Source: Antedon mediterranea (lineage: Eukaryota; Animalia; Echinodermata). From it: 64,000 nt of DNA. Below, in pieces: positions 1 to 64,000 of the stretch. Location: contig NC_092677.1 in NCBI RefSeq assembly GCF_964355755.1, forward strand, positions 23,609,175-23,673,174. The letters are read 5' to 3'. Below the pieces are notes generated by a model that worked only from the letters and a program-made list of their open reading frames with translations, made no database searches and was not told the DNA's origin. The position numbers were made by a program, and so were the translations under genes. Each line of letters begins with the position of its first letter. The stretch's first letter is position 1.

Positions 1-503
1 TATTAATTAATACAAACGTTGAGAAGCAACTGTCAGTAATAACGTTTATTTATTTGTATATTATATGTTTATAATCTAACAGCAGGGCCTACCCACACTC
101 ACAGTAATAAAGATTATTTGTATATATTTTTATATTACATCTAACAGTACCAACACTCACAGTAAGAAATTTGCGATTCAAATTGCGATCAAAAGTGGTT
201 AATACCTTAACAGTATTGTACAGCATTGCAATACTATTTATGTTTATTCTCCAAGGGGGCCCATAAATCTAAATCTATACCTCTATGGTTAAACCAAATA
301 ATTTGGAATGTTTATTTGTATATTATATGTTTATAATCTAACAGTAGGGCCTACCCACACTCACAGTAATAAAGTTTATTTGTATATATTTTTATATTAC
401 ATCTAACAGTACCAACACTCACAGTAAGAAATTTGCGATTCAAATTGCGATCAAAAGTGGTTAATACCTTAACAGTATTGTACAGCATTGCAATACTATT
501 TAT

Positions 504-615
504 TTTTGTGGATTTTTACTTTTATGTTAAACCAAGACAACGAAAAGGAATAAAATTACCTTCGTGACGTTTCGCCGACAATCTGTCAGCTGCTTCAGAC
601 TAATGCCTGGGTTGG
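504..615 (-). mobile_element. 112 bp insertion with 12 bp TSD carrying a minimal hammerhead-ribozyme-like motif (Penelope-like or retrozyme fragment)
   Basis: AATACTATTTAT flanks the insert at 492-503 and 616-627 and occurs once at the paralogous empty site (230-241). The minus strand reads CTGAAGCA-GCTGACA-GAT-TGTCGGC-GAAA-CGTC. Confidence 0.75.
561..603 (-). ncRNA. Minimal type I hammerhead ribozyme-like motif, possibly degenerate
   Basis: Core CUGAAG(C)A, 7 bp stem II with a 3 nt loop, GAAA-CGUC without a full stem III, and a short stem I (uuagu/acgaa, one mismatch). This is the layout of Penelope-associated minimal hammerheads. One core position deviates from CUGANGA. Confidence 0.6.
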
Positions 616-1143
616 AATACTATTTATGTTTATTCTCCAAGGGGGCCCATAAATCTAAATCTATACCTGTATGGTTAAACCAAATAATTTGGAATGTTCC
701 ATTCATCACAAATCAATACATTTGTAAAAACGTATATTAAATGTATCAAAATAGTATTTTTTTAAAGAAAATCGGCCTGTCTTCAACATTATGATGCTGT
801 ACTCGAACTGTTCAACCGGTTTTCAGCCATTAAAAACAATTATCGTAGGAGGAGATAGGAAAATGCGAAGCCTCCTCGCATTTTTGTGGCGGGTATTTTT
901 CAAGATGGACATCCATTAGACAGTGTATACCACGATCGGAAAACACCCCTATTTGGGGCAAATCGTTGAACCTAAATTCGTCAATAACTAATTATCTAAC
1001 TTATTTTAATTAGTAAACAGGGTTACATCAGGTGGTTAAAATCAGTACCGAAAGTACGAACCAACTTTATATACCATCGAGTAAAAATTCTAGAAGTAAG
1101 GCGCGATTTACCGAATTTTGCCCTTACGTAAATTTATATATAG

Positions 1144-1713
1144 ATTATTATTGGATATATTGGATTATATTGAATATCATAACACTGTTTTCAGTCACCG
1201 TGCTGTTCGTCGTCTCTAGACGTCGCTATGGAGTTTTTCAACAGTATACTTTCCCATGTCACCTGGATGAACTTATAATCGGGCTTTGCCTTGTGTTTTG
1301 GATTTTGCAAGAGATGTACTCAGTTCTCAGTGTGATTGTAGAGCTATGGTGCTCCAATATGCAGTATATAGCATTGGCAGCCAAAGTGGTTATACAAAGC
1401 TTACTAATAATTCAGAGCTTACGATTTAAAGTAACTGTTCCAACTGCCCACTGGTACAAATCCATGTTGCTTTTCCTGTCGATGTCCAACCTAGCCTGGT
1501 GGATCATCACAATGACGGAACTGAAGAACGACCCGGAACACATCTACATACAGGATACAGAAACAGTTTTATGGCAAAAATACGTATGACCTGATTCATG
1601 GTATCACAGGCCCATTCGTTGTGTTCTATTACTACCAATCGAGTGTTTGCTTCTTTGAAATGTGGATGACACATAACCGTCGGATAATTACTGTAAAAGT
1701 ATCAACCGATTAA
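1144..1713 (+). pseudogene. Otopetrin-like proton channel, terminal exon with an apparent frameshift near 1545-1560
   Basis: Hydrophobic ORF with QSLLII and FLSMSNLAWWI. A shifted frame continues RIQKQFYGKNTYDLIHGITGPFVVFYYYQSSVCFFEMW to a stop at 1711-1713, matching the otopetrin C-terminal FYG...P..IFYRFHSSVC..EIW motif. Candidate acceptor TAG at 1141-1143. Confidence 0.7.
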
Positions 1714-2145
1714 AATAATTACTTTGAAACTCATTACACACATTTACACGCGCGGTAGGCTACACAATTCAATACATTAGTCTAGTCAGGATAATAGCAA
1801 ACTTTACCAAAGCTTTTTTTTCGCAAACTCCGAGTTTGAACAAAACAAAAATGTTCTTAAAACTAGTCTCTGTTACTGGGGGTGTTTGCTCACCAGAAAA
1901 ACATTACAAAGACTTTGATATGATTCACAATCTCAAATTGAGAAAATTCATTTTCTTCTAAAAAAATAATAGGGAAGATTGGATTATTATGTTTATTTAC
2001 ATAAAGTTGTTATAGAATTAAAATAATAAGTTTACTTTTAAGTAAAACCTCTTATTTTGAGTGCATTTTGTTTGTAGGCCTATACCATAGGCCAATTAAA
2101 ATTTAAAAAAACTTTAGGCAATGAGAACAATCTGTACTTTATGAA

Positions 2146-2218
2146 ACCCGGTTAGCTCAGTTGGTAGAGCATCAGACTTTTAATCTGAGGGTCAAGGGTT
2201 CAAGTCCCTTATTGGGCG
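2146..2218 (+). tRNA. tRNA-Lys(UUU), dispersed copy with a G1>A mismatch, possibly a pseudogene
   Basis: ACCCGGTTAGCTCAGTTGGTAGAGCATCAGACTTTTAATCTGAGGGTCAAGGGTTCAAGTCCCTTATTGGGCG. Flanks resemble the satellite spacer (ggccaattaaaatttaaaaaa...atgagaacaa). Confidence 0.8.
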
Positions 2219-2767
2219 TAATACATTTTCCATTTTATTATCTTTTTAGTACTTAAAAACAATTGGAATATCTATGCTATTACTGTTATTTTGGGCGTTT
2301 TAGTAACAAATGATTGATAGAAGTTATTGCTGTACAATTTGTATTTGTACACAAATTTGAACAAAAAATGTATTCGGTATAAATGTTTCTTTTCCAAAAT
2401 GCAATTAACTTAACATAATAATTGTTCTAGAAATATTGTAAACTGAACATTTTATTCTAACCCGTGCAGAGAGTATTAAGGAATAAAAATGGTAATTGTA
2501 CTCACATTTAATGGGAGTCAAAGTAATATGCAAAAATACATGACACAATGAATCTACAATTTAAGCTCGAAGTATAATTTATATCTTTAAAACGCAGAGT
2601 AAAAAAGAAACAAAACAAACGAATTATGATAGGTAATAACATAAATTTATTAAATAAAAATCACTGGTTAAAACTATAATTTATATACTATTATTTACAT
2701 GACGTCATTCAGGTCGTACAATGTTTACGTTAGCCTATGAACTATTAAAAACGTTCTCAAAGTTTAA

Positions 2768-3467
2768 TCAGCAAGTTCTATGAGTATGTAAAAATAAGTT
2801 GTTATTATAAGACACGTGATTAGATGCTGGCTGGAGTTTGGTAGTCAGTTGATAGCTGGTGACGACGTCTGTCCAGTAGTCTGGTGAGATGCTTAAGAAG
2901 TTAAAGACCTCACTGCATTCCATTTCTTGATCAATAGCACCTTCTTCGTTTTGTGTGATGGATTCAGATTCTTCTAACATGGCTGTAAAAGATAATCAAA
3001 ATATTTAATTTCAATATATAAAAATGTAACGCGACGTGATAAAAAGATTACATTATAATAATGTTAGTCCTCTATCAATATTCAAACTTTAGAGAATCTT
3101 TTAGTATGATAAACACACAACAGTACTTACAAGGACATCCCATTTGAAGCTCACGTAATAAATCGGCATCACTGTTGTCTCTGGTCTCATAGTCGCTATC
3201 ACTGGTATAGTCGTCATCGCTGACCTCACATTCGTCACATGTCATTAACACATCGGGAGACTCACACACTGACGTTATTGAATCACTTGGTAGATGTGGA
3301 AAGTAGATTCTAAGATCTGAATCCATCTCAGTTTGTAGAAGATCTTCTCTTGACAAATACGGTAGTGGACTTTCATCTTCTTCGATGTCATCTTGGAACG
3401 TTGTAGAATACATTTCATACCACTGGGGTCTTTCATGGCAATGGATTGAAGATTTTCCTGTATTCAT
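2768..3467 (-). CDS. Orphan acidic protein, copy 1 (exons 3467-3131 and 2982-2768, about 183 aa)
   Basis: Donor GTAAGT at 3130 and acceptor TTTTACAG ending at 2983 join the two track ORFs in frame (…MGCP-S-MLEE…). The same structure is found in two paralogues. Confidence 0.75.
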
Positions 3468-3599
3468 TGTACTGTAGTGGTATTTACTGGTTAATCACCC
3501 AATACGTAAAACTTATCGTAATTATGCAGATCGTTGAGATTTTTATGTTATAACAGTTGAAAGTCTAATGAAAAATTGATAAAAACTCCACAGAACACT

Positions 3600-3730
3600 T
3601 GGTTTTATCACGTCTGGGTCCTTTACTCTATTGTTTTATCATAATGTGTTAGCCAATCAAAATGTGTGAAAATGCGCGGTTTCCTAAATCGGTCGCGGCA
3701 TGACGTTTGATGATAACTTTAACAATAGAT
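3600..3730 (-). promoter_or_regulatory. Conserved upstream block of the orphan gene (paralogues at ~16095-16225 and ~19800-19935)
   Basis: Near-identical in all three copies while distal flanks diverge. Contains several TGATAA (GATA-like) sites, CCAAT, TGACGT and AACAATAG (Sox-like) motifs. Confidence 0.45.
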
Positions 3731-4297
3731 ATATAAAACAATAGGCCTAGATATGAACTTGTCGTTATATTGCGTGAAAAACAGATTATGCAATAAAAAT
3801 TAAAACATAATTAGCCTAATTATAAAAAGGTATAGTTAAGTCTATAAAGGGTTTTTTTTAATGGCAAACTGAATACAAAAATACTATTGTTGATAAATAT
3901 AAAGCAATTCTTATTACGTCTACATTGAAATCAGTAAATAATAGTAAGTAATTAAATGAATACCTTTCCTATTACTAAAAACACCTAATATTTGAAATCA
4001 CTATATAGATACTTATGGAGATTTCAATTATAATTTTAGATATAAGTCTAGTTTAAAAAACGTACCGTTATACTGGAAAAATATCATGTATTGTGGTACT
4101 GATCTAATAAAAATGGTTGTATCTCATATCCTTCTTATTAAAATAAATTTTAAAATAAAATATCATCGATCAATTTTTTTTGCACGGATAGTTTATTTTA
4201 TTTGTTGGGATGTCTACATTTATTCTGCGGCATTATGTTTCTATTTCATTTAAATTTAATAATAATTTGAATTCATATCACATATTTTTATTCTAAT

Positions 4298-4414
4298 GAC
4301 CTCCTCTCCTCATATCAGCTCCTTTTTTATATTTTTCTATTGTGTTTATATTTATTTGTTTTGCTTTATATATTGTATTCTCTGAAAAAATAAATAATAA
4401 CAAATAATAATAAT
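4298..4414 (+). mobile_element. Probable 5'-truncated non-LTR retrotransposon 3' tail (CR1/L2-like)
   Basis: Absent from the paralogous position near 16688. T-rich tract followed by AATAAA and a (TAA)n-like tail. Confidence 0.4.
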
Positions 4415-4502
4415 TGTTGAATAAATGTTATTAAGTCATATTTCGTTCATTTAGATATCAAAACATGTTGTTGACAACAACTTCTAAAAATATTCTTTAT
4501 GT

Positions 4503-4565
4503 TAAGTAAAGCTCAGTCGTTAGAGCAGAAGACTTTAATTCTCAGCTTTAAGTCCCATATTCGTT
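4503..4565 (+). pseudogene. Highly decayed tRNA-Lys remnant
   Basis: aagctcagtcgttagagcagaagactttaattctcag...aagtccc, about one monomer length upstream of the 4688 copy. Confidence 0.5.
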
Positions 4566-4687
4566 TTGCATTTAATATGAAGTACATTTTTGTACAATAA
4601 GTAAAATAAAAATTACTTATCTTTAAGCTGTATAAATAAAAATCAAAGCAAAAATAAGGAATTACGAGAATATGGCTTGTAAAAGAA

Positions 4688-4760
4688 GCCCAGTTACCTC
4701 AGTCGGTAGAGTATCAGGCTTTTAATCTGAGGGTCAAGGGTTCAAGTCCATTTTTGGTGT
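4688..4760 (+). pseudogene. tRNA-Lys(UUU) pseudogene
   Basis: GCCCAGTTACCTCAGTCGGTAGAGTATCAGGCTTTTAATCTGAGGGTCAAGGGTTCAAGTCCATTTTTGGTG. D-stem, T-stem and acceptor stem have mismatches. Confidence 0.8.
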
Positions 4761-4947
4761 ATTTGTTTTAAATTCCATTATCTTTAAAGTCATTTTTGAC
4801 AACATGCAATTCCTTTTATAAATATAAGATACAGGTTTTAAAAGTATTAATATTACATAAATAATTCTAAATACAATTGTTATATTAAATAAATACAACG
4901 ATTATATTTAGATTTATTTGTATATTTATTTTAGTAAAATCATATTC

Positions 4948-5234
4948 CACAGTATTGTGTTCACATGGCAATACTTGTATTGTTCTATTATTAATTGGCA
5001 AAACACATGTAATTCAATCGGAAACGCCTTGCTTTTATGAAATATTCAACTGGAATATCTATGATATAATTGTTATGTTGGGCTTAAAATAGTGACGAGA
5101 GTAATAATTGACAATTGTCTGATTGACAAATGTTATTATTGTACCTTATAAATCATGGCCTTAAATTAAGTATGTATTTAATATAAGATAATAATCATAA
5201 CGATTATGTATTACTAAAAAATGCAGCAGCGTAA
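4948..5234. repeat. Conserved non-coding block X of the duplication unit (also ~2265-2350 partial, ~14333-14515, ~17908-18200, ~21813-21990)
   Basis: Shared motif string tgtgttcaca/cg...atcggaaacgccttg...atatctatg...tgattgaca at each site. Confidence 0.8.
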
Positions 5235-5241
5235 CTTAAAC

Positions 5242-5807
5242 CAAAGAACTTATAACAAAAGAATCTCCTGTTCTTCAATTTGCATTCAAAACACAGTATC
5301 GGAAGTACAGGGTTAAAAGGTCAAACTGGGCGACGCCATTTCACAGCATGGAGTAGCGCCCCCTCCAAACTAGGAAGTCAATTACTCTACCCACCTAGAG
5401 TATTAGCAGATCCCCTCTATGATTTTGACTTTCTAATTTGATGCGGGCGCCCTACTCCTCAGTCAATTACTCTACCCACCTAGAGTATTAGCAGATCCCC
5501 TCTATGATTTTGACTTTCTAATTTGATGCGGGCGCCCTACTCCTCAGTCAATTACTCTATCCTCCCTAGAGCATTAGCAGATCCCCTCTATGATTTTGAC
5601 TTTCTAATTTGATGCGGGAGCCCTACTCCTCAGTCAATTACTCTACCCCCTCTAGAGCATTAGCAGATCCCCTCTATGATTTTGACTTTCTAATTTGAAG
5701 CGGGCGCCCTACTCCATGGCTCACAAGCTCTATTCTATCCCACAATGCCTTTCGAAATTGTTACGCGCTTCGGACGAACAGGAGATTCTTGTGTTATAAG
5801 TTCTTTG
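5242..5807. mobile_element. Non-autonomous DNA transposon (P-element-like MITE) with 32 bp TIRs and a 7 bp TSD
   Basis: TIR CAAAGAACTTATAACA(A/C)AAGAATCTCCTGTTC at both ends. CTTAAAC duplicated at 5235-5241 and 5808-5814. Empty paralogous site gtaacttaaactac near 18195. Superfamily inferred from CA...TG termini and TSD length. Confidence 0.85.
5376..5715. repeat. Four-copy 85-86 bp minisatellite inside the MITE
   Basis: agtcaattactctac...cagatcccctctatgattttgactttctaatttga...ccctactcc starts at 5376, 5461, 5546 and 5632. Confidence 0.95.
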
Positions 5808-6191
5808 CTTAAACTACAAAAAAATAGAGAAGATTACACTGACTTTAATGTACAATCCGATTGTGCATTAACTTTATGGTATTGGTAATTTACGTTTAAT
5901 ATGTCGTATGTTTATTTAATTAATATTTATATTGAATTGAAATTAATTAATTTAATTGGAAAAAATGCTTAGGGAAAAAAAGTTATACATATCTATAATG
6001 AATGTCGATAAGTTTCTGAAATTGAATGTCATGAATAGAATGTCTATTATGTTAACTAACTATTCCAAGTGAAGGAGCAGTTTTAATTGGAGATTGGAAG
6101 CTATATATTTATATTTTATAACTTTATTATTTATTCAATAAAACACCCAATATATGTGGCTGAACTATTAATCAATATTGCGGTAAATCAA

Positions 6192-6580
6192 ATCAGTTAT
6201 CAACCGACTACCGAACTCCAGCCAGCATCTAATCACGTGTTTATAAGAACGTATTTTTACATGCTCATAGCATTTCCCCTGTTGTTAAACTTTTTGATCG
6301 TTTTTAATTCTTATTTTTTACATTTGAATGATATGAATGATAATATATAAAGTAATAATAGTATAAGCCTATAAAGTATATATTTGATAACAATTCGTTT
6401 TAAATAAATTTATTTTATGAGCTCTCATTATTCATTCGTTTTGTCTATAATGTATTGCGATTATCCATATGTATTGTGACTATGGTGTATTGAACCATAT
6501 AGATATTATTTATAATTTTATTCAGGTCCTTTTGGAAATTCTTGTCAGGGGTTTCATGTCAGACTTCATTCGCTCAAACG
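6192..6580 (+). pseudogene. Inverted remnant of orphan-gene exon 2 and its 3' flank
   Basis: Translates SYQPTTELQPASNHV (compare SYQLTTKLQPASNHV). Downstream tgagctctcatta and catgtcagactt match the reverse complement of the 3' flanks at ~15030-15180 and ~18730-18880. Confidence 0.8.
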
Positions 6581-8032
6581 AAATTTAAGTAAATATACCA
6601 AAATATAAAATAACAAATATACAGAATAAACCTATAAAATAATTATTATATAATAAATATTGTACAAATACAAACAACTTAACAAACTTATAAACCCTTG
6701 ATCTTATCTTTGCCCTCTGACAAACTATATACCTTTCGCAATAGAAACGCAATTGAAGACGAATTTCCATTTCCAAATGCCCATTTTATTCAGATTTACG
6801 TTATGACTTGTACAGCAATGTTAAAGAGGGAGCTATTTATTTTTATTATTTAAATGACAATGACAAATTCATTTTTCTTACTGGCGGACATGATTTTAAT
6901 ATTATTTTGCCTGTTATAAAAAAAACTCGGCCTTTTTTAGAAGACAAAATTAATTGTTTTTAAAGGTTCTGATGCTGTTTATTTGTAATATATTTTAAAA
7001 CATTCTCAGTACAACAAATATACACCCGAACCCCACCAACCGGCAAGGCAACCCCTCAGTGGCAGTTTTCAAATGTTATAGTTTAAAACATTTCCGGTTT
7101 ATTTAGATACTCCATTACTCCTCTGATATGAACCCGAACATTTCCTGTAATTCAAATATTTTAACCCCCACCCACAGTACACATGAGGTCATTCCCCACT
7201 ACTCCAGCCCCAGCAACCCACACCCCTATCCCCCGCACCATGTGAATTAACAGCACCATGTGAATCTCAAGTTTTCCGACTTTCAATGGAAATGACCATA
7301 GATAAGTTCAAATCGCCAGGGCCCACGTAACTGAGATTGTCGACTTATGACTATATTATGATATGATAATACAGTATTAGTATAGTTGTCGTGTTTCGTA
7401 ATACGTCAGTCAGATGTAAATAAAAATAGAAAATGTAAGTTAAATCCTTTCCATGACAATTCTGTTAATGTCATTACCTCTCCACCCGTCCCCTATCCAC
7501 AGATCTTTAACCCTCCTTGGGACGGTTCAAATGTATTAAATGTATAAAATTCCAATCATTTTGATACACCATTTTAGGCCTACTCTTATCTCAACCCCTT
7601 CCCTCATTATCCAAACGGCAGCATGACTTGTCCTTAATATACGCAATTACCCTCTAACGACCCTAATTTTGCAATAACAACCATTTTTTATAAAACGAAC
7701 AAACGTACAAACTTGCTCTCTTATAATTAATAATATGTATTTTATTCTGTATTTTTAACGTTTAACGACTGAAACTGAAATAATGTAGATAGGCAAACCT
7801 TAAATGACGTCCGCCATTGCCTTTTTGACTATTTTATATTTGACTATTCAGGCATTTTAAAACATTTACTGTTATTGTGTTGCTTCACATCTCATTGGCT
7901 GAAATCGGGTCTAAAGAATCTTGTATTGAGTGTATTCCTTCCGTATAACGGATTTAGAATCATACGATACTGAAAACCGTTGATATCAGACTACAATAAT
8001 TATACTGTGCTTACGCTACGCAATCAGATAAA

Positions 8033-8069
8033 CAGGGAAGAGTGAGGCTCATTTCCTCACTCTTCCCTG
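8033..8069. repeat. Perfect 15 bp hairpin, probably a collapsed MITE; decayed relative at 8618-8644
   Basis: CAGGGAAGAGTGAGG-ctcattt-CCTCACTCTTCCCTG. Confidence 0.6.
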
Positions 8070-8318
8070 ATCATTTATTAGAAAAATATACTTATCTTGA
8101 AGGTTAGTATCCTATAGATTTTACCAAATGGATAATTTTGGAATACTTTTTGTAAATGATTAGTAGTAAGAGCAATAGCTCAGTAAACAAATATGTTTAC
8201 CAGTTTAACGGAAGTATTGCACCAGAATGAAAAACAGAAGTCGTAATAATTGAACGCTTTTCCGTTATTCACTAGGCCAATATCCTTGACGAAATAAGGT
8301 AATGCACGCATAGCTTAA

Positions 8319-8465
8319 AGCCGATTACTAGGCGAATTTGTTCGCGTGAATTGTAAGCGTCAGCTTATACGTATGCGTATTCATGCTTCCATCTTCCTAG
8401 TCCCTCTACGCATGCGTATAAGCTGACGCTTACGATTCGCAAATTCGCCTAGTGAAAAATCGGCC
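8319..8465. mobile_element. Palindromic MITE, PIF/Harbinger-like
   Basis: Long inverted arms (gccgatt..actaggcgaattt / gtaagcgtcagcttatacg..gcgta versus their reverse complements) with TAA on both sides. Confidence 0.7.
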
Positions 8466-9171
8466 TAATATATTTTGCACACGACGAAATATAACCTTGA
8501 AAGAACTAAATAATCCCCATTGTATACCCATGGAGGTAAAAAAATCATGGTATAACTACGTCATTTATTACGTAAGCCACACCCCACTACTACTAAAATG
8601 TTTAATTATTGACACATAGCAGAGAAGATTCACTCTTCCCTGCTCATAGTATACAAAAAGAATAATGCAACGAACACCCTATTATTATAAGTAGGCCTAC
8701 ATTGCATGAGAAATTCGATCTGCATGACTAAGATTATACATTGTTAACAGTTATTGCAGAAGTAAATTATTTTCAATACTATCACTTTATGGCCTTAGTT
8801 TTGTAAAAAAAATATTGTATACAGTATTATATTATTTGATATCTGCTGTGCGTGTAGGGGAACTGCGATCAAAAAGCTACTAAAACCTAGATTCGACTCG
8901 GAATCTTCTGCTTGACATGTAGACATCCTATCATAAAGTTAAAAAACGGTATTAAGCCTAATGGTATGGTTGTTAACAACACCATTGTCGTGAGGTGTAA
9001 CATGAAGTTATCAATTGTACGCACGCGCAACAAAAATCTAATTTATACGCCCTCATCTTCATCGCTTTTCTAGTACAATTGTCATTTTGGAATTGTTTTC
9101 ACATGTCAACTTATAGGTTTAATTAAATCCATTTAAACATATTTTTCATTTTTTCAGACTAATACATAAAG

Positions 9172-12100
9172 ATGTCAGACATTGAAAGTAAATTTCAGGT
9201 GTTGAAATTAGAACTCAGTAAGCATTACGATGGTAAAAACTACAAGTTATTGAAATATTGCTTATTTCATCATTTACCGCTAGCAGACCTTACTGACGGT
9301 AATTTTACAGCACTTCATTTATTTAATAAACTTGATAATAAAGGCGGCACTGGTATTATCACACCTAATGATGTCAAACTTTTGCTCGAGATTTCTACAC
9401 TAACAGGTCCAAAGGATGCTGAACATCTTGTAACTAAATATATACAAGAGAACAACATTAAAAATACAAATGAAAAGACGTTGTCGTCTTATCGAAAACA
9501 ACTGTTTAGTGCTTTAAAAGAAACGGAATCTGATGCATTAGGGAGGGTTAATGCATTTTATCGACTAGAACAATTTGAATATATCAGCCTCTGGGACGCC
9601 GTATTTAAATTGGAGATGGACAAACTTTTACCCGACAAGTTAGAAGAGTTTTCACGTCTTCTCGGAAAACATGCACAGCAAGAACTAGACCTATTAAGTA
9701 AGCCTACAGGTTATATTTTTGCTTGATATGTGTATATGTCTTGAAACACGAATTAATCGTAACAATGAATTCAAATACAGTACAGTATTAATTTGTATGG
9801 TATTAATTTGTAATTACCGTATTTATCCGAGGTGAAGGTAGGGGGTGCTTTAATCAAAATGATGTTCATGGGGCGTTTATTCAAGGGAGGCGTTTATTCG
9901 AATAAATACGGTATGTTTAATTCAGGCAGAAACAGCTCATAGTACATAAAGTATATATTATGTAAAAAATAAACAATACTTATATGTTAAGCTCAGATAT
10001 AATATTTATATTTTATAAAATACTGTAAAACGACCAAACGCAATTACCTTTAACAAGGATGTCCCTTGGCACTCTCTGTTTGATTATAATATTATACAAA
10101 TAATGAATGTTTGAGTGTAATGGTGCAAATAATTGCATGAGGCGCTGTTGTATTTTATGTTCAGAATCACAGTAGGCCTGGTATTAGTAATTGTTTGTTT
10201 TGGTCCGCGAAATGTTTTTCCTTACGTTCAATAGTGCGTACTATTGCACGTCATGTGACCCACAATAGTTCAGTCAAATGAATTTATTTAGGTGTTATAT
10301 AACAATTAATATTTATTAAAATATCAATATTGCTTTATTTTTATTTTTACAGATATTCCAGTTAATCCAACGATACCATATTACAATGAAGGTATGTGTA
10401 CTATGGCGGTACCATAAACCCGCTACTATTAGGAGGCTTACAATACAATAACAATTTATGTATTTCAAAATTATACACCAAGATAATTATAATATGGGAC
10501 TGCAGAAATGATAACAAATCTTAACATAAATATTCTTTCTTTGCATTTAGAAAAGATAGAAAAATACCTTCTTAAAAATCAAAAGGATTTGTGCAGCAAC
10601 GACAGCACATTTACACCAGCAACAATGCGTGCTAGATACAAAGTCGACATTTCAAAGATGTTTACGGATATGGAACTTCTCAAGGAAGCTGAAAACAATA
10701 AAGAAAGCAGTGAACCAACGAATTTAGAAAAAATGGTAGAAGTTATAAAATTCACACCTGGATGTAGAGCTCTTATAGATGGTGAAGGAGGTATTGGTAA
10801 AACTACTATATTAAGGTATTTATCATACAACTGGGCAACTGGCCAATCAATGAAAGTATTTGACAATAAAATTGTATTTTTTTTAAGTTTAAGAGATTTA
10901 AATGAAAATGACGACATATTAGATCTCATTGTAAAGCAATTTGATATGAAATACTTTGGTTTATGCACAGATCTTCCAGAAGATCCAAGGTTGATTGAAC
11001 AATTCATAATAACACATGATGATAAAATTGTTATGTTGTTAGATGGATTAGATGAAGTACGATTTAATAATCAAAGCTTACTTAGTCTTTTCAGAAAAAA
11101 CAAGTTAAAGAAAGGCACCGTGATACTTACATCACGATTAGAAAACATAGATGAATTTATTAAAGCATGTGATGTACATGTAAGAGTTAAAGGATTTAAC
11201 GAAAAAAACATAGGAAAGTATATTGAAAAACACTTTGTGTATTTTGGAAAACCACAATTGGGAAGATCTCTTAGAAATAAATTAAATATTGGCAGATGGT
11301 GGGTTAGGCGACAAAAACATCCTGAAATGTTTTCAATGTGCAAAAATCCTATGTTACTTCTTTCAATTTGTATTTTATGGGAAGAAAATCAATGTTTTCC
11401 TGAAAACAAGGCTGACCTTTTTAAAGAAATATTTCGGAGTATTTTGAATCAGTATAACAAACAAGAAAAATTCAATAAGATTTCTAATTTAGAAGATACT
11501 CCAGTAAAGTTAGTAAATGCTATGATTTTGTTGGGGAAATGTATGTATTATAGATTAAAAGAAAATCAACTATCAATAAACAAAACAAATCTAACTGAAC
11601 ATTCAAACAAGGAAATAGCTGACATGGCCCTAAATATTGGATTTGTTTACGAAGAAACACCAATTTCAAAATCTAACTTTGAAATCATTCTTATGCCTCC
11701 TCACAAGTTGATAGTAGAGTCATTAGTAGGATTTTACTTGTGCAAATTATGTGAAAGTGAAGGTATGGTGAATAAACACACAGAAGATGTCAGGCGATTA
11801 TTGACACCGTTGGATGAAAACGAATGGAAATCAATAAGAAAAAATGAATACTTAATGGTAGCGAGAGAATTTGCCATTGGTTTTCTTGGTGCTAACGCCA
11901 GTGAATTTTTAAAGCATTATATAACAAATGATTTGTCATCATATCGCCAGCTTCCTAGTGAATTAAACTATGCTAAAAAACAACATGAGACTGTAAATGC
12001 ATTAATTGATTACATGAACACCACAGATTTAGAAATAAAAAAACATATAGGAGATATATCTACCTCCATTAGATTGTTTATTCTTCACAATAGTCCGGAG

Positions 12101-13246
12101 GCGGATTGTGATGAGAATTTCATACCCCTGGTTTTGCAACTTAATTGTATGAAATATGTTAATAAAAGTTCCATTTGTAGTGAGATGGCATGGAATGGCA
12201 ATGGAAGAGGTATTGCGCACATTTTAGGCATTGATGCCAAATGTACCAATGTTCATGTTAAGCATCTATCGGGTGATTTAATGAATGAAATGATTACAGA
12301 GTGTTCAAATATAGGTGCTGAATTAATGTTAAATGAGCTACAAATCTGCAATAATAATCTCGGCAACATTGATGGTACTTTATTGTCTTCTTTATTGAAT
12401 TTGTCACCTAAGCTGACGGTGATTTCTATGAAGAATTGCAATATATCAGGTGATGTAATAAATAACATGATTGGAGGGTGTTTAAATACAGGAGTTCGAT
12501 TAGCATTAATTTCTTTCAATGTCAATGATAATAATTTCAGCAATATTGATGGTGGTTTACTGTGTTCTTTCTTAATGTTATCTCCTGAGCTGAGGGAGCT
12601 TGATATGGGTAATTGCAAACTATCAGGTAGTGTCATTAATCACATGATCAGAGAGTGTTCAAATAGAAGCGTTCTATTAGGATTAGAATGTCTCAATATC
12701 CATGATAATAATCTCAGCAACATTGATGGTACTTTACTGTGCTCTTTATTGATTATGTCTCCTTGTCTGAGGCGGTTTGACATGAGTAATTGCAATTTGT
12801 CAGGTGAGATAGTGAATCAAATGCTTATGGAGTGTTTACATAGACGAGTTAAACTAAAAACGTTACAAGACCTCTGTTTGAACAAAAATGATCTCAGCAA
12901 TGTAAATGGTATTTTACTGGGACTATTTATTGAAATGTGTATTAAAACAAGTTATTTCCCTAGAATCCATAATTGCAATATTCCATGTAACGTAATAGAT
13001 AACATTGTTGGATGTTTGCATAGAGAAAAGAGAGATAACTTTATAATGGAATATTTTTATGATAATCATGATATACGTGTTATTTTACTACGAAATGCAT
13101 GGGCAGCACTTATTCTTCGTGGATGCTGGATATCTGCAGGATGGCCGTCGGTGGTCTCATATTTCATAATTGATGACCAGTTTTTTTTATTCAAGATAAT
13201 AAGATACATTTCGAAACATCTGAAATATAAGCTACGCGAAAAATGA
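9172..13246 (+). CDS. NLR-type immune receptor: tandem death-effector-like domains, NACHT, LRR. Predicted exons 9172-9709, 10353-10391, 10551-13246 (about 1090 aa)
   Basis: Walker A GEGGIGKTT, Walker B VMLLDGLDE, ILTSR, VKGF and NPMLL NACHT motifs. LRRs of the LxxLxIxxNxL type. Exon 1 has two DED-like helical repeats. All GT-AG junctions are phase 1 and keep the frame; an alternative phase-1 donor lies at 9698. Confidence 0.88.
9817..9911. mobile_element. Tc1/mariner-type (pogo/Tc2-like) MITE in NLR intron
   Basis: TA-CCGTATTTATCCGA ... TCGAATAAATACGG-TA: inverted termini with TA duplication. Confidence 0.7.
12330..13020 (+). repeat. Intragenic 177 bp (59 aa) double-LRR repeat, about 4 units
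   Basis: GATGGT of the NIDG motif recurs at 12371, 12548 and 12725. The protein alternates NNNLxNIDG and NCxLSG repeats. Confidence 0.85.
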
Positions 13247-13535
13247 AAAAGTTATTATTAAGAATAATCTATGGCGAGCCTAAACATGTATAAACTTGAT
13301 TATAATGGACTATAAATGGACTAGTAAGATCCAATAATCCGTGTTCTTTCTCTACAATATGCATTGGCAGTACTTATTTTTGGTGGGTGCTGGATGGCCG
13401 TCTCAAACTTCTTATTTGATAACCAGTTGTTTTTATCCAAGTTGATAAGAAACTCTTTGAAGCGAATGAAATAGGCATGCCTAAAATGGTAAAAAGTTAT
13501 TATTAAGATTAATTTATTTATTGCGAGCCTAAAAC
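13100..13535. repeat. Degenerate tandem duplication spanning the NLR stop codon
   Basis: ggatggccgtc...accagtt.tttt...aaaaagttattattaaga...gcgagcctaaa occurs at ~13100-13290 and ~13365-13535. Confidence 0.7.
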
Positions 13536-14074
13536 TGTTTAATTAAATTTGTTCACTACCATATCAATAATTGAATACATATGACAGGTACAGAATCAAT
13601 TCTAAACCACCAAGTAATATACTGAAAAATTAATTTGAAACAACGATGAGGAAATCTGTAAAATGAGAAAAGTCGCCACAACCCAGATTCTAACCCGGAT
13701 GTCCTAAGCATTAGACCACTTCGGGTATTGATAACATGCTTTTGAAATATAATTTTGTTACTATTGAATAAATATAGAATTATATTTAGAATTATTTGCA
13801 GGACTAAATTCAAATCTTTGTTTTTGTTAATTTTACCTATTTTTAACTAATGAAATTTGGTTGTAGCACTAAAGATATTGTTTTCATTGTATGAATATCA
13901 ATAAATGAAATAAATTCGTTTTTATTGGTCTTGCTTTACTTTTTAAAGGTACTATAGGTAAATATATATTTACGTAGCATTTTCAATCAATGGTATTTAA
14001 AGTTGGTACGGTATGATGTTTAATACCTAATGAAAACCAGTACACTACAATTAAGTTTAGTTAGATAATTAATG

Positions 14075-14332
14075 GCTGTGTTAAAAGCGGCGTTTGAAAG
14101 CGAGGCCCTGGCTAGGAAGGTAGGCCTATGCTATCACCAGAGCCAAGCGATTCAGAAGGGCCTCGCGTCACGAGACAGGGGAGGGATCGGAGAGAGATAC
14201 TGCTGGTCGTCGTCTTCGCGCAGGGTGCGTAACTAATAAAACTGCTATGTTGACTGGATATGACTTTACGCTCTAGCGATCACAGGGTATTCGTCGTCCT
14301 CCCTTAACCGTCGTGTTTCGTAAAGTCCCTAT
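14075..14332. mobile_element. Unclassified GC-richer fragment, possibly LTR-derived
   Basis: Abrupt GC/CpG rise with an internal AATAAA, joined directly to block X. No TSD or partner LTR found. Confidence 0.25.
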
Positions 14333-15271
14333 GGTGTTCACGTGACAATACTTGTATAATTGCTCTATTATTTCTCAAAACACATGTAATTCAATCGGAA
14401 ACGCCTTGTTTTTATGAAATATACAACTTGAATATCTATGATATAATTGTTATTTTAGGCGTAAAATAGTGACGAGAGTAATAAGTGACAATTGTCTGAT
14501 TGACAGATGTTATCAACTTTATGGTATTGGTAATTTAAATATGTTGCATTTTCATTTCATATTCAGATATACTGAACTAAAAAGAAAGTATGCTTCGGAA
14601 AAAATATATGTTTAAATTAAATTGTATTTCGTGAATAGATTGTATTACACATTACTTACTATTCCATGGAACAGGTTTAAATGGCAATACACTGATTAAC
14701 ACGGTGCGTCTGTACTTTTCTTAAATGAAATGGTCTAAAGATTGTTCTGTATACTGTGGTAACTTACTATTTAATTGGAACCATTCATATACCGTAATTT
14801 TTTTTCAGAGTAGCAACTTCAGTATACAAATTTACACGGCTCGCCAGTTTGTTTCTTAAATAGAATGGTATAATATATATAAATAATATGTCTGATAATG
14901 CGAAAGCATGTATGAGACTTTGACTGGCCACGTTCAAGTAGAGATATTATTATAGTGACTATAATCTTATAGGTTTATCCTGTATATTTGTTATGTTATA
15001 CTTTTATTTTTTTAAAATATTTATTTGATCGATGAAAGTCTGACATGAATTTCCGAAAGGACTCAAATAAATATAAATTTAATACGAATACATTATAGTA
15101 ACTTATGACATAAAGCTTATAAGCACACATCGAAAGAAACAAAACGAATAAGTAATGAGAGCTCAGAAAATAAATTTATTTAAAAAAACCTGTTATCTAA
15201 AATAAATTGTATATACTATTATTTACATGACTATGTAAGAAGTAACAATTAAAAACGTTCTCAAAGTTTAA

Positions 15272-15960
15272 TCAGCAAGTTCTATGACTATGTAACAATA
15301 AGTTGTTATTACAAGACACGTGATTAGATGCTGGCTGGAGTTTAGCAGTAAGTTGATAACTGGTGACGTCTGTCCAGTAGTCTGGTGATATACTTAAGAA
15401 GTTGTAGTTGAAGACTTCACTGCATTTCATTTCTTGATTAATAGCACCTTCTTCGTTTTGTATGATGAGAGATTGAGAATCGTCTAACATGGCTGGAAAA
15501 AACCCCAAATATTATAAGATAAAAGCAAAATTGAATATCTTTCAGTAATTTCGGATCCTTAAAGTAAAAATGAATACATTTTAAGGAAGATAAATTCCAA
15601 AAAATATATAAACAAGTACTTACAAGGAAATCCCATTTGAAGCTCACGTAATAAATCGGCATCACTGCCGTCACTGGTCTCACAGTCGCTATCACTGGTA
15701 TAGTCGTCATCGCTGACCTCACATTCGTCACATGTCATTAACACATCGGGAGACTCATACACTGATGTTATTGAATCACTTTGTAGATGTGGAAAGTAGA
15801 TTCTAAGATCTGAATCCATTTCAGTTTGTAGAAGATCTTCTCTTGACAAATACGGTAGTGGACTGTCATCTTCTTCGATGTCATCTTGGAAGGTTGTAGA
15901 ATACATTTCATACCACTGGAGTCTTTCATGGCAACTAATTGAAGATGTTCCTGTATTCAT
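15272..15960 (-). CDS. Orphan acidic protein, copy 2 (exons 15960-15624 and 15492-15272, about 185 aa)
   Basis: GTAAGT donor and TTTTCCAG acceptor at the same positions as copy 1; frame intact. Confidence 0.75.
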
Positions 15961-16836
15961 TGTAGTACTATTTACTCGTTAATTTCAGGATACGACGTTA
16001 TTTAAACTGATCTTAATTATGAAGATCATTGAGATTTTTACGATATAACAGTTGTAGGTCTAATGACAAATTGATAAAAAAACTCCACAGAACACTCGTT
16101 TTTATCACGTGGTGGTCCTTTACGCTGTTGTTTTATCATAATGTGTTAGCCAATCAAAATGTGTGAAAATGCGCGGTTTCCTAAATCGGTCGCCGCATGA
16201 CGTTTGATGATAACTTTAACAATAGAAATATAAAACAATAGGCCTAGATATGAACTCTTTGTTATATTGAAAAACAGATTAGCAATAAAAATTAAAACAT
16301 ATTTAATTATAAAAAGGTATTTAAGTTCAGTCTAGTTTTTTTTATATGGAATACTTAATATAAAAATACTATTGTTGATAAATATAAAGAAATCCGTATT
16401 ACGTCCACATTTAAGTCAGTAAATAATAGTAAGTAATTAAATGAATACATTTGCTACTAAAAATACCTAATATTTAAAATTACTATACAGATACTTATAG
16501 AAACTTATCTTCTAATTTTAGATATAAATCTAGTATATAGTTCAAAAAACGTACCGTTAAATTTGTTGTGCGCCATTGCATGAATAATTTATTTTATTTT
16601 GGCCTACTATTTTGCTCCGTCATTATCTTTCAATTTGATTTTAATTTAATAATAATTTTAATTTATATCACATATTTTTATTCTAATTAACTTTCGTTCT
16701 AATGATTTATTACCAAGTCATATATATTTTAAAATCGTATTACGTTGTATTAAGTTCCTTATTCGTTTTGCTTCCAATATGTAAGTTGATTTTTGTACAA
16801 TAAATAAGTAAAATAAAAAATTCCTTGTCTTTTAAA

Positions 16837-17168
16837 TTGATTGATTGATTGATTGAATTGATTGAAATATATATTTATACTGGGTAACCTCTTCAGTCAA
16901 TGACTGGTCTCCCAGAGGGCCCAGTTGGTGATCAGTGGCTGTGATGTACTAATACACCGGGGTAACCCCCTACTCGTCTCGAAAGATGTACTAGGTTCTT
17001 TAAAGTGCACACGAGCCAGATGTGTACACTGGACCTACGGTTTATAGTCCTTATCCGAGAAGACTCGTTCTACCACCAGAACCATGGAGTGAGTGAGCCT
17101 CGAACCCCTGCCGTTGTTATGGCTAGGTAATTACGGTTCCACTGTCTTAACCGCTCGGCCACTCACTC
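16837..17168 (-). mobile_element. tRNA-derived SINE with Deu-domain-like core and LINE-like tail
   Basis: Minus strand: A box TGGCCGAGCGG, B box GGTTCGAGGC, core ctcggataaggactataaaccgtaggtcc...taaagaacc...gagtagggggttaccccggtgt resembling the DeuSINE domain, then a stem-loop and (TCAA)n tail. Confidence 0.85.
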
Positions 17169-17193
17169 ATTAAGAACAACGTTTATCAATGTA

Positions 17194-17266
17194 GCCCAGT
17201 TAGCTCAGTTGGTAGAGCATCAGACTTTTAATCTGAGGGTCAAGGGTTCAAGTCCCTTATTGGGCG
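17194..17266 (+). tRNA. tRNA-Lys(UUU), intact-looking dispersed copy
   Basis: GCCCAGT/ATTGGGC acceptor stem, full D, anticodon and T stems, intact A and B boxes, followed by a T-run terminator. Confidence 0.85.
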
Positions 17267-17281
17267 TATTTTTTTTAAATA

Positions 17282-17848
17282 TGACAACATGAAATTCCTT
17301 TTTAAAAGGGAAAGGTTTATATGTCTTAATGTATAAATATTAAATAAATAATTCTAAATATAATTGTTATATTAAATAAATATAACAATTATATTTATAA
17401 TTATTTGTGTATTCATTTAAGTAAATCTATATTCCGGGCATATTGGTTAATTTTACCAATTGTTAACTACTTTACATGATATAGTTTTATTTTGGTTATA
17501 CCACTAAATATATTAATTTTCATTGTGTAACTAATTGATACCAATAAATGAAGATTTATAAGATCATTTTTGACAACATGTAATTCCTTTTTAAAATATA
17601 AGATCGAGGATTTAAATGTCTTAATGTATAAATATTAAATAAATAATTCTAAATATAATTGTTATATTAAATAAATATAACAATAATAGTTATAATTATT
17701 TGTATATTAATTTTGGTAAATCTATATTCCAGGCATATTGGTTAATTTTACCAATTGTTAACAACTTTACATGGTATAGTTTTATTTTGGTTGTACCACT
17801 AAATATATTATTTTTAGTGTGAGATTAATACCAATAAATAAAGATTTA
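17282..17848. repeat. Tandem duplication, ~289 bp period
   Basis: tgacaacatg...ataccaataaat.aagattta starts at 17282 and 17571. Confidence 0.85.
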
Positions 17849-18970
17849 AAACTATCGTGCCAAAATAGAATGTCGCTGTATTATTATTTTTCTTAGCCCA
17901 GTCCCACCCACAGTATTGTGTTCACATGACAATACTTGTATTGTTCTAATATTAATTGGCAAAACACATGCACTTCAATCGGAAACGCCTTGCTTTTATG
18001 AAATATACAACTGGAATATCTATGATATAATTGTTTTTTTGGGCGTAAAATAGTGACGAGAGTAATAATTGACAATTGTCTGATTGACAGATGTTATTAT
18101 TGTACCTTATAAATCATGGCCTTACATTAGTTAAAGGTATTTAATATAAAATAATAATTATAACGATTATTTATTACTACAAAATGCAGCAGCGTAACTT
18201 AAACTACAAAAAATATTTTAATGTACAATCCGATTGGGCAATAACTTTATGGTATTGGTAATTTACGTTTAAATATGTTCCATTTTTATTTCATTTTATA
18301 TTCAGATATACTGAACTAAAAAGAAAGATGCTTCGGAAAAATATATGTTTAAATTAAATTGTATTTTGTGAATAGATTGTATTACACATTACTTACTATT
18401 GCATGGAACAGGTTTATATGGCAAGTGGCAACTGATTAATAGATTGTTCTATATACAGTACTATGGTAACTTATACTATTTAATTGGTACAATTTATATA
18501 CCGTAATTTTTTTTCAGAGTAGCAACTTCAGTATATTACTCGGTGGCTCGCCAGTTCGTTTCTTAAATAGAATGGTATAATATATAAATAATATGTCTGA
18601 TAATGCGAAAGCATGTATGGGACTTTACCTGGCCACGTTCAAGTAGAGATATTATTACAGTGACTATAATCTTATAGGTTTATCCTGTATATTTGTTATG
18701 TTTTCATAATTTCATTAAAAAAAAAATATTTATTTGAGCGATAAAAGTCTGACATGAATTTCCGAAAAGACTCAAATAAATCTGAATACATTATAGTAAC
18801 TTATGACATAATGCTTATAAGCACACATCGAAAGAAACAAAACGAATAAGTAATGAGAGCTCAGAAAATAAATTTATTTAAAAAAACCTGTTATCTAAAA
18901 TATACTTTATATAACTATTATTTACATGACTATGTAAGAAGTAACAATTAAAAACGTTCTCAAAGTTTAA

Positions 18971-19682
18971 TCAGCAAGTTCTATGACTATGTAAACATAA
19001 ATTGTTATTATAAGACACGTGATTAGATGCTGGCTGGAATTTAGTAAGTTGATAACTGGTGACGCCTGTCCAGTAGTCTGGTGATATGCTTAAGAAGTTG
19101 TAGTTGAAGACTTCACTCCATTCCATTTCTTGATCAATAGCACCTTCTTCGTTTTGTGTGATGAGAGATTGAGAATCGTCTAACATGGCTGGAAAAGAAA
19201 AAAAATATTATAAAATAAAAAAAAATATATAAAAAATTGAATATCTTTCAGATAATTTCTGATCTTTAAAGTAAAAATGAGTACATTTTAACATTTTAAG
19301 AAATATAAATTTCGAAAATATCTTAAAAGAGAAAAAAAAAGTACTTACAAGGACATCCCAATTGAAGCTCACGTAATAAATCGGCATTGTCGTCACTGGT
19401 CTCACAGTCGCTATCACTGGTATAGTCGTCATCGCTGACCTCACATTCGTCACATGTCATTAACACATCGGGAGACTCACACACTGACGTTATTGAATCA
19501 CTTTGTAGATGTGGAAAGTAGATTCTAAGATCTGAATCCATTTCAGTTTGTAGAAGATCTTCTCTTGACAAATACGGTAGTGGACTGTCATCTTCTTCGA
19601 TGTCATCTTGGAAGGTTGTAGAATACATTTCATACCACTGGAGTCTTTCATGGCAACTAATTGAAGATGTTCCTGTATTCAT
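18971..19682 (-). CDS. Orphan acidic protein, copy 3 (exons 19682-19349 and 19188-18971, about 183 aa)
   Basis: Same splice signals; indels relative to the other copies are whole codons. Confidence 0.75.
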
Positions 19683-20556
19683 TGTAGTATTTACTTTGCA
19701 CAATACGTAAAACTTATCGTAATTATGCAGATCGTTGAGATTTTTACGTTATAGCAGTTGAAAGTCTAATGACAAATTGGTAAAAACTGCACAGATCACT
19801 TGTTTTTATCACGGGGATGTCTCTTACGCTATTGTTTTATCATAATTTGTTATCCAATCAAAATGTGTGAAAATGCGCGGTTTCCTTAATCGGTCGCGGC
19901 ATGACGTTTAATGATAGAGCCACTTTAACAATAGAAATATAAAACAATAGATATTACCTAGTTATTATAATTGCGTTCAAACAGATAAAATTAAGAAAAA
20001 CTAAGCAATACTTAATTTTTAAAACTTATACTTGAAATGGAATACTTAAAATAAAAAAGATTTAAAATGGAATTTTTGATAGAAGTATGTGATATGTATT
20101 TATATGCATTTTAATGTTTATACACATTTTATTCTAAATGTTTGCAATAGGAGACCTACTAGATAGTGATTATGTTCGCGGCTTTTAAGGAATTCTGTTT
20201 CTGCATGGTTTTGTGTGATGTTTTCTTGTTGTTTGTCCACATTTTTTGATATTATATTTTTATGGAGACATGAAATGAAATGTAACTTTCTGTACCATAG
20301 AAACTTCAAACCTCTTTTCTCTTTTTTCGGATCGTTTGTTTCATTTTAACTAAAAATCATACATTATAATAATACTACAAATTGTCTATGTGCTGTTTTA
20401 GCCTTTTTTTATTTGTTTTTTTGTCCTTATTTTTGTTTTAGTTATTTTCTCTTATCTATTATATTACACAAATATCACATATTTTTATATTTATAATACC
20501 ACAATATATCACGTTATGTCCTTTACATTTTACTTCTGATTCTTAGTTCTAAATTT

Positions 20557-21273
20557 AACAAGGCCATATAGATGGCTGCAGTCGCGTGCTTAGTGTTTAC
20601 CGACCGACCGACCAACCTACCAACTGACCGAAATTACTGAACATGTTTAAAAATGTTGAAATGTAAAATGAAAATGTTGTTGAAATTTACACGTGCGTAG
20701 CCTGTCACTTTTGACGTGCTCGTATAACGTAATTTCGAGTTGAAAAGTAAGTCAAGAAAACAGAAATCGGGCAAAAAGAGTGCGCAATAACATTTAACGC
20801 GCAGTGCGCGCGCAAAAATCTGCGCACTCATGGCAATTTTTTAAACGCTTAAAATTGCCTGAAACGTACTCTTATTTCATCGAAAATAAATTTTGAAAAT
20901 TTTAAGCGCGCGTACGCATGCGTTACATGCGCTACGCACGTAATTGTATTGCCATATGATGATTTATGCCCTGAAATTTATGAGTACCAAATTTTATTTA
21001 ATTGTGATTCATGGTTGTGAAGATATGATTACAAACGTGATTTCGTTAAATCGTGCGTAGACCGCGTAATTTTTTATTGCGCACCGTGAAAACATAACCA
21101 CATCGATTCCTGGCCATAAGGAATAACCTGTGAAAAATTGACTTAGCTAGATTAAACTGATATCAAGATAAGGTCAGAAAGCGATAAAACGCATAGTGAT
21201 ACCGGACCGACAGACAGACCGACAGACCGACCGACCGACATAGTGAACTATAGTGTCGCTTCCACGCGACTAA
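20557..21273 (-). mobile_element. Non-autonomous Helentron-associated element (HINE/DINE-1-like), ~717 bp
   Basis: Minus strand begins TTAGTCGCGTGGAAGCGAC, has a (GTCG/GTCT)n microsatellite, an inverted subterminal CACGCGACT and a terminal hairpin GCCAT...ATGGCCTTGTT. Confidence 0.75.
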
Positions 21274-22124
21274 TAAATTGTGAATATTACTGTTTCTTAT
21301 TTTCCTTTTATTTTCTTCTAATCTCATGATTTGTAAATTGTAAAACAAGCTATAGAAATTATTTCATTGACTGCATGATTTTTAACACAAAAATAATATC
21401 AACGTTTGACATTTTACTAATGTTTACCTTTTCAAATCTATGGTTGCATCTCATAAGCATTGTATATTCGATTCGGTCGATTTATCAAATTTTACTACAA
21501 ATTCCGGTCATCAAATCACCTATTTTACGCAGTAAATCCCGGTTTTCAACTGGGATGAGAGAGCATTAGGCTGTTTTTATTCAGAACATGACATCTATTA
21601 GTAAATCCATATTTTGTTTGTTTGCCTTTATTGGTAATTTTACCAATTTTTTTCTAAATTGATTCCTTTATCTGTTTTTATTTTTGTTGCACCACTAAAG
21701 ACTATGTGATAATAAATGAAAAAAAAAGTTTTTTAACCGGGTGTGTTGATCTTTAACCTAAAAAAGCGAATGTAATTGTTTGTAGTTCTGTTTGTCCACA
21801 TTATACAAGAGGCATTGTGTTCACATCACAATAACTTTTATTGTGTTATTATTTTGTAAAGACACATTCAATTAAATCGGAAACGCCTTGCTTTTGTCAT
21901 GGATGAATAATACAACTGAAATATTTAAGCTATGACTTTTATTTGCGTATATTAACAATTATTTGATTGACATATGTTATATCTTTACAGTTATAATTAT
22001 TCTTTAAATTTAACTTTTATTTAATAAATAGAAATTAATTTAAAGATATCTAGAAATAAAATACTGTAGTAGAGAATCACTGCGAATTCCATTCGTACAA
22101 TATCTTTAATATTAACTTTAGGCT

Positions 22125-22499
22125 TCATAAAGGTAACGTATACATTGAATTGTATGGCGTTCGCTTAAAGGTTCCGCTCCAAGTTACCTGAGAGATATTC
22201 TTACTGTGCGGAATGTTTCTCGCAGTACTCGTTCAAGCACCAGCAATTATAACCTGACAATCCCATGAACTAAACGAAAGACATTTGCTGACCGTTCGTT
22301 CGCCGTAGCAGGACCCAAAATTTGGAACAGATTACCAAGTCACATTAAACACTTAGACGACTATAATCAGTTTAAAAAACATTTAAAAGCACTATATTTC
22401 AAACAATGTTACGATACTAATTGATGTGAAGCGCCGCTGATTATAATTAAATGTTGTATAAATGTGCGCTATACAAGTAATAATAATAATAATAATAAT
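22125..22499 (+). mobile_element. 5'-truncated L2-clade LINE (ORF2 C-terminus plus tail)
   Basis: Translates LKGSAPSYLRDIL...RSTRSS...LTIP*TKRKTFADRSFAVAGPKIWNRLP...FKKHLKALYF, then aagcgc...gcgctatacaag and (TAA)n. Confidence 0.85.
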
Positions 22500-23526
22500 C
22501 GGAGCAGCTGCTTACAATAATAATTCATAATCATGGATATAGCACTGCACTATATTATTTACTTTCTTCTCTTTAGTTTGTTTATGTTTTGCCTATGTTT
22601 TGATAAAAGCACTGCCTTAAAAACGACACAATTAATAACACATAACATAGAGAAACAAATAACTATCACAAACCATTGATATTATTTTTTATTTATTCCA
22701 ATAAATGTAACAGCACGTATATATATTTTCCCTTTATCGAAAAAAACCTCTTTCATAGTCATGTATACTACACTATTTACTTCCTATATAGGAGCACTTC
22801 CATTCTGTATTTGAAGTTTATGTTTACAAACTTATATTGTATAATAAATAAAACAAATATATATAACTATACGCAAAATAACTAAAAATACACAAATAAT
22901 TTCACGTTGGCATGCTCCAATCAACATTATGTACAGCACCAATACAGTTGCGTTATTATGTTTTAAATACTTTATTATTCTGAATTCAGTGTAGACATTT
23001 TAGACAAATTATTGAAAATAAAAAACATATATTAAATTATCTAATTAAAGTACATGAATCTAAGTACAATATAGTAAACGGTTAAGTTTGGTATTTAACT
23101 TTTTGTTCTACAATGGTATTTTTGTATTTGCATTTTAACAAAATGTTATAATTATTTGTACAAATACTTATTACTCACTATATACAATACACATTAGTAA
23201 CATTTGTTAGAATTGTCTATAAACATCACACAAACGGGAGTTTCCCCTACTATTCAGGAATACAACATTTGTACAATTATTGTACAATGGATTATAATTG
23301 TGTTTTTAATACCGTTTTATGAGTGTAGACATTTCAGAGAATTAAAAAAAATAAAAAAATAACTTTTTATACAGTATATACAGTAGATAACATAAAACAA
23401 GTATAAATACAATATATTTGAAACGATGAACAATACAGGATGTGTTTCGATCGGAGCAGTGCCTATAATAATTATTACTGTGGTACATACGTGTATTAAA
23501 TCACTATATAAAAAGTACATCGAGTT

Positions 23527-23747
23527 TTAATGTCGAGTAGCCATCATGTCATTGTTCCTATGCAAAGAGATATGATATGGATGAGTAGCAAATACTGGTG
23601 ACGGCGAGTCAGATTTACCGCCACTTTCGATTACTTGTTGATGGAATGAATATGCATTCAAAGTGGCCTGATTAGATTGAGCGAAGTATCTTGTGATGTA
23701 GAATCTGTAACAGTTGATGGAGCACTTGTCTGTTTTCTGGAAGTTTG
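23527..23747 (-). other. Possible isolated terminal exon of unknown gene
   Basis: Polypyrimidine acceptor TTGTTTTCTCTAG followed by balanced-composition sequence with an open frame ending …SPSPVFATHPYHISLHRNNDMMATRH. No upstream partner exon identified. Confidence 0.25.
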
Positions 23748-23958
23748 CTAGAGAAAACAACAGAGTAAAGGGTTAAAACACATTTAAAGGTCAAATTATA
23801 GGAAACATGCCAACATTATTCTACTGAAGTTACTGTATAGTAATGACGTTTATTTTACAATACGTAATTTTAGTTTTCTTTCAATCATAGACGTGCAGAT
23901 ATAGTGATATCTCTATATTATTTCCCTGGTATAAGGAAGTCACTGCAGTGTGTATGGT

Positions 23959-24066
23959 TTTTAGTCGCGTGGACGCGACTCTATAGTTCACTATGTCGGT
24001 CGGTCTGTCTGTCGGTCCGGTATCACTATGCGTTTTAGCACGCGACTTATGGCTGTTGGCCTTGTT
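23959..24066 (+). mobile_element. Internally deleted copy of the same HINE family (~108 bp)
   Basis: ttagtcgcgtggacgcgactctatagttcactatgtcggtcggtctgtctgtcggtccggtatcactatgcgtttta...cacgcgact...ggccttgtt matches both ends of the 20557-21273 element. Confidence 0.8.
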
Positions 24067-24492
24067 TAATGAATGCTTGCTTAATAATTGCATACTGTAA
24101 AGATATGCAAAAAGGTAGAAGGCCTACTGCAGTGGAATAATATTGACAAACGAATTGAATTAATCACCCGGTTACATTATTAACATAGACCTACATAGAA
24201 GGCATACAATAAATTACATTTTAAAACGTCACGATACTGTTGCATACAAGTCAAAAAAAAAATCTCACATTATATTATTTATTAAACAAAACACCAATAT
24301 ATGACTGGAAATGTTGTTTATAATCAACACGTTAACCATGAAATATGAAAATAAAAACAAAGAACGAGAAAACATATGAAACCATTTACTTAAAAATATA
24401 TATAGATTTGAATCAGTATTTCAATCAATGTACTGTATAATATTATTTTAAAGAGAAATGTCTCAATCTAGAAGAAAATGTATAACCATGGA

Positions 24493-25233
24493 TTATAGGT
24501 CCACGGTATAACTTACCGGGTTTTGACATGATACACTTGCAGTTAGGTCGCCATCGAAGACATTGAAATACTTCGACTGATCAATATCTAATTCTGGAAC
24601 AAACAAGTCGTTGATAAACTGAAGATCATAGGATAACCCACCAAGTCTGCGGCGTAGTGCTCGCTGGCGAGTGAAGTTGGCGCCCACACAGCTACCAGGG
24701 TGAGATAATCTGTATGCAGGGGAACGACTTGATGTCAATGTCACAGCTGGAAAAGTACCGTCCGCTCTACGGATATGATGGCGAGTATTGCTAGTATAAA
24801 TCAATGTGTTCTCGTATCGGATTGGTACTGGATGCGAATGAGAAGACTTATTAGAGGTATGGGTTGATTTTTCCAAGCGTTGCTTCTTACCGACGAGTTT
24901 TAAGTTGTTATTAACTACTGCGGTGACATGCTTTGAAGAAGTCGTTGTTAGGTCCATAGGTTTCATCTCTTGTTCGTGGCAGTGTTTACAGTCATGATTC
25001 ATGGCCCAGGAGCTCAACTTTTCGTCAGGCTTAAAGAAACACGTACAATTATTTAAGGCATAACGTACAGAAGTTTTCCAACCTTTGTGCTCTCCAAGAC
25101 GGAAACAATCGTAGGTCTTAGCCAAATACTCGTTGATCTCCCTTGTTGTCATTGTCAAGCGTGGAAAGTGTTTAAATGCACATTTAATCATGTCCACATA
25201 CGTCTCTCTCCTCGCTTGAGATATCTTAAACAT
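24493..25233 (-). CDS. Divergent forkhead-box transcription factor, FoxH-like, single coding exon, 246 aa
   Basis: TYVDMIKCAF..P...MTTREINEYL..TY.CF...HKGWKTSVRYALNNCTCFFK...SSW matches the winged-helix pattern. First ATG at 25233. Subclass assignment is tentative. Confidence 0.8.
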   Translation of the reverse strand: MFKISQARRETYVDMIKCAFKHFPRLTMTTREINEYLAKTYDCFRLGEHKGWKTSVRYALNNCTCFFKPDEKLSSWAMNHDCKHCHEQEMKPMDLTTTSSKHVTAVVNNNLKLVGKKQRLEKSTHTSNKSSHSHPVPIRYENTLIYTSNTRHHIRRADGTFPAVTLTSSRSPAYRLSHPGSCVGANFTRQRALRRRLGGLSYDLQFINDLFVPELDIDQSKYFNVFDGDLTASVSCQNPVSYTVDL

Positions 25234-28200
25234 TATAAATAGTTGCTTGTACAGCTTGCTGATGAAAACCGTTAGCACAGGTGTAATTCAGAGCTTAAGA
25301 AAATGGTAATTAAAATGACTGTTTTGGTTTATTTATTCACAGTGATCCCAGTCACCGAACTAACCAATCAGAACAATTATAATTTCAGAATAATGCAGAG
25401 CGCGGTGTTTAAGAAGTTGTTGCGTATTAAGGTACATCATCAAATCTAAAACTTCCACGCCTATTTTCAGTGATTTAACAACCCGTTCAATTTGAATAAC
25501 AATTAGAATCAACAGCATTTTACGATTATTTCGATAAACCATGAGGTATATGAAAATAAATGGATCTGATGAAGTTTGTAGCCGGGAAATAACAATACAG
25601 AAACCATTAAATAAAAAATTACTAACAAAGTATAAAAATAATGGATGAGTTGTTGGAACATAATATTACAGGAGGGTCATAGACTGTGTATAACAGCGTC
25701 AACCATGATATGTATGTTTCAATTCCCATTTTATTTTCAACCTGCCTATGGAACAAAAACTAACATGAAAAATAATAGAAGAAAATAATGTAGCCCGCTT
25801 AGCTAAGTTGGTAGGGCATCATTAACCTGAGAATCACGGGTTCAAGCTTCCAATATCTTTCAAGTGCATTTTATACCATAGGACAATTGAAATAAAAAAA
25901 AATTATGATAATGAAAAAATGGTATTTAAACAAAGCCCGGTAAGCTCAATCGGTAGAGCATCAGACTTTTAATGTGAGCGTCAAGGGTTGAAGTCCATTA
26001 TTGGGCGTATATGTTTTTTGCTTCCATTATCTTTCAAGTCAATTTTATACTTTAGGCCAATAGAAATTTAAAAAAAACATCTAAGAATGAGAACAAGGTA
26101 TTTATATGAAGCCCGGTTAGCTCAGTAGGTAGAGCATCAGACTTTTAATCTGAGGGTCAAGGGTTCAAATCCCTTATTGGGCGTATTTGTTTTTGCTTCC
26201 ATTATCTTTCAAGTCTATTTTATACTTTAGGCCAATTGAAATAAAACAAACGTCTAAGAATAAGAACATGGCTTTTATGTGAAGCCCGGTTAGCTCACTT
26301 GGTAGAGCATCAGAGTTTTAATCTGAGGGTCAAGGGTTCAAGTCCCTTATTGGACGTGTTTGTTTTTTGCTTCCATTATCTTTGAAGTTAATTTTATACT
26401 TTAGGCCAATAGAAATTTTTAAGAAAAAGTCTAAGAATGAGAACAAGTTGTTTATATGAAGCCCGGTTAGCTCAGTTGGTAGAGCATCAGACTTTGAATG
26501 TGATGGTCAAGGGTTCAAGTCCCTTATTGGGCGTATATGTTTTTTGCTTCCACTATCTTTGAAGTCAATTTTATACTTCAGGCCAGAATGAGAACAAGGT
26601 ATTTTTATGAACCCCGGTTAGCTCAGTAGGTAGAGCATCAGACTTTTAATCTGACGGTCAAGGGTTAAAGCCCGGTCAAGGGTTAAAGCCCGTTATTGGG
26701 CGTACTCCTTTTTTGCTTCCATTATCGTTCAAGTCAATTTTATTCTTTAGGCCAATAGAAATAAAAAAAAAAAAAACGTTTAAGAATGAGAACAAGGTAT
26801 TTATATGAAGCCCGCTTAGCTCAGTTGGTAGAGCTTCAGACTTTTAATCTGAGGGTCAAGAGTTCAAGTCCCTTATTGGGCGTATTTGTTTTTTGCTTCC
26901 ATTATCTTTCAAGTCAATTTTATACTTTAGGCCAATTGAAATTAAAAAAAAACGTCTAAGAATGAGAACAAGGTAGTTATATGAAGCCCGGTTAGCTCAG
27001 TTGGTAGAGCATCAGACTTTTAATCTGAGGGTCAAGGGTTCAAATCCCTTATTGAGCGTATATGTTTTTTGCTTCCATTATTCTTTGAAGTCAATTTTAT
27101 ACTTTAGGCCAATTGAAATTTTAAAAAAAAACGTCTAAGAATGAGAACAAGGTATTTATATGAAGCCCGGTTAGCTCAGTTGGTAGAGCATAAGACTTTT
27201 AATCTGAAGGTCAAGGGTTCAAATCCCTTATTGGGCTTTTTTCGAGTTTTGCTTCCATTATCGTACAAGTCAATTTTATACTCCAGGCCAATTGAAATAA
27301 AACAAACTTCTAAGAATGAGAATAATGTATTTATATGAAGCTCGGTTAGCTCAGTTGGTAGCGCAAAAGACTTTTAATCTGAGGTCAAGGATTAAAGCCC
27401 GTTATTTGGCGTATTCCTTTTTTGCTCCCATTATCGTTCAAGTCAATTTTATACTTTAGGCCAATAGAAATAAAAAAAAACCGTCTAAGAATGAGAACAA
27501 GGTATTTATATGAAGCCCGGTTAGCTCAGTTGGTAGAGATCAGACTTTTAATCTGAGGGTCAAGGGTTCAAGTCCCTTATTGGGCGTACAGTATTTGTTT
27601 TTTGCCTCCATTATCTTTCAAGTCAATTTTATACTTTAGGCCAATTGAAATTTCAAATAAACGTCTAAGAATGAGAACAAGGTAGTTATATGAAGCCCGG
27701 TTAGCTCAGTTGGTAGAGCATCAGACTTTTAATCTGAGGGTCAAGGGTTCAAGTCCCTTATTGGGCGTATATGTTCTTTGCTTCCATTATCTTTGAAGTC
27801 AATTTTATACTTCAGGCCAATAAAAATATAAAAAAAACGTCTAAGAATGAGAACAATGTAATTATATGAAGCCCGGTTAGCTCAGTAGGTAGAGCCTCAA
27901 ACTTTTAATCTGATTGTCAAGGGTTCAAATCCCTTATTGGGCGTATTCGTTTTTGCTTCCATTATCTTTCAAGTCTATTTTATACTTTAGGCCAATTGAA
28001 ATAAAACAAATGTCTAAGAATAAGAACATGGCTTTTATATAAAGCCCGGTTAGCTCAGTTGGTAGAGCATCAGACTTTTAATCTGAGGGTGAGGGGTTCA
28101 AGTCCCTTATTGGGCGTATTTGTTTTTGCTTCCATTATCTTTGAAGTCAATTTTATACTTTAGGCCAATAGAAATTTAAAAAAAACGTCTAAGAATGAGA

Positions 28201-31200
28201 ACAAGGTGTTTATATGAAGCCCGGTTAGCTCAGTTGGTAGAGCATCAGACTTTTAATCTGAGGGTCAAGGGTTTAAATCCCTTATTGGGCGTGTATGTTT
28301 TTTGCTTCCATTATCTTTGAAGTCAATTTTATACTTTAGGCGAATAGAAATTTAAAAAAAACGTCTAAGAATGAGAACAAGGTATTTATTTGAAGCCCGG
28401 TTACCTCAGTTGGTAGAGCATCAGACTTTTAATCTGAGGGTAAAGGGTTCAAATCCCTTATTGGGCTTTTTTTCGAGTTTTGCTTCCATTATCGTACAAG
28501 TCAATTTTATACTCCAGGCCAATTGAAATAAAACAAACTTCTAAGAATGAGAATAATGTATTTATATGAAGCTCGGTTAGCTCAGTTGGTAGCGCAAAAG
28601 ACTTTTAATCTGAGGTCAAGGATTAAAGCCCGTTATTTGGCATATTCCTTTTTTGCTCCCATTATCGTTCAAGTCAATTTTTTATACTTTAGGCCAATTG
28701 AAATAACAAACTTCTAAGAATGAGAACAAGGTATTTATATGAGGCTCGGTTAGCTCAGTTGGTAGCGCAAAAGACTTTTAATCTGAGGTCAAGGGTTAAA
28801 GCCCGTTATTCGGCGTATTCCTTTTTGGCTTCCATTATTGTTCAAGTCAATTTTATACTTTAGGCCAATAGAAATAAAAAAAAACCGTCTAAGAATGAGA
28901 ACAAGGTATTTATATGAAGCCCGGTTAGCTCAGTTGGTAGAGCATCAGACGTTTAATCTGGGGGTCAAGGGTTCAAATCCCTTAATGGGCGTATTTGTTT
29001 TTGCTTCCATTATCTTTGAAGTCAATTTTATACTTTAGTCCAATAGAAATTTAAAAAAAAACGTCTAAGAATGAGAACAAGGTATTCATATGAAGCCCGG
29101 TTAGCTCAGTTGGTAGAGCATCAGACTTTTAATCTGAGGGTCAAGGGTTCAAGTCCCTTATTGGGCGTATTTGTTTTTTGCTTCCATTATCTTTCAAGGT
29201 AATTTTATACTTTAGGCCAATTGAAATTAAAAAAAAAACGTCTAAGAATGAGAACAAGGTGATAATATGAAGCCCGGTTAGCTCATTTGGTAGAGCATCA
29301 GACTTTTAATCTGAGGGTCAAGGGTTCAAATCCCTTATTGGGCGTATATGTTTTTTGCTTCCATTATCTTTGAAGTCAATTTTATACTTTAAGCGAATAG
29401 AAATTTAAAAAAAACGTCTAAGAATGAGAACAAGGTATTTATATGAAGCCCGGTTACCTCAGTTGGTAGAGCATCAGACTTTTAATCTGAGGGTAAAGGG
29501 TTCAAATCCCTTATTGGGCTTATTGGAGTTTTGCTTCCATTATCGTTCAAGTCAATTTTATACTTTAGGCCAATTGAAATAAAACAAACTTCTAAGAATG
29601 AGAACAAGGTATTTATATGAGGCTCGGTTAGCTCAGTTGGTAGCGCAAAAGACTTTTAATCTGAGGTCAAGGGTTAAAGCCCATTATTCGGCGTATTCCT
29701 TTTTGGCTTCCATTATCGTCCAAGTCAATTTTATACCTTAGGCCAATAGAAGTAAAAAAAAAAAACGTCTAAGAATGAGAACAAGGTATTTATATGAAGC
29801 CCGGTTAGCTCAGTTGGTAGAGCATCAGACTTTTAATCTGAGGGTCAAGGGTTCAAGTCCCTTATTGGGCGTATTTGTTTTTTGCTTCCATTATCTTTCA
29901 AGTCAATTTTATACTTTAGGCCAATTGAAATTTAAAAAAACGTCTAAGAATGAGAACAAGGTGTTTAAATGAAGCCCGGTTAGCTCAGTTGGTGGAGCAT
30001 CAGACTTTTAATCTGAGGGTCAAGGGTTCAAATCCCTTATTGGGCGTGTATGTTTTTTGCTTCCATTATCTTTCAAGGTAATTTTATACTTTAGGCCAAT
30101 TGAAATTTAAAAAAAACGTCTAAGAATGAGAACAAGGTGATAATATGAAGACCGGTTAGCTCATTTGGTAGAGCATCAGACTTTTAATCTGAGGGTCAAG
30201 GGTTCAAATCCCTTATTGGGCGTATATGTTTTTTGCTTCCATTATCTTTGAAGTCAATTTTATACTTTAGGCGAATAGAAATTTAAAAAAAACGTCTAAG
30301 AATGAGAACAATGTATTTATATGAAGCCCGGTTACCTCAGTTGGTAGAGCATCAGACTTTTAATCTGAGGGTAAAGGGTTCAAATCCCTTATTGGGCTTA
30401 TTGGAGTTTTGCTTCCATTATCGTTCAAGTCAATTTTATACTTTAGGCCAATTGAAATAAAACAAACTTCTAAGAATGAGAACAAGGTATTTATATGAGG
30501 CTCGGTTAGCTCAGTTGGTAGCGCAAAAGACTTTTAATCTGAGGTCAAGGGTTAAAGCCCATTATTCGGCGTATTCCTTTTTGGCTTCCATTATCGTCCA
30601 AGTCAATTTTATACCTTAGGCCAATAGAAGTAAAAAAAAAAAACGTCTAAGAATGAGAACAAGGTATTTATATGAAGCCCGGTTAGCTCAGTTGGTAGAG
30701 CATCAGACTTTTAATCTGAGGGTCAAGGGTTCAAGTCCCTTATTGGGGGTATTTGTTTTTTGCTTCCATTATCTTTCAAGTCAATTTTATACTTTAGGCC
30801 AATTGAAATTTAAAAAAAACGTCTAAGAATGAGAACAAGGTGTTTATATGAAGCCCGGTTAGCTCAGTTGGTAGAGCATCAGACTTTTAATCTGAGGGTC
30901 AAGGGTTCAAATCTCTTATTGGGCGTGTATGTTTTTTGCTTCCATTATCTTTGAAGTCAATTTTATACTTTAGGCGAATAGAAATTTAAAAAAAACGTCT
31001 AAAAATGAGAACAAGGTATTTATATGAAGCCCGGTTACGTCAGTTGGTAGAGCATCAGACTTTTAATCTGAGGGTCAAGGGTTCAAATCCCTTATTGGGC
31101 TTTTTTCGAGTTTTGCTTCCATTATCGTACAAGTCAATTTTATACTCCAGGCCAATTGAAATAAAACAAACTTCTAAGAATGAGAATAACGTATTTATAT

Positions 31201-34200
31201 GAAGCTCGGTTAGCTCAGTTGGTAGCGCAAAAGACTTTTAATCTGAGGTCAAGGATTAAAGCCCGTTATTTGGCGTATTCCTTTTTTGCTCCCATTATCG
31301 TTCAAGTCAATTTTATACTTTAGGCCAATAGAAATAAAAAAAAACCGTCTAAGAATGAGAACAAGGTATTTATATGAAGCCCGGTTAGCTCAGTTGGTAG
31401 AGCATCAGACTTTTAATCTGAGGGTCAAGGGTTCAAGTCCCTTATTGGGCGTATTTGTTTTTTGCCTCCATTATCTTTAAAGTCAATTTTATACTTTAGG
31501 CCAATTGAAATTTCAAATAAACGTCTAAGAATGAGAACAAGGTAGTTATATGAAGCCCGGTTAGCTCAGTTGGTAGAGCATCAGACTTTTAATCTGAGGG
31601 TCAAGGGTTCAAGTCTCTTATTGGGCGTATATGTTTTTTGCTTCCATTATCTTTGAAGTCAATTTTATACTTCAGGCCAATAAAAATATAAAAAAAACGT
31701 CTAAGAATGAGAACAATGTAATTATATGAAGCCCGGTTAGCTCAGTGGGTAGAGCCTCAAACTTTTAATCTGAGGGTCAAGGGTTCAAATCCCTTATTGG
31801 GCGTATTCGTTTTTGCTTCCATTATCTTTCAAGTCTATTTTATACTTTAGGCCAATTGAAATAAAACAAACGTCTAAGAATAAGAACATGGCTTTATATA
31901 AAGCCCGGTTAGCTCAGTTGGTAGAGCATCAGACTTTTAATCTGAGGGTCAAGGGTTCAAGTCCCTTATTGGGCGTATTTGTTTTTGCTTCCATTATCTT
32001 TGAAGTCAATTTTATACTTTAGGCCAATAGAAATTTAAAAAAAAACGTCTAAGAATGAGAACAAGGTATTCATATGAAGCCCGGTTAGCTCAGTTGGTAG
32101 AGCATCAGACTTTTAATCTGAGGGTCAAGGGTTCAAGTCCCTTATTGGGCGTATTTGTTTTTTGCTTCCATTATCTTTCAAGGTAATTTTATACTTTAGG
32201 CCAATTGAAATTTTAAAAAAACGTCTAAGAATGAGAACAAGGTGATAATATGAAGCCCGGTTAGCTCATTTGGTAGAGCATCAGACTTTTAATCTGAGGG
32301 TCAAGGGTTCAAATCCCTTATTGGGCTTATTGGAGTTTTGCTTCCATTATCGTTCAAGTCAATTTTATACTTTAGGCCAATTGAAATAAAACAAACTTCT
32401 AAGAATGAGAACAAGGTATTTATATGAGGCTCGGTTAGCTCAGTTGGTAGCGCAAAAGACTTTTAATCTGAGGTCAAGGGTTAAAGCCCGTTATTCGGCG
32501 TATTCCTTTTTGGCTTCCATTATCGTCCAAGTCAATTTTATACATTAGGCCAATAGAAGTAAAAAAAAAACGTCTAAGAATGAGAACAAGGTATTTATAT
32601 GAAGCCCGGTTAGCTCAGTTGGTAGAGCATCAGACTTTTAATCTGAGGGTCAAGGGTTCAAGTCCCTTATTGGGCGTATTTGTTTTTTGCTTCCATTATC
32701 TTTCAAGTCAATTTTATACTTTAGGCCAATTGAAATTTAAAAAAAACGTCTAAGAATGAGAACAAGGTGTTTATATGAAGCCCGGTTAGCTCAGTTGGTA
32801 GAGCATCAGACTTTTAATCTGAGGGTCAAGGGTTCAAATCCCTTATTGGGCGTGTATGTTTTTTGCTTCCATTATCTTTGAAGTCAATTTTATACTTTAG
32901 GCGAATAGAAATTTAAAAAAAACGTCTAAGAATGAGAACAAGGTATTTATATGAAGCCCGGTTACCTCAGTTGGTAGAGCATCAGACTTTTAATCTGAGG
33001 GTAAAAGGTTCAAATCCCTTATTGGGCTTTTTTTCGAGTTTTGCTTCCATTATCGTACAAGTCAATTTTATACTCCAGGCCAATTGAAATAAAACAAACT
33101 TCTAAGAATGAGAATAATGTATTTATATGAAGCTCGGTTAGCTCAGTTGGTAGCGCAAAAGACTTTTAATCTGAGGTCAAGGATTAAAGCCTGTGATTTG
33201 GCATATTCCTTTTTTGCTCCCATTATCGTTCAAGTCAATTTTTTATACTTTAGGCCAATTGAAATAACAAACTTCTAAGAATGAGAACAAGGTATTTATA
33301 TGAGGCTCGGTTAGCTCAGTTGGTAGCGCAAAAGACTTTTAATCTGAGGTCAAGGGTTAAAGCCCGTTATTCGGCGTATTCCTTTTTGGCTTCCATTATT
33401 GTTCAAGTAAATTTTATACTTTAGGCCAATAGAAATAAAAAAAAACCGTCTAAGAATGAGAACAAGGTATTTATATGAAGCCCGGTTAGCTCAGTTGGTA
33501 GAGCATCAGACGTTTAATCTGGGGGTCAAGGGTTCAAGTCCCTTAATGGGCGTATTTGTTTTTTGCCTCCATTATCTTTCAAGTTAATTTTATACTTTAG
33601 GCCAATTGAAATTTCAAATAAACGTCTAAGAATGAGAACAAGGTAGTTATATGAAGCCCGGTTAGCTCAGTTGGTAGAGCATCAGACTTTTAATCTGAGG
33701 GTCAAGGGTTCAAATCCCTTATTGGGCTTTTTTCGAGTTTTGCTTCCATTATCGTATAAGTCAATTTTATACTCCAGGCCAATTGAAATAAAACAAACTT
33801 CTAAGAATGAGAATAATGTATTTATATGAAGCTCGGTTAGCTCAGTTGGTAGCGCAAAAGACTTTTAATCTGAGGTCAAGGATTAAAGCCCGTTATTTGG
33901 CGTATTCCTTTTTTGCTCCCATTATCGTTCAAGTCAATTTTATACTTTAGGCCAATACAAATAAAAAAAAACCGTCTAAGAATGAGAACAAGGTATTTAT
34001 ATGAAGCCCGGTTAGCTCAGTTGGTAGAGCATCAGACTTTTAATCTGAGGGTCAAGGGTTCAAGTCCCTTATTGGGCGTATTTGTTTTTTGCCTCCATTA
34101 TCTTTAAAGTCAATTTTATACTTTAGGCCAATTGAAATTTCAAATAAACGTCTAAGAATGAGAACAAGGTAGTTATATGAAGCCCGGTTAGCTCAGTTGG

Positions 34201-37200
34201 TAGAGCATCAGACTTTTAATCTGAGGGTCAAGGGTTTAAGTCCCTTATTGGGCTTATATGTTTTTTGCTTCCATTATCTTTGAAGTCAATTTTATACTTC
34301 AGGCCAATAAAAATATAAAAAAAACGTCTAAGAATGAGAACAATGTAATTATATGAAGCCCGGTTAGCTCAGTAGGTAGAGCCTCAAACTTTTTATCTGA
34401 GGGTCAAGGGTTCAAATCCCTTATTGGGCGTATTCGTTTTTGCTTCCATTATCTTTCAAGTCTATTTTATACTTTAGGCCAATTGAAATAAAAAAAACGT
34501 CTAAGAATGAGAACAAGGTATTTATATGAAGCCCGGTTAGCTCAGTTGGTAGAGCATCAGACGTTTAATCTGGGGGTCAAGGGTTCAAGTCCCTTAATGG
34601 GCGTATTTGTTTTTTGCCTCCATTATCTTTCAAGTTAATTTTATACTTTAGGCCAATTGAAATTTCAAATAAACGTCTAAGAATGAGAACAAGGTAGTTA
34701 TATGAAGCCCGGTTAGCTCAGTTGGTATAGTAGAGCATCAGACTTTTAATCTGAGGGTCAAGGGTTCAAATCCCTTATTGGGCTTTTTTCGAGTTTTGCT
34801 TCCATTATCGTATAAGTCAATTTTATACTCCAGGCCAATTGAAATAAAACAAACTTCTAAGATTGAGAATAATGTATTTATATGAAGCTCGGTTAGCTCA
34901 GTTGGTAGCGCAAAAGACTTTTAATCTGAGGTCAAGGATTAAAGCCCGTTATTTGGCGTATTCCTTTTTTGCTCCCATTATCGTTCAAGTCAATTTTATA
35001 CTTTAGGCCAATACAAATTAAAAAAAAACCGTCTAAGAATGAGAACAAGGTATTTATATGAAGCCCGGTTAGCTCAGTTGGTAGAGCATCAGACTTTTAA
35101 TCTGAGGGTCAAGGGTTCAAGTCCCTTATTGGGCGTATTTGTTTTTTGCCTCCATTATCTTTAAAGTCAATTTTATACTTTAGGCCAATTGAAATTTCAA
35201 ATAAACGTCTAAGAATGAGAACAAGGTAATTATATGAAGCCCGGTTAGCTCAGTTGGTAGAGCATCAGACTTTTAATCTGAGGGTCAAGGGTTTAAGTCC
35301 CTTATTGGGCTTATATGTTTTTTGCTTCCATTATCTTTGAAGTCAATTTTATACTTCAGGCCAATAAAAATATAAAAAAAACGTCTAAGAATGAAAACAA
35401 TGTAATTATATGAAGCCCGGTTAGCTCAGTAGGTAGAGTCTCAAACTTTTTATCTGAGGGTCAAGGGTTCAAATCCCTTATTGGGCGTATTCGTTTTTGC
35501 TCCCATTATCTTTCAAGTCTATTTTATACTTTAGGCCAATTGAAATAAAAAAAACGTCTAAGAATAAGAACATGGCTTTTATATAAAGCCCGGTTAGCTC
35601 AGTTGGTAGAGCATCAGACTTTTAATCTGAGGGTAAAGGGTTCAAATCCCTTATTGGGCTTATTGGAGTTTTGCTTCCATTATCGTTCAAGTCAATTTTA
35701 TACTTTAGGCCAATTGAAATAAAACAAACTTCTAAGAATGAGAACAAGGTATTTATATGAGGCTCGGTTAGCTCAGTTGGTAGCGCAAAAGACTTTTAAT
35801 CTGAGGTCAAGGGTTAAAGCCCGTTATTCGGCGTATTCCTTTTTGGCTTCCATTATCGTCCAAGTCAATTTTATACATTAGGCCAATAGAAGTAAAAAAA
35901 AAACGTCTAAGAATGAGAACAAGGTATTTATATGAAGCCCGGTTAGCTCAGTTGGTAGAGCATCAGACTTTTAATCTGAGGGTCAAGGGTTCAAGTCCCT
36001 TATTGGGCGTATTTGTTTTTTGCTTCCATTATCTTTCAAGTCAATTTTATACTTTAGGCCAATTGAAATTTAAAAAAAACGTCTAAGAATGAGAACAAGG
36101 TGTTTATATGAAGCCCGGTTAGCTCAGTTGGTAGAGCATCAGACTTTTAATCTGAGGGTCAAGGGTTCAAATCCCTTATTGGGCGTGTATGTTTTTTGCT
36201 TCCATTATCTTTGAAGTCAATTTTATACTTTAGGCGAATAGAAATTTAAAAAAAACGTCTAAGAATGAGAACAAGGTATTTATATGAAGCCCGGTTACCT
36301 CAGTTGGTAGAGCATCAGACTTTTAATCTGAGGGTAAAAGGTTCAAATCCCTTATTGGGCTTTTTTTCGAGTTTTGCTTCCATTATCGTACAAGTCAATT
36401 TTATACTCCAGGCCAATTGAAATAAAACAAACTTCTAAGAATGAGAATAATGTATTTATATGAAGCTCGGTTAGCTCAGTCGGTAGCGCAAAAGACTTTT
36501 AATCTGAGGTCAAGGATTAAAGCCCGTGATTTGGCATATTCCTTTTTTGCTCCCATTATCGTTCAAGTCAATTTTTTATACTTTAGGCCAATTGAAATAA
36601 CAAACTTCTAAGAATGAGAACAAGGTATTTATATGAGGCTCGGTTAGCTCAGTTGGTAGCGCAAAAGACTTTTAATCTGAGGTCAAGGGTTAAAGCCCGT
36701 TATTCGGCGTATTCCTTTTTGGCTTCCATTATTGTTCAAGTAAATTTTATACTTTAGGCCAATAGAAATAAAAAAAAACCGTCTAAGAATGAGAACAAGG
36801 TATTTATATGAAGCCCGGTTAGCTCAGTTGGTAGAGCATCAGACGTTTAATCTGGGGGTCAAGGGTTCAAGTCCCTTAATGGGCGTATTTGTTTTTTGCC
36901 TCCATTATCTTTCAAGTTAATTTTATACTTTAGGCCAATTGAAATTTCAAATAAACGTCTAAGAATGAGAACAAGGTAGTTATATGAAGCCCGGTAAGCT
37001 CAGTTGGTAGAGCATCAGACTTTTAATCTGAGGGTCAAGGGTTTAAGTCCCTTATTGGGCTTTTTCCAGGTTTGGCTTCCATTATCGTATAAGTCAATTT
37101 TATACTCCAGGCCAATTGAAATAAAACAAACTTCTAAGAATGAGAATAATGTATTTATATGAAGCTCGGTTAGCTCAGTTGGTAGCGCAAAAGACTTTTA

Positions 37201-39090
37201 ATCTGAGGTCAAGGATTAAAGCCCGTTATTTGGCGTATTCCTTTTTTGCTCCCATTATCGTTCAAGTCAATTTTATACTTTAGGCCAATACAAATAAAAA
37301 AAAACCATCTAAGAATGAGAACAAGGTATTTATATGAAGCCCGGTTAGCTCAGTTGGTAGAGCATCAGACTTTTAATCTGAGGGTCAAGGGTTCAAGTCC
37401 CTTATTGGGCTTATATGTTTTTTGCTTCCATTATCTTTGAAGTCAATTTTATACTTCAGGCCAATTGAAATTTCAAATAAACGTCTAAGAATGAGAACAA
37501 GGTAGTTATATGAAGCCCGGTTAGCTCAGTTGGTAGAGCATCAGACTTTTAATCTGAGGGTCAAGGGTTTAAGTCCCTTATTGGGCTTATATGTTTTTGT
37601 CTTCCATTATCTTTGAAGTCAATTTTATACTTCAGGCCAATAAAAATATAAAAAAAACGTCTAAGAATGAGAACAATGTAATTATATGAAGCCCGGTTAG
37701 CTCAGTAGGTAGAGCCTCAAACTTTTTATCTGAGGGTCAAGGGTTCAAATCCCTTATTGGGCGTATTCGTTTTTGCTTCCATTATCTTTCAAGTCTATTT
37801 TATACTTTAGGCCAATTGAAATAAAAAAAACGTCTAAGAATAAGAACATGGCTTTTATATAAAGCCCGGTTAGCTCAGTTGGTAGAGCATCAGACTTTTA
37901 ATCTGAGGGTAAAGGGTTCAAATCCCTTATTGGGCTTATTGGAGTTTTGCTTCCATTATCGTTCAAGTCAATTTTATACTTTAGGCCAATTGAAATAAAA
38001 CAAACTTCTAAGAATGAGAACAAGGTATTTATATGAGGCTCGGTTAGCTCAGTTGGTAGCGCAAAAGACTTTTAATCTGAGGTCAAGGGTTAAAGCCCGT
38101 TATTCGGCGTATTCCTTTTTGGCTTCCATTATCGTCCAAGTCAATTTTATACCTTAGGCCAATAGAAGTAAAAAAAAAACATCTAAGAATGAGAACAAGG
38201 TATTTATATGAAGCCCGGTTAGCTCAGTTGGTAGAGCATCAGACTTTTAATCTGAGGGTCAAGGGTTCAAGTCCCTTATTGGGCGTATTTGTTTTTTGCT
38301 TCCATTATCTTTTAAGTCAATTTTATACTTTAGGCCAATTGAAATTAAAAAAAAACGTCTAAGAATGAGAACAAGGTGTTTATATGAAGCCCGGTTAGCT
38401 CAGTTGGTAGAGCATCAGACTTTTAACATGAGGGTCAAGGGTTCAAATCCCTTAATGGGCGTATATGTTTTTTGCTTCCATTATCTTTGAAGTCAATTTT
38501 ATACTTTAGGCGAATAGAAATTAAAAAAAAACGTCTAAGAATGAGAACAAGGTATTTATATGAAGCCCGGTTACCTCAGTTGGTAGAGCATCAGACTTTT
38601 AATCTGGAGGTAAAGGGTTCAAATCCCTTATTGGGCTTATTCGAGTTTTGCTTCCATTATCGTTCAAGTCAATTTTATACTTTAGGCCAATTGAAATAAA
38701 ACAAACTTCTAAGAATGAGAACAAGGTATTTATATGAGGCTCGGTTAGCTCAGTTGGTAGCGCAAAAGACTTTTAATCTGAGGTCAAGGGTTAAAGCCTG
38801 TTATTCGGCGTATTCCTTTTTGGCTTCCATTATCGTCCAAGTCAATTTTATACCTTAGGCCAATTGAAGTAGAAAAAAAAACGTCTAAGAATGAGAACAA
38901 GGTATTTATATGAAGCCCGGTTAGCTCAGTTGGTAGAGCTTCAGACTTTTAATCTGAGGTCAAGGGTTAAAGCCCGGTATTGGGCGTATTCCTTTTTTGC
39001 TTCCATTATCGTTCAAGTCAATTTTATTCTTTACGCCAATAGAAATAAAAAAAAAAACGTCTAAGAATGAGAACAAGATATTTATATGAA

Positions 39091-39163
39091 GCCCGGTTAG
39101 CTCAGTTGGTAGAGCATCAGACTCTTAATCTGAGGGTCAAGGGTTCAAGTCCCTTAATGGGCG
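39091..39163 (+). tRNA. Array copy with anticodon CUU (Lys isoacceptor variant), one acceptor-stem mismatch
   Basis: Loop reads CT-CTT-AA at 39122-39128; 3' acceptor strand is AATGGGC. Confidence 0.55.
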
Positions 39164-42100
39164 TATTTGTTTTTTGCTTCCATTATCTTTGAAGTCAATT
39201 TTATACTTTAGGCCAATAGAAATTTAAAAAAAAACGTGTAAGAATGAGAACAGGGTATTTATATGAAGCCCGGTTAGCTCAGTTGGTAGAGCATCAGACT
39301 TTTAATCTGAGGGTCAAGGGTTCAAGTCCCTTATTGGGCGTATTTGTTTTTAGCTTCCATTATCTTTCAAGTCAATTTTATACTTTAGGCCAATTGAAAT
39401 TTAAAAAAAACGTCTAAGAATGAGAACAAGGTAGTTATTTGAAGCCCGGTTAGCTCAGTTGGTAGAGCATCAGACTTTTAAGCTGAGGGTCAAGATTTCA
39501 AGTCCCTTATTGGGCGTATTTGTTTTTTGCTTCCATTATCTTTCAAGTCAATTTTATACTTTAGGCCAATTGAAATTTAAAAAAAACGTCTAAGAATGAG
39601 AACAAGGTATTTATATGAAGCCCGGTTAGCTCAGTTGGTAGAGCATCAGACTTTTAAGCTGAGTGTCAAGGGTTCAAATCTCTTAATGGGCGTATTCGTT
39701 TTTGCTTCCATTATCTTTCAAGTCTATTTTTTACTTTAGGCCAATTGAAATAAAACAAACGTCTAAGAATAAGAACATGGCTTTTATATGAAGCCCGGTT
39801 AGCTCAGTTGGTAGAGCATCAGACTTTTAATCTGAGGGTCAAGGGTTCAAGTTCCTTATTGGGCGTATTTGTTTTTTGCTTCCATTATCTTTGAAGTTAA
39901 TTTTATACTTTAGGCCAATAAAATTATTAAGAAAAAGTCTAAGAATGAGAACAAGTTGTTTATATGAAGCCCGGTAAGCTCAGTTGGTAGAGCATCAGAT
40001 TTTTAATCTGAGGGTCAAGGGTTCAAATACCTTATTGGGCGTATTCATTTTTGCTTCCATTATCTTTCAAGTCTATTTTATACTTTAGGCCAATTGAAAT
40101 AAAACAAACGTCTACGAATAAGAACATGGCTTTTATATGAAGCCCGGTTAGCTCAGTTGGTAGAGCATCAGACTTTTAAACTGAGGGTCAAGGGTTCAAG
40201 TCCCTTAATGGGCGTATTTGTTTTTTGCTTCCATTATCTTTGAAGTCAATTTTATACTTTAGGCCAATTGAAATTTAAAAAAAAACGTCTAAGACTGAGA
40301 ACAAGGTATTTATATGAAGCCCGGTTAGCTCAGTTGGTAGAGCATCAGACTTTTAATCTGAGGGTCAAGGGTTCAAATCCCTTATTGGGCGTATATGTTT
40401 TTTGCTTCCATTATCTTTGAAGTCAATTTTATACTTTAGGCCAATAGAAATTTAAAAAAAACGTCTAAGAATGAGAACAAGGTATTTATATGAAGCCCGG
40501 TTACCTCAGTTGGTAGAGCATCAGACTTTTAATCTGAGGGTAAAGGGTTCAAATCCTTTATTGGGCTTATTCGAGTTTTGCTTACATTATCGTTCAAGTC
40601 AATTTTATACTTTAGGCCAATTGAAATAAAACAAACTTCTGAGAATGAGAACAAGGTATTTATATGAGGCTCGGTTAGCTCAGTTGGTAGCGCAAAAGAC
40701 TTTTAATCTGAGGTCAAGGGTTAAAAGCCGTTATTCGGCGTATTCCTTTTTGGCTTCCATTATCGTTGAGGTCAATTTTATACCTTAGGCCTATAGAAGT
40801 TAAAAAAAAACGTCTAAGAATGAGAACAAGGTATTTATATGAAGCCCGGTTAGCTCAGTTGGTAGAGCATCAGACTTTTAATCTGAGGGTCAAGGGTTCA
40901 AATTCCTTATTGGGCGTATTCGTTTTTGCTTCCATTATCTTTCAAGTCTATTTTATACTTTAGGCCAATTGAAATAAATTAACGTCTAAGAATGAGAACA
41001 AGATATTTGAATGAAGCCCGGTTAGCTCAGTTGGTAGAGCATCAGACTTTTAATCTGAGGGTCAAGGATTAAAGCCCGTTATTTGGCGTATTCCTTTTTT
41101 GCTCCCATTATCTTTCAAGTCAATTTTATACTTTAGGCCAATTGAAATTTAAAAAAAATGTCTAAGAATGAGAACAAGGTAGTTATATGAAGCCCGGTTA
41201 GCTCAGTTGGTAGAGCATCAGACTTTTAAACCGAGGGTCAAGGGTTCAAGTCCCTTAATGGGCGTATTTGTTTTTTGCTTCCATTATCTTTGAAGTCAAT
41301 TTTATACTTTAGGCCAATAGAAATTTAAAAAAAACGTCTACGAATGAGAACAAGGTATTTATATGAAGCCCGGTTAGCTCAGTTGGTAGAGCATCAGACT
41401 TTTAATCTGAGGGTCAAGGGTTCAAGTCCCTTATTGGGCGTATTTGTTTTTTGCTTCCATTATCTTTCAAGTCAATTTTATACTTTAGGCCAATTGAAAT
41501 TTAAAAAAAACTTCTAAGAATGAGAACAAGGTAGTTATATGAAGCCCGGTTAGCTCAGTTGGTAGAGCATCAGACTTTTAAGCTGAGGGTCAAGATTTCA
41601 AGTCCCTTATTGGGCGTATTTGTTTTTTGCTTCCATTATCTTTCAAGTCAATTTTATACTTTAGGCCAATTGAAATTTTAAAAAAACGTCTAAGAATGAG
41701 AACAAGGTATTTATATGAAGCCCGGTTAGCTCAGTTGGTAGAGCATCAGACTTTTAAGCTTAGGGTCAAGGGTTCAAATCTCTTAATGGGCGTATTCGTT
41801 TTTGCTTCCATTATCTTTCAAGTCTATTTTTTACTTTAGGCCAATTGAAATAAAACAAACTTCTAAGAATGAGAACAATGTATTTATATGAAGCTCGGTT
41901 AGCTCAGTTGGTAGCGCAAAAGACTTTTAATCTGAGGTCAAGGATTAAAGCCCGTTATTTGGCGTATTCCTTTTTTGCTCCCATTATCGTTCAAGTCAAT
42001 TTTATACTTAAAGCCAATAGAAATAAAAAAAAAAACCGTCTAAGAATGAGAACAAGGTATTTATATGAAGCCCGGTTAGCTCAGTAGGTAGAGCATCAGA

Positions 42101-43213
42101 CTTTTAATCTGAGGGTCAAGGGTTCAAATCCCTAATTGGGCGTATTCGTTTTTGCTTCCATTATCTTTCAAGTCTATTTTATACTTTAGGCCAATTGAAA
42201 TAAAACAAACGTCTAGGAATAAGAACATGGCTTTTATATGAAGCCCGGTTAGCTCAGTTGGTAGAGCATCAGACTTTTAATCTGAGGGTCAAGGGTTCAA
42301 GTCCTTTATTGGGCGTATTTGTTTTTTGCTTCCATTATCTTTGAAGTTAATTTTATACTTTTGGCCAATAAAATTATTAAGAAAAAGTCTAAGAATGAGA
42401 ACAAGTTGTTTATATGAAGCCCGGTTAGCTCAGTTGGTAGAGCATCAGACTTTTAATCTGAGGGTCAAGGGTTCAAATCCCTTATTGGGCGTATTCGTTT
42501 TTGCTTCCATTATCTTTCAAGTCTATTTTATACTTTAGGCCAATTGAAATAAAACAAACGTCTAAGAATAAGAACATGGCTTTTATATGAAGCCCGGTTA
42601 GCTCAGTTGGTAGAGCATCAGACTTTTAAACTGAGGGTCAAGGGTTCAAGTCCCTTAATGGGCGTATTTGTTTTTTGCTTCCATTATCTTTGAAGTCAAT
42701 TTCATACTTTAGGCCAATTGAAATTTAAAAAAAAACGTCTAAGAATGAGAACAAGGTATTTATATGAAGCCCGGTTAGCTCAGTTGGTAGAGCATCAGAC
42801 TTTTAATCTGAGGGTCAAGGGTTCAAATCCCTTATTGGGCGTATATGTTTTTTGCTTCCATTATCTTTGAAGTCAATTTTATACTTTAGGCCAATAGAAA
42901 TTTTAAAAAAACGTCTAAGAATGAGAACAAGGTATTTATATGAAGCCCGGTTACCTCAGTTGGTAGAGCATCAGACTTTTAATCTGAGGGTAAAGGGTTC
43001 AAATCCTTTATTGGGCTTATTCGAGTTTTGCTTACATTATCGTTCAAGTCAATTTTATACTTTAGGCCAATTGAAATAAAACAAACTTCTGAGAATGAGA
43101 ACAAGGTATTTATATGAGGCTCGGTTAGCTCAGTTGGTAGCACAAAAGACTTTTAATCTGAGGTCAAAGGTTAAAGCCCGTTATTCGGCGTATTCCTTTT
43201 TGGCTTCCATTAT

Positions 43214-43366
43214 TATTATTATTATTATTTATTGCCAAAAACCAGTTACAAACAAACAAAACACAGAAACTAAGAGAGTAGGCAGGAACCTAAAAGTGAA
43301 CCTAATCACTATAACAAGAGTTCAGGTTCCGTACTCCCAAAGTAACAACAATGATATAAAATAAAC
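43214..43366 (-). mobile_element. Truncated non-LTR retroelement 3' end inserted in a satellite spacer
   Basis: Interrupts ccattatcgttc with TTAT on both sides (43210-43213 and 43367-43370). The minus strand ends in AATAAA(TAA)n and contains nested inverted repeats. Confidence 0.75.
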
Positions 43367-43734
43367 TTATCGTTCAAGTCAATTTTATACCTTAGGCCAA
43401 TAGAAGTTAAAAAAAAACGTCTAAGAATGAGAACAAGGTATTTATATGAAGCCCGGTTAGCTCAGTTGGTAGAGCATCAGACTTTTAATCTGAGGGTCAA
43501 GGGTTCAAATCCCTTATTGGGCGTATTCGTTTTTGCTTCCATTATCTTTCAAGTCTATTTTATACTTTAGGCCAATTGAAATAAAAAAACGTCTAAGAAT
43601 GAGAACAAGATATTTATATGAAGCCCGGTTAGCTCAGTTGGTAGAGCATCATACTTTTAATCTGAGGGTCAAGGATTAAAGCCCGTTATTTGGCGTATTC
43701 ATTTTTTGCTCCCATTATCTTTCAAGTCAATTTT

Positions 43735-46700
43735 ATACTTTAGGCCAATTGAAATTTAAAAAAAATGTCTAAGAATGAGAACAAGGTAGTTATATGAAGC
43801 CCGGTTAGCTCAGTTGGTAGAGCATCAGACTTTTAAACCGAGGGTCAAGGGTTAAAGTCCTTTAATGGGCGTATTTGTTTTTTGCTTCCATTATCTTTGA
43901 AGTCAATTTTATACTTTAGGCCAATAGAAATTTAAAAAAAACGTCTACGAATGAGAACAAGGTATTTATATGAAGCCCGGTTAGCTCAGTTGGTAGAGCA
44001 TCAGACTTTTAATCAGAGGGTCAAGGGTTCAAGTCCCTTATTGGGCGTATTTGTTTTTTGCTTCCATTATCTTTCAAGTCAATTTGATACTTTAGGCCAA
44101 TTGAAATTTAAAAAAAACATCTAAGAATGAGAACAAGGTATTTATATGAAGCCCGGTTAGCTCAGTTGGTAGAGCATCAGACTTTTAAGCTGAGGGTCAA
44201 GGTTTCAAGTCCCTTATTGGGCGTATTGTTTTTTTGCTTCCATTATCTTTCAAGTCAATTTTATTCTTTAGGCCAATTGAAATTTAAAAAAAACGTCTAA
44301 GAATGAGAACAATGTATTTATATGAAGCTCGGTTAGCTCAGTTGGTAGCGCAAAAGACTTTTAATCTGAGGTCAAGGATTAAAGCCCGTTATTTGGCGTA
44401 TTCCTTTTTTGCTCCCATTATCGTTCAAGTCAATTTTATACTTTAGGCCAATAGAAATAAAAAAAAACCGTCTAAGAATGAGAACAAGGTATTTATATGA
44501 AGCCCGGTTAGCTCAGTAGGTAGAGCATCAGACTTTTAATCTGAGGGTCAAGGGTTCAAATCCCTTATTGGGCGTATTCGTTTTTGCTTCTATTATCTTT
44601 CAAGTCTATTTTATACTTTAGGCCAATTGAAATAAAACAAACCTCTAAGAATAAGAACATGGCTTTTATATGAAGCCCGGTTAGCTCAGTTGGTAGAGCA
44701 TCAGACTTTTAATCTGAGGGTCAAGGGTTCAAGCCCCTTATTGGGCGTATTTCTTTTTTGCTTCCATTATCTTTGAAGTCAATTTTATACTTTAGGCCAA
44801 TAGAAATTTAAAAAAAACGTCTAAGAATGAGAACAAGGTATTTATATGAAGCCCGGTTACCTCAGTTGGTAGAGCATCAGACTTTTAATCTGAGGGTAAA
44901 GGGTTCAAATCCTTTATTGGGCTTATTCGAGTTTTGCTTCAATTATCGTTCAAGTCAATTTTATACTTTAGGCCAATTGAAATAAAACAAACTTCTGAGA
45001 ATGAGAACAAGGTATTTATATGAGGCTCGGTTAGCTCAGTTGGTAGCGCAAAAGACTTTTAATCTGAGGTCAAGGGTTAAAGCCCGTTATTCGGCGTATT
45101 CCTTTTTGGCTTCCATTATCGTTCAAGTCAATTTTATACCTTAGGCCAATAGAAGTTAAAAAAAAACGTGTAAGAATGAGAACAAGGTATTTATATGAAG
45201 CCCGGTTAGCTCAGTTGGTAGAGCATCAGACTTTTAATCTGAGGGTCAAGGGTTCAAATCCCTTATTGGGCGTATTCGTTTTTGCTTCCATTATCTTTCA
45301 AGTCTATTTTATTCTTTAGGCCAATTGAAATAAAAAAACGTCTAAGAATGAGAACAAGATATTTATATGAAGCCCGGTTAGCTCAGTTGGTAGAGCATCA
45401 GACTTTTAATCTGAGTGTCAAGGGTTCAAGTCCCTTATTGGGCGTATTTGTTTTTTGCTTCCATTATCTTTCAAGTCAATTTTATACTTTAGGCCAATTG
45501 AAATTTTAAAAAAAAGTCTAAGAATGAGAACAAGGTATTTATATGAAGCCCGGTTAGCCCAGTTGGTGGAGCATCAGACTTTTAATCTGAGGGTCAAGGG
45601 TTCAAGTCCCTTAATGGGCGTATTTGTTTTTTGCTTCCATTATCTTTCAAGTCAATTTTATACTTTAGGCCAATAGAAATTTAAAAAAACGTCTAAGAAT
45701 GAGAACAATGTATTTATATGAAGCCCGGTTACCTCAGTTGGTAGAGCATCAGTCTTTTAATCTGAGGGTAAAGGGTTCAAATCCCTTATTGGGCTTATTC
45801 GAGTTTTGCTTCCATTATCGTTCAAGTCAATTTTATACTTTAGGCCAATTGAAATAAAACAAACTTCTAAGAATGAGAACAAGGTATTTATATGAGGCTC
45901 GGTTAGCTCAGTTGGTAGCGCAAAAGACTTTTAATCTGAGGTCAAGGGTTAAAGCCCGTTATTCGGCGTATTCCTTTTTGGCTTCCATTATCGTTCAAGT
46001 CAATTTTATACCTTAGGCCAATAGAAGTAAAAAAAAAAACGTCTAAGACTGAGAACAAGGTATTTATATGAAGCCCGGTTAGTTCAGTTGGTAGAGCATC
46101 AGACTTTTAATCTGAGGTCAAGGGTTAAAGCCCGTTATTGGGCGTATTCCTTTTTTGCTTCCATTATCGTTCAAGTCAATTTTATTCTTTAGGCCAATAG
46201 AAATAAAAAAAAAACGTCTAAGAATGAGAACAAGATATTTATATGAAGCCCGGTTAGCTCAGTTGGTAGAGCATCAGACTTTTAATCTGAGGGTCAAGGG
46301 TTCAAGTCCCTTATTGGGCGTATTTGTTTTTTGCTTCCATTATTTTTCAAGTCAATTTTATACTTTAGGCCAATTGAAATTTAAAAAAAATGTCTAAGAA
46401 TGAGAACAAGGTAGTTATATGAAGCCCGGTTAGCGCAGTTGGTAGAGCATCAGACGTTTAAACTGAGGGTCAAGGGTTCAAGTCCCTTAATGGGCGTATT
46501 TGTTTTTGCTTCCATTATCTTTCAAGTCTATTTTATACTTTAGGCCAATTGAAATAAAAAAACGTCTAAGAATGAGAACAAGATATTTATATGAAGCCCG
46601 GTTAGCTCAGTTGGTAGAGCATCAGACTTTTAATCTGAGGGTCAAGGGTTCAAGTCCCTTAATGGGCATATTTGTTTTTTGCTTCCATTATCTTTCAAGT

Positions 46701-49700
46701 CAATTTTATACTTTAGGCCAATTGAAATTTAAAAAAAAACGTCTAAGAATGAGAACAAGGTAGTTATATGAAGCCCGGTTACCTCAGTTGGTAGAGCATC
46801 AGACTTTTAATCTGAGGGTAAAGGGTTCAAATCCTTTATTAGGCTTATTCGAGTTTTGCTTCAATTATCGTTCAAGTCAATTTTATACTTTAGGCCAATT
46901 GAAATAAAACAAACTTCTGAGAATGAGAACAAGGTATTTATATGAGGCTCGGTTAGCTCAGTTGGTAGCGCAAAAGACTTTTAATCTGAGGTCAAGGGTT
47001 AAAGCCCGTTATTCGGCGTATTCCTTTTTGGCTTCCATTATCTTTCAAGTCAATTTTATTCTTTAGGCCAATTGAAATTTAAAAAAAACGTCTAAGAATG
47101 AGAACAATGTATTTATATGAAGCTCGGTTAGCTCAGTTGGTAGCGCAAAAGACTTTTAATCTGAGGTCAAGGATTAAAGCCCGTTATTTGGCGTATTCCT
47201 TTTTTGCTCCCATTATCGTTCAAGTCAATTTTATACTTTAGGCCAATAGAAATAAAAAAAAACCGTCTAAGAATGAGAACAAGGTATTTATATGAAGCCC
47301 GGTTAGCTCAGTAGGTAGAGCATCAGACTTTTAATCTGAGGGTCAAGGGTTCAAATCCCTTATTGGGCGTATTCGTTTTTGCTTCTATTATCTTTCAAGT
47401 CTATTTTATACTTTAGGCCAATTGAAATAAAACAAACGTCTAAGAATAAGAACATGGCTTTTATATGAAGCCCGGTTAGCTCAGTTGGTAGAGCATCAGA
47501 CTTTTAATCTGAGGGTCAAGGTTTCAAGCCCCTTATTGGGCGTATTTCTTTTTTGCTTCCATTATCTTTGAAGTTAATTTTATACTTTAGGCCAATAAAA
47601 TTATTAAGAAAAAGTCAAAGAATGAGAACAAGGTATTTATATGAAGCCCGGTTAGCTCAGTTGGTAGAGCATCAGACTTTTAATCTGAGGGCCAAGGGTT
47701 CAAATCCCTTATTGGGCGTATATGTTTTTTGCTTCCATTATCTTTGAAGTCAATTTTATACTTTAGGCCAATAGAAATTTAAAAAAAACGTCTAAAAATG
47801 AGAACAAGGTATTTATATGAAGCCCGGTTACCTCAGTTGGTAGAGCATCAGACTTTTAATCTGAGGGTAAAGGGTTCAAATCCTTTATTAGGCTTATTCG
47901 AGTTTTGCTTCAATTATCGTTCAAGTCAATTTTATACTTTAGGCCAATTGAAATAAAACAAACTTCTGAGAATGAGAACAAGGTATTTATATGAGGCTCG
48001 GTTAGCTCAGTTGGTAGCGCAAAAGACTTTTAATCTGAGGTCAAGGGTTAAAGCCCGTTATTCGGCGTATTCCTTTTTGGCTTCCATTATCGTTCAAGTC
48101 AATTTTATACCTTAGGCCAATAGAAGTTAAAAAAAAACGTCTAAGAATGAGAACAAGGTATTTATATGAAGCCCGGTTAGCTCAGTTGGTAGAGCATCAG
48201 ACTTTTAATCTGAGGGTCAAGGGTTCAAATCCCTTATTGGGCGTATTCGTTTTTGCTTCCATTATCTTTCAAGTCTATTTTATTCTTTAGGCCAATTGAA
48301 ATAAAAAAACGTCTAAGAATGAGAACAAGATATTTATATGAAGCCCGGTTAGCTCAGTTGGTAGAGCATCAGACTTTTAATCTGAGTGTCAAGGGTTCAA
48401 GTCCCTTATTGGGCGTATTTGTTTTTTGCTTCCATTATCTTTCAAGGTAATTTTATACTTTAGGCCAATTGAAATTTAAAAAAAAAGTCTAAGAATGAGA
48501 ACAAGGTATTTATATGAAGCCCGGTTAGCCCAGTTGGTAGAGCATCAGACTTTTAATCTGAGGGTCAAGGGTTCAAGTCCTTTAATGGGCGTATTTGTTT
48601 TTTGCTTCCATTATCTTTCAAGTCAATTTTATACTTTAGGCCAATAGAAATTTAAAAAAACGTCTAAGAATGAGAACAAGGTATTTATATGAAGCCCGGT
48701 TAGCTCAGTTGGTAGAGCATCAGACTTTTAATCTGAGGGTCAAGGGTTCAAATCCCTTATTGGGCGTATTCGTTTTTGCTTCCATTATCTTTCAAGTCTA
48801 TTTTATTCTTTAGGCCAATTGAAATAAAAAAACGTCTAAGAATGAGAACAAGATATTTATATGAAGCCCGGTTAGCTCAGTTGGTAGAGCATCAGACTTT
48901 TAATCTGAGTGTCAAGGGTTCAAGTCCCTTATTGGGCGTATTTGTTTTTTGCTTCCATTATCTTTCAAGGTAATTTTATACTTTAGGCCAATTGAAATTT
49001 AAAAAAAAAGTCTAAGAATGAGAACAAGGTATTTATATGAAGCCCGGTTAGCCCAGTTGGTAGAGCATCAGACTTTTAATCTGAGGGTCAAGGGTTCAAG
49101 TCCCTTAATGGGCGTATTTGTTTTTTGCTTCCATTATCTTTCAAGTCAATTTTATACTTTAGGCCAATAGAAATTTAAAAAAACGTCTAAGAATGAGAAC
49201 AAGGTATTTATATGAAGCCCGGTTACCTCAGTTGGTAGAGCATCAGTCTTTTAATCTGAGGGTAAAGGGTTCAAATCCCTTATTGGGCTTATTCGAGTTT
49301 TGCTTCCATTATCGTTCAAGTCAATTTTATACTTTAGGCCAATTGAAATAAAACAAACTTCTAAGAATGAGAACAAGGTATTTATATGAGGCTCGGTTAG
49401 CTCAGTTGGTAGCGCAAAAGACTTTTAATCTGAGGTCAAGGGTTAAAGCCCGTTATTCGGCGTATTCCTTTTTGGCTTCCATTATCGTTCAAGTCAATTT
49501 TATACCTTAGGCCAATAGAAGTAAAAAAAAAACGTCTAAGACTGAGAACAAGGTATTTATATGAAGCCCGGTTAGTTCAGTTGGTAGAGCATCAGACTTT
49601 TAATCTGAGGTCAAGGGTTAAAGCCCGTTATTGGGCGTATTCCTTTTTTGCTTCCATTATCGTTCAAGTCAATTTTATTCTTTAGGCCAATAGAAATAAA

Positions 49701-52700
49701 AAAAAAACGTCTAAGAATGAGAACAAGATATTTATATGAAGCCCGGTTAGCTCAGTTGGTAGAGCATCAGACTTTTAATCTGAGGGTCAAGGGTTCAAGT
49801 CCCTTATTGGGCGTATTTGTTTTTTGCTTCCATTATTTTTCAAGTCAATTTTATACTTTAGGTTAATTGAAATTTAAAAAAAATGTCTAAGAATGAGAAC
49901 AAGGTAGTTATATGAAGCCCGGTTAGCGCAGTTGGTAGAGCATCAGACGTTTAAACTGAGGGTCAAGGGTTCAAGTCCCTTAATGGGCGTATTTGTTTTT
50001 TGCTTCCATTATCTTTGAAGTCAATTTTATACTTTAGGCCAATAGAAATTTTTAAAAAAACGTCTAAGAATGAGAACCAGGTATTTATATGAAGCCCGGT
50101 TAGCTCAGTTGGTAGAGCATCAGACTTTTAATCTGAGGGTTAAGGGTTCAAGTCCCTTAATGGGCATATTTGTTTTTTGCTTCCATTATCTTTCAAGTCA
50201 ATTTTATACTTTAGGCCAATTGAAATTTTAAAAAAAACGTCTAAGAATGAGAACAAGGTAGTTATATGAAGCCCGGTTAGCTCAGTTGGTAGAGCATCAG
50301 ACTTTTAAGCTGAGGGTCAAGGTTTCAAGTCCCTTATTGGGCGTATTTGTTTTTTGCTTCCATTATCTTTCAAGTCAATTTTATACTTTAGGCCAATAAA
50401 ATTATTAAGAAAAAGTCTAAGAATGAGAACAAGTTGTTTATATGAAGCCCGGTTAGCTCAGTTGGTAGAGCATCAGACTTTTAATCTGAGGGTCAAGGGT
50501 TCAAATCCCTTATTGGGCATATTCGTTTTTGCTTCCATTATCTTTCAAGTTTTTTTTATACTTTAGGCCAATTGAAATAAAACAAACGTCTAAGAATAAG
50601 AACATGGCTTTTATATGAAGCCCGGTTAGCTCAGTTGGTAGAGCATCAGACTTTTAAACTGAGGGTCAAGGGTTCAAGTCCCTTAATGGGCGTATTTGTT
50701 TTTTGCTTCCATTATCTTTGAAGTCAATTTTATACTTTAGGCCAATTGAAATTTTAAAAAAACGTCTAAGAATGAGAACAAGGTATTTATATGAAGCCCG
50801 GTTAGCTCAGTTGGTAGAGCATCAGACTTTTAATCTGAGGGTCAAGGGTTCAAATCCCTTATTGGGCGTATATGTTTTTTGCTTCCATTATCTTTGAAGT
50901 CAATTTTATACTTTAGGCCAATAGAAATTTAAAAAAAACGTCTAAGAATGAGAACAAGGTATTTATAAGAAGCCCGGTTACCTCAGTTGGTAGAGCATCA
51001 GACTTTTAATCTGAGGGTAAAGGGTTCAAATCCTTTATTGGGCTTATTCGAGTTTTGCTTCCATTATCGTTCAAGTCAATTTTATACTTTAGGCCAATTG
51101 AAATAAAACAAACTTCTGAGAATGAGAACAAGGTATTTATATGAGGCTCGGTTAGCTCAGTTGGTAGCGCAAAAGACTTTTAATCTGAGGTCAAGGGTTA
51201 AAGCCCGTTATTCGGCGTATTCCTTTTTGGCTTCCATTATCGTTCAAGTCAATTTTATACCTTAGGCCAATAGAAGTTAAAAAAAAACGTCTAAGAATGA
51301 GAACAAGGTATTTATATGAAGCCCGGTTAGCTCAGTTGGTAGAGCATCAGACTTTTAATCTGAGGGTCAAGGGTTCAAATCCCTTATTGGGCGTATTCGT
51401 TTTTGCTTCCATTATATTTCAAGTCTATTTTATACTTTAGGCCAATTGAAATAAAAAAACGTCTAAGAATGAGAACAAGATATTTATATGAAGCTCGGTT
51501 AGCTCAGTTGGTAGAGCATCAGACTTTTAATCTGAGGGTCAAGGGTTCAAGTCCCTTATTGGGCGTATTTGTTTTTTGCTTCCATTATCTTTCAAGTCAA
51601 TTTTATACTTTAGGCCAATTGAAATTTAAAAAAAATGTCTAAGAATGAGAACAAGGCAGTTCTATGAAGCCCGGTTAGCTCAGTTGGTAGAGCATCAGGC
51701 TTTTAAACCGAGGGTCAAGGGTTCAAGTCCCTTATTGGGCGTATTTGTTTGTTGCTTCCATTATCTTTGAAGTTAATTTTATACTTTAGGCCAATAGAAA
51801 TTTTTAAGAAAAAGTCAAAGAATGAGAACAAGTTGTTTATATGAAGCCCGGTTAGCTCAGTTGGTAGAGCATCAGACTTTTAATCTGAGGGTCAAGGGTT
51901 CAAGTCCCTTATTGGGTGTATTGGTTTTTTGCTTCCATTATCTTTCAAGTCAATTATACTTTAGGCCAATTGAAATTTAAAAAAAATGTCTAAGAATGAG
52001 AACAAGGTATTTATATGAAGCCCGGTTAGCACAGTTGGTAGAGCATCAGACTTTTAATCTGAGGGTCAAGGGTTCAAGTCCCTTATTCGGTGTATTGGTT
52101 TTTTGCTTCCATTATCTTTCAAGTCAATTTTATACTTTAGGCCAATTGAAATTTAAAAAAAATGTCTAAGAATGAGAACAAGGTAGTTATATGAAGCCCG
52201 GTTAGCTCAGTTGGTAGAGCATCAGACTTTTAAACCGAGGGTCAAGGGTTAAAGTCCTTTAATGGGCGTATTTGTTTTTTGCTTCCATTATCTTTGAAGT
52301 CAATTTTATACTTTAGGCCAATAGAAATTTAAAAAAAACGTCTACGAATGAGAACAAGGTATTTATATGAAGCCCGGTTAGCTCAGTTGGTAGAGCATCA
52401 GACTTTTAATCAGAGGGTCAAGGGTTCAAGTCCCTTATTGGGCGTATTTGTTTTTTGCTTCCATTATCTTTCAAGTCAATTTGATACTTTAGGCCAATTG
52501 AAATTTAAAAAAAACATCTAAGAATGAGAACAAGGTATTTATATGAAGCCCGGTTAGCTCAGTTGGTAGAGCATCAGACTTTTAAGCTGAGGGTCAAGGT
52601 TTCAAGTCCCTTATTGGGCGTATTGTTTTTTTGCTTCCATTATCTTTCAAGTCAATTTTATTCTTTAGGCCAATTGAAATTTAAAAAAAACGTCTAAGAA

Positions 52701-55700
52701 TGAGAACAATGTATTTATATGAAGCTCGGTTAGCTCAGTTGGTAGCGCAAAAGACTTTTAATCTGAGGTCAAGGATTAAAGCCCGTTATTTGGCGTATTC
52801 CTTTTTTGCTCCCATTATCGTTCAAGTCAATTTTATACTTTAGGCCAATAGAAATAAAAAAAAACCGTCTAAGAATGAGAACAAGGTATTTATATGAAGC
52901 CCGGTTAGCTCAGTAGGTAGAGCATCAGACTTTTAATCTGAGGGTCAAGGGTTCAAATCCCTTATTGGGCGTATTCGTTTTTGCTTCTATTATCTTTCAA
53001 GTCTATTTTATACTTTAGGCCAATTGAAATAAAACAAACCTCTAAGAATAAGAACATGGCTTTTATATGAAGCCCGGTTAGCTCAGTTGGTAGAGCATCA
53101 GACTTTTAATCTGAGGGTCAAGGGTTCAAGCCCCTTATTGGGCGTATTTCTTTTTTGCTTCCATTATCTTTGAAGTCAATTTTATACTTTAGGCCAATAG
53201 AAATTTAAAAAAAACGTCTAAGAATGAGAACAAGGTATTTATATGAAGCCCGGTTACCTCAGTTGGTAGAGCATCAGACTTTTAATCTGAGGGTAAAGGG
53301 TTCAAATCCTTTATTGGGCTTATTCGAGTTTTGCTTCAATTATCGTTCAAGTCAATTTTATACTTTAGGCCAATTGAAATAAAACAAACTTCTGAGAATG
53401 AGAACAAGGTATTTATATGAGGCTCGGTTAGCTCAGTTGGTAGCGCAAAAGACTTTTAATCTGAGGTCAAGGGTTAAAGCCCGTTATTCGGCGTATTCCT
53501 TTTTGGCTTCCATTATCGTTCAAGTCAATTTTATACCTTAGGCCAATAGAAGTTAAAAAAAAACGTGTAAGAATGAGAACAAGGTATTTATATGAAGCCC
53601 GGTTAGCTCAGTTGGTAGAGCATCAGACTTTTAATCTGAGGGTCAAGGGTTCAAATCCCTTATTGGGCGTATTCGTTTTTGCTTCCATTATCTTTCAAGT
53701 CTATTTTATTCTTTAGGCCAATTGAAATAAAAAAACGTCTAAGAATGAGAACAAGATATTTATATGAAGCCCGGTTAGCTCAGTTGGTAGAGCATCAGAC
53801 TTTTAATCTGAGTGTCAAGGGTTCAAGTCCCTTATTGGGCGTATTTGTTTTTTGCTTCCATTATCTTTCAAGTCAATTTTATACTTTAGGCCAATTGAAA
53901 TTTTAAAAAAAAGTCTAAGAATGAGAACAAGGTATTTATATGAAGCCCGGTTAGCCCAGTTGGTAGAGCATCAGACTTTTAATCTGAGGGTCAAGGGTTC
54001 AAGTCCCTTAATGGGCGTATTTGTTTTTTGCTTCCATTATCTTTCAAATCAATTTTATACGTTAGGCCAATAGAAATTTAAAAAAACGTCTAAGAATGAG
54101 AACAATGTATTTATATGAAGCCCGGTTACCTCAGTTGGTAGAGCATCAGTCTTTTAATCTGAGGGTAAAGGGTTCAAATCCCTTATTGGGCTTATTCGAG
54201 TTTTGCTTCCATTATCGTTCAAGTCAATTTTATACTTTAGGCCAATTGAAATAAAACAAACTTCTAAGAATGAGAACAAGGTATTTATATGAGGCTCGGT
54301 TAGCTCAGTTGGTAGCGCAAAAGACTTTTAATCTGAGGTCAAGGGTTAAAGCCCGTTATTCGGCGTATTCCTTTTTGGCTTCCATTATCGTTCAAGTCAA
54401 TTTTATACCTTAGGCCAATAGAAGTAAAAAAAAAAACGTCTAAGACTGAGAACAAGGTATTTATATGAAGCCCGGTTAGTTCAGTTGGTAGAGCATCAGA
54501 CTTTTAATCTGAGGTCAAGGGTTAAAGCCCGTTATTGGGCGTATTCCTTTTTTGCTTCCATTATCGTTCAAGTCAATTTTATTCTTTAGGCCAATAGAAA
54601 TAAAAAAAAAACGTCTAAGAATGAGAACAAGATATTTATATGAAGCCCGGTTAGCTCAGTTGGTAGAGCATCAGACTTTTAATCTGAGGGTCAAGGGTTC
54701 AAGTCCCTTATTGGGCGTATTTGTTTTTTGCTTCCATTATTTTTCAAGTCAATTTTATACTTTAGGCCAATTGAAATTTAAAAAAAATGTCTAAGAATGA
54801 GAACAAGGTAGTTATATGAAGCCCGGTTAGCGCAGTTGGTAGAGCATCAGACGTTTAAACTGAGGGTCAAGGGTTCAAGTCCCTTAATGGGCGTATTTGT
54901 TTTTGCTTCCATTATCTTTCAAGTCTATTTTATACTTTAGGCCAATTGAAATAAAAAAACGTCTAAGAATGAGAACAAGATATTTATATGAAGCCCGGTT
55001 AGCTCAGTTGGTAGAGCATCAGACTTTTAATCTGAGGGTCAAGGGTTCAAGTCCCTTAATGGGCATATTTGTTTTTTGCTTCCATTATCTTTCAAGTCAA
55101 TTTTATACTTTAGGCCAATTGAAATTTAAAAAAAAACGTCTAAGAATGAGAACAAGGTAGTTATATGAAGCCCGGTTACCTCAGTTGGTAGAGCATCAGA
55201 CTTTTAATCTGAGGGTAAAGGGTTCAAATCCTTTATTAGGCTTATTCGAGTTTTGCTTCAATTATCGTTCAAGTCAATTTTATACTTTAGGCCAATTGAA
55301 ATAAAACAAACTTCTGAGAATGAGAACAAGGTATTTATATGAGGCTCGGTTAGCTCAGTTGGTAGCGCAAAAGACTTTTAATCTGAGGTCAAGGGTTAAA
55401 GCCCGTTATTCGGCGTATTCCTTTTTGGCTTCCATTATCTTTCAAGTCAATTTTATTCTTTAGGCCAATTGAAATTTAAAAAAAACGTCTAAGAATGAGA
55501 ACAATGTATTTATATGAAGCTCGGTTAGCTCAGTTGGTAGCGCAAAAGACTTTTAATCTGAGGTCAAGGATTAAAGCCCGTTATTTGGCGTATTCCTTTT
55601 TTGCTCCCATTATCGTTCAAGTCAATTTTATACTTTAGGCCAATAGAAATAAAAAAAAACCGTCTAAGAATGAGAACAAGGTATTTATATGAAGCCCGGT

Positions 55701-58700
55701 TAGCTCAGTAGGTAGAGCATCAGACTTTTAATCTGAGGGTCAAGGGTTCAAATCCCTTATTGGGCGTATTCGTTTTTGCTTCTATTATCTTTCAAGTCTA
55801 TTTTATACTTTAGGCCAATTGAAATAAAACAAACGTCTAAGAATAAGAACATGGCTTTTATATGAAGCCCGGTTAGCTCAGTTGGTAGAGCATCAGACTT
55901 TTAATCTGAGGGTCAAGGTTTCAAGCCCCTTATTGGGCGTATTTCTTTTTTGCTTCCATTATCTTTGAAGTTAATTTTATACTTTAGGCCAATAAAATTA
56001 TTAAGAAAAAGTCAAAGAATGAGAACAAGGTATTTATATGAAGCCCGGTTAGCTCAGTTGGTAGAGCATCAGACTTTTAATCTGAGGGCCAAGGGTTCAA
56101 ATCCCTTATTGGGCGTATATGTTTTTTGCTTCCATTATCTTTGAAGTCAATTTTATACTTTAGGCCAATAGAAATTTAAAAAAAAACGTCTAAAAATGAG
56201 AACAAGGTATTTATATGAAGCCCGGTTACCTCAGTTGGTAGAGCATCAGACTTTTAATCTGAGGGTAAAGGGTTCAAATCCTTTATTAGGCTTATTCGAG
56301 TTTTGCTTCAATTATCGTTCAAGTCAATTTTATACTTTAGGCCAATTGAAATAAAACAAACTTCTGAGAATGAGAACAAGGTATTTATATGAGGCTCGGT
56401 TAGCTCAGTTGGTAGCGCAAAAGACTTTTAATCTGAGGTCAAGGGTTAAAGCCCGTTATTCGGCGTATTCCTTTTTGGCTTCCATTATCGTTCAAGTCAA
56501 TTTTATACCTTAGGCCAATAGAAATTTAAAAAAAACGTCTACGAATGAGAACAAGGTATTTATATGAAGCCCGGTTAGCTCAGTTGGTAGAGCATCAGAC
56601 TTTTAATCAGAGGGTCAAGGGTTCAAGTCCCTTATTGGGCGTATTTGTTTTTTGCTTCCATTATCTTTCAAGTCAATTTGATACTTTAGGCCAATTGAAA
56701 TTTAAAAAAAACATCTAAGAATGAGAACAAGGTATTTATATGAAGCCCGGTTAGCTCAGTTGGTAGAGCATCAGACTTTTAAGCTGAGGGTCAAGGTTTC
56801 AAGTCCCTTATTGGGCGTATTGTTTTTTTGCTTCCATTATCTTTCAAGTCAATTTTATTCTTTAGGCCAATTGAAATTTAAAAAAAACGTCTAAGAATGA
56901 GAACAATGTATTTATATGAAGCTCGGTTAGCTCAGTTGGTAGCGCAAAAGACTTTTAATCTGAGGTCAAGGATTAAAGCCCGTTATTTGGCGTATTCCTT
57001 TTTTGCTCCCATTATCGTTCAAGTCAATTTTATACTTTAGGCCAATAGAAATAAAAAAAAACCGTCTAAGAATGAGAACAAGGTATTTATATGAAGCCCG
57101 GTTAGCTCAGTAGGTAGAGCATCAGACTTTTAATCTGAGGGTCAAGGGTTCAAATCCCTTATTGGGCGTATTCGTTTTTGCTTCTATTATCTTTCAAGTC
57201 TATTTTATACTTTAGGCCAATTGAAATAAAACAAACCTCTAAGAATAAGAACATGGCTTTTATATGAAGCCCGGTTAGCTCAGTTGGTAGAGCATCAGAC
57301 TTTTAATCTGAGGGTCAAGGGTTCAAGCCCCTTATTGGGCGTATTTCTTTTTTGCTTCCATTATCTTTGAAGTCAATTTTATACTTTAGGCCAATAGAAA
57401 TTTAAAAAAAACGTCTAAGAATGAGAACAAGGTATTTATATGAAGCCCGGTTACCTCAGTTGGTAGAGCATCAGACTTTTAATCTGAGGGTAAAGGGTTC
57501 AAATCCTTTATTGGGCTTATTCGAGTTTTGCTTCAATTATCGTTCAAGTCAATTTTATACTTTAGGCCAATTGAAATAAAACAAACTTCTGAGAATGAGA
57601 ACAAGGTATTTATATGAGGCTCGGTTAGCTCAGTTGGTAGCGCAAAAGACTTTTAATCTGAGGTCAAGGGTTAAAGCCCGTTATTCGGCGTATTCCTTTT
57701 TGGCTTCCATTATCGTTCAAGTCAATTTTATACCTTAGGCCAATAGAAGTTAAAAAAAAACGTGTAAGAATGAGAACAAGGTATTTATATGAAGCCCGGT
57801 TAGCTCAGTTGGTAGAGCATCAGACTTTTAATCTGAGGGTCAAGGGTTCAAATCCCTTATTGGGCGTATTCGTTTTTGCTTCCATTATCTTTCAAGTCTA
57901 TTTTATTCTTTAGGCCAATTGAAATAAAAAAACGTCTAAGAATGAGAACAAGATATTTATATGAAGCCCGGTTAGCTCAGTTGGTAGAGCATCAGACTTT
58001 TAATCTGAGTGTCAAGGGTTCAAGTCCCTTATTGGGCGTATTTGTTTTTTGCTTCCATTATCTTTCAAGTCAATTTTATACTTTAGGCCAATTGAAATTT
58101 TAAAAAAAAGTCTAAGAATGAGAACAAGGTATTTATATGAAGCCCGGTTAGCCCAGTTGGTAGAGCATCAGACTTTTAATCTGAGGGTCAAGGGTTCAAG
58201 TCCCTTAATGGGCGTATTTGTTTTTTGCTTCCATTATCTTTCAAGTCAATTTTATACTTTAGGCCAATAGAAATTTAAAAAAACGTCTAAGAATGAGAAC
58301 AATGTATTTATATGAAGCCCGGTTACCTCAGTTGGTAGAGCATCAGTCTTTTAATCTGAGGGTAAAGGGTTCAAATCCCTTATTGGGCTTATTCGAGTTT
58401 TGCTTCCATTATCGTTCAAGTCAATTTTATACTTTAGGCCAATTGAAATAAAACAAACTTCTAAGAATGAGAACAAGGTATTTATATGAGGCTCGGTTAG
58501 CTCAGTTGGTAGCGCAAAAGACTTTTAATCTGAGGTCAAGGGTTAAAGCCCGTTATTCGGCGTATTCCTTTTTGGCTTCCATTATCGTTCAAGTCAATTT
58601 TATACCTTAGGCCAATAGAAGTAAAAAAAAAAACGTCTAAGACTGAGAACAAGGTATTTATATGAAGCCCGGTTAGTTCAGTTGGTAGAGCATCAGACTT

Positions 58701-61700
58701 TTAATCTGAGGTCAAGGGTTAAAGCCCGTTATTGGGCGTATTCCTTTTTTGCTTCCATTATCGTTCAAGTCAATTTTATTCTTTAGGCCAATAGAAATAA
58801 AAAAAAAACGTCTAAGAATGAGAACAAGATATTTATATGAAGCCCGGTTAGCTCAGTTGGTAGAGCATCAGACTTTTAATCTGAGGGTCAAGGGTTCAAG
58901 TCCCTTATTGGGCGTATTTGTTTTTTGCTTCCATTATTTTTCAAGTCAATTTTATACTTTAGGCCAATTGAAATTTAAAAAAAATGTCTAAGAATGAGAA
59001 CAAGGTAGTTATATGAAGCCCGGTTAGCGCAGTTGGTAGAGCATCAGACGTTTAAACTGAGGGTCAAGGGTTCAAGTCCCTTAATGGGCGTATTTGTTTT
59101 TGCTTCCATTATCTTTCAAGTCTATTTTATACTTTAGGCCAATTGAAATAAAAAAACGTCTAAGAATGAGAACAAGATATTTATATGAAGCCCGGTTAGC
59201 TCAGTTGGTAGAGCATCAGACTTTTAATCTGAGGGTCAAGGGTTCAAGTCCCTTAATGGGCATATTTGTTTTTTGCTTCCATTATCTTTCAAGTCAATTT
59301 TATACTTTAGGCCAATTGAAATTTAAAAAAAAACGTCTAAGAATGAGAACAAGGTAGTTATATGAAGCCCGGTTACCTCAGTTGGTAGAGCATCAGACTT
59401 TTAATCTGAGGGTAAAGGGTTCAAATCCTTTATTAGGCTTATTCGAGTTTTGCTTCAATTATCGTTCAAGTCAATTTTATACTTTAGGCCAATTGAAATA
59501 AAACAAACTTCTGAGAATGAGAACAAGGTATTTATATGAGGCTCGGTTAGCTCAGTTGGTAGCGCAAAAGACTTTTAATCTGAGGTCAAGGGTTAAAGCC
59601 CGTTATTCGGCGTATTCCTTTTTGGCTTCCATTATCTTTCAAGTCAATTTTATTCTTTAGGCCAATTGAAATTTAAAAAAAACGTCTAAGAATGAGAACA
59701 ATGTATTTATATGAAGCTCGGTTAGCTCAGTTGGTAGCGCAAAAGACTTTTAATCTGAGGTCAAGGATTAAAGCCCGTTATTTGGCGTATTCCTTTTTTG
59801 CTCCCATTATCGTTCAAGTCAATTTTATACTTTAGGCCAATAGAAATAAAAAAAAACCGTCTAAGAATGAGAACAAGGTATTTATATGAAGCCCGGTTAG
59901 CTCAGTAGGTAGAGCATCAGACTTTTAATCTGAGGGTCAAGGGTTCAAATCCCTTATTGGGCGTATTCGTTTTTGCTTCTATTATCTTTCAAGTCTATTT
60001 TATACTTTAGGCCAATTGAAATAAAACAAACGTCTAAGAATAAGAACATGGCTTTTATATGAAGCCCGGTTAGCTCAGTTGGTAGAGCATCAGACTTTTA
60101 ATCTGAGGGTCAAGGTTTCAAGCCCCTTATTGGGCGTATTTCTTTTTTGCTTCCATTATCTTTGAAGTTAATTTTATACTTTAGGCCAATAAAATTATTA
60201 AGAAAAAGTCAAAGAATGAGAACAAGGTATTTATATGAAGCCCGGTTAGCTCAGTTGGTAGAGCATCAGACTTTTAATCTGAGGGCCAAGGGTTCAAATC
60301 CCTTATTGGGCGTATATGTTTTTTGCTTCCATTATCTTTGAAGTCAATTTTATACTTTAGGCCAATAGAAATTTAAAAAAAACGTCTAAAAATGAGAACA
60401 AGGTATTTATATGAAGCCCGGTTACCTCAGTTGGTAGAGCATCAGACTTTTAATCTGAGGGTAAAGGGTTCAAATCCTTTATTAGGCTTATTCGAGTTTT
60501 GCTTCAATTATCGTTCAAGTCAATTTTATACTTTAGGCCAATTGAAATAAAACAAACTTCTGAGAATGAGAACAAGGTATTTATATGAGGCTCGGTTAGC
60601 TCAGTTGGTAGCGCAAAAGACTTTTAATCTGAGGTCAAGGGTTAAAGCCCGTTATTCGGCGTATTCCTTTTTGGCTTCCATTATCGTTCAAGTCAATTTT
60701 ATACCTTAGGCCAATAGAAGTTAAAAAAAAACGTCTAAGAATGAGAACAAGGTATTTATATGAAGCCCGGTTAGCTCAGTTGGTAGAGCATCAGACTTTT
60801 AATCTGAGGGTCAAGGGTTCAAATCCCTTATTGGGCGTATTCGTTTTTGCTTCCATTATCTTTCAAGTCTATTTTATTCTTTAGGCCAATTGAAATAAAA
60901 AAACGTCTAAGAATGAGAACAAGATATTTATATGAAGCCCGGTTAGCTCAGTTGGTAGAGCATCAGACTTTTAATCTGAGTGTCAAGGGTTCAAGTCCCT
61001 TATTGGGCGTATTTGTTTTTTGCTTCCATTATCTTTCAAGGTAATTTTATACTTTAGGCCAATTGAAATTTAAAAAAAAAGTCTAAGAATGAGAACAAGG
61101 TATTTATATGAAGCCCGGTTAGCCCAGTTGGTAGAGCATCAGACTTTTAATCTGAGGGTCAAGGGTTCAAGTCCTTTAATGGGCGTATTTGTTTTTTGCT
61201 TCCATTATCTTTCAAGTCAATTTTATACTTTAGGCCAATAGAAATTTAAAAAAACGTCTAAGAATGAGAACAAGGTATTTATATGAAGCCCGGTTAGCTC
61301 AGTTGGTAGAGCATCAGACTTTTAATCTGAGGGTCAAGGGTTCAAATCCCTTATTGGGCGTATTCGTTTTTGCTTCCATTATCTTTCAAGTCTATTTTAT
61401 TCTTTAGGCCAATTGAAATAAAAAAACGTCTAAGAATGAGAACAAGATATTTATATGAAGCCCGGTTAGCTCAGTTGGTAGAGCATCAGACTTTTAATCT
61501 GAGTGTCAAGGGTTCAAGTCCCTTATTGGGCGTATTTGTTTTTTGCTTCCATTATCTTTCAAGGTAATTTTATACTTTAGGCCAATTGAAATTTAAAAAA
61601 AAAGTCTAAGAATGAGAACAAGGTATTTATATGAAGCCCGGTTAGCCCAGTTGGTAGAGCATCAGACTTTTAATCTGAGGGTCAAGGGTTCAAGTCCCTT

Positions 61701-64000
61701 AATGGGCGTATTTGTTTTTTGCTTCCATTATCTTTCAAGTCAATTTTATACTTTAGGCCAATAGAAATTTAAAAAAACGTCTAAGAATGAGAACAAGGTA
61801 TTTATATGAAGCCCGGTTACCTCAGTTGGTAGAGCATCAGTCTTTTAATCTGAGGGTAAAGGGTTCAAATCCCTTATTGGGCTTATTCGAGTTTTGCTTC
61901 CATTATCGTTCAAGTCAATTTTATACTTTAGGCCAATTGAAATAAAACAAACTTCTAAGAATGAGAACAAGGTATTTATATGAGGCTCGGTTAGCTCAGT
62001 TGGTAGCGCAAAAGACTTTTAATCTGAGGTCAAGGGTTAAAGCCCGTTATTCGGCGTATTCCTTTTTGGCTTCCATTATCGTTCAAGTCAATTTTATACC
62101 TTAGGCCAATAGAAGTAAAAAAAAAACGTCTAAGACTGAGAACAAGGTATTTATATGAAGCCCGGTTAGTTCAGTTGGTAGAGCATCAGACTTTTAATCT
62201 GAGGTCAAGGGTTAAAGCCCGTTATTGGGCGTATTCCTTTTTTGCTTCCATTATCGTTCAAGTCAATTTTATTCTTTAGGCCAATAGAAATAAAAAAAAA
62301 ACGTCTAAGAATGAGAACAAGATATTTATATGAAGCCCGGTTAGCTCAGTTGGTAGAGCATCAGACTTTTAATCTGAGGGTCAAGGGTTCAAGTCCCTTA
62401 TTGGGCGTATTTGTTTTTTGCTTCCATTATTTTTCAAGTCAATTTTATACTTTAGGTTAATTGAAATTTAAAAAAAATGTCTAAGAATGAGAACAAGGTA
62501 GTTATATGAAGCCCGGTTAGCGCAGTTGGTAGAGCATCAGACGTTTAAACTGAGGGTCAAGGGTTCAAGTCCCTTAATGGGCGTATTTGTTTTTTGCTTC
62601 CATTATCTTTGAAGTCAATTTTATACTTTAGGCCAATAGAAATTTTTAAAAAAACGTCTAAGAATGAGAACCAGGTATTTATATGAAGCCCGGTTAGCTC
62701 AGTTGGTAGAGCATCAGACTTTTAATCTGAGGGTTAAGGGTTCAAGTCCCTTAATGGGCATATTTGTTTTTTGCTTCCATTATCTTTCAAGTCAATTTTA
62801 TACTTTAGGCCAATTGAAATTTTAAAAAAAACGTCTAAGAATGAGAACAAGGTAGTTATATGAAGCCCGGTTAGCTCAGTTGGTAGAGCATCAGACTTTT
62901 AAGCTGAGGGTCAAGGTTTCAAGTCCCTTATTGGGCGTATTTGTTTTTTGCTTCCATTATCTTTCAAGTCAATTTTATACTTTAGGCCAATAAAATTATT
63001 AAGAAAAAGTCTAAGAATGAGAACAAGTTGTTTATATGAAGCCCGGTTAGCTCAGTTGGTAGAGCATCAGACTTTTAATCTGAGGGTCAAGGGTTCAAAT
63101 CCCTTATTGGGCATATTCGTTTTTGCTTCCATTATCTTTCAAGTTTTTTTTATACTTTAGGCCAATTGAAATAAAACAAACGTCTAAGAATAAGAACATG
63201 GCTTTTATATGAAGCCCGGTTAGCTCAGTTGGTAGAGCATCAGACTTTTAAACTGAGGGTCAAGGGTTCAAGTCCCTTAATGGGCGTATTTGTTTTTTGC
63301 TTCCATTATCTTTGAAGTCAATTTTATACTTTAGGCCAATTGAAATTTTAAAAAAACGTCTAAGAATGAGAACAAGGTATTTATATGAAGCCCGGTTAGC
63401 TCAGTTGGTAGAGCATCAGACTTTTAATCTGAGGGTCAAGGGTTCAAATCCCTTATTGGGCGTATATGTTTTTTGCTTCCATTATCTTTGAAGTCAATTT
63501 TATACTTTAGGCCAATAGAAATTTAAAAAAAACGTCTAAGAATGAGAACAAGGTATTTATAAGAAGCCCGGTTACCTCAGTTGGTAGAGCATCAGACTTT
63601 TAATCTGAGGGTAAAGGGTTCAAATCCTTTATTGGGCTTATTCGAGTTTTGCTTCCATTATCGTTCAAGTCAATTTTATACTTTAGGCCAATTGAAATAA
63701 AACAAACTTCTGAGAATGAGAACAAGGTATTTATATGAGGCTCGGTTAGCTCAGTTGGTAGCGCAAAAGACTTTTAATCTGAGGTCAAGGGTTAAAGCCC
63801 GTTATTCGGCGTATTCCTTTTTGGCTTCCATTATCGTTCAAGTCAATTTTATACCTTAGGCCAATAGAAGTTAAAAAAAAACGTCTAAGAATGAGAACAA
63901 GGTATTTATATGAAGCCCGGTTAGCTCAGTTGGTAGAGCATCAGACTTTTAATCTGAGGGTCAAGGGTTCAAATCCCTTATTGGGCGTATTCGTTTTTGC
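43735..64000. repeat. Long higher-order repeat domain: A(~43.9-48.1 kb) B(~48.1-52.3) A(~52.3-56.5) A(~56.5-60.7) B(60.7-end)
   Basis: Identical variant ORFs recur at offsets 8397, 4197 and 12594 (45282/53679/57876; 47553/55950/60147; 50354/62948), equal to 48, 24 and 72 monomers. Confidence 0.9.
49741..49813 (+). tRNA. tRNA-Lys(UUU), representative consensus-type array copy (one of dozens that fold fully)
   Basis: 73 nt cloverleaf: acceptor GCCCGGT/ATTGGGC with two G-U pairs, D stem GCTC/GAGC, anticodon stem TCAGA/TCTGA, T stem AAGGG/CCCTT, downstream T6. Confidence 0.85.

What the first reader, a model, noticed from the sequence alone, without database searches (positions are those of the whole stretch)
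25793..64000. A 38 kb+ satellite built from a single tRNA-Lys(UUU) gene at nucleosome-length period
Seen: about 215-220 same-strand monomers of ~175 bp; many fold as complete tRNAs with A/B boxes and a T-run terminator, interleaved with disabled copies. Known: single-species tRNA arrays exist, but a 171-178 bp AT-rich monomer with higher-order repeats is the architecture of centromeric satellites (alpha satellite, CEN178), and TFIIIC-bound tDNAs act as chromatin barriers and condensin sites. Inference: this is either a Pol III dosage array for AAA decoding in an AT-rich genome or a tRNA gene co-opted as structural, possibly (peri)centromeric, satellite DNA.
Basis: partly seen in the sequence, partly recalled or inferred. 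Interest (0 to 1): 0.85.

Follow-up and report, generated by a model that had tools for sequence, protein, structure and literature searches.

The report
Lysine tRNA gene drifting into satellite
In a feather star genome, one lysine tRNA gene with its short flanks is copied head to tail at least 218 times; only about a quarter of the copies look fully intact and mutations hit gene and spacer at nearly the same rate, so the array is likely drifting like satellite DNA rather than marking a centromere.

Summary
In detail: 218 same-strand monomers (mode 176 bp) run from 25793 off the window end. Each is a 73-nt tRNA-Lys(UUU) plus about 102 nt of its own flanks. The host is the crinoid Antedon mediterranea (two flanking proteins 100% identical to its records). 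Of 213 full-length monomers, 60 are strictly intact, 118 keep both promoter boxes, and 47 form one dead clade. Distinct mutations are as dense in the tRNA as in the spacer (79/73 vs 101/97 sites, p=0.82); some other tests hint at weak constraint. Solitary tRNA-Lys copies nearby match the majority tRNA at 72/73 and share parts of the spacer. There is no fixed higher-order unit, only nested block duplications. Best reading: a local tRNA gene amplified by unequal crossing-over, now drifting near-neutrally. The centromere idea has no positive support: an annotated gene starts 560 bp away, the array is GC-richer than its flank, there is no 10-bp phasing, and the published sea-urchin nucleosome repeat is about 250 bp. 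It cannot be excluded without the genome or CENP-A data. Such arrays are known (Hydractinia, Phytophthora, Arabidopsis); the very short unit and satellite-like decay are the variant. No earlier scan finding matched.

The parts
25793..64000 (+). Tandem array of 218 tRNA-Lys(UUU) monomers, open at the window end; the first monomer (142 bp) is heavily decayed
29799..29871 (+). Example intact monomer gene: 73-nt tRNA-Lys(UUU), 21 stem pairs, A and B boxes
   Evidence: (72.2 bits)
29872..29973 (+). Example spacer (about 102 nt, 25% GC): T-run terminator and about 38 nt of 3' flank, then about 65 nt of 5' flank of the next gene including an A-tract
29448..29798 (+). Example C-B pair: damaged class C monomer (G10C, C48A, G73T) followed by dead class B monomer (G44 deleted, C56A, broken anticodon stem); 31 of 32 C monomers are followed by B
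43210..43366 (-). 157-bp insertion in monomer 100 ending in a (TAA)n tail; resembles a 5'-truncated LINE 3' end (inferred); single copy in the window
43975..51406 (+). Block repeated at 56569-64000 with 1 mismatch in 7432 bp (offset 12,594 bp = 72 monomers)
52372..56568 (+). 24-monomer block (4.2 kb), 99.8-99.9% identical to the blocks starting at 43975 and 56569
2146..2218 (+). Solitary tRNA-Lys(UUU): 72/73 identical to the array majority (G1A); its upstream 65 nt match the array spacer at 54/62
4502..4759 (+). Two decayed tRNA-Lys relics about 186 bp apart; the 3' flank of the second matches the spacer at 31/38
17194..17266 (+). Solitary intact-looking tRNA-Lys(UUU): 72/73 identical to the array majority (G5A, giving an A-U pair); flanks mostly unrelated
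   Evidence: (74.8 bits)
24496..25233 (-). Context: main exon of a divergent forkhead-domain gene annotated in A. mediterranea (P0048), starting 560 bp from the array
10508..13246 (+). Context: NACHT-LRR (NLR) exon, 100% identical to A. mediterranea P0001 on a 28,587,047-bp contig

Best explanation
The array is 218 or more head-to-tail copies of one tRNA-Lys(UUU) gene with its own short flanks, likely amplified in place by unequal crossing-over and now likely evolving almost neutrally, like a young satellite. Shown: the unit is about 65 nt of 5' flank + 73 nt gene + terminator and about 38 nt of 3' flank; related solitary and decayed copies lie within 24 kb; copies are about 5.5% from the majority in both gene and spacer; dead and damaged clades were amplified along with intact ones; blocks of 24 and 72 monomers were duplicated very recently. 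Inferred: a working gene seeded the array (the majority tRNA is a perfect cloverleaf, nearly identical to its solitary neighbours while the flanks have diverged); with many redundant copies, selection on each copy is weak; the 176-bp period reflects the breakpoints of the founding duplication, not nucleosome fitting. The 60 intact copies could still be transcribed by Pol III, or the block could be silenced; neither was tested.
For: Distinct alleles 79/73 tRNA sites vs 101/97 spacer sites, p=0.82. Parsimony events 1.90 vs 1.92 per site. Outside the dead clade 73/73 vs 90/97, p=0.64. Singletons 29/73 vs 24/97. Dead clade B is 47 of 213, and 31 of 32 C monomers are followed by B. 428 of 1035 common-site pairs fail the four-gamete test, indicating exchange between monomers. 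Block copies are 99.8-99.99% identical. Private substitutions are highest at the left edge: 1.25 per monomer in monomers 1-15 vs 0.03 in 152-218. Spacer homology to solitary copies. Precedent: the Arabidopsis 81-gene tRNA array was modelled by unequal crossing-over under neutral drift (PMC2886086, abstract and one results section).
Against: Several tests lean toward some constraint on the tRNA. Alleles seen twice or more are 0.73 of the base-matched expectation (Poisson p=0.012, permutation p=0.075). Among 122 distinct haplotypes the tRNA is 5.1% vs spacer 5.9% from the majority (paired p=0.016), and 3.4% vs 5.9% after removing clade B (post hoc, copies not independent). 25% of haplotypes have at most one tRNA change vs 7.8% for spacer subsamples (P=0.008; pooled-column permutation P=0.10). 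The anticodon stays TTT in 212 of 213. Only the left 38 kb of the array was seen.
Confidence: 0.6

Rival explanations
1. A selected Pol III dosage array: the intact subset supplies extra tRNA-Lys(UUU), possibly stage-specifically such as for yolky eggs, and dead copies are birth-and-death by-products, as with 5S arrays (that analogy is recalled, not from a call).
For: 60 of 213 strictly intact, 59 of them with T5 or longer; weak constraint signals; local exons favour AAA over AAG (47:20 and 14:6, but 8:9 in the Fox exon); another feather star has 11,013 tRNA predictions (PMC13079724, table passage); Hydractinia arrays cover tRNAs for all 20 amino acids (PMC11067881, passage).
Against: 153 of 213 copies fail strict intactness; mutation density is equal in gene and spacer by allele and parsimony counts; dead clade B was amplified to 22%; clustered tDNAs with intact promoters are silenced in Arabidopsis (PMC7544208, passages).
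Confidence: 0.25
2. A tRNA gene co-opted as structural (peri)centromeric or boundary satellite, with TFIIIC-bound B boxes organising chromatin.
For: Monomer near 171-178 bp; nested higher-order blocks; homogeneity rises away from the edge; B box intact in 143 of 213; a human tRNA VNTR is implicated as a boundary (PMC4041453, abstract); a 1986 paper title says plant small tandem repeats likely came from a tRNA gene (title seen only in a reference list).
Against: Annotated genes 560 bp and 12.5 kb from the edge; array GC-richer than flank; no 10-11 bp phasing; B box and other critical sites not significantly protected (permutation p=0.12-0.19); sea-urchin nucleosome repeat about 250 bp by gel (bioRxiv 10.1101/2025.05.12.653534, passages; no crinoid value seen); monomer length is not a conserved centromere trait (PMC4053949).
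Confidence: 0.1
3. The array is real but its right part is inflated by assembly: the near-identical blocks would be false duplications.
For: 7432 bp with a single mismatch between 43975 and 56569.
Against: Monomers 1-103 contain no long near-identical block (longest run 8 monomers); the 24-mer copies differ by 5-6 substitutions plus an indel; 133 distinct monomer sequences.
Confidence: 0.05

Closest known systems
Hydractinia (and Nematostella) tandem tRNA arrays (PMC11067881 passages; PMC2888827 passages)
   Same: Marine invertebrate; evenly spaced arrays of tens to hundreds of similar tRNA copies with similar spacers.
   Different: [quoted passage not shown]
Phytophthora infestans single-tRNA arrays (PMC9584435 passages)
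   Same: Same-gene tandem arrays at one locus, e.g. 271 tRNA-Cys copies; attributed to unequal crossing-over.
   Different: 513-nt unit and, by the authors' words, much less sequence divergence than their effector families; here a 176-nt unit with dead clades and nested blocks.
Arabidopsis Ser-Tyr-Tyr and Cys tDNA clusters (PMC2886086 abstract and section 17; PMC7544208 passages; PMC10701932 search listing)
   Same: Local expansion, mix of functional and non-functional copies, copy number argued to drift neutrally.
   Different: 81 genes in triplet units, or 0.4-kb units; shown to be methylated and silenced, which is untested here.
Alpha satellite / CEN178-type centromeric satellite (PMC4053949 passages; details recalled)
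   Same: Monomer size, about 91% pairwise monomer identity, higher-order blocks.
   Different: No centromeric evidence; a gene abuts the edge; the monomer is a recognisable, often intact Pol III gene.
Human 1q23.3 tRNA VNTR (PMC4041453 abstract)
   Same: Tandem tRNA repeat with unstable copy number.
   Different: 7.3-kb GC-rich unit, 9-43 copies, tRNAs under 6% of the unit and conserved while the spacer is not.

Membership tests
Single-species tandem tRNA gene array | Head-to-tail copies of one tRNA gene with homologous spacers, tens to hundreds of units | tested here: met
   218 monomers, all + strand, anticodon TTT in 212 of 213
Single-species tandem tRNA gene array | Units carry a complete cloverleaf, A/B boxes and a terminator | tested here: met
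   Met by the majority sequence and 60 of 213 copies; both boxes in 118 of 213
Selected dosage array | Gene more conserved than spacer | tested here: inconclusive
   Equal by allele and parsimony counts; weak excess conservation in other tests
Selected dosage array | Pol III occupancy and mature tRNA from array copies | not testable with these tools
   Needs ChIP/CUT&RUN and tRNA-seq
Centromeric satellite (alpha/CEN178 type) | CENP-A/CENH3 binding | not testable with these tools
   No chromatin data available
Centromeric satellite (alpha/CEN178 type) | Very large arrays on most chromosomes | not testable with these tools
   No whole genome held; right end not seen
Centromeric satellite (alpha/CEN178 type) | Higher-order repeat structure | tested here: met
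   Irregular nested blocks of 24, 48 and 72 monomers and a recurring C-B pair; no fixed unit
Centromeric satellite (alpha/CEN178 type) | 10-bp AA/TT phasing, AT-rich relative to surroundings | tested here: not met
   Phasing p=0.58; 35.5% vs 31.5% GC
Centromeric satellite (alpha/CEN178 type) | Gene-poor flank | tested here: not met
   Left side only: Fox gene at 560 bp, NLR at 12.5 kb
Centromeric satellite (alpha/CEN178 type) | Monomer equals host nucleosome repeat length | tested here: inconclusive
   Sea urchin about 250 bp; no crinoid measurement seen
tRNA-derived SINE | tRNA-like head fused to an unrelated body and tail, dispersed | tested here: not met
   Full 73-nt tRNA followed directly by a T-run, tandem, with native flanks

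The most novel reading that the evidence does not exclude
An intact Pol III gene caught becoming a major structural satellite: the 176-bp tRNA-Lys monomer forms large arrays on several Antedon chromosomes and marks their centromeres or heterochromatin boundaries through TFIIIC-bound B boxes, with its solitary progenitor genes still beside it.
Probability: 0.08. Interest if true: 0.85.

Novelty: new variant of a known kind. Interest (0 to 1): 0.35.

Why it matters
It is a clean, measurable case of a gene-to-satellite transition: progenitor-like genes, decayed relics, intact and dead clades and fresh block duplications sit in one 64-kb window. It also warns that very high tRNA counts in crinoid assemblies (11,013 in Glyptometra) may largely be drifting arrays and not tRNA supply: ARAGORN accepts 172 monomers while 60 pass a strict check. 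If it proved centromeric, it would be an animal centromere built from a working gene, but nothing found here points that way.

Tried and rejected
Whole genome: none held, so chromosome position, total length and other loci are unknown. Read or contig depth over the array was not obtained, so genome-wide copy number and presence of the spacer in relatives stay open. 'Self-spacing' idea (dead monomers keep intact genes apart): no triple of intact copies and even spacing of dead ones look significant on all 218 (P=0.016, 0.035) but not on monomers 1-151 (0.09, 0.09) or 1-103 (0.35, 0.21), so rejected as a product of block duplication. 10-bp phasing: absent. CpG decay as a methylation sign: inconclusive; the C4-G5 site is invariant in 213 of 213, and array CpG o/e is 0.69 vs 0.97 in the flank. 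Fixed HOR period: none; best lags 24 and 48 have only 15% and 18% near-identical pairs. Rows dropped: 5 of 218 monomers outside 165-185 bp (142, 151, 198, 332 bp and the cut last one), and 5 homopolymer-length columns in the rate tests. Earlier scan findings: nothing in this genome or look-alike windows; word hits were other repeat types or prokaryotic tRNA fragments. Paper searches listed no description of this array or of crinoid centromeres; the library lacks most subscription papers. The 1986 tRNA-satellite paper was not held under its DOI. Hydractinia supplements held as text gave no array spacer table, so shorter units there cannot be excluded. PMC7290008, PMC2120018 and PMC10794172 passages added nothing usable.
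Full report
OBSERVATION. Tandem Repeats Finder reports one array at 25846-64000, period 176, 218.0 copies, 87% matches. Using one window tRNA as a probe gave 219 hits from 25793 on, all on the + strand; one is an 18-bp internal duplication, leaving 218 monomers, with 210 of 217 intervals at 172-177 bp. ARAGORN tRNAs in the array, 170 of them Lys(ttt); Rfam RF00005 reaches its gathering score 19 + 156 times there. The array runs off the window. It is 35.5% GC against 31.5% in the left flank; the tRNA part is 51% and the spacer 25% GC.

HOST AND CONTEXT. No whole genome is held. A NACHT-LRR exon at 10508-13246 is 100% identical to a protein named as Antedon mediterranea, a feather star, on a 28,587,047-bp contig. 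A forkhead-domain ORF is 100% identical to another annotated protein on a contig of the same length; its ATG at 25233 (minus strand) is 560 bp from the first monomer. The left edge therefore abuts annotated genes. The flank also holds segmental duplicates of 1.2-1.9 kb at 82-86% identity.

ANATOMY OF THE MONOMER. The majority monomer is 175 nt: a 73-nt tRNA whose 21 stem pairs all form (two G-U in the acceptor stem), a T-run, and an AT-rich spacer. The spacer is the gene's own flank. Its last 65 nt match the upstream of a solitary copy at 2146 at 54/62, and its first 40 nt match the downstream of a decayed copy at 4688 at 31/38. The solitary copies at 2146 and 17194 each differ from the majority tRNA at 1 of 73 positions, while the flanks of 17194 are largely unrelated (33/60 and 23/38). 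That contrast is the expected mark of a gene under selection before amplification (inference). A fainter relic lies about 186 bp before the 4688 copy, hinting at an older short tandem arrangement.

HOW MANY COPIES COULD WORK. Of 213 full-length monomers (5 of odd length set aside), 60 keep all stem pairs, all 19 checked conserved positions and no gap; 59 of these have T5 or longer. 143 keep the B box, 118 keep both boxes, and 34 match the majority apart from position 59. One dead clade of 47 carries a G44 deletion and C56A, mostly with a broken anticodon stem; a damaged class of 32 (G10C, C48A, G73T) precedes it in 31 of 32 cases. Intact copies average 632 bp apart.

SELECTION TESTS. For near-neutrality: mean pairwise identity 91.5% (tRNA) vs 90.7% (spacer); 79 distinct substitution alleles on 73 sites vs 101 on 97, p=0.82; parsimony events 1.90 vs 1.92 per site; outside the dead clade 73/73 vs 90/97, p=0.64; singletons 29/73 vs 24/97. 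Against: alleles seen at least twice are 0.73 of the base-matched expectation (Poisson p=0.012; permutation p=0.075), and critical sites are 0.70-0.76 (permutation p=0.12-0.19). Among 122 distinct haplotypes the tRNA is 5.1% and the spacer 5.9% from the majority (paired p=0.016); without the dead clade 3.4% vs 5.9%, a post hoc cut on non-independent copies; 25% of haplotypes have at most one tRNA change vs 7.8% in spacer subsamples (P=0.008; pooled permutation P=0.10). The dead clade's tRNA (12.9%) is twice as diverged as its spacer (6.0%), which suggests an older pseudogene carried into the array (inference). Reading: constraint is weak at most.

ARRAY DYNAMICS. There is no fixed higher-order unit; lags 24 and 48 stand out with only 15% and 18% near-identical pairs. 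7432 bp from 43975 recur at 56569 with one mismatch (offset 72 monomers), and a 24-monomer block occurs three times at 99.8-99.9%. 428 of 1035 common-site pairs show all four gametes. Private substitutions fall from 1.25 per monomer at the left edge to 0.03 in the last 66 monomers. This pattern is what unequal crossing-over and conversion produce in any tandem array (established model, recalled; applied to a tRNA array in PMC2886086, abstract).

THE CENTROMERE IDEA. The features that could be tested do not support it: genes at the edge, GC above the flank, no 10-11 bp AA/TT/TA signal (p=0.58). The 'nucleosome-length' argument is weak. Melters et al. found centromere monomer length not conserved and HORs in 76 of 171 species (PMC4053949, passages), and the sea urchin repeat length is about 250 bp by gel, shorter near promoters (bioRxiv 10.1101/2025.05.12.653534, passages); I saw no crinoid value. 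The unit is also about the size of a minimal Pol III gene with room for TFIIIB upstream (own knowledge). Only the left edge was seen, so a centromeric role is not excluded.

COMPARISON. [quoted passage not shown] Large clusters occur in Nematostella and teleosts (PMC2888827, passages). Phytophthora infestans has, for example, 271 tRNA-Cys copies on a 513-nt unit (PMC9584435, passages). In Arabidopsis the 81-gene array mixes functional and non-functional copies and was judged not dosage-driven (PMC2886086, section 17), and clustered tDNAs are silenced (PMC7544208, passages). Human 1q23.3 has a 7.3-kb unit (PMC4041453, abstract). Another feather star has 11,013 predicted tRNAs (PMC13079724, table passage), so arrays may be common in crinoids (inference). 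This array works like those and belongs with them. It differs by a unit shorter than any I saw in those papers and by satellite-like decay. Ten literature searches listed no description of it; Hydractinia's supplementary array tables were not found in the files held.

VERDICT. Real, and a new variant of a known kind. Near-neutral tDNA satellite 0.6, selected dosage array 0.25, structural or centromeric role 0.1, assembly inflation 0.05. Interest 0.35.

Noticed in passing
window 24496-25233 (-): Divergent forkhead-domain gene (Pfam E=7.5e-11); the homolog search found only its own A. mediterranea record (1 of 268 candidates at E<=1e-6), so it is a fast-evolving or lineage-specific Fox gene whose promoter region abuts the array.
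   Followed up: partly
window 9163-13246 (+): NLR gene of a crinoid-expanded NACHT-LRR family (47 hits, all Antedon or Anneissia); an upstream 187-aa ORF may be its death-fold exon (some paralogs carry PF01335), though it has no Pfam hit of that kind here.
   Followed up: partly
window 43210-43366 (-): Single 157-bp insertion in monomer 100 with a (TAA)n tail and a likely short target-site duplication; looks like a truncated LINE 3' end. It marks the left boundary of the youngest duplicated zone and is not copied in it.
   Followed up: partly
window 2604-4070, 15133-16559, 18831-19986: Three copies (82-86% identical) of a segment holding an acidic ORF fragment of about 140 aa with no Pfam hit (one copy tested); probably a transposon exon or duplicated gene piece.
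   Followed up: no
window 39091-39163 and 26461-26533: Anticodon-shifted monomers: one Lys(CUU) and one read as Gln(UUG) with a Lys body, showing the array can generate alloacceptor variants.
   Followed up: no
window 1017-1589 (+): 190-aa multi-pass membrane ORF without a Pfam hit; resembles an otopetrin-like exon by eye (recalled, untested).
   Followed up: no
window 5376-5715: Four tandem copies of an 86-bp unit at 96% identity.
   Followed up: no
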